A stretch of 64,000 nucleotides of DNA, taken from positions 9,796,001 to 9,860,000 of the forward strand of contig OZ059899.1 in the NCBI GenBank assembly GCA_964057225.1, read 5' to 3'. Below the pieces are notes generated by a model that had not been told where the DNA came from, searched no databases, and saw only the letters and a program-made list of their open reading frames with translations. The stretch comes from Auanema rhodensis (Eukaryota > Animalia > Nematoda). The position numbers were made by a program, and so were the translations under genes. The number at the start of each line of letters is the position of its first letter. The first letter of the stretch is position 1. This document shows, one piece after another, positions 1 to 64,000 of the stretch.

Positions 1-359
1 TCCATAGTTTTTCTCTTAATTTCTCTCATCACAATAGTCTTAGTTTTTTTTCATAAGAATTTCTGGAATCTTAGTTGAACAAGGCAGTATATAATTTTTT
101 CTGGAATTCGAAAGCATTTGGGATGGAAATTAGAAAGAAAAGAACTAGTTTTTCCTACTTTAAAACAAACAATAAGAAATAAAATGAAAAAGATTGTTAG
201 AAATCCAATTTAAACTTATACATTTACTTTGATAAAGAGCCTATTAGTTTGAAATTTTATGTCTCACAGTTCTCCAACAGAACAGACTGATCCTGATTTC
301 TCTATGATTACATAAAACTCTCGTTTGATATACAAAAAGGAGAGGAATAACGTTTCCAG

Positions 360-374
360 GATATCAATGATATC
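360..374. other. 15-bp palindrome GATATCA-A-TGATATC present in nearly every full monomer
   Basis: 7-bp perfect inverted arms around one central base; function unknown. Confidence 0.8.
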
Positions 375-2545
375 GAATCTAGTGTTATTGTAGAAAAATG
401 TAATGTCAGCTCCATAGGTTTTCTCTTAATTTCTCTCATCACAATAGTCTTAGTTTTTTTTCATAAGAGTTGTTGAAATCTTAGTTGAACAAGGCAGTAT
501 ATATTTTTTTCTGGAATTCGAAAGCATTTGGGATGGAAATTAGAAAGAAAAGAACTAGTTTTTCCTACTTTAAAACAAACAATAAGAAATAAAATGAAAA
601 AGATTGTTAGATATCCAATTTAAACTTATACATTTACTTCGATAAAGAGCCTATTAGTTTGAAATTTTATGTCTTACAGTTCTCCAACAGAACAGACTGA
701 TCCTGATTTCTCTATGATTACATAAAACTCTCGTTTGATATACAAAAAGGAGAGGAATAACGTTTCCAGGATATCAATGATATCGAATCTAGTGATATTG
801 TAAAAAAATGTAATGTCAGCTCCATAGTTTTTCTCTTAATTTCTCTCATCACAATAGTCTTAGTTTTTTTTTCATAAGAGTTTCTGAAATCTTAGTTGAA
901 CAAGGCAGTATATATTTTTTTCTGGAATTCGAAAGCATTTGGGATGGAAATTAGAAAGAAAAGAACTAGTTTTTCCTACTTTAAAACAAACAATAAGAAA
1001 TAAAATGAAAAAGATTGTTAGATATCCTATTTAAACTTATACATTTACTTCGATAAAGAGCCTATTAGTTTGAAATTTTATGTCTCACAGTTCTCCAACA
1101 GAACAGACTGATCCTGATTTCTCTATGATTACATAAAACTCTCGTTTGATATACAAAAAGGAGAGGAATAACGTTTCCAGGATATCAATGATATCGAATC
1201 TAGTGATATTGTAGAAAAATGTAATGTCAGCTCCATAGGTTTTCTCTTAATTTCTCTCATCACAATAGTCTTAGTTTTTTTTTCATAAGAGTTGTTGAAA
1301 TCTTAGTTGAACAAGGCAGTATATATTTTTTTCTGGAATTCGAAAGCATTTGGGATGGAAATTAGAAAGAAAAGAACTAGTTTTTCCTACTTTAAAACAA
1401 ACAATAAGAAATAAAATGAAAAAGATTGTTAGATATCCAATTTAAACTTATACATTTACTTCGATAAAGAGCCTATTAGTTTGAAATTTTATGTCTTACA
1501 GTTCTCCAACAGAACAGACTGATCCTGATTTCTCTATGATTACATAAAACTCTCGTTTGATATACAAAAAGGAGAGGAATAACGTTTCCAGGATATCAAT
1601 GATATCGAATCTAGTGATATTGTAGAAAAATGTAATGTCAGCTCCATAGTTTTTCTCTTAATTTCTCTCATCACAATAGTCTTAGTTTTTTTTTCATAAG
1701 AGTTTCTGAAATCTTAGTTGAACAAGGCAGTATATATTTTTTTCTGGAATTCGAAAGCATTTGGGATGGAAATTAGAAAGAAAAGAACTAGTTTTTCCTA
1801 CTTTAAAACAAACAATAAGAAATAAAATGAAAAAGATTGTTAGATATCCAATTTAAACTTATACATTTACTTCTATAAAGAGCCTATTAGTTTGAAATTT
1901 TATGTCTTACAGTTCTCCAACAGAATAGACTGATCCTGATTTCTCTATGATTACATAAAACTCTCGTTTGATATACAAAATAGAGAGGAATAACGTTTCC
2001 AGGATATCAATGATATCAAATCTAGTGATATTGTAGAAAAATGTAATGTCAGCTCCATAGTTTTTCTCTTAATTTCTCTCATCACAATAGTCTTAGTTTT
2101 TTTTCATAAGAGTTTCTGAAATCTTAGTTGAACAAGGCAGTATATATTTTTTTCTGGAATTCGAAAGCATTTGGGATGTAAATTAGAAAGAAAACAACTA
2201 GTTTTTCCTACTTTAAAACAAACAATAAGAAATAAAATGAAAAAGATTGTTAGATATCCAATTTAAACTTATACATTTACTTCGATAAAGAGCCTATTAG
2301 TTTGAAATTTTATGTCTTACAGTTCTCCAACAGAACAGACTGATCCTGATTTCTCTATGATTACATAAAACTCTCGTTTGATATACAAAAAGGAGAGGAA
2401 TAACGTTTCCAGGATATCAATGATATCGAATCTAGTGATATTGTAGAAAAATGTAATGTCAGCTCCATAGTTTTTCTCTTAATTTCTCTCATCACAATAG
2501 TCTTAGTTTTTTTTCATAAGAGTTTCTGAAATCTTAGTTGAACAA

Positions 2546-2618
2546 GGCCGCGTGGCGCAATGGATAACGCGTCTGCCTACGGAGCAGAAGATTGTAGGTT
2601 CGAATCCTGCCGTGGTCG
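2546..2618 (+). tRNA. tRNA-Arg(ACG)
   Basis: 73-nt cloverleaf: acceptor GGCCGCG/CGTGGTC plus discriminator G; anticodon arm TCTGC-CTACGGA-GCAGA; T arm GTAGG-TTCGAAT-CCTGC; A box TGGCGCAATGG; B box GGTTCGAATCC; no CCA. Confidence 0.97.
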
Positions 2619-2622
2619 TAAA

Positions 2623-2629
2623 TTTTTTT
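2623..2629 (+). terminator. RNA polymerase III oligo-T terminator (representative; T6-T8 follows every tRNA copy)
   Basis: GGTCG-TAAA-TTTTTTT; a T-run begins 3-4 nt after the discriminator base. Confidence 0.85.
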
Positions 2630-4090
2630 CATTTCACTTGTCATTTATAAAAATCGAATTTATCTTCTTCAACGATTATTTTTGCAATGTGTCATAAGAA
2701 TTTTATAGTTGAACAAAACGTTTTTTAAGAAGTTTTTTTGTTGTCAACATATATATTTTCCTGGAATTCGAAAGCATTTGGGATGGAAATTAGAAAGAAA
2801 AGAACTAGTTTTTCCTACTTTAAAACAAACAATAAGAAATAAAATGAAAAAGATTGTTAGAAATCCAATTTAAACTTATACATTTACTTTGATAAAGAGC
2901 CTATTAGTTTGAAATTTTATGTCTCACAGTTCTCCAACAGAACAGACTGATCCTGATTTCTCTATGATTACATAAAACTCTCGTTTGATATACAAAAAGG
3001 AGAGGAATAACGTTTCCAGGATATCAATGATATCGAATCTAGTGATATTGTAGAAAAATGTAATATCAGCTCCATAGGTTTTCTCTTAATTTCTCTCATC
3101 ACAATAGTCTTAGTTTTTTTTTCATAAGAGTTTCTGAAATCTTAGTTGAACAAGGCAGTATATATTTTTTTCTGGAATTCGAAAGCATTTGGGATGGAAA
3201 TTAGAAAGAAAAGAACTAGTTTTTCCTACTTTAAAACAAACAATAAGAAATAAAATGAAAAAGATTGTTAGATATCCAATTTAAACTTATACATTTACTT
3301 CGATAAAGAGCCTATTAGTTTGAAATTTTATGTCTTACAGTTCTCCAACAGAACAGACTGATCCTGATTTCTCTATGATTACATAAAACTCTCGTTTGAT
3401 ATACAAAAAGGAGAGGAATAACGTTTCCAGGATATCAATGATATCGAATCTAGTGATATTGTAAAAAAATGTAATGTCAGCTCCATAGGTTTTCTCTTAA
3501 TTTCTCTCATCACAATAGTCTTAGTTTTTTTTCATAAGAGTTGTTGAAATCTTAGTTGAACAAGGCAGTATATATTTTTTTCTGGAATTCGAAAGCATTT
3601 GGGATGGAAATTAGAAAGAAAAGAACTAGTTTTTCCTACTTTAAAACAAACAATAAGAAATAAAATGAAAAAGATTGTTAGATATCCAATTTAAACTTAT
3701 ACATTTACTTCGATAAAGAGCCTATTAGTTTGAAATTTTATGTCTTACAGTTCTCCAACAGAACAGACTGATCCTGATTTCTCTATGATTACATAAAACT
3801 CTCGTTTGATATACAAAAAGGAGAGGAATAACGTTTCCAGGATATCAATGATATCGAATCTAGTGATATTGTAGAAAAATGTAATGTCAGCTCCATAGTT
3901 TTTCTCTTAATTTCTCTCATCACAATAGTCTTAGTTTTTTTTTCATAAGAGTTTCTGAAATCTTAGTTGAACAAGGCAGTATATATTTTTTACTGGAATT
4001 CGAAAGCATTTGGGATGGAAATTAGAAAGAAAAGAACTAGTTTTTCCTACTTTAAAACAAACAATAAGAAATAAAATGAAAAAGATTGTT

Positions 4091-4335
4091 AGATATCCTA
4101 TTTAAACTTATACATTTACTTCGATAAAGAGCCTATTAGTTTGAAATTTTATGTCTTACAGTTCTCCAACAGAACAGACTGATCCTGATTGCTCTATGAT
4201 TACATAAAACTCTCGTTTGATATAAAAGCATATTGGATAGAAATTTCGAAAGCATTTTGGATGGAAATTAGAACGAAAAGAACTAGTTTTTTCTATTTTA
4301 AAACAAACAATAATAAACAAAATGAAAAGATTGTT
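4091..4335. repeat. Truncated about 245-bp monomer variant (junctions near 4224, 6933, 10248, 13153, 59954)
   Basis: GTTTGATATA joins AAAGCATATTGGAT(A/C)GAAATTTCGAAAGCATTTTGG, skipping the second half of the monomer. Confidence 0.92.
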
Positions 4336-7300
4336 AGATATCCAATTTAAACTTATACATTTACTTCGATAAAGAGCCTATTAGTTTGAAATTTTATGTC
4401 TTACAGTTCTCCAACAGAACAGACTGATCCTGATTTCTCTATGATTACATAAAACTCTCGTTTGATATACAAAAAGGAGAGGAATAACGTTTCCAGGATA
4501 TCAATGATATCGAATCTAGTGATATTGTAGAAAAATGTAATGTCAGCTCCATAGTTTTTCTCTTAATTTCTCTCATCACAATAGTCTTAGTTTTTTTTTC
4601 ATAAGAGTTTCTGAAATCTTAGTTGAACAAGGCAGTATATATTTTTTTCTGGAATTCGAAAGCATTTGGGATGGAAATTAGAAAGAAAAGAACTAGTTTT
4701 TCCTACTTTAAAACAAACAATAAGAAATAAAATGAAAAAGATTGTTAGATATCCTATTTAAACTTATACATTTACTTCGATAAAGAGCCTATTAGTTTGA
4801 AATTTTATGTCTCACAGTTCTCCAACAGAACAGACTGATCCTGATTTCTCTATGATTACATAAAACTCTCGTTTGATATACAAAAAGGAGAGGAATAACG
4901 TTTCCAGGATATCAATGATATCGAATCTAGTGATATTGTAGAAAAATGTAATGTCAGCTCCATAGGTTTTCTCTTAATTTCTCTCATCACAATAGTCTTA
5001 GTTTTTTTTTCATAAGAGTTGTTGAAATCTTAGTTGAACAAGGCAGTATATATTTTTTTCTGGAATTCGAAAGCATTTGGGATGGAAATTAGAAAGAAAA
5101 GAACTAGTTTTTCCTACTTTAAAACAAACAATAAGAAATAAAATGAAAAAGATTGTTAGATATCCAATTTAAACTTATACATTTACTTCGATAAAGAGCC
5201 TATTAGTTTGAAATTTTATGTCTTACAGTTCTCCAACAGAACAGACTGATCCTGATTTCTCTATGATTACATAAAACTCTCGTTTGATATACAAAAAGGA
5301 GAGGAATAACGTTTCCAGGATATCAATGATATCGAATCTAGTGATATTGTAGAAAAATGTAATGTCAGCTCCATAGTTTTTCTCTTAATTTCTCTCATCA
5401 CAATAGTCTTAGTTTTTTTTTCATAAGAGTTTCTGAAATCTTAGTTGAACAAGGCAGTATATATTTTTTTCTGGAATTCGAGAGCATTTGGGATGGAAAT
5501 TAGAAAGAAAAGAACTAGTTTTTCCTACTTTAAAACAAACAATAAGAAATAAAATGAAAAAGATTGTTAGATATCCAATTTAAACTTATACATTTACTTC
5601 GATAAAGAGCCTATTAGTTTGAAATTTTATGTCTTACAGTTCTCCAACAGAACAGACTGATCCTGATTTCTCTATGATTACATAAAACTCTTGTTTGATA
5701 TACAAAAAGAAGAGAAATAACGTTTCCAGGATATCAATGATATCGAATCTAGTGATATTGTAGAAAAATGTAATGTCAGCTCCATAGTTTTTCTCTTAAT
5801 TTCTCTCATCACAATAGTCTTAGTTTTTTTTCATAAGAGTTTCTGAAATCTTAGTTGAACAAGGCAGTATATATTTTTTTCTGGAATTCGAAAGCATTTG
5901 GGATGGAAATTAGAAAAAAAAGAACTGGTTTTTCCTACTTTAAAACAAACAATAAGAAATAAAATGAAAAAGATTGTTAGATATCCAATTTAAACTTATA
6001 CATTTACTTCGATAAAGAGCCTATTAGTTTGAAATTTTATGTCTTACAGTTCTCCAACAGAACAGACTGATCCTGATTTCTCTATGATTACATAAAACTC
6101 CCGTTTGATATACAAAATAGAGAGGAATAACGTTTCCAGGATATCAATGATATCGAATCTAGTGATATTGTGGAAAAATGTAATGTCAGCTCCATAGTTT
6201 TTCTCTTAATTTCTCTCATCACAATAGTCTTAGTTTTTTTTTCATAAGAGTTTCTGAAATCTTAGTTGAACAAGGCAGTATATATTTTTTTCTGGAATTC
6301 GAAAGCATTTGGGATGGAAATCAGAAAGAAAAGAACTAGTTTTTCCTACTTTAAAACAAACAATAAGAAATAAAATGAAAAAGATTGTTAGATATCCAAT
6401 TTAAACTTATACATTTACTTTGATAAAGAGCCTATTAGTTTGAAATTTTATGTCTTACAGTTCTCCAACAGAACAGACTGATCCTGATTTCTCTATGATT
6501 ACATAAAACTCTCGTTTGATATACAAAACGGAGAGGAATAACGTTTCCAGGATATCAATGATATCGAATCTAGTGATATTGTAGAAAAATGTAATGTCAG
6601 CTCCATAGTTTTTCTCTTAATTTCTCTCATCACAATAGTCTTAGTTTTTTTTCATAAGAGTTTCTGAAATCTTAGTTGAACAAGGCAGTATATATTTTTT
6701 TCTGGAATTCGAAAGCATTTGGGATGGAAATTAGAAAGAAAAGAACTAGTTTTTCCTACTTTAAAACAAACAATAAGAAATAAAATGAAAAAGATTGTTA
6801 GATATCCTATTTAAACTTATACATTTACTTCGATAAAGAGCCTATTAGTTTGAAATTTTATGTCTTACAGTTCTCCAACAGAACAGACTGATCCTGATTG
6901 CTCTATGATTACATAAAACTCTCGTTTGATATAAAAGCATATTGGATAGAAATTTCGAAAGCATTTTGGATGGAAATTAGAACGAAAAGAACTAGTTTTT
7001 TCTATTTTAAAACAAACAATAATAAACAAAATGAAAAGATTGTTAGATATCCAATTTAAACTTATACATTTACTTCGATAAAGAGCCTATTAGTTTGAAA
7101 TTTTATGTCTTACAGTTCTCCAACAGAACAGACTGATCCTGATTTCTCTATGATTACATAAAACTCTCGTTTGATATACAAAAAGGAGAGGAATAACGTT
7201 TCCAGGATATCAATGATATCGAATCTAGTGATATTGTAGAAAAATGTAATGTCAGCTCCATAGTTTTTCTCTTAATTTCTCTCATCACAATAGTCTTAGT

Positions 7301-8159
7301 TTTTTTTTCATAAGAGTTTCTGAAATCTTAGTTGAACAAGGCAGTATATATTTTTTTCTGGAATTCGAAAGCATTTGGGATGGAAATTAGAAAGAAAAGA
7401 ACTAGTTTTTCCTACTTTAAAACAAACAATAAGAAATAAAATGAAAAAGATTGTTAGATATCCAATTTAAACTTATACATTTACTTCGATAAAGAGCCTA
7501 TTAGTTTGAAATTTTATGTCTTACAGTTCTCCAACAGAATAGACTGATCCTGATTTCTCTATGATTACATAAAACTCTCGTTTGATATACAAAATAGAGA
7601 GGAATAACGTTTCCAGGATATCAATGATATCAAATCTAGTGATATTGTAGAAAAATGTAATGTCAGCTCCATAGTTTTTCTCTTAATTTCTCTCATCACA
7701 ATAGTCTTAGTTTTTTTTCATAAGAGTTTCTGAAATCTTAGTTGAACAAGGCAGTATATATTTTTTTCTGGAATTCGAAAGCATTTGGGATGTAAATTAG
7801 AAAGAAAACAACTAGTTTTTCCTACTTTAAAACAAACAATAAGAAATAAAATGAAAAAGATTGTTAGATATCCAATTTAAACTTATACATTTACTTCGAT
7901 AAAGAGCCTATTAGTTTGAAATTTTATGTCTTACAGTTCTCCAACAGAACAGACTGATCCTGATTTCTCTATGATTACATAAAACTCTCGTTTGATATAC
8001 AAAAAGGAGAGGAATAACGTTTCCAGGATATCAATGATATCGAATCTAGTGATATTGTAGAAAAATGTAATGTCAGCTCCATAGTTTTTCTCTTAATTTC
8101 TCTCATCACAATAGTCTTAGTTTTTTTTCATAAGAGTTTCTGAAATCTTTGTTGAACAA

Positions 8160-8232
8160 GGCCGCGTGGCGCAATGGATAACGCGTCTGCCTACGGAGCA
8201 GAAGATTGTAGGTTCGAATCCTGCCGTGGTCG
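8160..8232 (+). tRNA. tRNA-Arg(ACG)
   Basis: Identical to the copy at 2546. Confidence 0.97.
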
Positions 8233-11200
8233 TAAATTTTTTTCATTTCACTTGTCATTTATAAAAATCGAATTTATCTTCTTCAACGATTATTTTTGCA
8301 ATGTGTCATAAGAATTTTATAGTTGAACAAAACGTTTTTTAAGAAGTTTTTTTGTTGTCAACATATATATTTTCCTGGAATTCGAAAGCATTTGGGATGG
8401 AAATTAGAAAGAAAAGAACTAGTTTTTCCTACTTTAAAACAAACAATAAGAAATAAAATGAAAAAGATTGTTAGATATCCAATTTAAACTTATACATTTA
8501 CTTCGATAAAGAGCCTATTAGTTTGAAATTTTATGTCTTACAGTTCTCCAACAGAACAGACTGATCCTGATTTCTCTATGATTACATAAAACTCTCGTTT
8601 GATATACAAAAAGGAGAGGAATAACGTTTCCAGGATATCAATGATATCGAATCTAGTGATATTGTAGAAAAATGTAATGTCAGCTCCATAGTTTTTCTCT
8701 TAATTTCTCTCATCACAATAGTCTTAGTTTTTTTTTCATAAGAGTTTCTGAAATCTTAGTTGAACAAGGCAGTATATATTTTTTTCTGGAATTCGAGAGC
8801 ATTTGGGATGGAAATTAGAAAGAAAAGAACTAGTTTTTCCTACTTTAAAACAAACAATAAGAAATAAAATGAAAAAGATTGTTAGATATCCAATTTAAAC
8901 TTATACATTTACTTCGATAAAGAGCCTATTAGTTTGAAATTTTATGTCTTACAGTTCTCCAACAGAACAGACTGATCCTGATTTCTCTATGATTACATAA
9001 AACTCTTGTTTGATATACAAAAAGAAGAGAAATAACGTTTCCAGGATATCAATGATATCGAATCTAGTGATATTGTAGAAAAATGTAATGTCAGCTCCAT
9101 AGTTTTTCTCTTAATTTCTCTCATCACAATAGTCTTAGTTTTTTTTCATAAGAGTTTCTGAAATCTTAGTTGAACAAGGCAGTATATATTTTTTTCTGGA
9201 ATTCGAAAGCATTTGGGATGGAAATTAGAAAAAAAAGAACTGGTTTTTCCTACTTTAAAACAAACAATAAGAAATAAAATGAAAAAGATTGTTAGATATC
9301 CAATTTAAACTTATACATTTACTTCGATAAAGAGCCTATTAGTTTGAAATTTTATGTCTTACAGTTCTCCAACAGAACAGACTGATCCTGATTTCTCTAT
9401 GATTACATAAAACTCCCGTTTGATATACAAAATAGAGAGGAATAACGTTTCCAGGATATCAATGATATCGAATCTAGTGATATTGTGGAAAAATGTAATG
9501 TCAGCTCCATAGTTTTTCTCTTAATTTCTCTCATCACAATAGTCTTAGTTTTTTTTTCATAAGAGTTTCTGAAATCTTAGTTGAACAAGGCAGTATATAT
9601 TTTTTTCTGGAATTCGAAAGCATTTGGGATGGAAATCAGAAAGAAAAGAACTAGTTTTTCCTACTTTAAAACAAACAATAAGAAATAAAATGAAAAAGAT
9701 TGTTAGATATCCAATTTAAACTTATACATTTACTTTGATAAAGAGCCTATTAGTTTGAAATTTTATGTCTTACAGTTCTCCAACAGAACAGACTGATCCT
9801 GATTTCTCTATGATTACATAAAACTCTCGTTTGATATACAAAACGGAGAGGAATAACGTTTCCAGGATATCAATGATATCGAATCTAGTGATATTGTAGA
9901 AAAATGTAATGTCAGCTCCATAGTTTTTCTCTTAATTTCTCTCATCACAATAGTCTTAGTTTTTTTTCATAAGAGTTTCTGAAATCTTAGTTGAACAAGG
10001 CAGTATATATTTTTTTCTGGAATTCGAAAGCATTTGGGATGGAAATTAGAAAGAAAAGAACTAGTTTTTCCTACTTTAAAACAAACAATAAGAAATAAAA
10101 TGAAAAAGATTGTTAGATATCCTATTTAAACTTATACATTTACTTCGATAAAGAGCCTATTAGTTTGAAATTTTATGTCTTACAGTTCTCCAACAGAACA
10201 GACTGATCCTGATTGCTCTATGATTACATAAAACTCTCGTTTGATATAAAAGCATATTGGATAGAAATTTCGAAAGCATTTTGGATGGAAATTAGAACGA
10301 AAAGAACTAGTTTTTTCTATTTTAAAACAAACAATAATAAACAAAATGAAAAGATTGTTAGATATCCAATTTAAACTTATACATTTACTTCGATAAAGAG
10401 CCTATTAGTTTGAAATTTTATGTCTTACAGTTCTCCAACAGAACAGACTGATCCTGATTTCTCTATGATTACATAAAACTCTCGTTTGATATACAAAAAG
10501 GAGAGGAATAACGTTTCCAGGATATCAATGATATCGAATCTAGTGATATTGTAGAAAAATGTAATGTCAGCTCCATAGTTTTTCTCTTAATTTCTCTCAT
10601 CACAATAGTCTTAGTTTTTTTTTCATAAGAGTTTCTGAAATCTTAGTTGAACAAGGCAGTATATATTTTTTTCTGGAATTCGAAAGCATTTGGGATGGAA
10701 ATTAGAAAGAAAAGAACTAGTTTTTCCTACTTTAAAACAAACAATAAGAAATAAAATGAAAAAGATTGTTAGATATCCAATTTAAACTTATACATTTACT
10801 TCGATAAAGAGCCTATTAGTTTGAAATTTTATGTCTTACAGTTCTCCAACAGAATAGACTGATCCTGATTTCTCTATGATTACATAAAACTCTCGTTTGA
10901 TATACAAAATAGAGAGGAATAACGTTTCCAGGATATCAATGATATCAAATCTAGTGATATTGTAGAAAAATGTAATGTCAGCTCCATAGTTTTTCTCTTA
11001 ATTTCTCTCATCACAATAGTCTTAGTTTTTTTTCATAAGAGTTTCTGAAATCTTAGTTGAACAAGGCAGTATATATTTTTTTCTGGAATTCGAAAGCATT
11101 TGGGATGTAAATTAGAAAGAAAACAACTAGTTTTTCCTACTTTAAAACAAACAATAAGAAATAAAATGAAAAAGATTGTTAGATATCCAATTTAAACTTA

Positions 11201-11474
11201 TACATTTACTTCGATAAAGAGCCTATTAGTTTGAAATTTTATGTCTTACAGTTCTCCAACAGAACAGACTGATCCTGATTTCTCTATGATTACATAAAAC
11301 TCTCGTTTGATATACAAAAAGGAGAGGAATAACGTTTCCAGGATATCAATGATATCGAATCTAGTGATATTGTAGAAAAATGTAATGTCAGCTCCATAGT
11401 TTTTCTCTTAATTTCTCTCATCACAATAGTCTTAGTTTTTTTTCATAAGAGTTTCTGAAATCTTTGTTGAACAA

Positions 11475-11547
11475 GGCCGCGTGGCGCAATGGATAACGCG
11501 TCTGCCTACGGAGCAGAAGATTGTAGGTTCGAATCCTGCCGTGGTCG
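11475..11547 (+). tRNA. tRNA-Arg(ACG)
   Basis: Identical to the copy at 2546. Confidence 0.97.
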
Positions 11548-14500
11548 TAAATTTTTTTCATTTCACTTGTCATTTATAAAAATCGAATTTATCTTCTTCA
11601 ACGATTATTTTTGCAATGTGTCATAAGAATTTTATAGTTGAACAAAACGTTTTTTAAGAAGTTTTTTTGTTGTCAACATATATATTTTCCTGGAATTCGA
11701 AAGCATTTGGGATGGAAATTAGAAAGAAAAGAACTAGTTTTTCCTACTTTAAAACAAACAATAAGAAATAAAATGAAAAAGATTGTTAGAAATCCAATTT
11801 AAACTTATACATTTACTTTGATAAAGAGCCTATTAGTTTGAAATTTTATGTCTCACAGTTCTCCAACAGAACAGACTGATCCTGATTTCTCTATGATTAC
11901 ATAAAACTCTCGTTTGATATACAAAAAGGAGAGGAATAACGTTTCCAGGATATCAATGATATCGAATCTAGTGATATTGTAGAAAAATGTAATATCAGCT
12001 CCATAGGTTTTCTCTTAATTTCTCTCATCACAATAGTCTTAGTTTTTTTTTCATAAGAGTTTCTGAAATCTTAGTTGAACAAGGCAGTATATATTTTTTT
12101 CTGGAATTCGAAAGCATTTGGGATGGAAATTAGAAAGAAAAGAACTAGTTTTTCCTACTTTAAAACAAACAATAAGAAATAAAATGAAAAAGATTGTTAG
12201 ATATCCAATTTAAACTTATACATTTACTTCGATAAAGAGCCTATTAGTTTGAAATTTTATGTCTTACAGTTCTCCAACAGAACAGACTGATCCTGATTTC
12301 TCTATGATTACATAAAACTCTCGTTTGATATACAAAAAGGAGAGGAATAACGTTTCCAGGATATCAATGATATCGAATCTAGTGATATTGTAAAAAAATG
12401 TAATGTCAGCTCCATAGGTTTTCTCTTAATTTCTCTCATCACAATAGTCTTAGTTTTTTTTCATAAGAGTTGTTGAAATCTTAGTTGAACAAGGCAGTAT
12501 ATATTTTTTTCTGGAATTCGAAAGCATTTGGGATGGAAATTAGAAAGAAAAGAACTAGTTTTTCCTACTTTAAAACAAACAATAAGAAATAAAATGAAAA
12601 AGATTGTTAGATATCCAATTTAAACTTATACATTTACTTCGATAAAGAGCCTATTAGTTTGAAATTTTATGTCTTACAGTTCTCCAACAGAACAGACTGA
12701 TCCTGATTTCTCTATGATTACATAAAACTCTCGTTTGATATACAAAAAGGAGAGGAATAACGTTTCCAGGATATCAATGATATCGAATCTAGTGATATTG
12801 TAGAAAAATGTAATGTCAGCTCCATAGTTTTTCTCTTAATTTCTCTCATCACAATAGTCTTAGTTTTTTTTTCATAAGAGTTTCTGAAATCTTAGTTGAA
12901 CAAGGCAGTATATATTTTTTACTGGAATTCGAAAGCATTTGGGATGGAAATTAGAAAGAAAAGAACTAGTTTTTCCTACTTTAAAACAAACAATAAGAAA
13001 TAAAATGAAAAAGATTGTTAGATATCCTATTTAAACTTATACATTTACTTCGATAAAGAGCCTATTAGTTTGAAATTTTATGTCTTACAGTTCTCCAACA
13101 GAACAGACTGATCCTGATTGCTCTATGATTACATAAAACTCTCGTTTGATATAAAAGCATATTGGATAGAAATTTCGAAAGCATTTTGGATGGAAATTAG
13201 AACGAAAAGAACTAGTTTTTTCTATTTTAAAACAAACAATAATAAACAAAATGAAAAGATTGTTAGATATCCAATTTAAACTTATACATTTACTTCGATA
13301 AAGAGCCTATTAGTTTGAAATTTTATGTCTTACAGTTCTCCAACAGAACAGACTGATCCTGATTTCTCTATGATTACATAAAACTCTCGTTTGATATACA
13401 AAAAGGAGAGGAATAACGTTTCCAGGATATCAATGATATCGAATCTAGTGATATTGTAGAAAAATGTAATGTCAGCTCCATAGTTTTTCTCTTAATTTCT
13501 CTCATCACAATAGTCTTAGTTTTTTTTTCATAAGAGTTTCTGAAATCTTAGTTGAACAAGGCAGTATATATTTTTTTCTGGAATTCGAAAGCATTTGGGA
13601 TGGAAATTAGAAAGAAAAGAACTAGTTTTTCCTACTTTAAAACAAACAATAAGAAATAAAATGAAAAAGATTGTTAGATATCCTATTTAAACTTATACAT
13701 TTACTTCGATAAAGAGCCTATTAGTTTGAAATTTTATGTCTCACAGTTCTCCAACAGAACAGACTGATCCTGATTTCTCTATGATTACATAAAACTCTCG
13801 TTTGATATACAAAAAGGAGAGGAATAACGTTTCCAGGATATCAATGATATCGAATCTAGTGATATTGTAGAAAAATGTAATGTCAGCTCCATAGGTTTTC
13901 TCTTAATTTCTCTCATCACAATAGTCTTAGTTTTTTTTTCATAAGAGTTGTTGAAATCTTAGTTGAACAAGGCAGTATATATTTTTTTCTGGAATTCGAA
14001 AGCATTTGGGATGGAAATTAGAAAGAAAAGAACTAGTTTTTCCTACTTTAAAACAAACAATAAGAAATAAAATGAAAAAGATTGTTAGATATCCAATTTA
14101 AACTTATACATTTACTTCGATAAAGAGCCTATTAGTTTGAAATTTTATGTCTTACAGTTCTCCAACAGAACAGACTGATCCTGATTTCTCTATGATTACA
14201 TAAACCTCTCGTTTGATATACAAAAAGGAGAGGAATAACGTTTCCAGGATATCAATGATATCGAATCTAGTGATATTGTAGAAAAATGTAATGTCAGCTC
14301 CATAGTTTTTCTCTTAATTTCTCTCATCACAATAGTCTTAGTTTTTTTTTCATAAGAGTTTCTGAAATCTTAGTTGAACAAGGCAGTATATATTTTTTTC
14401 TGGAATTCGAGAGCATTTGGGATGGAAATTAGAAAGAAAAGAACTAGTTTTTCCTACTTTAAAACAAACAATAAGAAATAAAATGAAAAAGATTGTTAGA

Positions 14501-17500
14501 TATCCAATTTAAACTTATACATTTACTTCGATAAAGAGCCTATTAGTTTGAAATTTTATGTCTTACAGTTCTCCAACAGAACAGACTGATCCTGATTTCT
14601 CTATGATTACATAAAACTCTTGTTTGATATACAAAAAGAAGAGAAATAACGTTTCCAGGATATCAATGATATCGAATCTAGTGATATTGTAGAAAAATGT
14701 AATGTCAGCTCCATAGTTTTTCTCTTAATTTCTCTCATCACAATAGTCTTAGTTTTTTTTCATAAGAGTTTCTGAAATCTTAGTTGAACAAGGCAGTATA
14801 TATTTTTTTCTGGAATTCGAAAGCATTTGGGATGGAAATTAGAAAAAAAAGAACTGGTTTTTCCTACTTTAAAACAAACAATAAGAAATAAAATGAAAAA
14901 GATTGTTAGATATCCAATTTAAACTTATACATTTACTTCGATAAAGAGCCTATTAGTTTGAAATTTTATGTCTTACAGTTCTCCAACAGAACAGACTGAT
15001 CCTGATTTCTCTATGATTACATAAAACTCCCGTTTGATATACAAAATAGAGAGGAATAACGTTTCCAGGATATCAATGATATCGAATCTAGTGATATTGT
15101 GGAAAAATGTAATGTCAGCTCCATAGTTTTTCTCTTAATTTCTCTCATCACAATAGTCTTAGTTTTTTTTTCATAAGAGTTTCTGAAATCTTAGTTGAAC
15201 AAGGCAGTATATATTTTTTTCTGGAATTCGAAAGCATTTGGGATGGAAATCAGAAAGAAAAGAACTAGTTTTTCCTACTTTAAAACAAACAATAAGAAAT
15301 AAAATGAAAAAGATTGTTAGATATCCAATTTAAACTTATACATTTACTTTGATAAAGAGCCTATTAGTTTGAAATTTTATGTCTTACAGTTCTCCAACAG
15401 AACAGACTGATCCTGATTTCTCTATGATTACATAAAACTCTCGTTTGATATACAAAACGGAGAGGAATAACGTTTCCAGGATATCAATGATATCGAATCT
15501 AGTGATATTGTAGAAAAATGTAATGTCAGCTCCATAGTTTTTCTCTTAATTTCTCTCATCACAATAGTCTTAGTTTTTTTTCATAAGAGTTTCTGAAATC
15601 TTAGTTGAACAAGGCAGTATATATTTTTTTCTGGAATTCGAAAGCATTTGGGATGGAAATTAGAAAGAAAAGAACTAGTTTTTCCTACTTTAAAACAAAC
15701 AATAAGAAATAAAATGAAAAAGATTGTTAGATATCCAATTTAAACTTATACATTTACTTCGATAAAGAGCCTATTAGTTTGAAGTTTTATGTCTTACAGT
15801 TCTCCAACAGAACAGACTGATCCTGATTTCTCTATGATTACATAAAACTCTCGTTTGATATACAAAATAGAGAGGAATAACGTTTCCAGGATATCAATGA
15901 TATCGAATCTAGTGATATTGTAGAAAAATGTAATGTCAGCTCCATAGTTTTTCTCTTAATTTCTCTCATCACAATAGTCTTAGTTTTTTTTTCATAAGAG
16001 TTTCTGAAATCTTAGTTGAACAAGGCAGTATATATTTTTTTCTGGAATTCGAAAGCATTTGGGATGGAAATTAGAAAGAAAAGAACTAGTTTTTCTTACT
16101 TTAAAACAAACAATAAGAAATAAAATGAAAAAGATTGTTAGATATCCAATTTAAACTTATACATTTACTTCGATAAAGAGCCTATTAGTTTGAAATTTTA
16201 TGTCTTACAGTTCTCCAACAGAACAGACTGATCCTGATTTCTCTATGATTACATAAAACTCTCGTTTGATATACAAAAAGGAGAGGAATAACGTTTCCAG
16301 GATATCAATGATATCGAATCTAGTGATATTGTAAAAAAATGTAATGTCAGCTCCATAGTTTTTCTCTTAATTTCTCTCATCACAATAGTCTTAGTTTTTT
16401 TTTCATAAGAGTTTCTGAAATCTTAGTTGAACAAGGCAGTATATATTTTTTTCTGGAATTCGAAAGCATTTGGGATGGAAATTAGAAAGAAAAGAACTAG
16501 TTTTTCCTACTTTAAAACAAACAATAAGAAATAAAATGAAAAAGATTGTTAGATATCCTATTTAAACTTATACATTTACTTCGATAAAGAGCCTATTAGT
16601 TTGAAATTTTATGTCTCACAGTTCTCCAACAGAACAGACTGATCCTGATTTCTCTATGATTACATAAAACTCTCGTTTGATATACAAAAAGGAGAGGAAT
16701 AACGTTTCCAGGATATCAATGATATCGAATCTAGTGATATTGTAGAAAAATGTAATGTCAGCTCCATAGGTTTTCTCTTAATTTCTCTCATCACAATAGT
16801 CTTAGTTTTTTTTTCATAAGAGTTGTTGAAATCTTAGTTGAACAAGGCAGTATATATTTTTTTCTGGAATTCGAAAGCATTTGGGATGGAAATTAGAAAA
16901 AAAAGAACTAGTTTTTCCTACTTTAAAACAAACAATAAGAAATAAAATGAAAAAGATTGTTAGATATCCAATTTAAACTTATACATTTACTTCGATAAAG
17001 AGCCTATTAGTTTGAAATTTTATGTCTTACAGTTCTCCAACAGAACAGACTGATCCTGATTTCTCTATGATTACATAAAACTCTCGTTTGATATACAAAA
17101 AGGAGAGGAATAACGTTTCCAGGATATCAATGATATCGAATCTAGTGATATTGTAGAAAAATGTAATGTCAGCTCCATAGGTTTTCTCTTAATTTCTCTC
17201 ATCACAATAGTCTTAGTTTTTTTTTCATAAGAGTTTCTGAAATCTTAGTTGAACAAGGCAGTATATATTTTTTTCTGGAATTCGAAAGCATTTGGGATGG
17301 AAATTAGAAAGAAAAGAACTAGTTTTTCCTACTTTAAAACAAACAATAAGAAATAAAATGAAAAAGATTGTTAGATATCCAATTTAAACTTATACATTTA
17401 CTTCGATAAAGAGCCTATTAGTTTGAAATTTTATGTCTTACAGTTCTCCAACAGAATAGACTGATCCTGATTTCTCTATGATTACATAAAACTCTCGTTT

Positions 17501-20500
17501 GATATACAAAATAGAGAGGAATAACGTTTCCAGGATATCAATGATATCGAATCTAGTGATATTGTAGAAAAATGTAATGTCAGCTCCATAGGTTTTCTCT
17601 TAATTTCTCTCATCACAATAGTCTTAGTTTTTTTTTCATAAGAGTTTCTGAAATCTTAGTTGAACAAGGCAGTATATATTTTTTTCTGGAATTCGAAAGC
17701 ATTTGGGATGGAAATTAGAAAGAAAAGAACTAGTTTTTCCTACTTTAAAACAAACAATAAGAAATAAAATGAAAAAGATTGTTAGATATCCAATTTAAAC
17801 TTATACATTTACTTCGATAAAGAGCCTATTAGTTTGAAATTTTATGTCTTACAGTTCTCCAACAGAATAGACTGATCCTGATTTCTCTATGATTACATAA
17901 AACTCTCGTTTGATATACAAAATAGAGAGGAATAACGTTTCCAGGATATCAATGATATCGAATCTAGTGATATTGTAGAAAAATGTAATGTCAGCTCCAT
18001 AGGTTTTCTCTTAATTTCTCTCATCACAATAGTCTTAGTTTTTTTTTCATAAGAGTTTCTGAAATCTTAGTTGAACAAGGCAGTATATATTTTTTTCTGG
18101 AATTCGAAAGCATTTGGGATGGAAATTAGAAAGAAAAGAACTAGTTTTTCCTACTTTAAAACAAACAATAAGAAATAAAATGAAAAAGATTGTTAGATAT
18201 CCAATTTAAACTTATACATTTACTTCGATAAAGAGCCTATTAGTTTGAAATTTTATGTCTTACAGTTCTCCAACAGAATAGACTGATCCTGATTTCTCTA
18301 TGATTACATAAAACTCTCGTTTGATATACAAAATAGAGAGGAATAACGTTTCCAGGATATCAATGATATCAAATCTAGTGATATTGTAGGAAAATGTAAT
18401 GTCAGCTCCATAGTTTTTCTCTTAATTTCTCTCATCACAATAGTCTTAGTTTTTTTTCATAAGAGTTGTTGAAATCTTAGTTGAACAAGGCAGTATATAT
18501 TTTTTTCTGGAATTCGAAAGCATTTGGGATGGAAATTAGAAAGAAAAGAACTAGTTTTTCCTACTTTAAAACAAACAATAAGAAATAAAATGAAAAAGAT
18601 TGTTAGATATCCAATTTAAACTTATACATTTACTTCGATAAAGAGCCTATTAGTTTGAAATTTTATGTCTTACAGTTCTCCAACAGAACAGACTGATCCT
18701 GATTTCTCTATGATTACATAAAACTCTCGTTTGATATACAAAAAGGAGAGGAATAACGTTTCCAGGATATCAATGATATCGAATCTAGTGATATTGTAGA
18801 AAAATGTAATGTCAGCTCCATAGTTTTTCTCTTAATTTCTCTCATCACAATAGTCTTAGTTTTTTTTCATAAGAGTTTCTGAAATCTTAGTTGAACAAGG
18901 CAGTATATATTTTTTTCTGGAATTCGAAAGCATTTGGGATGGAAATTAGAAAGAAAAGAACTAGTTTTTCCTACTTTAAAACAAACAATAAGAAATAAAA
19001 TGAAAAAGATTGTTAGATATCCAATTTAAACTTATACATTTACTTCGATAAAGAGCCTATTAGTTTGAAATTTTATGTCTTACAGTTCTCCAACAGAATA
19101 GACTGATCCTGATTTCTCTATGATTACATAAAACTCTCGTTTGATATACAAAATAGAGAGGAATAACGTTTCCAGGATATCAATGATATCAAATCTAGTG
19201 ATATTGTAGGAAAATGTAATGTCAGCTCCATAGTTTTTCTCTTAATTTCTCTCATCACAATAGTCTTAGTTTTTTTTCATAAGAGTTTCTGAAATCTTAG
19301 TTGAACAAGGCAGTATATATTTTTTTCTGGAATTCGAAAGCATTTGGGATGTAAATTAGAAAGAAAAGAACTAGTTTTTCCTACTTTAAAACAAACAATA
19401 AGAAATAAAATGAAAAAGATTGTTAGATATCCAATTTAAACTTATACATTTACTTCGATAAAGAGCCTATTAGTTTGAAATTTTATGTCTTACAGTTCTC
19501 CAACAGAACAGACTGATCCTGATTTCTCTATGATTACATAAAACTCTCGTTTGATATACAAAAAGGAGAGGAATAACGTTTCCAGGATATCAATGATATC
19601 GAATCTAGTGATATTGTAGAAAAATGTAATGTCAGCTCCATAGTTTTTCTCTTAATTTCTCTCATCACAATAGTCTTAGTTTTTTTTCATAAGAGTTTCT
19701 GAAATCTTAGTTGAACAAGGCAGTATATATTTTTTTCTGGAATTCGAAAGCATTTGGGATGGAAATTAGAAAGAAAAGAACTAGTTTTTCCTACTTTAAA
19801 ACAAACAATAAGAAATAAAATGAAAAAGATTGTTAGATATCCTATTTAAACTTATACATTTACTTCGATAAAGAGCCTATTAGTTTGAAATTTTATGTCT
19901 CACAGTTCTCCAACAGAACAGACTGATCCTGATTTCTCTATGATTACATAAAACTCTCGTTTGATATACAAAAAGGAGAGGAATAACGTTTCCAGGATAT
20001 CAATGATATCGAATCTAGTGATATTGTAGAAAAATGTAATGTCAGCTCCATAGGTTTTCTCTTAATTTCTCTCATCACAATAGTCTTAGTTTTTTTTTCA
20101 TAAGAGTTGTTGAAATCTTAGTTGAACAAGGCAGTATATATTTTTTTCTGGAATTCGAAAGCATTTGGGATGGAAATTAGAAAGAAAAGAACTAGTTTTT
20201 CCTACTTTAAAACAAACAATAAGAAATAAAATGAAAAAGATTGTTAGATATCCAATTTAAACTTATACATTTACTTCGATAAAGAGCCTATTAGTTTGAA
20301 ATTTTATGTCTTACAGTTCTCCAACAGAACAGACTGATCCTGATTTCTCTATGATTACATAAAACTCTCGTTTGATATACAAAAAGGAGAGGAATAACGT
20401 TTCCAGGATATCAATGATATCGAATCTAGTGATATTGTAGAAAAATGTAATGTCAGCTCCATAGTTTTTCTCTTAATTTCTCTCATCACAATAGTCTTAG

Positions 20501-23500
20501 TTTTTTTTTCATAAGAGTTTCTGAAATCTTAGTTGAACAAGGCAGTATATATTTTTTTCTGGAATTCGAGAGCATTTGGGATGGAAATTAGAAAGAAAAG
20601 AACTAGTTTTTCCTACTTTAAAACAAACAATAAGAAATAAAATGAAAAAGATTGTTAGATATCCAATTTAAACTTATACATTTACTTCGATAAAGAGCCT
20701 ATTAGTTTGAAATTTTATGTCTTACAGTTCTCCAACAGAACAGACTGATCCTGATTTCTCTATGATTACATAAAACTCTTGTTTGATATACAAAAAGAAG
20801 AGAAATAACGTTTCCAGGATATCAATGATATCGAATCTAGTGATATTGTAGAAAAATGTAATGTCAGCTCCATAGTTTTTCTCTTAATTTCTCTCATCAC
20901 AATAGTCTTAGTTTTTTTTCATAAGAGTTTCTGAAATCTTAGTTGAACAAGGCAGTATATATTTTTTTCTGGAATTCGAAAGCATTTGGGATGGAAATTA
21001 GAAAGAAAAGAACTAGTTTTTCTTACTTTAAAACAAACAATAAGAAATAAAATGAAAAAGATTGTTAGATATCCAATTTAAACTTATACATTTACTTCGA
21101 TAAAGAGCCTATTAGTTTGAAATTTTATGTCTTACAGTTCTCCAACAGAACAGACTGATCCTGATTTCTCTATGATTACATAAAACTCTCGTTTGATATA
21201 CAAAAAGGAGAGGAATAACGTTTCCAGGATATCAATGATATCGAATCTAGTGATATTGTAAAAAAATGTAATGTCAGCTCCATAGTTTTTCTCTTAATTT
21301 CTCTCATCACAATAGTCTTAGTTTTTTTTTCATAAGAGTTTCTGAAATCTTAGTTGAACAAGGCAGTATATATTTTTTTCTGGAATTCGAAAGCATTTGG
21401 GATGGAAATTAGAAAGAAAAGAACTAGTTTTTCCTACTTTAAAACAAACAATAAGAAATAAAATGAAAAAGATTGTTAGATATCCTATTTAAACTTATAC
21501 ATTTACTTCGATAAAGAGCCTATTAGTTTGAAATTTTATGTCTCACAGTTCTCCAACAGAACAGACTGATCCTGATTTCTCTATGATTACATAAAACTCT
21601 CGTTTGATATACAAAAAGGAGAGGAATAACGTTTCCAGGATATCAATGATATCGAATCTAGTGATATTGTAGAAAAATGTAATGTCAGCTCCATAGGTTT
21701 TCTCTTAATTTCTCTCATCACAATAGTCTTAGTTTTTTTTTCATAAGAGTTGTTGAAATCTTAGTTGAACAAGGCAGTATATATTTTTTTCTGGAATTCG
21801 AAAGCATTTGGGATGGAAATTAGAAAAAAAAGAACTAGTTTTTCCTACTTTAAAACAAACAATAAGAAATAAAATGAAAAAGATTGTTAGATATCCAATT
21901 TAAACTTATACATTTACTTCGATAAAGAGCCTATTAGTTTGAAATTTTATGTCTTACAGTTCTCCAACAGAACAGACTGATCCTGATTTCTCTATGATTA
22001 CATAAAACTCTCGTTTGATATACAAAAAGGAGAGGAATAACGTTTCCAGGATATCAATGATATCGAATCTAGTGATATTGTAGAAAAATGTAATGTCAGC
22101 TCCATAGTTTTTCTCTTAATTTCTCTCATCACAATAGTCTTAGTTTTTTTTCATAAGAGTTTCTGAAATCTTAGTTGAACAAGGCAGTATATATTTTTTT
22201 CTGGAATTCGAAAGCATTTGGGATGTAAATTAGAAAGAAAAGAACTAGTTTTTCCTACTTTAAAACAAACAATAAGAAATAAAATGAAAAAGATTGTTAG
22301 ATATCCAATTTAAACTTATACATTTACTTCGATAAAGAGCCTATTAGTTTGAAATTTTATGTCTTACAGTTCTCCAACAGAACAGACTGATCCTGATTTC
22401 TCTATGATTACATAAAACTCTCGTTTGATATACAAAAAGGAGAGGAATAACGTTTCCAGGATATCAATGATATCGAATCTAGTGATATTGTAGAAAAATG
22501 TAATGTCAGCTCCATAGTTTTTCTCTTAATTTCTCTCATCACAATAGTCTTAGTTTTTTTTCATAAGAGTTTCTGAAATCTTAGTTGAACAAGGCAGTAT
22601 ATATTTTTTTCTGGAATTCGAAAGCATTTGGGATGGAAATTAGAAAGAAAAGAACTAGTTTTTCCTACTTTAAAACAAACAATAAGAAATAAAATGAAAA
22701 AGATTGTTAGATATCCTATTTAAACTTATACATTTACTTCGATAAAGAGCCTATTAGTTTGAAATTTTATGTCTCACAGTTCTCCAACAGAACAGACTGA
22801 TCCTGATTTCTCTATGATTACATAAAACTCTCGTTTGATATACAAAAAGGAGAGGAATAACGTTTCCAGGATATCAATGATATCGAATCTAGTGATATTG
22901 TAGAAAAATGTAATGTCAGCTCCATAGGTTTTCTCTTAATTTCTCTCATCACAATAGTCTTAGTTTTTTTTTCATAAGAGTTGTTGAAATCTTAGTTGAA
23001 CAAGGCAGTATATATTTTTTTCTGGAATTCGAAAGCATTTGGGATGGAAATTAGAAAGAAAAGAACTAGTTTTTCCTACTTTAAAACAAACAATAAGAAA
23101 TAAAATGAAAAAGATTGTTAGATATCCAATTTAAACTTATACATTTACTTCGATAAAGAGCCTATTAGTTTGAAATTTTATGTCTTACAGTTCTCCAACA
23201 GAACAGACTGATCCTGATTTCTCTATGATTACATAAAACTCTCGTTTGATATACAAAAAGGAGAGGAATAACGTTTCCAGGATATCAATGATATCGAATC
23301 TAGTGATATTGTAGAAAAATGTAATGTCAGCTCCATAGTTTTTCTCTTAATTTCTCTCATCACAATAGTCTTAGTTTTTTTTTCATAAGAGTTTCTGAAA
23401 TCTTAGTTGAACAAGGCAGTATATATTTTTTTCTGGAATTCGAGAGCATTTGGGATGGAAATTAGAAAGAAAAGAACTAGTTTTTCCTACTTTAAAACAA

Positions 23501-26500
23501 ACAATAAGAAATAAAATGAAAAAGATTGTTAGATATCCAATTTAAACTTATACATTTACTTCGATAAAGAGCCTATTAGTTTGAAATTTTATGTCTTACA
23601 GTTCTCCAACAGAACAGACTGATCCTGATTTCTCTATGATTACATAAAACTCTTGTTTGATATACAAAAAGAAGAGAAATAACGTTTCCAGGATATCAAT
23701 GATATCGAATCTAGTGATATTGTAGAAAAATGTAATGTCAGCTCCATAGTTTTTCTCTTAATTTCTCTCATCACAATAGTCTTAGTTTTTTTTCATAAGA
23801 GTTTCTGAAATCTTAGTTGAACAAGGCAGTATATATTTTTTTCTGGAATTCGAAAGCATTTGGGATGGAAATTAGAAAAAAAAGAACTGGTTTTTCCTAC
23901 TTTAAAACAAACAATAAGAAATAAAATGAAAAAGATTGTTAGATATCCAATTTAAACTTATACATTTACTTCGATAAAGAGCCTATTAGTTTGAAATTTT
24001 ATGTCTTACAGTTCTCCAACAGAACAGACTGATCCTGATTTCTCTATGATTACATAAAACTCCCGTTTGATATACAAAATAGAGAGGAATAACGTTTCCA
24101 GGATATCAATGATATCGAATCTAGTGATATTGTGGAAAAATGTAATGTCAGCTCCATAGTTTTTCTCTTAATTTCTCTCATCACAATAGTCTTAGTTTTT
24201 TTTTCATAAGAGTTTCTGAAATCTTAGTTGAACAAGGCAGTATATATTTTTTTCTGGAATTCGAAAGCATTTGGGATGGAAATTAGAAAGAAAAGAACTA
24301 GTTTTTCTTACTTTAAAACAAACAATAAGAAATAAAATGAAAAAGATTGTTAGATATCCAATTTAAACTTATACATTTACTTCGATAAAGAGCCTATTAG
24401 TTTGAAATTTTATGTCTTACAGTTCTCCAACAGAACAGACTGATCCTGATTTCTCTATGATTACATAAAACTCTCGTTTGATATACAAAAAGGAGAGGAA
24501 TAACGTTTCCAGGATATCAATGATATCGAATCTAGTGATATTGTAGAAAAATGTAATGTCAGCTCCATAGTTTTTCTCTTAATTTCTCTCATCACAATAG
24601 TCTTAGTTTTTTTTTCATAAGAGTTTCTGAAATCTTAGTTGAACAAGGCAGTATATATTTTTTTCTGGAATTCGAGAGCATTTGGGATGGAAATTAGAAA
24701 GAAAAGAACTAGTTTTTCCTACTTTAAAACAAACAATAAGAAATAAAATGAAAAAGATTGTTAGATATCCAATTTAAACTTATACATTTACTTCGATAAA
24801 GAGCCTATTAGTTTGAAATTTTATGTCTTACAGTTCTCCAACAGAACAGACTGATCCTGATTTCTCTATGATTACATAAAACTCTTGTTTGATATACAAA
24901 AAGAAGAGAAATAACGTTTCCAGGATATCAATGATATCGAATCTAGTGATATTGTAGAAAAATGTAATGTCAGCTCCATAGTTTTTCTCTTAATTTCTCT
25001 CATCACAATAGTCTTAGTTTTTTTTCATAAGAGTTTCTGAAATCTTAGTTGAACAAGGCAGTATATATTTTTTTCTGGAATTCGAAAGCATTTGGGATGG
25101 AAATTAGAAAAAAAAGAACTGGTTTTTCCTACTTTAAAACAAACAATAAGAAATAAAATGAAAAAGATTGTTAGATATCCAATTTAAACTTATACATTTA
25201 CTTCGATAAAGAGCCTATTAGTTTGAAATTTTATGTCTTACAGTTCTCCAACAGAACAGACTGATCCTGATTTCTCTATGATTACATAAAACTCCCGTTT
25301 GATATACAAAATAGAGAGGAATAACGTTTCCAGGATATCAATGATATCGAATCTAGTGATATTGTGGAAAAATGTAATGTCAGCTCCATAGTTTTTCTCT
25401 TAATTTCTCTCATCACAATAGTCTTAGTTTTTTTTTCATAAGAGTTTCTGAAATCTTAGTTGAACAAGGCAGTATATATTTTTTTCTGGAATTCGAAAGC
25501 ATTTGGGATGGAAATCAGAAAGAAAAGAACTAGTTTTTCCTACTTTAAAACAAACAATAAGAAATAAAATGAAAAAGATTGTTAGATATCCAATTTAAAC
25601 TTATACATTTACTTTGATAAAGAGCCTATTAGTTTGAAATTTTATGTCTTACAGTTCTCCAACAGAACAGACTGATCCTGATTTCTCTATGATTACATAA
25701 AACTCTCGTTTGATATACAAAACGGAGAGGAATAACGTTTCCAGGATATCAATGATATCGAATCTAGTGATATTGTAGAAAAATGTAATGTCAGCTCCAT
25801 AGTTTTTCTCTTAATTTCTCTCATCACAATAGTCTTAGTTTTTTTTCATAAGAGTTTCTGAAATCTTAGTTGAACAAGGCAGTATATATTTTTTTCTGGA
25901 ATTCGAAAGCATTTGGGATGGAAATTAGAAAGAAAAGAACTAGTTTTTCCTACTTTAAAACAAACAATAAGAAATAAAATGAAAAAGATTGTTAGATATC
26001 CAATTTAAACTTATACATTTACTTCGATAAAGAGCTTATTAGTTTGAAGTTTTATGTCTTACAGTTCTCCAACAGAACAGACTGATCCTGATTTCTCTAT
26101 GATTACATAAAACTCTCGTTTGATATACAAAATAGAGAGGAATAACGTTTCCAGGATATCAATGATATCGAATCTAGTGATATTGTAGAAAAATGTAATG
26201 TCAGCTCCATAGTTTTTCTCTTAATTTCTCTCATCACAATAGTCTTAGTTTTTTTTTCATAAGAGTTTCTGAAATCTTAGTTGAACAAGGCAGTATATAT
26301 TTTTTTCTGGAATTCGAAAGCATTTGGGATGGAAATTAGAAAGAAAAGAACTAGTTTTTCTTACTTTAAAACAAACAATAAGAAATAAAATGAAAAAGAT
26401 TGTTAGATATCCAATTTAAACTTATACATTTACTTCGATAAAGAGCCTATTAGTTTGAAATTTTATGTCTTACAGTTCTCCAACAGAACAGACTGATCCT

Positions 26501-29500
26501 GATTTCTCTATGATTACATAAAACTCTCGTTTGATATACAAAAAGGAGAGGAATAACGTTTCCAGGATATCAATGATATCGAATCTAGTGATATTGTAAA
26601 AAAATGTAATGTCAGCTCCATAGTTTTTCTCTTAATTTCTCTCATCACAATAGTCTTAGTTTTTTTTTCATAAGAGTTTCTGAAATCTTAGTTGAACAAG
26701 GCAGTATATATTTTTTTCTGGAATTCGAAAGCATTTGGGATGGAAATTAGAAAGAAAAGAACTAGTTTTTCCTACTTTAAAACAAACAATAAGAAATAAA
26801 ATGAAAAAGATTGTTAGATATCCTATTTAAACTTATACATTTACTTCGATAAAGAGCCTATTAGTTTGAAATTTTATGTCTCACAGTTCTCCAACAGAAC
26901 AGACTGATCCTGATTTCTCTATGATTACATAAAACTCTCGTTTGATATACAAAAAGGAGAGGAATAACGTTTCCAGGATATCAATGATATCGAATCTAGT
27001 GATATTGTAGAAAAATGTAATGTCAGCTCCATAGGTTTTCTCTTAATTTCTCTCATCACAATAGTCTTAGTTTTTTTTTCATAAGAGTTGTTGAAATCTT
27101 AGTTGAACAAGGCAGTATATATTTTTTTCTGGAATTCGAAAGCATTTGGGATGGAAATTAGAAAAAAAAGAACTAGTTTTTCCTACTTTAAAACAAACAA
27201 TAAGAAATAAAATGAAAAAGATTGTTAGATATCCAATTTAAACTTATACATTTACTTCGATAAAGAGCCTATTAGTTTGAAATTTTATGTCTTACAGTTC
27301 TCCAACAGAACAGACTGATCCTGATTTCTCTATGATTACATAAAACTCTCGTTTGATATACAAAAAGGAGAGGAATAACGTTTCCAGGATATCAATGATA
27401 TCGAATCTAGTGATATTGTAGAAAAATGTAATGTCAGCTCCATAGGTTTTCTCTTAATTTCTCTCATCACAATAGTCTTAGTTTTTTTTTCATAAGAGTT
27501 TCTGAAATCTTAGTTGAACAAGGCAGTATATATTTTTTTCTGGAATTCGAAAGCATTTGGGATGGAAATTAGAAAGAAAAGAACTAGTTTTTCCTACTTT
27601 AAAACAAACAATAAGAAATAAAATGAAAAAGATTGTTAGATATCCAATTTAAACTTATACATTTACTTCGATAAAGAGCCTATTAGTTTGAAATTTTATG
27701 TCTTACAGTTCTCCAACAGAATAGACTGATCCTGATTTCTCTATGATTACATAAAACTCTCGTTTGATATACAAAATAGAGAGGAATAACGTTTCCAGGA
27801 TATCAATGATATCAAATCTAGTGATATTGTAGGAAAATGTAATGTCAGCTCCATAGTTTTTCTCTTAATTTCTCTCATCACAATAGTCTTAGTTTTTTTT
27901 CATAAGAGTTGTTGAAATCTTAGTTGAACAAGGCAGTATATATTTTTTTCTGGAATTCGAAAGCATTTGGGATGGAAATTAGAAAGAAAAGAACTAGTTT
28001 TTCCTACTTTAAAACAAACAATAAGAAATAAAATGAAAAAGATTGTTAGATATCCAATTTAAACTTATACATTTACTTCGATAAAGAGCCTATTAGTTTG
28101 AAATTTTATGTCTTACAGTTCTCCAACAGAACAGACTGATCCTGATTTCTCTATGATTACATAAAACTCTCGTTTGATATACAAAAAGGAGAGGAATAAC
28201 GTTTCCAGGATATCAATGATATCGAATCTAGTGATATTGTAGAAAAATGTAATGTCAGCTCCATAGTTTTTCTCTTAATTTCTCTCATCACAATAGTCTT
28301 AGTTTTTTTTCATAAGAGTTTCTGAAATCTTAGTTGAACAAGGCAGTATATATTTTTTTCTGGAATTCGAAAGCATTTGGGATGGAAATTAGAAAGAAAA
28401 GAACTAGTTTTTCCTACTTTAAAACAAACAATAAGAAATAAAATGAAAAAGATTGTTAGATATCCAATTTAAACTTATACATTTACTTCGATAAAGAGCC
28501 TATTAGTTTGAAATTTTATGTCTTACAGTTCTCCAACAGAATAGACTGATCCTGATTTCTCTATGATTACATAAAACTCTCGTTTGATATACAAAATAGA
28601 GAGGAATAACGTTTCCAGGATATCAATGATATCGAATCTAGTGATATTGTAGAAAAATGTAATGTCAGCTCCATAGGTTTTCTCTTAATTTCTCTCATCA
28701 CAATAGTCTTAGTTTTTTTTTCATAAGAGTTTCTGAAATCTTAGTTGAACAAGGCAGTATATATTTTTTTCTGGAATTCGAAAGCATTTGGGATGGAAAT
28801 TAGAAAGAAAAGAACTAGTTTTTCCTACTTTAAAACAAACAATAAGAAATAAAATGAAAAAGATTGTTAGATATCCAATTTAAACTTATACATTTACTTC
28901 GATAAAGAGCCTATTAGTTTGAAATTTTATGTCTTACAGTTCTCCAACAGAATAGACTGATCCTGATTTCTCTATGATTACATAAAACTCTCGTTTGATA
29001 TACAAAATAGAGAGGAATAACGTTTCCAGGATATCAATGATATCGAATCTAGTGATATTGTAGAAAAATGTAATGTCAGCTCCATAGGTTTTCTCTTAAT
29101 TTCTCTCATCACAATAGTCTTAGTTTTTTTTTCATAAGAGTTTCTGAAATCTTAGTTGAACAAGGCAGTATATATTTTTTTCTGGAATTCGAAAGCATTT
29201 GGGATGGAAATTAGAAAGAAAAGAACTAGTTTTTCCTACTTTAAAACAAACAATAAGAAATAAAATGAAAAAGATTGTTAGATATCCAATTTAAACTTAT
29301 ACATTTACTTCGATAAAGAGCCTATTAGTTTGAAATTTTATGTCTTACAGTTCTCCAACAGAATAGACTGATCCTGATTTCTCTATGATTACATAAAACT
29401 CTCGTTTGATATACAAAATAGAGAGGAATAACGTTTCCAGGATATCAATGATATCAAATCTAGTGATATTGTAGGAAAATGTAATGTCAGCTCCATAGTT

Positions 29501-32500
29501 TTTCTCTTAATTTCTCTCATCACAATAGTCTTAGTTTTTTTCCATAAGAGTTGTTGAAATCTTAGTTGAACAAGGCAGTATATATTTTTTTCTGGAATTC
29601 GAAAGCATTTGGGATGGAAATTAGAAAGAAAAGAACTAGTTTTTCCTACTTTAAAACAAACAATAAGAAATAAAATGAAAAAGATTGTTAGAAATCCAAT
29701 TTAAACTTATACATTTACTTTGATAAAGAGCCTATTAGTTTGAAATTTTATGTCTCACAGTTCTCCAACAGAACAGACTGATCCTGATTTCTCTATGATT
29801 ACATAAAACTCTCGTTTGATATACAAAAAGGAGAGGAATAACGTTTCCAGGATATCAATGATATCGAATCTAGTGATATTGTAGAAAAATGTAATGTCAG
29901 CTCCATAGTTTTTCTCTTAATTTCTCTCATCACAATAGTCTTAGTTTTTTTTCATAAGAGTTTCTGAAATCTTAGTTGAACAAGGCAGTATATATTTTTT
30001 TCTGGAATTCGAAAGCATTTGGGATGGAAATTAGAAAAAAAAGAACTGGTTTTTCCTACTTTAAAACAAACAATAAGAAATAAAATGAAAAAGATTGTTA
30101 GATATCCAATTTAAACTTATACATTTACTTCGATAAAGAGCCTATTAGTTTGAAATTTTATGTCTTACAGTTCTCCAACAGAACAGACTGATCCTGATTT
30201 CTCTATGATTACATAAAACTCCCGTTTGATATACAAAATAGAGAGGAATAACGTTTCCAGGATATCAATGATATCGAATCTAGTGATATTGTGGAAAAAT
30301 GTAATGTCAGCTCCATAGTTTTTCTCTTAATTTCTCTCATCACAATAGTCTTAGTTTTTTTTTCATAAGAGTTTCTGAAATCTTAGTTGAACAAGGCAGT
30401 ATATATTTTTTTCTGGAATTCGAAAGCATTTGGGATGGAAATTAGAAAGAAAAGAACTAGTTTTTCCTACTTTAAAACAAACAATAAGAAATAAAATGAA
30501 AAAGATTGTTAGATATCCAATTTAAACTTATACATTTACTTCGATAAAGAGCCTATTAGTTTGAAATTTTATGTCTTACAGTTCTCCAACAGAACAGACT
30601 GATCCTGATTTCTCTATGATTACATAAAACTCTCGTTTGATATACAAAAAGGAGAGGAATAACGTTTCCAGGATATCAATGATATCGAATCTAGTGATAT
30701 TGTAGAAAAATGTAATGTCAGCTCCATAGTTTTTCTCTTAATTTCTCTCATCACAATAGTCTTAGTTTTTTTTCATAAGAGTTTCTGAAATCTTAGTTGA
30801 ACAAAGCAGTATATATTTTTTTCTGGAATTCGAAAGCATTTGGGATGGAAATTAGAAAGAAAAGAACTAGTTTTTCCTACTTTAAAACAAACAATAAGAA
30901 ATAAAATGAAAAAGATTGTTAGATATCCAATTTAAACTTATACATTTACTTCGATAAAGAGCCTATTAGTTTGAAATTTTATGTCTTACAGTTCTCCAAC
31001 AGAACAGACTGATCCTGATTTCTCTATGATTACATAAAACTCTCGTTTGATATACAAAATAGAGAGGAATAACGTTTCCAGGATATCAATGATATCGAAT
31101 CTAGTGATATTGTAGAAAAATGTAATGTCAGCTCCATAGTTTTTCTCTTAATTTCTCTCATCACAATAGTCTTAGTTTTTTTTCATAAGAGTTTCTGAAA
31201 TCTTAGTTGAACAAAGCAGTATATATTTTTTTCTGGAATTCGAAAGCATTTGGGATGGAAATTAGAAAGAAAAGAACTAGTTTTTCCTACTTTAAAACAA
31301 ACAATAAGAAATAAAATGAAAAAGATTGTTAGATATCCAATTTAAACTTATACATTTACTTCGATAAAGAGCCTATTAGTTTGAAATTTTATGTCTTACA
31401 GTTCTCCAACAGAACAGACTGATCCTGATTTCTCTATGATTACATAAAACTCTCGTTTGATATACAAAAAGGAGAGGAATAACGTTTCCAGGATATCAAT
31501 GATATCGAATCTAGTGATATTGTAGAAAAATGTAATGTCAGCTCCATAGTTTTTCTCTTAATTTCTCTCATCACAATAGTCTTAGTTTTTTTTCATAAGA
31601 GTTTCTGAAATCTTAGTTGAACAAGGCAGTATATATTTTTTTCTGGAATTCGAAAGCATTTGGGATGGAAATTAGAAAGAAAAGAACTAGTTTTTCCTAC
31701 TTTAAAACAAACAATAAGAAATAAAATGAAAAAGATTGTTAGATATCCAATTTAAACTTATACATTTACTTCGATAAAGAGCCTATTAGTTTGAAATTTT
31801 ATGTCTTACAGTTCTCCAACAGAACAGACTGATCCTGATTTCTCTATGATTACATAAAACTCTCGTTTGATATACAAAAAGGAGAGGAATAACGTTTCCA
31901 GGATATCAATGATATCGAATCTAGTGATATTGTGGAAAAATGTAATGTCAGCTCCATAGTTTTTTTCTTAATTTCTCTCATCACAATAGTCTTAGTTTTT
32001 TTTTCATAAGAGTTTCTGAAATCTTAGTTGAACAAGGCAGTATATATTTTTTTCTGGAATTCGAAAGCATTTGGGATGGAAATTAGAAAGAAAAGAACTA
32101 GTTTTTCCTACTTTAAAACAAACAATAAGAAATAAAATGAAAAAGATTGTTAGATATCCAATTTAAACTTATACATTTACTTCGATAAAGAGCCTATTAG
32201 TTTGAAATTTTATGTCTTACAGTTCTCCAACAGAACAGACTGATCCTGATTTCTCTATGATTACATAAAACTCTCGTTTGATATACAAAATAGAGAGGAA
32301 TAACGTTTCCAGGATATCAATGATATCGAATCTAGTGATATTGTGGGAAAATGTAATGTCAGCTCCATAGTTTTTCTCTTAATTTCTCTCATCACAATAG
32401 TCTTAGTTTTTTTTTCATAAGAGTTTCTGAAATCTTAGTTGAACAAGGCAGTATATATTTTTTTCTGGAATTCGAAAGCATTTGGGATGGAAATTAGAAA

Positions 32501-35500
32501 GAAAAGAACTAGTTTTTCTTACTTTAAAACAAACAATAAGAAATAAAATGAAAAAGATTGTTAGATATCCAATTTAAACTTATACATTTACTTCGATAAA
32601 GAGCCTATTAGTTTGAAATTTTATGTCTTACAGTTCTCCAACAGAACAGACTGATCCTGATTTCTCTATGATTACATAAAACTCTCGTTTGATATACAAA
32701 AAGGAGAGGAATAACGTTTTCAGGATATCAATGATATCGAATCTAGTGATATTGTGGAAAAATGTAATGTCAGCTCCATAGTTGTTTTCTTAATTTCTCT
32801 CATCACAATAGTCTTAGTTTTTTTTTCATAAGAGTTTCTGAAATCTTAGTTGAACAAGGCAGTATATATTTTTTTCTGGAATTCGAAAGCATTTGGGATG
32901 GAAATTAGAAAGAAAAGAACTAGTTTTTCCTACTTTAAAACAAACAATAAGAAATAAAATGAAAAAGATTGTTAGATATCCAATTTAAACTTATACATTT
33001 ATTTCGATAAAGAGCCTATTAGTTTGAAATTTTATGTCTTACAGTTCTCCAACAGAACAGACTGATCCTGATTTCTCTATGATTACATAAAACTCTCGTT
33101 TGATATACAAAATAGAGAGGAATAACGTTTCCAGGATATCAATGATATCGAATCTAGTGATATTGTGGAAAAATGTAATGTCAGCTCCATAGTTTTTCTC
33201 TTAATTTCTCTCATCACAATAGTCTTAGTTTTTTTTTCATAAGAGTTTCTGAAATCTTAGTTGAACAAGGCAGTATATATTTTTTTCTGGAATTCGAAAG
33301 CATTTGGGATGGAAATTAGAAAGAAAAGAACTAGTTTTTCTTACTTTAAAACAAACAATAAGAAATAAAATGAAAAAGATTGTCAGATATCCAATTTAAA
33401 CTTATACATTTACTTCGATAAAGAGCCTATTAGTTTGAAATTTTATGTCTTACAGTTCTCCAACAGAACAGACTGATCCTGATTTCTCTATGATTACATA
33501 AAACTCTCGTTTGATATACAAAAAGGAGAGGAATAACGTTTCCAGGATATCAATGATATCGAATCTAGTGATATTGTAGAAAAATGTAATGTCAGCTCCA
33601 TAGTTTTTCTCTTAATTTCTCTCATCACAATAGTCTTAGTTTTTTTTCATGAGAGTTTCTGAAATCTTAGTTGAACAAGGCAGTATATATTTTTTTCTGG
33701 AATTCGAAAGCATTTAGGATGGAAATTAGAAAGAAAAGAACTAGTTTTTCCTACTTTAAAACAAACAATAAGAAATAAAATGAAAAAGATTGTTAGATAT
33801 CCAATTTAAACTTATACATTTACTTCGATAAAAAGCCTATTAGTTTGAAATTTTATGTCTTACAGTTCTCCAACAGAACAGACTGATCCTGATTTCTCTA
33901 TGATTACATAAAACTCTCGTTTGATATACAAAATAGAGAGGAATAACGTTTCCAGGATATCAATGATATCGAATCTAGTGATATTGTAGAAAAATGTAAT
34001 GTCAGCTCCATAGTTTTTCTCTTAATTTCTCTCATCACAATAGTCTTAGTTTTTTTTTCATAAGAGTTTCTGAAATCTTAGTTGAACAAGGCAGTATATA
34101 TTTTTTTCTGGAATTCGAAAGCATTTGGGATGGAAATTAGAAAGAAAAGAACTAGTTTTTCTTACTTTAAAACAAACAATAAGAAATAAAATGAAAAAGA
34201 TTGTTAGATATCCAATTTAAACTTATACATTTACTTCGATAAAGAGCCTATTAGTTTGAAATTTTATGTCTTACAGTTCTCCAACAGAACAGACTGATCC
34301 TGATTTCTCTATGATTACATAAAACTCTCGTTTGATATACAAAAAGGAGAGGAATAACGTTTCCAGGATATCAATGATATCGAATCTAGTGATATTGTAG
34401 AAAAATGTAATGTCAGCTCCATAGTTTTTCTCTTAATTTCTCTCATCACAATAGTCTTAGTTTTTTTTTCATAAGAGTTTCTGAAATCTTAGTTGAACAA
34501 GGCAGTATATATTTTTTTCTGGAATTCGAAAGCATTTGGGATGGAAATTAGAAAGAAAAGAACTAGTTTTTCCTACTTTAAAACAAACAATAAGAAATAA
34601 AATGAAAAAGATTGTTAGATATCCAATTTAAACTTATACATTTACTTCGATAAAGAGCCTATTAGTTTGAAATTTTATGTCTTACAGTTCTCCAACAGAA
34701 CAGACTGATCCTGATTTCTCTATGATTACATAAAACTCTTGTTTGATATACAAAATAGAGAGGAATAACGTTTCCAGGATATCAATGATATCGAATCTAG
34801 TGATATTGTGGAAAAATGTAATGTCAGCTCCATAGTTTTTCTCTTAATTTCTCTCATCACAATAGTCTTAGTTTTTTTTTCATAAGAGTTTCTGAAATCT
34901 TAGTTGAACAAGGCAGTATATATTTTTTTCTGGAATTCGAAAGCATTTGGGATGGAAATTAGAAAGAAAAGAACTAGTTTTTCTTACTTTAAAACAAACA
35001 ATAAGAAATAAAATGAAAAAGATTGTTAGATATCCAATTTAAACTTATACATTTACTTCGATAAAGAGCCTATTAGTTTGAAATTTTATGTCTTACAGTT
35101 CTCCAACAGAACAGACTGATCCTGATTTCTCTATGATTACATAAAACTCTCGTTTGATATACAAAAAGGAGAGGAATAACGTTTCCAGGATATCAATGAT
35201 ATCGAATCTAGTGATATTGTAGAAAAATGTAATGTCAGCTCCATAGTTTTTCTCTTAATTTCTCTCATCACAATAGTCTTAGTTTTTTTTCATGAGAGTT
35301 TCTGAAATCTTAGTTGAACAAGGCAGTATATATTTTTTTCTGGAATTCGAAAGCATTTAGGATGGAAATTAGAAAGAAAAGAACTAGTTTTTCCTACTTT
35401 AAAACAAACAATAAGAAATAAAATGAAAAAGATTGTTAGATATCCAATTTAAACTTATACATTTACTTCGATAAAGAGCCTATTAGTTTGAAATTTTATG

Positions 35501-35731
35501 TCTTACAGTTCTCCAACAGAACAGACTGATCCTGATTTCTCTATGATTTCATAAAACTCTCGTTTGATATACAAAAAGGAGAGGAATAACGTTTCCAGGA
35601 TATCAATGATATCGAATCTAGTGATATTGTAGAAAAATGTAATGTCAGCTCCATAGTTTTTCTCTTAATTTCTCTCATCACAATAGTCTTAGTTTTTTTT
35701 CATAAGAGTTTCTGAAATCTTAGTTGAACAA

Positions 35732-35804
35732 GGCCGCGTGGCGCAATGGATAACGCGTCTGCCTACGGAGCAGAAGATTGTAGGTTCGAATCCTGCCGTG
35801 GTCG
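35732..35804 (+). tRNA. tRNA-Arg(ACG)
   Basis: Identical to the copy at 2546; T6 terminator. Confidence 0.97.
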
Positions 35805-38800
35805 TAAATTTTTTCATTTCACTTGTCATTTATAAAAATCGAATTTATCTTCTTCAACGATTATTTTTGCAATGTGTCATAAGAATTTCATAGTTGAACA
35901 AAACGTTTTTTGAGAAGTTTTTTTGTTGTCAACATATATATTTTCCTGGAATTCGAAAGCATTTGGGATGGAAATTAGAAAGAAAAGAACTAGTTTTTCC
36001 TACTTTAAAACAAACAATAAGAAATAAAATGAAAAAGATTGTTAGATATCCAATTTAAACTTATACATTTACTTCGATAAAGAGCCTATTAGTTTGAAAT
36101 TTTATGTCTTACAGTTCTCCAACAGAACAGACTGATCCTGATTTCTCTATGATTACATAAAACTCTCGTTTGATATACAAAATAGAGAGGAATAACGTTT
36201 CCAGGATATCAATGATATCGAATCTAGTGATATTGTAAAAAAATGTAATGTCAGCTCCATAGTTTTTCTCTTAATTTCTCTCATCACAATAGTCTTAGTT
36301 TTTTTTCATAAGAGTTTCTGAAATCTTAGTTGAACAAGGCAGTATATATTTTTTTCTGGAATTCGAAAGCATTTGGGATGGAAATTAGAAAGAAAAGAAC
36401 TAGTTTTTCCTACTTTAAAACAAACAAAAAAAATTAAATAAAAAAGATTGTTAGATATCCAACTTAAACTTATACATTTACTTCGATAAAGAGCCTATTA
36501 GTTTCAAATTTTATGACTTACAGTTCTCCAACAGAACAGACTGATCCTGATTTCTCTATGATTACATGAAACTCTCGTTTGATATACAAAATAGAGAAGA
36601 ATAACGTTTCCAGGATATCAATGATATCGAATCTAGTGATATTGTAGAAAAATGTAATGTCAGCTCCATAGTTTTTCTCTTAATTTCTCTCATCACAATA
36701 GTCTTAGTTTTTTTTCATAAGAGTTTCTGAAATCTTAGTTGAACAAGGCAGTATATATTTTTTTCTGGAATTCGAAAGCATTTGGGATGGAAATTAGAAA
36801 GAAAAGAACTATTTTTTCCTACTTTTAAACAAACAATAAGAAATAAAATGAAAAAGATTGTTAGATATCCAATTTAAACTTATACATTTACTTCGATAAA
36901 GAGCCTATTAGTTTGAAATTTTATGTCTTACAGTTCTCCAACAGAACAGACTGATCCTGATTTCTCTATGATTACATAAAACTCTCGTTTGATATACAAA
37001 ATAGAGAGGAATAACGTTTCCAGGATATCAATGATATCGAATCTAGTGATATTGTAGAAAAATGTAATGTCAGCTCCATAGTTTTTCTCTTAATTTCTCT
37101 CATCACAATAGTCTTAGTTTTTTTTCATAAGAGTTTCTGAAATCTTAGTTGAACAAGGCAGTATATATTTTTTTCTGGAATTCGAAAGCATTTGGGATGG
37201 AAATTAGAAAGAAAAGAACTAGTTTTTCCTACTTTAAAACAAACAATAAGAAAAAAAATGAAAAAGATTGTTAGATATCCAATTTAAACTTATACATTTA
37301 CTTCGATAAAGAGCCTATTAGTTTGAAATTTTATGTCTTACAGTTCTTCAACAGAACAGACTGATCCTGATTTCTCTATGATTACATAAAACTCTCGTTT
37401 GATATACAAAATAGAGAGGAATAACGTTTCCAGGATATCAATGATATCGAATCTAGTGATATTGTAGAAAAATGTAATGTCAGCTCCATAGTTTTTCTCT
37501 TAATTTCTCTCATCACAATAGTCTTAGTTTTTTTTCATAAGAGTTTCTGAAATCTTAGTTGAACAAGGCAGTATATATTTTTTTCTGGAATTCGAAAGCA
37601 TTTGGGATGGAAATTAGAAAGAAAAGAACTAGTTTTTCCTACTTTAAAACAAACAATAAGAAAAAAAATGAAAAAGATTGTTAGATATCCAATTTAAACT
37701 TATACATTTACTTCGATAAAGAGCCTATTAGTTTGAAATTTTATGTCTTACAGTTCTCCAACAGAACAGACTGATCCTGATTTCTCTATGATTACATAAA
37801 ACTCTCGTTTGATATACAAAATAGAGAGGAATAACGTTTCCAGGATATCAATGATATCGAATCTAGTGATATTGTAGAAAAATTTAATGTCAGCTCCATA
37901 GTTTTTCTCTTAATTTCTCTCATCACAATAGTCTTAGTTTTTTTTCATAAGAGTTTCTGAAATCTTAGTTGAACAAGGCAGTATATATTTTTTTCTGGAA
38001 TTCGAAAGCATTTGGGATGGAAATTAGAAAGAAAAGAACTAGTTTTTCCTACTTTAAAACAAACAATAAGAAATAAAATGAAAAAGATTGTTAGATATCC
38101 AATTTAAACTTATACATTTTCTTCGATAAAGAGCCTATTAGTTTGAAATTTTATGTCTTACAGTTCTCCAACAGAACAGACTGATCCTGATTTCTCTATG
38201 ATTACATAAAACTCCCGTTTGATATACAAAATAGAGAGGAATAACGTTTCCAGGATATCAATGATATCGAATCTAGTGATATTGTGGAAAAATGTAATGT
38301 CAGCTCCATAGTTTTTCTCTTAATTTCTCTCATCACAATAGTCTTAGTTTTTTTTCATAAGAGTTTCTGAAATCTTAGTTGAACAAGGCAGTATATATTT
38401 TTTTCTGGAATTCGAAAGCATTTGGGATGGAAATTAGAAAGAAAAGAACTAGTTTTTCCTACTTTAAAACAAACAATAAGAAATAAAATGAAAAAGATTG
38501 TTAGATATCCAATTTAAACTTATACATTTTCTTCGATAAAGAGCCTATTAGTTTGAAATTTTATGTCTTACAGTTCTCCAACAGAACAGACTGATCCTGA
38601 TTTCTCTATGATCACATAAAACTCTCGTTTGATATACAAAAAGGAGAGGAATAACGTTTCCAGGATATCAATGATATCGAATCTAGTGATATTGTAGAAA
38701 AATGTAATGTCAGCTCCATAGTTTTTCTCTTAATTTCTCTCATCACAATAGTCTTAGTTTTTTTTCATAAGAGTTTCTGAAATCTTAGTTGAACAAGGCA

Positions 38801-39206
38801 GTATATATTTTTTTCTGGAATTCGAAAGCATTTGGGATGGAAATTAGAAAGAAAAGAACTAGTTTTTCCTACTTTAAAACAAACAATAAGAAATAAAATG
38901 AAAAAGATTGTTAGATATCCAATTTAAACTTATACATTTTCTTCGATAAAGAGCCTATTAGTTTGAAATTTTATGTCTTACAGTTCTCCAACAGAACAGA
39001 CTGATCCTGATTTCTCTATGATTACATAAAACTCTCGTTTGATATACAAAAAGGAGAGGAATAACGTTTCCAGGATATCAATGATATCGAATCTAGTGAT
39101 ATTGTAGAAAAATGTAATGTCAGCTCCATAGTTTTTCTCTTAATTTCTCTCATCACAATAGTCTTAGTTTTTTTTCATAAGAGTTTCTGAAATCTTAGTT
39201 GAACAA

Positions 39207-39279
39207 GGCCGCGTGGCGCAATGGATAACGCGTCTGCCTACGGAGCAGAAGATTGTAGGTTCGAATCCTGCCGTGGTCG
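39207..39279 (+). tRNA. tRNA-Arg(ACG)
   Basis: Identical to the copy at 2546. Confidence 0.97.
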
Positions 39280-39655
39280 TAAATTTTTTTCATTTCACTT
39301 GTCATTTATAAAAATCGAATTTATCTTCTTCAACGATTATTTTTGCAATGTGTCATAAGAATTTCATAGTTGAACAAAACGTTTTTTAAGAAGTTTTTTT
39401 GTTGTCAACATATATATTTTCCTGGAATTCGAAAGCATTTGGGAACAGACTGATCCTGATTTCTCTATGATTACATAAAACTCTCGTTTGATATACAAAA
39501 TAGAGAAGAATAACGTTTCCAGGATATCAATGATATCGAATCTAGTGATATTGTAGAAAAATGTAATGTCAGCTCCATAGTTTTTCTCTTAATTTCTCTC
39601 ATCACAATAGTCTTAGTTTTTTTTCATAAGAGTTTCTGAAATCTTAGTTGAACAA
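39207..39655. repeat. 449-bp tRNA-bearing unit with a 158-bp deletion (7 copies)
   Basis: Junction GCATTTGGGA/ACAGACTG at 39444, 42747, 44426, 47122, 48801, 53532 and 57261. Confidence 0.92.
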
Positions 39656-40065
39656 GGCAGTATATATTTTTTTCTGGAATTCGAAAGCATTTGGGATGGA
39701 AATTAGAAAGAAAAGAACTAGTTTTTCCTACTTTAAAACAAACAATAAGAAATAAAATGAAAAAGATTGTTAGATATCCAATTTAAACTTATACATTTAC
39801 TTCGATAAAGAGCCTATTAGTTTGAAATTTTATGTCTTACAGTTCTCCAACAGAACAGACTGATCCTGATTTCTCTATGATTACATAAAACTCTCGTTTG
39901 ATATACAAAAAGGAGAGGAATAACGTTTCCAGGATATCAATGATATCGAATCTAGTGATATTGTAGAAAAATGTAATGTCAGCTCCATAGTTTTTCTCTT
40001 AATTTCTCTCATCACAATAGTCTTAGTTTTTTTTCATAAGAGTTTCTGAAATCTTAGTTGAACAA

Positions 40066-40138
40066 GGCCGCGTGGCGCAATGGATAACGCGTCTGCCTAC
40101 GGAGCAGAAGATTGTAGGTTCGAATCCTGCCGTGGTCG
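40066..40138 (+). tRNA. tRNA-Arg(ACG)
   Basis: Identical to the copy at 2546. Confidence 0.97.
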
Positions 40139-40672
40139 TAATTTTTTTTCATTTCACTTGTCATTTATAAAAATCGAATTTATCTTCTTCAACGATTTGT
40201 TTTGCAATGTGTCATAAGAATTTCATAGTTGAACAAAACGTTCTTTAAGAAGTTTTTTTGTTGTCAACATATATATTTTCCTGGAATTCGAAAGCATTTG
40301 GGATGGAAATTAGAAAGAAAAGAACTAGTTTTTTCTACTTTAAAACAAACAATAAGAAATAAAATGAAAAAGATTGTTAGATATCCAATTTAAACTTATA
40401 CATTTACTTCGATAAAGAGCCTATTAGTTTGAAATTTTATGTCTTACAGTTCTCCAACAGAACAGACTGATCCTGATTTCTCTATGATTACATAAAACTC
40501 TCGTTTGATATACAAAAAGGAGAGGAATAACGTTTCCAGGATATCAATGATATCGAATCTAGTGATATTGTAGAAAAATGTAATGTCAGCTCCATAGTTT
40601 TTCTCTTAATTTCTCTCATCACAATAGTCTTAGTTTTTTTTCATAAGAGTTTCTGAAATCTTAGTTGAACAA

Positions 40673-40745
40673 GGCCGCGTGGCGCAATGGATAACGCGTC
40701 TGCCTACGGAGCAGAAGATTGTAGGTTCGAATCCTGCCGTGGTCG
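40673..40745 (+). tRNA. tRNA-Arg(ACG)
   Basis: Identical to the copy at 2546; 607 bp after the previous copy. Confidence 0.97.
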
Positions 40746-42509
40746 TAATTTTTTTTCATTTCACTTGTCATTTATAAAAATCGAATTTATCTTCTTCAAC
40801 GATTTGTTTTGCAATGTGTCATAAGAATTTCATAGTTGAACAAAACGTTCTTTAAGAAGTTTTTTTGTTGTCAACATATATATTTTCCTGGAATTCGAAA
40901 GCATTTGGGATGGAAATTAGAAAGAAAAGAACTAGTTTTTTCTACTTTAAAACAAACAATAAGAAATAAAATGAAAAAGATTGTTAGATATCCAATTTAA
41001 ACTTATACATTTACTTCGATAAAGAGCCTATTAGTTTGAAATTTTATGTCTTACAGTTCTCCAACAGAACAGACTGATCCTGATTTCTCTATGATTACAT
41101 AAAACTCTCGTTTGATATACAAAAAGGAGAGGAATAACGTTTCCAGGATATCAATGATATCGAATCTAGTGATATTGTAGAAAAATGTAATGTCAGCTCC
41201 ATAGTTTTTCTCTTAATTTCTCTCATCACAATAGTCTTAGTTTTTTTTCATAAGAGTTTCTGAAATCTTAGTTGAACAAGGCAGTATATATTTTTTTCTG
41301 GAATTCGAAAGCATTTGGGATGGAAATTAGAAAAAAAAGAACTAGTTTTTCCTACTTTAAAACAAACAATAAGAAATAAAATGAAAAAGATTGTTAGATA
41401 TCCAATTTAAACTTATACATTTACTTCGATAAAGAGCCTATTAGTTTGAAATTTTATGTCTTACAGTTCTCCAACAGAACAGACTGATCCTGATTTCTCT
41501 ATGATTACATAAAACTCTCGTTTGATATACAAAATAGAGAGGAATAACGTTTCCAGGATATCAATGATATCGAATCTAGTGATATTGTAGAAAAATGTAA
41601 TGTCAGCTCCATAGTTTTTCTCTTAATTTCTCTCATCACAATAGTCTTAGTTTTTTTTCATAAGAGTTTCTGAAATCTTAGTTGAACAAGGCAGTATATA
41701 TTTTTTTCTGGAATTCGAAAGCATTTGGGATGGAAATTAGAAAGAAAAGAACTAGTTTTTCCTACTTTAAAACAAACAATAAGAAATAAAATGAAAAAGA
41801 TTGTTAGATATCCAATTTAAACTTATACATTTTCTTCGATAAAGAGCCTATTAGTTTGAAATTTTATGTCTTACAGTTCTCCAACAGAACAGACTGATCC
41901 TGATTTCTCTATGATTACATAAAACTCTCGTTTGATATACAAAAAGGAGAGGAATAACGTTTCCAGGATATCAATGATATCGAATCTAGTGATATTGTAG
42001 AAAAATGTAATGTCAGCTCCATAGTTTTTCTCTTAATTTGTCTCATCACAATAGTCTTAGTTTTTTTTCATAAGAGTTTCTGAAATCTTAGTTGAACAAG
42101 GCAGTATATATTTTTTTCTGGAATTCGAAAGCATTTGGGATGGAAATTAGAAAGAAAAGAACTAGTTTTTCCTACTTTAAAACAAACAATAAGAAATAAA
42201 ATGAAAAAGATTGTTAGATATCCAATTTAAACTTATACATTTTCTTCGATAAAGAGCCTATTAGTTTGAAATTTTATGTCTTACAGTTCTCCAACAGAAC
42301 AGACTGATCCTGATTTCTCTATGATTACATAAAACTCTCGTTTGATATACAAAAAGGAGAGGAATAACGTTTCCAGGATATCAATGATATCGAATCTAGT
42401 GATATTGTAGAAAAATGTAATGTCAGCTCCATAGATTTTCTCTTAATTTCTCTCATCACAATAGTCTTAGTTTTTTTTCATAAGAGTTTCTGAAATCTTA
42501 GTTGAACAA

Positions 42510-42582
42510 GGCCGCGTGGCGCAATGGATAACGCGTCTGCCTACGGAGCAGAAGATTGTAGGTTCGAATCCTGCCGTGGTCG
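42510..42582 (+). tRNA. tRNA-Arg(ACG)
   Basis: Identical to the copy at 2546. Confidence 0.97.
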
Positions 42583-44188
42583 TAAATTTTTTTCATTTCA
42601 CTTGTCATTTATAAAAATCGAATTTATCTTCTTCAACGATTATTTTTGCAATGTGTCATAAGAATTTCATAGTTGAACAAAACGTTTTTTAAGAAGTTTT
42701 TTTGTTGTCAACATATATATTTTCCTGGAATTCGAAAGCATTTGGGAACAGACTGATCTTGATTTCTCTATGATTACATAAAACTCTCGTTTGATATACA
42801 AAATAGAGAGGAATAACGTTTCCAGGATATCAATGATATCGAATCTAGTGATATTGTAGAAAAATGTAATGTCAGCTCCATAGTTTTTCTCTTAATTTCT
42901 CTCATCACAATAGTCTTAGTTTTTTTTCATAAGAGTTTCTGAAATCTTAGTTGAACAAGGCAGTATATATTTTTTTCTGGAATTCGAAAGCATTTGGGAT
43001 GGAAATTAGAAAGAAAAGAACTAGTTTTTCCTACTTTAAAACAAACAATAAGAAATAAAATGAAAAAGATTGTTAGATATCCAATTTAAACTTATACATT
43101 TACTTCGATAAAGAGCCTATTAGTTTGAAATTTTATGTCTTACAGTTCTCCAACAGAACAGACTGATCCTGATTTCTCTATGATTACATAAAACTCTCGT
43201 TTGATATACAAAATAGAGAGGAATAACGTTTCCAGGATATCAATGATATCGAATCTAGTGATATTATAGAAAAATGTAATGTCAGCTCCATAGTTTTTCT
43301 CTTAATTTCTCTCATCACAATAGTCTTAGTTTTTTTTCATAAGAGTTTCTGAAATCTTAGTTGAACAAGGCAGTATATATTTTTTTCTGGAATTCGAAAG
43401 CATTTGGGATGGAAATTAGAAAGAAAAGAACTAGTTTTTCCTACTTTAAAACAAACAATAAGAAATAAAATGAAAAAAATTGTTAGATATCCAATTTAAA
43501 CTTATACATTTACTTCGATAAAGAGCCTATTAGTTTGAAATTTTATGTCTTACAGTTCTCCAACAGAACAGACTGATCCTGATTTCTCTATGATTACATA
43601 AAACTCTCGTTTGATATACAAAAAGGAGAGGAATAACGTTTCCAGGATATCAATGATATCGAATCTAGTGATATTGTAGAAAAATGTAATGTCAGCTCCA
43701 TAGTTTTTCTCTTAATTTCTCTCATCACAATAGTCTTAGTTTTTTTTCATAAGAGTTTCTGAAATCTCAGTTGAACAAGGCAGTATATATTTTTTTCTGG
43801 AATTCGAAAGCATTTGGGATGGAAATTAGAAAGAAAAGAACTAGTTTTTCCTACTTTAAAACAAACAATAAGAAATAAAATGAAAAAGATTGTTAGATAT
43901 CCAATTTAAACTTATACATTTTCTTCGATAAAGAGCCTATTAGTTTGAAATTTTATGTCTTACAGTTCTCCAACAGAACAGACTGATCCTGATTTCTCTA
44001 TGATTACATAAAACTCTCGTTTGATATACAAAAAGGAGAGGAATAACGTTTCCAGGATATCAATGATATCGAATCTAGTGATATTGTAGAAAAATGGAAT
44101 GTCAGCTCCATAGTTTTTCTCTTAATTTCTCTCATCACAATAGTCTTAGTTTTTTTTCATAAGAGTTTCTGAAATCTTAGTTGAACAA

Positions 44189-44261
44189 GGCCGCGTGGCG
44201 CAATGGATAACGCGTCTGCCTACGGAGCAGAAGATTGTAGGTTCGAATCCTGCCGTGGTCG
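44189..44261 (+). tRNA. tRNA-Arg(ACG)
   Basis: Identical to the copy at 2546. Confidence 0.97.
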
Positions 44262-45047
44262 TAAATTTTTTTCATTTCACTTGTCATTTATAAAAATCGA
44301 ATTTATCTTCTTCAACGATTATTTTTGCAATGTGTCATAAGAATTTCATAGTTGAACAAAACGTTTTTTAAGAAGTTTTTTTGTTGTCAACATATATATT
44401 TTCCTGGAATTCGAAAGCATTTGGGAACAGACTGATCCTGATTTCTCTATGATTACATAAAACTCTCGTTTGATATACAAAATAGAGAGGAATAACGTTT
44501 CCAGGATATCAATGATATCGAATCTAGTGATATTGTAGAAAAATGTAATGTCAGCTCCATAGTTTTTCTCTTAATTTCTCTCATCACAATAGTCTTAGTT
44601 TTTTTTCATAAGAGTTTCTGAAATCTTAGTTGAACAAGGCAGTATATATTTTTTTCTGGAATTCGAAAGCATTTGGGATGGAAATTAGAAAGAAAAGAAC
44701 TAGTTTTTCCTACTTTAAAACAAACAATAAGAAATAAAATGAAAAAGATTGTTAGATATCCAATTTAAACTTATACATTTACTTCGATAAAGAGCCTATT
44801 AGTTTGAAATTTTATGTCTTACAGTTCTCCAACAGAACAGACTGATCCTGATTTCTCTATGATTACATAAAACTCTCGTTTGATATACAAAAAGGAGAGG
44901 AATAACGTTTCCAGGATATCAATGATATCGAATCTAGTGATATTGTAGAAAAATGTAATGTCAGCTCCATAGTTTTTCTCTTAATTTCTCTCATCACAAT
45001 AGTCTTAGTTTTTTTTCATAAGAGTTTCTGAAATCTTAGTTGAACAA

Positions 45048-45120
45048 GGCCGCGTGGCGCAATGGATAACGCGTCTGCCTACGGAGCAGAAGATTGTAGG
45101 TTCGAATCCTGCCGTGGTCG
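45048..45120 (+). tRNA. tRNA-Arg(ACG)
   Basis: Identical to the copy at 2546. Confidence 0.97.
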
Positions 45121-46884
45121 TAATTTTTTTTCATTTCACTTGTCATTTATAAAAATCGAATTTATCTTCTTCAACGATTTGTTTTGCAATGTGTCATAAG
45201 AATTTCATAGTTGAACAAAACGTTCTTTAAGAAGTTTTTTTGTTGTCAACATATATATTTTCCTGGAATTCGAAAGCATTTGGGATGGAAATTAGAAAGA
45301 AAAGAACTAGTTTTTTCTACTTTAAAACAAACAATAAGAAATAAAATGAAAAAGATTGTTAGATATCCAATTTAAACTTATACATTTACTTCGATAAAGA
45401 GCCTATTAGTTTGAAATTTTATGTCTTACAGTTCTCCAACAGAACAGACTGATCCTGATTTCTCTATGATTACATAAAACTCTCGTTTGATATACAAAAA
45501 GGAGAGGAATAACGTTTCCAGGATATCAATGATATCGAATCTAGTGATATTGTAGAAAAATGTAATGTCAGCTCCATAGTTTTTCTCTTAATTTCTCTCA
45601 TCACAATAGTCTTAGTTTTTTTTCATAAGAGTTTCTGAAATCTTAGTTGAACAAGGCAGTATATATTTTTTTCTGGAATTCGAAAGCATTTGGGATGGAA
45701 ATTAGAAAAAAAAGAACTAGTTTTTCCTACTTTAAAACAAACAATAAGAAATAAAATGAAAAAGATTGTTAGATATCCAATTTAAACTTATACATTTACT
45801 TCGATAAAGAGCCTATTAGTTTGAAATTTTATGTCTTACAGTTCTCCAACAGAACAGACTGATCCTGATTTCTCTATGATTACATAAAACTCTCGTTTGA
45901 TATACAAAATAGAGAGGAATAACGTTTCCAGGATATCAATGATATCGAATCTAGTGATATTGTAGAAAAATGTAATGTCAGCTCCATAGTTTTTCTCTTA
46001 ATTTCTCTCATCACAATAGTCTTAGTTTTTTTTCATAAGAGTTTCTGAAATCTTAGTTGAACAAGGCAGTATATATTTTTTTCTGGAATTCGAAAGCATT
46101 TGGGATGGAAATTAGAAAGAAAAGAACTAGTTTTTCCTACTTTAAAACAAACAATAAGAAATAAAATGAAAAAGATTGTTAGATATCCAATTTAAACTTA
46201 TACATTTTCTTCGATAAAGAGCCTATTAGTTTGAAATTTTATGTCTTACAGTTCTCCAACAGAACAGACTGATCCTGATTTCTCTATGATTACATAAAAC
46301 TCTCGTTTGATATACAAAAAGGAGAGGAATAACGTTTCCAGGATATCAATGATATCGAATCTAGTGATATTGTAGAAAAATGTAATGTCAGCTCCATAGT
46401 TTTTCTCTTAATTTGTCTCATCACAATAGTCTTAGTTTTTTTTCATAAGAGTTTCTGAAATCTTAGTTGAACAAGGCAGTATATATTTTTTTCTGGAATT
46501 CGAAAGCATTTGGGATGGAAATTAGAAAGAAAAGAACTAGTTTTTCCTACTTTAAAACAAACAATAAGAAATAAAATGAAAAAGATTGTTAGATATCCAA
46601 TTTAAACTTATACATTTTCTTCGATAAAGAGCCTATTAGTTTGAAATTTTATGTCTTACAGTTCTCCAACAGAACAGACTGATCCTGATTTCTCTATGAT
46701 TACATAAAACTCTCGTTTGATATACAAAAAGGAGAGGAATAACGTTTCCAGGATATCAATGATATCGAATCTAGTGATATTGTAGAAAAATGTAATGTCA
46801 GCTCCATAGATTTTCTCTTAATTTCTCTCATCACAATAGTCTTAGTTTTTTTTCATAAGAGTTTCTGAAATCTTAGTTGAACAA

Positions 46885-46957
46885 GGCCGCGTGGCGCAAT
46901 GGATAACGCGTCTGCCTACGGAGCAGAAGATTGTAGGTTCGAATCCTGCCGTGGTCG
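46885..46957 (+). tRNA. tRNA-Arg(ACG)
   Basis: Identical to the copy at 2546. Confidence 0.97.
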
Positions 46958-48563
46958 TAAATTTTTTTCATTTCACTTGTCATTTATAAAAATCGAATTT
47001 ATCTTCTTCAACGATTATTTTTGCAATGTGTCATAAGAATTTCATAGTTGAACAAAACGTTTTTTAAGAAGTTTTTTTGTTGTCAACATATATATTTTCC
47101 TGGAATTCGAAAGCATTTGGGAACAGACTGATCTTGATTTCTCTATGATTACATAAAACTCTCGTTTGATATACAAAATAGAGAGGAATAACGTTTCCAG
47201 GATATCAATGATATCGAATCTAGTGATATTGTAGAAAAATGTAATGTCAGCTCCATAGTTTTTCTCTTAATTTCTCTCATCACAATAGTCTTAGTTTTTT
47301 TTCATAAGAGTTTCTGAAATCTTAGTTGAACAAGGCAGTATATATTTTTTTCTGGAATTCGAAAGCATTTGGGATGGAAATTAGAAAGAAAAGAACTAGT
47401 TTTTCCTACTTTAAAACAAACAATAAGAAATAAAATGAAAAAGATTGTTAGATATCCAATTTAAACTTATACATTTACTTCGATAAAGAGCCTATTAGTT
47501 TGAAATTTTATGTCTTACAGTTCTCCAACAGAACAGACTGATCCTGATTTCTCTATGATTACATAAAACTCTCGTTTGATATACAAAATAGAGAGGAATA
47601 ACGTTTCCAGGATATCAATGATATCGAATCTAGTGATATTATAGAAAAATGTAATGTCAGCTCCATAGTTTTTCTCTTAATTTCTCTCATCACAATAGTC
47701 TTAGTTTTTTTTCATAAGAGTTTCTGAAATCTTAGTTGAACAAGGCAGTATATATTTTTTTCTGGAATTCGAAAGCATTTGGGATGGAAATTAGAAAGAA
47801 AAGAACTAGTTTTTCCTACTTTAAAACAAACAATAAGAAATAAAATGAAAAAAATTGTTAGATATCCAATTTAAACTTATACATTTACTTCGATAAAGAG
47901 CCTATTAGTTTGAAATTTTATGTCTTACAGTTCTCCAACAGAACAGACTGATCCTGATTTCTCTATGATTACATAAAACTCTCGTTTGATATACAAAAAG
48001 GAGAGGAATAACGTTTCCAGGATATCAATGATATCGAATCTAGTGATATTGTAGAAAAATGTAATGTCAGCTCCATAGTTTTTCTCTTAATTTCTCTCAT
48101 CACAATAGTCTTAGTTTTTTTTCATAAGAGTTTCTGAAATCTCAGTTGAACAAGGCAGTATATATTTTTTTCTGGAATTCGAAAGCATTTGGGATGGAAA
48201 TTAGAAAGAAAAGAACTAGTTTTTCCTACTTTAAAACAAACAATAAGAAATAAAATGAAAAAGATTGTTAGATATCCAATTTAAACTTATACATTTTCTT
48301 CGATAAAGAGCCTATTAGTTTGAAATTTTATGTCTTACAGTTCTCCAACAGAACAGACTGATCCTGATTTCTCTATGATTACATAAAACTCTCGTTTGAT
48401 ATACAAAAAGGAGAGGAATAACGTTTCCAGGATATCAATGATATCGAATCTAGTGATATTGTAGAAAAATGGAATGTCAGCTCCATAGTTTTTCTCTTAA
48501 TTTCTCTCATCACAATAGTCTTAGTTTTTTTTCATAAGAGTTTCTGAAATCTTAGTTGAACAA

Positions 48564-48636
48564 GGCCGCGTGGCGCAATGGATAACGCGTCTGCCTACGG
48601 AGCAGAAGATTGTAGGTTCGAATCCTGCCGTGGTCG
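48564..48636 (+). tRNA. tRNA-Arg(ACG)
   Basis: Identical to the copy at 2546. Confidence 0.97.
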
Positions 48637-49422
48637 TAAATTTTTTTCATTTCACTTGTCATTTATAAAAATCGAATTTATCTTCTTCAACGATTATTTT
48701 TGCAATGTGTCATAAGAATTTCATAGTTGAACAAAACGTTTTTTAAGAAGTTTTTTTGTTGTCAACATATATATTTTCCTGGAATTCGAAAGCATTTGGG
48801 AACAGACTGATCCTGATTTCTCTATGATTACATAAAACTCTCGTTTGATATACAAAATAGAGAGGAATAACGTTTCCAGGATATCAATGATATCGAATCT
48901 AGTGATATTGTAGAAAAATGTAATGTCAGCTCCATAGTTTTTCTCTTAATTTCTCTCATCACAATAGTCTTAGTTTTTTTTCATAAGAGTTTCTGAAATC
49001 TTAGTTGAACAAGGCAGTATATATTTTTTTCTGGAATTCGAAAGCATTTGGGATGGAAATTAGAAAGAAAAGAACTAGTTTTTCCTACTTTAAAACAAAC
49101 AATAAGAAATAAAATGAAAAAGATTGTTAGATATCCAATTTAAACTTATACATTTACTTCGATAAAGAGCCTATTAGTTTGAAATTTTATGTCTTACAGT
49201 TCTCCAACAGAACAGACTGATCCTGATTTCTCTATGATTACATAAAACTCTCGTTTGATATACAAAAAGGAGAGGAATAACGTTTCCAGGATATCAATGA
49301 TATCGAATCTAGTGATATTGTAGAAAAATGTAATGTCAGCTCCATAGTTTTTCTCTTAATTTCTCTCATCACAATAGTCTTAGTTTTTTTTCATAAGAGT
49401 TTCTGAAATCTTAGTTGAACAA

Positions 49423-49495
49423 GGCCGCGTGGCGCAATGGATAACGCGTCTGCCTACGGAGCAGAAGATTGTAGGTTCGAATCCTGCCGTGGTCG
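49423..49495 (+). tRNA. tRNA-Arg(ACG)
   Basis: Identical to the copy at 2546. Confidence 0.97.
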
Positions 49496-50849
49496 TAATT
49501 TTTTTTCATTTCACTTGTCATTTATAAAAATCGAATTTATCTTCTTCAACGATTTGTTTTGCAATGTGTCATAAGAATTTCATAGTTGAACAAAACGTTC
49601 TTTAAGAAGTTTTTTTGTTGTCAACATATATATTTTCCTGGAATTCGAAAGCATTTGGGATGGAAATTAGAAAGAAAAGAACTAGTTTTTTCTACTTTAA
49701 AACAAACAATAAGAAATAAAATGAAAAAGATTGTTAGATATCCAATTTAAACTTATACATTTACTTCGATAAAGAGCCTATTAGTTTGAAATTTTATGTC
49801 TTACAGTTCTCCAACAGAACAGACTGATCCTGATTTCTCTATGATTACATAAAACTCTCGTTTGATATACAAAAAGGAGAGGAATAACGTTTCCAGGATA
49901 TCAATGATATCGAATCTAGTGATATTGTAGAAAAATGTAATGTCAGCTCCATAGTTTTTCTCTTAATTTCTCTCATCACAATAGTCTTAGTTTTTTTTCA
50001 TAAGAGTTTCTGAAATCTTAGTTGAACAAGGCAGTATATATTTTTTTCTGGAATTCGAAAGCATTTGGGATGGAAATTAGAAAAAAAAGAACTAGTTTTT
50101 CCTACTTTAAAACAAACAATAAGAAATAAAATGAAAAAGATTGTTAGATATCCAATTTAAACTTATACATTTACTTCGATAAAGAGCCTATTAGTTTGAA
50201 ATTTTATGTCTTACAGTTCTCCAACAGAACAGACTGATCCTGATTTCTCTATGATTACATAAAACTCTCGTTTGATATACAAAATAGAGAGGAATAACGT
50301 TTCCAGGATATCAATGATATCGAATCTAGTGATATTGTAGAAAAATGTAATGTCAGCTCCATAGTTTTTCTCTTAATTTCTCTCATCACAATAGTCTTAG
50401 TTTTTTTTCATAAGAGTTTCTGAAATCTTAGTTGAACAAGGCAGTATATATTTTTTTCTGGAATTCGAAAGCATTTGGGATGGAAATTAGAAAGAAAAGA
50501 ACTAGTTTTTCCTACTTTAAAACAAACAATAAGAAATAAAATGAAAAAGATTGTTAGATATCCAATTTAAACTTATACATTTTCTTCGATAAAGAGCCTA
50601 TTAGTTTGAAATTTTATGTCTTACAGTTCTCCAACAGAACAGACTGATCCTGATTTCTCTATGATTACATAAAACTCTCGTTTGATATACAAAAAGGAGA
50701 GGAATAACGTTTCCAGGATATCAATGATATCGAATCTAGTGATATTGTAGAAAAATGTTATGTCAGCTCCATAGTTTTTCTCTTAATTTCTCTCATCACA
50801 ATAGTCTTAGTTTTTTTTCATAAGAGTTTCTGAAATCTTAGTTGAACAA

Positions 50850-50922
50850 GGCCGCGTGGCGCAATGGATAACGCGTCTGCCTACGGAGCAGAAGATTGTA
50901 GGTTCGAATCCTGCCGTGGTCG
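50850..50922 (+). tRNA. tRNA-Arg(ACG)
   Basis: Identical to the copy at 2546. Confidence 0.97.
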
Positions 50923-51866
50923 TAAATTTTTTTCATTTCACTTGTCATTTATAAAAATCGAATTTATCTTCTTCAACGATTTTTTTTGCAATGTGTCATA
51001 AGAATTTCATAGTTGAACAAAACGTTTTTTAAGAAGTTTTTTTGTTGTCAACATATATATTTTCCTGGAATTCGAAAGCATTTGGGATGGAAATTAGAAA
51101 GAAAAGAACTAGTTTTTCCTACTTTAAAACAAACAATAAGAAATAAAATGGAAAAGATTGTTAGAAATCCAATTTAAACTTATACATTTACTTTGATAAA
51201 GAGCCTATTAGTTTGAAATTTTATGTCTTACAGTTCTCCAACAGAACAGACTGATCCTGATTTCTCTATGATTACATAAAACTCTCGTTTGATATACAAA
51301 ATAGAGAGGAATAACGTTTCCAGGATATCAATGATATCGAATCTAGTGATATTGTAGAAAAATGTAATGTCAGCTCCATAGTTTTTCTCTTAATTTCTCT
51401 CATCACAATAGTTTTAGTTTTTTTTCATAAGAGTTTCTGAAATCTTAGTTGAACAAGGCAGTATATATTTTTTTCTGGAATTCGAAAGCATTTGGGATGG
51501 AAATTAGAAAGAAAAGAACTAGTTTTTCCTACTTTAAAACAAACAATAAGAAATAAAATGAAAAAGATTGTTAGATATCCAATTTAAACTTATACATTTA
51601 CTTCGATAAAGAGCCTATTAGTTTGAAATTTTATGTCTTACAGTTCTCCAACAGAACAGACTGATCCTGATTTCTCTATGATTACATAAAACTCTCGTTT
51701 GATATACAAAAAGGAGAGGAATAACGTTTCCAGGATATCAATGATATCGAATCTAGTGATATTGTAGAAAAATGTAATGTCAGCTCCATAGTTTTTCTCT
51801 TAATTTCTCTCATCACAATAGTCTTAGTTTTTTTTCATAAGAGTTTCTGAAATCTTAGTTGAACAA

Positions 51867-51939
51867 GGCCGCGTGGCGCAATGGATAACGCGTCTGCCTA
51901 CGGAGCAGAAGATTGTAGGTTCGAATCCTGCCGTGGTCG
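51867..51939 (+). tRNA. tRNA-Arg(ACG)
   Basis: Identical to the copy at 2546. Confidence 0.97.
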
Positions 51940-53294
51940 TAATTTTTTTTCATTTCACTTGTCATTTATAAAAATCGAATTTATCTTCTTCAACGATTTG
52001 TTTTGCAATGTGTCATAAGAATTTCATAGTTGAACAAAACGTTCTTTAAGAAGTTTTTTTGTTGTCAACATATATATTTTCCTGGAATTCGAAAGCATTT
52101 GGGATGGAAATTAGAAAGAAAAGAACTAGTTTTTTCTACTTTAAAACAAACAATAAGAAATAAAATGAAAAAGATTGTTAGATATCCAATTTAAACTTAT
52201 ACATTTACTTCGATAAAGAGCCTATTAGTTTGAAATTTTATGTCTTACAGTTCTCCAACAGAACAGACTGATCCTGATTTCTCTATGATTACATAAAACT
52301 CTCGTTTGATATACAAAAAGGAGAGGAATAACGTTTCCAGGATATCAATGATATCGAATCTAGTGATATTGTAGAAAAATGTAATGTCAGCTCCATAGTT
52401 TTTCTCTTAATTTCTCTCATCACAATAGTCTTAGTTTTTTTTCATAAGAGTTTCTGAAATCTTAGTTGAACAAGGCAGTATATATTTTTTTCTGGTATTC
52501 GAAAGCATTTGGGATGGAAATTAGAAAAAAAAGAACTAGTTTTTCCTACTTTAAAACAAACAATAAGAAATAAAATGAAAAAGATTGTTAGATATCCAAT
52601 TTAAACTTATACATTTACTTCGATAAAGAGCCTATTAGTTTGAAATTTTATGTCTTACAGTTCTCCAACAGAACAGACTGATCCTGATTTCTCTATGATT
52701 ACATAAAACTCTCGTTTGATATACAAAATAGAGAGGAATAACGTTTCCAGGATATCAATGATATCGAATCTAGTGATATTGTGGAAAAATGTAATGTCAG
52801 CTCCATAGTTTTTCTCTTAATTTCTCTCATCACAATAGTCTTAGTTTTTATTTCATAAGAGTTTCTGAAATCTTAGTTGAACAAGGCAGTATATATTTTT
52901 TTCTGGAATTCGAAAGCATTTGGGATGGAAATTAGAAAGAAAAGAACTAGTTTTTCCTACTTTAAAACAAACAATAAGAAATAAAATGAAAAAGATTGTT
53001 AGATATCCAATTTAAACTTATACATTTTCTTCGATAAAGAGCCTATTAGTTTGAAATTTTATGTCTTACAGTTCTCCAACAGAACAGACTGATCCTGATT
53101 TCTCTATGATTACATAAAACTCTCGTTTGATATACAAAAAGGAGAGGAATAACGCTTCCAGGATATCAATGATATCGAATCTAGTGATATTGTAGAAAAA
53201 TGTAATGTCAGCTCCATAGTTTTTCTCTTAATTTCTCTCATCACAATAGTCTTAGTTTTTTTTCATAAGAGTTTCTGAAATCTTAGTTGAACAA

Positions 53295-53367
53295 GGCCGC
53301 GTGGCGCAATGGATAACGCGTCTGCCTACGGAGCAGAAGATTGTAGGTTCGAATCCTGCCGTGGTCG
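53295..53367 (+). tRNA. tRNA-Arg(ACG)
   Basis: Identical to the copy at 2546. Confidence 0.97.
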
Positions 53368-56300
53368 TAAATTTTTTTCATTTCACTTGTCATTTATAAA
53401 AATCGAATTTATCTTCTTCAACGATTATTTTTGCAATGTGTCATAAGAATTTCATAGTTGAACAAAACGTTTTTTAAGAAGTTTTTTTGTTGTCAACATA
53501 TATATTTTCCTGGAATTCGAAAGCATTTGGGAACAGACTGATCCTGATTTCTCTATGATTACATAAAACTCTCGTTTGATATACAAAATAGAGAGGAATA
53601 ACGTTTCCAGGATATCAATGATATCGAATCTAGTGATATTGTAGAAAAATGTAATGTCAGCTCCATAGTTTTTCTCTTAATTTCTCTCATCACAATAGTC
53701 TTAGTTTTTTTTCATAAGAGTTTCTGAAATCTTAGTTGAACAAGGCAGTATATATTTTTTTCTGGAATTCGAAAGCATTTGGGATGGAAATTAGAAAGAA
53801 AAGAACTAGTTTTTCCTACTTTAAAACAAACAATAAGAAATAAAATGAAAAAGATTGTTAGATATCCAATTTAAACTTATACATTTACTTCGATAAAGAG
53901 CCTATTAGTTTGAAATTTTATGTCTTACAGTTCTCCAACAGAACAGACTGATCCTGATTTCTCTATGATTACATAAAACTCTCGTTTGATATACAAAATA
54001 GAGAGGAATAACGTTTCCAGGATATCAATGATATCGAATCTAGTGATATTGTAGAAAAATGTAATGTCAGCTCCATAGTTTTTCTCTTAATTTCTCTCAT
54101 CACAATAGTCTTAGTTTTTTTTCATAAGAGTTTCTGAAATCTTAATTGAACAAGGCAGTATATATTTTTTTCTGGAATTCGAAAGCATTTGGGATGGAAA
54201 TTAGAAAAAAAAGAACTAGTTTTTCCTACTTTAAAACAAACAATAAGAAATAAAATGAAAAAGATTGTTAGATATCCAATTTAAACTTATACATTTACTT
54301 CGATAAAGAGCCTATTAGTTTGAAATTTTATGTCTTACAGTTCTCCAACAGAACAGACTGATCCTGATTTCTCTATGATTACATAAAACTCTCGTTTGAT
54401 ATACAAAATAGAGAGGAATAACGTTTCCAGGATATCAATGATATCGAATCTAGTGATATTGTAGAAAAATGTAATGTCAGCTCCATAGTTTTTCTCTTAA
54501 TTTCTCTCATCACAATAGTCTTAGTTTTTTTTCATAAGAGTTTCTGAAATCTTAGTTGAACAAGGCAGTATATATTTTTTTCTGGAATTCGAAAGCATTT
54601 GGGATGGAAATTAGAAAGAAAAGAACTAGTTTTTCCTACTTTAAAACAAACAATAAGAAATAAAATGAAAAAGATTGTTAGATATCCAATTTAAACTTAT
54701 ACATTTTCTTCGATAAAGAGCCTATTAGTTTGAAATTTTATGTCTTACAGTTCTCCAACAGAACAGACTGATCCTGATTTCTCTATGATTACATAAAACT
54801 CTCGTTTGATATACAAAAAGGAGAGGAATAACGTTTCCAGGATATCAATGATATCGAATCTAGTGATGTTGTAGAAAAATGTAATGTCAGCTCCATAGTT
54901 TTTCTCTTAATTTCTCTCATCACAATAGTCTTAGTTTTTTTTCATAAGAGTTTCTGAAATCTTAGTTGAACAAGGCAGTATATATTTTTTTCTGGAATTC
55001 GAAAGCATTTGGGATGGAAATTAGAAAGAAAAGAACTAGTTTTTCCTACTTTAAAACAAACAATAAGAAATAAAATGAAAAAGATTGTTAGATATCCAAT
55101 TTAAACTTATACATTTACTTCGATAAAGAGCCTATTAGTTTGAAATTTTATGTCTTACAGTTCTCCAACAGAACAGACTGATCCTGATTTCTCTATGATT
55201 ACATAAAACTCTCGTTTGATATACAAAAAGGAGAGGAATAACGTTTCCAGGATATCAATGATATCGAATCTAGTGATATTGTAGAAAAATGTAATGTCAG
55301 CTCCATAGTTTTTCTCTTAATTTCTCTCATCACAATAGTCTTAGTTTTTTTTCATAAGAGTTTCTGAAATCTTAGTTGAACAAGGCAGTATATATTTTTT
55401 TCTGGAATTCGAAAGCATTTGGGATGGAAATTAGAAAGAAAAGAACTAGTTTTTCCTACTTTAAAACAAACAATAAGAAATAAAATGAAAAAGATTATTA
55501 GATATCCAATTTAAACTTATACATTTACTTCGATAAAGAGCCTATTAGTTTGAAATTTTATGTCTTACAGTTCTCCAACAGAACAGACTGATCCTGATTT
55601 CTCTATGATTACATAAAACTCTCGTTTGATATACAAAATAGAGAGGAATAACGTTTCCAGGATATCAATGATATGGAATCTAGTGATATTGTAGAAAAAT
55701 GTAATGTCAGCTCCATAGTTTTTCTCTTAATTTCTCTCATCACAATAGTCTTAGTTTTTTTTCATAAGAGTTTCTGAAATCTTAATTGAACAAGGCAGTA
55801 TATATTTTTTTCTGGAATTCGAAAGCATTTGGGATGGAAATTAGAAAAAAAAGAACTAGTTTTTCCTACTTTAAAACAAACAATAAGAAATAAAATGAAA
55901 AAGATTGTTAGATATCCAATTTAAACTTATACATTTACTTCGATAAAGAGCCTATTAGTTTGAAATTTTATGTCTTACAGTTCTCCAACAGAACAGACTG
56001 ATCCTGATTTCTCTATGATTACATAAAACTCTCGTTTGATATACAAAATAGAGAGGAATAACGTTTCCAGGATATCAATGATATCGAATCTAGTGATATT
56101 GTAGAAAAATGTAATGTCAGCTCCATAGTTTTTCTCTTAATTTCTCTCATCACAATAGTCTTAGTTTTTTTTCATAAGAGTTTCTGAAATCTTAGTTGAA
56201 CAAGGCAGTATATATTTTTTTCTGGAATTCGAAAGCATTTGGGATGGAAATTAGAAAGAAAAGAACTAGTTTTTCCTACTTTAAAACAAACAATAAGAAA

Positions 56301-57023
56301 TAAAATGAAAAAGATTGTTAGATATCCAATTTAAACTTATACATTTTCTTCGATAAAGAGCCTATTAGTTTGAAATATTATGTCTTACAGTTCTCCAACA
56401 GAACAGACTGATCCTGATTTCTCTATGATTACATAAAACTCTCGTTTGATATACAAAAAGGAGAGGAATAACGTTTCCAGGATATCAATGATATCGAATC
56501 TAGTGATGTTGTAGAAAAATGTAATGTCAGCTCCATAGTTTTTCTCTTAATTTCTCTCATCACAATAGTCTTAGTTTTTTTTCATAAGAGTTTCTGAAAT
56601 CTTAGTTGAACAAGGCAGTATATATTTTTTTCTGGAATTCGAAAGCATTTGGGATGGAAATTAGAAAGAAAAGAACTAGTTTTTCCTACTTTAAAACAAA
56701 CAATAAGAAATAAAATGAAAAAGATTGTTAGATATCCAATTTAAACTTATACATTTTCTTCGATAAAGAGCCTATTAGTTTGAAATTTTATGTCTTACAG
56801 TTCTCCAACAGAACAGACTGATCCTGATTTCTCTATGATTACATAAAACTCTCGTTTGATATACAAAAAGGAGAGGAATAACGTTTCCAGGATATCAATG
56901 ATATCGAATCTAGTGATATTGTAGAAAAATGTAATGTCAGCTCCATAGTTTTTCTCTTAATTTCTCTCATCACAATAGTCTTAGTTTTTTTTCATAAGAG
57001 TTTCTGAAATCTTAGTTGAACAA

Positions 57024-57096
57024 GGCCGCGTGGCGCAATGGATAACGCGTCTGCCTACGGAGCAGAAGATTGTAGGTTCGAATCCTGCCGTGGTCG
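57024..57096 (+). tRNA. tRNA-Arg(ACG)
   Basis: Identical to the copy at 2546. Confidence 0.97.
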
Positions 57097-57882
57097 TAAA
57101 TTTTTTTCATTTCACTTGTCATTTATAAAAATCAAATTCATCTTCTTCAACGATTATTTTTGCAATGTGTCATAAGAATTTCATAGTTGAACAAAACGTT
57201 TTTTAAGAAGTTTTTTTGTTGTCAACATATATATTTTCCTGGAATTCGAAAGCATTTGGGAACAGACTGATCCTGATTTCTCTATGATTACATAAAACTC
57301 TCGTTTGATATACAAAATAGAGAGGAATAACGTTTCCAGGATATCAATGATATCGAATCTAGTGATATTGTAGAAAAATGTAATGTCAGCTCCATAGTTT
57401 TTCTCTTAATTTCTCTCATCACAATAGTCTTAGTTTTTTTTCATAAGAGTTTCTGAAATCTTAGTTGAACAAGGCAGTATATATTTTTTTCTGGAATTCG
57501 AAAGCATTTGGGATGGAAATTAGAAAGAAAAGAACTAGTTTTTCCTACTTTAAAACAAACAATAAGAAATAAAATGAAAAAGATTGTTAGATATCCAATT
57601 TAAACTTATACATTTACTTCGATAAAGAGCCTATTAGTTTGAAATTTTATGTCTTACAGTTCTCCAACAGAACAGACTGATCCTGATTTCTCTATGATTA
57701 CATAAAACTCTCGTTTGATATACAAAAAGGAGAGGAATAACGTTTCCAGGATATCAATGATATCGAATCTAGTGATATTGTAGAAAAATGTAATGTCAGC
57801 TCCATAGTTTTTCTCTTAATTTCTCTCATCACAATAGTCTTAGTTTTTTTTCATAAGAGTTTCTGAAATCTTAGTTGAACAA

Positions 57883-57955
57883 GGCCGCGTGGCGCAATGG
57901 ATAACGCGTCTGCCTACGGAGCAGAAGATTGTAGGTTCGAATCCTGCCGTGGTCG
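57883..57955 (+). tRNA. tRNA-Arg(ACG)
   Basis: Identical to the copy at 2546. Confidence 0.97.
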
Positions 57956-58900
57956 TAATTTTTTTTCATTTCACTTGTCATTTATAAAAATCGAATTTAT
58001 CTTCTTCAACGATTTGTTTTGCAATGTGTCATAAGAATTTCATAGTTGAACAAAACGTTCTTTAAGAAGTTTTTTTGTTGTCAACATATATATTTTCCTG
58101 GAATTCGAAAGCATTTGGGATGGAAATTAGAAAGAAAAGAACTAGTTTTTTCTACTTTAAAACAAACAATAAGAAATAAAATGAAAAAGATTGTTAGATA
58201 TCCAATTTAAACTTATACATTTACTTCGATAAAGAGCCTATTAGTTTGAAATTTTATGTCTTACAGTTCTCCAACAGAACAGACTGATCCTGATTTCTCT
58301 ATGATTACATAAAACTCTCGTTTGATATACAAAATAGAGAGGAATAACGTTTCCAGGATATCAATGATATCGAATCTAGTGATATTGTGGAAAAATGTAA
58401 TGTCAGCTCCATAGTTTTTCTCTTAATTTCTCTCATCACAATAGTCTTAGTTTTTTTTTCATAAGAGTTTCTGAAATCTTAGTTGAACAAGGCAGTATAT
58501 ATTTTTTTCTGGAATTCGAAAGCATTTGGGATGGAAATTAGAAAGAAAAGAACTAGTTTTTCCTACTTTAAAACAAACAATAAGAAATAAAATGAAAAAG
58601 ATTGTTAGATATCCAATTTAAACTTATACATTTACTTCGATAAAGAGCCTATTAGTTTGAAATTTTATGTCTTACAGTTCTCCAACAGAACAGACTGATC
58701 CTGATTTCTCTATGATTACATAAAACTCTCGTTTGATATACGAAATAGAGAGGAATAACGTTTCCAGGATATCAATGATATCGAATCTAGTGATATTGTG
58801 GAAAAATGTAATGTCAGCTCCATAGTTTTTCTCTTAATTTCTCTCATCACAATAGTCTTAGTTTTTTTTCATAAGAGTTTCTGAAATCTTAGTTGAACAA

Positions 58901-58973
58901 GGCCGCGTGGAGCAATGGATAACGCGTCTGCCTACGGAGCAGAAGATTGTAGGTTCGAATCCTGCCGTGGTCG
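58901..58973 (+). tRNA. tRNA-Arg(ACG), C11A variant (possibly impaired)
   Basis: Reads GGCCGCGTGGAGCAATGG; C>A at 58911 breaks the D-stem C11-G24 pair and alters the A box. Confidence 0.85.
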
Positions 58974-59507
58974 TAAATTTTTTTCTTTTCACTTGTCATT
59001 TATAAAAATCGAATTTATCTTCTTCAACGATTTGTTTTGCAATGTGTCATAAGAATTTCATAGTTGAACAAAACGTTTTTTAAGAAGTTTTTTTGTTGTC
59101 AACATATATATTTTCCTGGAATTCGAAAGCATTTGGGATGGAAATTAGAAAGAAAAGAATTAGTTTTTCCTACTTTAAAACAAACAATAAGAAATAAAAT
59201 GAAAAAGATTGTTAGATATCCAATTTAAACTTATACATTTACTTCGATAAAGAGCCTATTAGTTTGAAATTTTATGTCTTACAGTTCTCCAACAGAACAG
59301 ACTGATCCTGATTTCTCTATGATTACATAAAACTCTCGTTTGATATACAAAAAGGAGAGGAATAACGTTTCCAGGATATCAATGATATCGAATCTAGTGA
59401 TATTGTAGAAAAATGTAATGTCAGCTCCATAGTTTTTCTCTTAATTTCTCTCATCACAATAGTCTTAGTTTTTTTTCATAAGAGTTTCTGAAATCTTAGT
59501 TGAACAA

Positions 59508-59580
59508 GGCCGCGTGGCGCAATGGATAACGCGTCTGCCTACGGAGCAGAAGATTGTAGGTTCGAATCCTGCCGTGGTCG
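59508..59580 (+). tRNA. tRNA-Arg(ACG)
   Basis: Identical to the copy at 2546. Confidence 0.97.
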
Positions 59581-60360
59581 TAAATTTTTTTCATTTCACT
59601 TGTCATTTATAAAAATCGAATTTATCTTCTTCAACGATTATTTTTGCAATGTGTCATAAGAATTTCATAGTTGAACAGAACGTTTTTTAAGAAGTTTTTT
59701 TGTTGTCAACATATATATTTTCCTGGAATTCGAAAGCATTTGGGATGGAAATTAGAAAGGAAAGAACTAGTTTTTCCTACTTTAAAACAAACAATAAAAA
59801 ATAAAATGAAAAAGATTGTTAGATATCCAATTTAAACTTATACATTTACTTCGATAAACAGCCTATTAGTTTGAAATTTTATGTCTTACAGTTCTCCAAC
59901 AGAACAGACTGATCCTGATTTCTCTATGATTACATAAAACTCTCGTTTGATATAAAAGCATATTGGATCGAAATTTCGAAAGCATTTTGGATGAAAATTA
60001 GAAAGAAAAGAATTAGTTTTTCCTACTTTAAAACAAACAATAAGAAATAATATGAAAAAGATTGTTAGATATCCAATTTAAACTTATACATTTACTTCGA
60101 TAAAGAGCCTATTAGTTTGAAATTTCATGTCTTACAGTTCTCCAACAGAACAGACTAATCCTGATTTCTCTATGATTACATAAAACTCTCGTTTGATATA
60201 CAAAAAGGAGAGGAATAACGTTTCCAGGATATCAATGATATCGAATCTAGTGATATTGTAGAAAAATGTAATGTCAGCTCCATAGTTTTTCTCTTAATTT
60301 CTCTCATCACAATAGTCTTAGTTTTTTTTCATAAGAGTTTCTGAAATCTTAGTTGAACAA

Positions 60361-60433
60361 GGCCGCGTGGCGCAATGGATAACGCGTCTGCCTACGGAGC
60401 AGAAGATTGTAGGTTCGAATCCTGCCGTGGTCG
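60361..60433 (+). tRNA. tRNA-Arg(ACG)
   Basis: Identical to the copy at 2546. Confidence 0.97.
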
Positions 60434-63018
60434 TAAATTTTTTTCATTTCACTTGTCATTTATAAAAATCGAATTTATCTTCTTCAACGATTATTTTTGC
60501 AATGTGTCATAAGAATTTCATAGTTGAACAAAACGTTTTTTAAGAAGTTTTTTTGTTGTCAACATATATATTTTCCTGGAATTCGAAAGCATTTGGGATG
60601 GAAATTAGAAAGAAAAGAACTAGTTTTTTCTACTTTAAAACAAACAATAAGAAATAAAATGAAAAAGATTGTTAGATATCCAATTTAAACTTATACATTT
60701 ACTTCGATAAAGAGCCTATTAGTTTGAAATTTTATGTCTTACAGTTCTCCAACAGAACAGACTGATCCTGATTTCTCTATGATTACATAAAACTCTCGTT
60801 TGATATACAAAATAGAGAGGAATAACGTTTCCAGGATATCAATGATATCGAATCTAGTGATATTGTAGAAAAATGTAATGTCAGCTCCATAGTTTTTCTC
60901 TTAATTTCTCTCATCACAATAGTCTTAGTTTTTTTTCATAAGAGTTTCTGAAATCTTAGTTGAACAAGGCATTATATATTTTTTTCTGGAATTCGAAAGC
61001 ATTTGGGATGGAAATTAGAAAGAAAAGAACTAGTTTTTCCTACTTTAAAACAAACAATAAGAAATAAATTGAAAAAGATTGTTAGATATCCAATTTAAAC
61101 TTATACATTTACTTCGATAAAGAGCCTATTAGTTTGAAATTTTATGTCTTACAGTTCTCCAACAGAACAGACTGATCCTGATTTCTCTATGATTACATAA
61201 AACTCTCGTTTGATATACAAAAAGGAGAGGAATAACGTTTCCAGGATATCAATGATATCGAATCTATTGATATTGTAGAAAAATGTAATGTCAGCTCCAT
61301 AGTTTTTCTCTTAATTTCTCTCATCACAATAGTCTCAGTTTTTTTTCATAAGAGTTTCTGAAATCTTAGTTGAACAAGGCAGTATATATTTTTTTCTGGA
61401 ATTCGAAAGCATTTGGGATGGAAATTAGAAAGAAAAGAACTAGTTTTTCCTACTTTAAAACAAACAATAAGAAATAAAATGAAAAAGATTGTTAGATATC
61501 CAATTTAAACTTATACATTTACTTCGATAAAGAGCCTATTAGTTTGAAATTTTATGTCTTACAGTTCTCCAACAGAACAGACTGATCCTGATTTCTCTAT
61601 GATTACATAAAACTCTCGTTTGATATACAAAAAGGAGAGGAATAACGTTTCCAGGATATCAATGATATCGAATCTAGTGATATTGTAGAAAAATGTAATG
61701 TCAGCTCCATAGTTTTTCTCTTAATTTCTCTCATCACAATAGTCTTAGTTTTTTTTCATAAGAGTTTCTGAAATCTTAGTTGAACAAGGCAGTATATATT
61801 TTTTTCTGGAATTCGAAAGCATTTGGGATGGAAATTAGAAAGAAAAGAACTAGTTTTTCCTACTTTAAAACAAACAATAAGAAATAAAATGAAAAAGATT
61901 GTTAGATATCCTATTTAAACTTATACATTTACTTCGATAAAGAGCCTATTAGTTTGAAATTTTATGTCTTACAGTTCACCAACAGAACAGACTGATCCTG
62001 ATTTCTCTATGATTACATAAAACTCTCGTTTGATATACAAAATAGAGAGGAATAACGTTTCCAGGATATCAATGATATCGAATCTAGTGATATTGTGGAA
62101 AAATGTAATGTCAGCTCCATAGTTTTTCTTTTAATTTCTCTCATCACAATAGTCTTAGTTTTTTTTTCATAAGAGTTTCTGAAATCTTAGTTGAACAAGG
62201 CAGTATATATTTTTTTCTAGAATTCGAAAGCATTTGGGATGGAAATTAGAAAGAAAAGAACTAATTTTTCTTACTTTAAAACAAACAATAAGAAATAAAA
62301 TGAAAAAGATTGTTAGATATCCAATTTAAACTTATACATTTACTTCGATGAAGAGCCTATTAGTTTGAAATTTTATGTCTTACAGTTCTCCAACAGAACA
62401 GACTGATCCTGATTTCTCTATGATTACATAAAACTCTCGTTTGATATACAAAAAGGAGAGGAATAACGTTTCCAGGATATCAATGATATCGAATCTAGTG
62501 ATATTGTAGAAAAATGTAATGTCAGCTCCATAGTTTTTCTCTTAATTTCTCTCATCACAATAGTCTTAGTTTTTTTTCATGAGAGTTTCTGAAATCTTAG
62601 TTGAACAAGGCAGTATATATTTTTTTCTGGAATTCGAAAGCATTTAGGATGGAAATTAGAAAGAAAAGAACTAGTTTTTCCTACTTTAAAACAAACAATA
62701 AGAAATAAAATGAAAAAGATTGTTAGATATCCAATTTAAACTTATACATTTACTTCGATAAAGAGCCTATTAGTTTGAAATTTTATGTCTTACAGTTCTC
62801 CAGCAGAACAGACTGATCCTGATTTCTCTATGATTTCATAAAACTCTCGTTTGATATACAAAAAGGAGAGGAATAACGTTTCCAGGACATCAATGATATC
62901 GAATCTAGTGATATTGTAGAAAAATGTAATGTCAGCTCCATAGTTTTTCTCTTAATTTCTCTCATCACAATAGTCTTAGTTTTTTTTCATAAGAGTTTCT
63001 GAAATCTTAGTTGAACAA

Positions 63019-63091
63019 GGCCGCGTGGCGCAATGGATAACGCGTCTGCCTACGGAGCAGAAGATTGTAGGTTCGAATCCTGCCGTGGTCG
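63019..63091 (+). tRNA. tRNA-Arg(ACG)
   Basis: Identical to the copy at 2546. Confidence 0.97.
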
Positions 63092-63625
63092 TAAATTTTT
63101 TTCATTTCACTTGTCATTTATAAAAATCGAATTTATCTTCTTCAACGATTTGTTTTGCAATGTGTCATATGAATTTCATATTTGAACAAAACGTTTTTTA
63201 AGAAGTTTTTTTGTTGTCAACATATATATTTTCCTGGAATTCGAAAGCATTTGGGATGGAAATTAGAAAGAAAAGAACTAGTTTTTCCTACTTTAAAACA
63301 AACAATAAGAAATAAAATGAAAAAGATTGTTAGATATCCAATTTAAACTTATACATTTACTTCGATAAAGAGCCTATTAGTTTGAAATTTTATGTCTTAC
63401 AGTTCTCCAGCAGAACAGACTGATCCTGATTTCTCTATGATTTCATAAAACTCTCGTTTGATATACAAAAAGGAGAGGAATAACGTTTCCAGGACATCAA
63501 TGATATCGAATCTAGTGATATTGTAGAAAAATGTAATGTCAGCTCCATAGTTTTTCTCTTAATTTCTCTCATCACAATAGTCTTAGTTTTTTTTCATAAG
63601 AGTTTCTGAAATCTTAGTTGAACAA

Positions 63626-63698
63626 GGCCGCGTGGCGCAATGGATAACGCGTCTGCCTACGGAGCAGAAGATTGTAGGTTCGAATCCTGCCGTGGTCG
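63626..63698 (+). tRNA. tRNA-Arg(ACG)
   Basis: Identical to the copy at 2546. Confidence 0.97.
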
Positions 63699-64000
63699 TA
63701 AATTTTTTTCATTTCACTTGTCATTTATAAAAATCGAATTTATCTTCTTCAACGATTTGTTTTGCAATGTGTCATAAGAATTTCATATTTGAACAAAACG
63801 TTTTTTAAGAAGTTTTTTTGTTGTCAACATATATATTTTCCTGGAATTCGAAAGCATTTGGGATGGAAATTAGAAAGAAAAGAACTAGTTTTTCCTACTT
63901 TAAAACAAACAATAAGAAATAAAATGAAAAAGATTGTTAGATATCCAATTTAAACTTATACATTTACTTCGATAAAGAGCCTATTAGTTTGAAATTTTAT

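Follow-up and report, generated by a model that had tools for sequence, protein, structure and literature searches.

The window, the whole 64,000-nucleotide stretch analysed here (1..64000, forward strand), is occupied by one head-to-tail array, with a single orientation throughout and an A+T content of 71%. A repeat period of 410-411 bp runs across its entire length (TRF), and delimiting the units by the anchor motif TTAGTTGAACAAGGC gave 145 junctions, that is, 144 complete units with a partial unit at each end. These units belong to five classes. Gene-less units of 409-411 bp, hereafter 'empty', number 118, and 14 'filled' units of 606-608 bp carry a tRNA-Arg(ACG) gene followed by a 124-nt trailer. 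Seven units of 449 bp are filled units that lack 158 bp of body, four units of 656 bp are empty units with a 246-bp internal duplication, and the single unit of 853 bp adds that duplication to a filled unit. The original prediction of a mixed array of filled and empty units was right about both unit lengths, but five unit classes and higher-order repeats are present rather than two classes. It had also put the excess of empty units at about fivefold, close to the 122 empty and 23 tRNA-bearing junctions counted here (about 5.3:1).

A block composed purely of gene-less units separates two mixed blocks (Table 1). Higher-order repeats were found at lags of 3315, 4375 and 8929 bp, with blocks at least 99.5% identical, as against 98.7% identity between the 118 monomers of 410 bp. 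The lags of 3315 and 8929 bp belong to multi-unit blocks of the left mixed block; the 4375-bp repeat of the right mixed block consists of ten units (449, three of 410, 449, 410, 607 and three of 410 bp). In its length, its non-coding monomer repeated head to tail, its concerted evolution and its higher-order repeats, this array agrees with satellite DNA.

Table 1. Features of the array (positions in the window)
Feature	Coordinates	Strand	Description
Left mixed block	1..13173	+	Empty units, three filled units and four 656-bp units; tRNAs at 2546, 8160 and 11475
Representative 656-bp unit	3963..4618	+	246-bp duplication joined through a 20-nt filler
Pure gene-less block	13174..35734	+	About 55 units of 410-411 bp; matches 98%
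Right mixed block	35720..64000	+	20 of the 23 tRNA genes; 4375-bp higher-order repeat
Representative 449-bp unit	44177..44625	+	158-bp body deletion shows 2-nt (GA) microhomology
Representative empty unit	44626..45035	+	410 bp; footprint GGCAG at 44638-44642, then TATATA and a T7 run
tRNA 5' flank (upstream element copy 1)	45016..45047	+	Same in filled and empty units
Representative filled unit	45036..45642	+	607 bp
tRNA-Arg(ACG)	45048..45120	+	73 nt; A box at bases 8-18, B box GGTTCGAATCC
Putative deleted segment	45053..45251	+	199 bp, from tRNA base 6 to the A preceding the TATATA run
Trailer	45121..45244	+	124 nt, filled units only; T7-T8 Pol III terminator at its start, T7GTT at its end
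Diverged second copy of the tRNA 5' flank	45194..45218	+	Lies in the trailer; matches at 24 of 25 bases, two gaps
Variant tRNA copy (only one)	58901..58973	+	C11 to A; D stem and A box affected
Sole 853-bp unit	59496..60348	+

ARAGORN detects 23 tRNA-Arg(ACG) genes in the window, all on the forward strand, and 22 of the 23 are identical. The six copies located between 38000 and 46000 score 58.3 bits against the Rfam family, whose gathering score is 29. A run of six to eight T residues, a Pol III terminator, opens 3-4 nt 3' of every copy, and each gene contains what we take, by comparison with the textbook consensus, to be its A and B boxes. The array is thus also a tandem tRNA array, with intact genes placed head to tail in one orientation and provided with internal promoter boxes and a terminator. 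The tRNA is better conserved than its trailer, with 1 variable site in 73 against 13 in 124 (Fisher p = 0.019, the 23 copies being non-independent since they are copies within higher-order repeats). Judging from these features, the remaining tRNA genes look functional and constrained, and the empty units, having neither an A nor a B box, should escape Pol III transcription. The score of the second flank copy found inside the trailer is reached by 18 of 3000 dinucleotide shuffles (p ~0.006). Read directly, the junction sequences have neither a target-site duplication nor poly(A) at the insert ends, and CCA does not follow base 73, all as had been claimed; the position of the insert within the tandem unit is constant. 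On these grounds we rejected a tRNA-derived SINE or a retroposed tRNA copy.

The filled and empty units share a body of about 385 bp as well as the tRNA 5' flank, which argues for their common descent. Over the first 40 nt, 110 of the 122 empty-type junctions are identical and the other 12 are one base off, in line with the single common junction and rare point changes described initially; the junction strings quoted then and the 197-bp difference in length between filled and empty units were also correct. In all 122 cases, GGCAG or a one-base variant of it sits exactly at the position where the tRNA starts. Taken alone, this junction permits several alignments, for instance of its GGC against the GTC at the insert end, and retention of exactly the first three tRNA bases, as proposed at first, is one of them. 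Retention of five bases, with a C to A change at base 4, fits the contig evidence better.

This evidence comes from a second empty junction, not present in the window, in which GGCCG is joined to TATATATTTTCC or a close variant. We found it in contigs of runs X1 (organism A), X4 (organism B) and X5 (organism C); it is known only from short Logan contigs. Here, the first five tRNA bases are joined cleanly to the right flank of the filled unit itself, skipping 198-199 bases (45053-45251, or 45053-45250 with one extra T). Runs X1 and X5 show joints from 45052 to 45251/45252, and X1 and X4 show loose ends. The GGCCG junction carries a variant 5' flank, with TAGGTG rather than TAGTTG. Since the window junction GGCAG is GGCCG with one substitution, the order suggested is from filled unit to clean deletion to the empty unit of the window. 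The clean-deletion product itself is absent from the window, whose junction would be its mutated descendant, and the single junction shared by the empty units of the window suggests that they all descend from one event.

Does the rest of the unit tell which class is older? Over the body, the consensus sequences of the two classes show no fixed differences, and rare body variants are common to adjacent units of different class (62597-63006, empty, and 63007-63613, filled, are an example). The comparison of monomers over their shared 400 bp or so, proposed at the outset as a way of ordering the classes, is defeated by this, as body variants pass freely between classes and between neighbours. The body is therefore silent on which class is older, and only the sequence beside the junction is informative. 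There, 5 of 22 nt differ between classes, with no recombinants. Outside the roughly 20 bp immediately right of the indel, the only class difference left is one linked T-run allele about 30-40 bp upstream, where filled junctions have T8 only and empty junctions T8 or T9.

We consider it likely that a unit of about 607 bp carrying a gene gave rise, by deletion and subsequent spread, to the gene-less satellite. The original unit would have comprised the 5' flank, an intact Pol III tRNA-Arg(ACG) gene, its T-run terminator, the 124-nt trailer and the body (about 385 bp). One deletion, some 199 bp long, would then have taken out tRNA bases 6-73, the terminator and the trailer, leaving as its footprint the 5' flank and the first five tRNA bases. 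The gene-less unit may have spread through unequal crossing-over and duplication of multi-unit blocks, acquiring on the way the C to A footprint change and a lengthened T run, until it made up the approximately 85% of units that it represents today. Exchange between units would hold the bodies of both classes identical; the sequence adjoining the indel cannot be homogenised in this manner, and class-specific differences would be kept there. The founding deletion of the original prediction thus survives, both as the origin of the empty unit and as a single event, but with other limits: about 199 bp from tRNA base 6, instead of 197 bp after base 3. Had the deletion arisen because the two flank copies recombined, a unit of about 442 bp would be expected, and none of the unit lengths has this value. 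We also looked for a decayed second tRNA, either after the internal flank copy or at the start of the body (where the B-box-like GGAATTCGAA lies), and obtained alignment scores at or below shuffle means.

Could the 410-bp satellite have come first, with a tRNA-Arg gene and its trailer captured into one unit that was later amplified locally? Capture may have proceeded through microhomology at GGC or GGCCG, or a tRNA locus may have recombined ectopically with the array. Organisms B, C and D do have dispersed, differently flanked tRNA-Arg(ACG) copies, which diverge from the array unit just 5' of the tRNA and directly 3' of the terminator, and one alignment has the insert beginning exactly at tRNA base 1 and ending in a T run. 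Insertion would also suit the majority of empty units wherever sampled and the fact that the upstream variants at filled junctions form a subset of those at empty ones. However, the empty site must then already have held the five G/C bases that start the tRNA, in place and in A+T-rich DNA. Given the composition, the chance of GGCCG at one fixed site is 6e-5 (0.0019 for at least four matches in five), which argues against insertion. The second copy of the 5' flank in the trailer is a further difficulty: the flank itself lies outside the insert, and such a copy is natural if flank and trailer share a history. No donor locus with the tRNA and trailer behind a different 5' flank was seen among the contig loose ends and pieces searched, and the insert ends bear none of the marks of retroposition listed above. 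We thus regard insertion as unlikely.

The deletion would appear to be old. Empty junctions and the filled trailer occur in organisms A, B and C, and the junction of the 246-bp duplication is present too among the contigs of these organisms (the runs specified being X4 and X5). Thousands of contigs match the stretch, and summed word depths, which are not copy numbers, are very high in the A, B and C runs. The ratio of trailer to body depth is 0.20 in A, 0.11 in B and 0.15 in C, and the filled share in the window is 0.16. With both kinds of junction and similar ratios in all three organisms, the mixture looks long-lived rather than transitional, and the initial view of an array caught midway between gene array and satellite is doubtful. 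If A, B and C are very closely related, as may be the case, their sharing of these features may represent little time. No purely gene-bearing genome or locus was found anywhere sampled, and an ancestral pure gene array is the presumed starting point of the deletion history. In metagenomes, an 18-mer of the empty junction gave 23 single hits; the body motif accompanies none of these, which we therefore take for chance matches.

If the 410-bp body encoded another small RNA or a regulatory element, the array could be kept for that product and the tRNA would be an optional passenger. Each body does contain a weak Y RNA-like match ending at a T8-T9 run, and the bodies are highly homogeneous (98.7%). 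However, this match, at 20-26 bits, falls short of the gathering score of 38, the lower stem that defines Y RNAs is unpaired, its fold does not surpass that of shuffled sequence (z = -0.78), and homogeneity is already expected from concerted evolution alone. No Rfam family exceeded its threshold within the body. The body was absent from the RNA runs; where an RNA run matched at all, the match covered 0.08 of the words, roughly what the tRNA by itself would give. We rejected a Y RNA-like gene, and also protein coding, since the body has no open reading frame of at least 50 amino acids; a selected product of the body is, in our opinion, very improbable. Hardly more credible is an assembly artefact, in which a long-read assembler would have interleaved or inflated separate pure filled and empty arrays, or fewer copies, making the interspersion and higher-order repeats unreal: near-identical multi-kb blocks are typical of assembler errors and short contigs say nothing firm on which units adjoin, but the filled and the empty junction, the joint of the 246-bp duplication and a similar filled share (0.11-0.20) recur independently in short-read contigs of three organism labels, and the units follow regular higher-order repeats with private variants, not random mixing.

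The novelty suggested for such an array by the original prediction was too generous, since animal tRNA arrays, a maize tRNA satellite and satellites derived from 5S rDNA have already been published. The nematode Nippostrongylus brasiliensis has massive tandem tRNA repeats, with 147 copies of tRNA-Trp and 90 of tRNA-Ser (Eccles et al., bioRxiv 10.1101/187054). Like ours, these are satellite-scale head-to-tail arrays of a single tRNA gene with a lineage-specific spacer, known from a long-read assembly. However, every unit there is described as a gene plus spacer and is about 150-200 bp long, where ours measure 410 and 607 bp, and the report has no gene-less derivative units among the gene units; in our array, the gene is missing at 122 of 145 junctions. 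Tandem arrays of ncRNA and tRNA genes in Hydractinia and Nematostella (bioRxiv 10.1101/2023.08.25.554815) have roughly even spacing and are described without a deletion footprint or satellite offshoot, while spacing is uneven here because the 'spacer' is formed of 0 to more than 50 copies of the deleted unit. The long tandem tRNA arrays of Entamoeba (Tawari et al. 2008, PMC2652664) also occupy a sizeable share of the genome, with copies far above translational need. Entamoeba is, however, a protist, its units hold one to five tRNA genes with microsatellite-like spacers, and its authors see no clear evidence of non-functional copies, whereas about 85% of units are gene-less in our array.

Closer in outcome are the satellites derived from 5S rDNA, such as PcP190 in frogs, 5SHindIII in Hoplias and that of the Plantago B chromosome (PMC4201667, PMC11675491, PMC12692304), where a Pol III gene array likewise yields a non-coding satellite that expands. 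In these, much of the gene is still recognisable (about 120 bp in PcP190), and they are described as separate satellite families. Here, the part of the gene that survives is far shorter, five bases (GGCCG in contigs, GGCAG in the window) beside the 5' flank, and gene-bearing and gene-less units are interleaved and homogenised together in one array. Plant satellites whose name or presumed ancestry points to a tRNA gene include tRNASAT_ZM of maize, a 92-kb array on chromosome 4L (PMC10335936), and the satellite of Benslimane et al. 1986, as cited in PMC4411372. In the sources consulted, the tRNA origin is deduced from residual similarity, and we found no account of an array in which intact genes stand beside a clean deletion product and the descendant of that product.

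The birth of a satellite usually has to be pieced together afterwards from faint similarity. In the present case, all stages are available as sequence, from the unit with its gene intact, through the clean deletion product, to the mutated, amplified descendant, two of the three lying adjacent in one array. Concerted evolution has wiped out the history of this array everywhere except in the short tract to the right of the indel and the linked T-run allele upstream, which is a warning for trees built from monomers. One may go further and suppose that Pol III gene arrays routinely seed the major satellites of this genome through internal deletions that spare the 5' flank together with a short stub from the 5' end of the gene, and that a mix of some 10-20% genes and 80-90% stubs is held at a set ratio across related species. 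We offer this as a conjecture of low probability; a set ratio would follow if the whole array has a chromosomal role, in the spacing of active Pol III genes, as a boundary or heterochromatin, or in a centromere-like function in a possibly holocentric animal. The array also provides a concrete system in which to ask up to what copy number selection protects an over-amplified tRNA gene, and strengthens the emerging picture of some animals having their small-RNA genes in arrays of satellite scale.

The entire 64-kb window is a single tandem array in one orientation, with 71% A+T. Cutting it at the conserved motif immediately upstream of the tRNA yielded 145 junctions, that is, points where the tRNA begins or, in gene-less ('empty') units, would begin, and 144 complete units. 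The original prediction was right about the unit sequences, the difference of 197 bp in length and the approximate 5:1 ratio of empty to tRNA-bearing ('filled') units, but its two-class picture overlooked the 449-, 656- and 853-bp classes as well as the arrangement in higher-order repeats. Stretches of 4.8-6.2 kb recur at distances of 3315, 4375 and 8929 bp with 99.5% identity or more, against 98.7% for random empty monomers, which argues for recent growth of the array by duplication of multi-unit blocks.

Unit classes, blocks and other features of the array
Feature	Coordinates	Number	Description
Empty units		118	409-411 bp, without gene
Filled units		14	606-608 bp, tRNA and 124-nt trailer
449-bp units	44177-44625; others at 39195, 42498, 46873, 48552, 53283, 57012	7	tRNA-bearing, 158-bp deletion in body
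656-bp units	3963-4618, 6672-7327, 9987-10642, 12892-13547	4	empty unit with 246-bp internal duplication
853-bp unit	59496-60348	1	filled unit with the 246-bp duplication of the 656-bp units
Left mixed block	1-13173		three tRNAs
Pure empty block	13174-35734		~55 empty units
Right block	35720-64000		20 tRNAs; ten-unit higher-order repeat, 4375 bp
Y RNA-like Rfam match	43242-43335 and equivalent place in each body		20-26 bits, gathering score 38; ends at T8-T9 run

ARAGORN detected 23 tRNA-Arg(ACG) genes of 73 nt in the whole window, all on the + strand, and the six copies in the stretch scanned with Rfam scored 58.3 bits (gathering score 29). The sequence is identical in 22 of the 23 copies; the remaining one (58901-58973) carries a C11 to A change that would disrupt a base pair of the D stem and change the A box, and is likely a first step toward a pseudogene. 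By the textbook consensus, the A box corresponds to bases 8-18, and GGTTCGAATCC fits the B box perfectly. Every copy is followed, 3-4 nt past base 73, by a T run, of only six residues for the copy at 35732 (35798-35814, in a 606-bp unit) and T7 or T8 elsewhere. We found no encoded CCA, poly(A) or target-site duplication at the tRNA or insert ends in the window; the copies are genes rather than retrocopies. One of 73 sites varies among copies in the tRNA versus 13 of 124 in the trailer (Fisher p = 0.019, indicative only since copies are non-independent), a contrast consistent with purifying selection on the tRNA. In sequencing run X5, from an organism coded C, depth at the tRNA (window 45046-45129) exceeds that of the trailer and of the body (the ~385 bp common to empty and filled units), and several different flanks are seen. 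Organism C seems to have many more tRNA-Arg(ACG) copies outside the satellite, possibly in another array.

How do the two junction types coexist? The classes are distinguished by five of the 22 nt to the right of the junction; over the following ~385 bp they show no fixed difference. No recombinants occur at these five sites, which lie within ~20 bp right of the indel. Rare body variants recur in neighbouring units of the two classes, such as 62597-63006 and 63007-63613. Unequal exchange with breakpoints within the body would move bodies between junction types, and this shuffling would explain their identical consensus. A T8/T9 length polymorphism ~30-40 nt upstream of every junction (for example, 45006-45015) accounts for the alternation of 410 and 411 bp; the T8 form precedes all 23 filled junctions and 66 empty ones, and the T9 form precedes 50 empty ones. 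Class-specific differences persist only beside the indel, at the right-hand sites and the upstream T-run allele. For this reason, ancestry cannot be read off a monomer tree built on the shared 400 bp.

The window sequence by itself is ambiguous on whether the filled or the empty unit is older; in the MAFFT alignment the gap opens immediately after TTGAACAA, and GGCAGT of the empty unit is paired with GTCAAC at the insert end. We compared Logan contigs from four runs (organisms A to D) with a rotated filled unit (44836-45445). Contigs of A, B and C contain body, trailer and window-type empty junction alike, together with a second empty junction, found nowhere in the window, in which GGCCG (45048-45052) is followed straight away by the TATATATTTTCC that starts at 45252 or by a closely similar sequence. 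It was seen as joints 45052 to 45251/45252 in X1 (organism A) and X5, loose contig ends agreeing with it occur in X1 and X4 (organism B), and its depth in X5 is 1678 versus 813 for the window-type junction. Built solely of filled-unit sequence, namely the first five tRNA bases and the filled-type right flank, it would result directly from a clean 199-bp deletion. The window junction (GGCAG, then TATATA and T7C) differs from it by C to A at base 4, one C to T and a T run two bases longer, and unit length is accounted for exactly (607 - 199 + 2 = 410). Since the window junction is a mutated form of the GGCCG junction, the filled unit would have come first, deletion of 45053-45251 would have created the GGCCG junction, and the two substitutions and two extra T would have led to the window's empty unit. 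The empty unit thus probably arose by deletion from the filled unit, as originally predicted; a single founding deletion is supported, but the breakpoint probably lies after tRNA base 5, not base 3, with base 4 changed later.

A less likely alternative is that the tRNA and trailer were inserted into a pre-existing empty unit. This would require a chance GGCCG match exactly at the gene start, with a probability of 6e-5 at one given site for this base composition (0.0019 for at least four of five matches). In organisms B, C and D there are dispersed tRNA-Arg copies whose similarity to the unit stops immediately before base 1 and immediately past the terminator, and no donor with tRNA and trailer behind other flanks was seen in contigs of the four runs. 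The insert is also tied to its surroundings by a diverged second copy of the tRNA 5' flank, present in the trailer of every filled unit 73 nt past the tRNA (45194-45218; 24 of 25 bases match, with two gaps), whose score was reached by 18 of 3000 dinucleotide shuffles. Recombination between the two flank copies was rejected as the origin of the empty unit, its expected ~442-bp product being absent among unit lengths. The repeated flank does indicate that the 5' flank outside the insert and the trailer have a common older history. The trailer copy may be left over from an older tRNA repeat of shorter period; no tRNA remnant follows it.

The variant classes have histories of their own. The 158-bp body deletion shows a 2-nt GA microhomology and is confined to tRNA-bearing units in the window; it travels with the 4375-bp higher-order repeat. 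The 246-bp duplication is shared by empty and filled units, its joint being a 20-nt filler resembling the body start. As B and C contigs contain its junction too, it is either old or was exchanged between classes. The trailer-to-body ratio of summed contig word depths, which are not copy numbers, is ~0.20 in A, 0.11 in B and 0.15 in C, organisms that may be very close relatives, versus 0.16 for window units. These similar ratios and the shared duplication junction speak against an array 'caught midway' from gene array to satellite: the mixture is probably not a fleeting transitional state.

A Y RNA-like gene in each body was rejected: the match scores under the gathering threshold, the defining stem is missing and the fold is no better than that of shuffled sequences, and we judged it a chance match. 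There was no ORF of at least 50 amino acids, none of the RNA runs contained body sequence, a decayed tRNA in the body was not supported, and a metagenome scan returned only chance matches.

Massive single-tRNA arrays are known in the nematode Nippostrongylus brasiliensis (10.1101/187054), and tRNA arrays were published for Hydractinia and Nematostella (10.1101/2023.08.25.554815). In Entamoeba arrays no non-functional copies were seen (PMC2652664), whereas the present array has 118 gene-less units of 409-411 bp and four of 656 bp. A satellite array of tRNA type is on record for maize (PMC10335936), and descent of plant satellites from a tRNA was proposed in 1986 (cited in PMC4411372); satellites derived from 5S rDNA have also been published (PMC4201667, PMC12692304). 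Within our incomplete coverage of the literature, we found no account of intact gene units interleaved and co-homogenised with a deletion derivative whose primary product is recoverable. The mixed gene-bearing and gene-less array is a real feature. While tRNA arrays and gene-derived satellites were already known, the interleaving of gene and deletion units in one array appears to be new.
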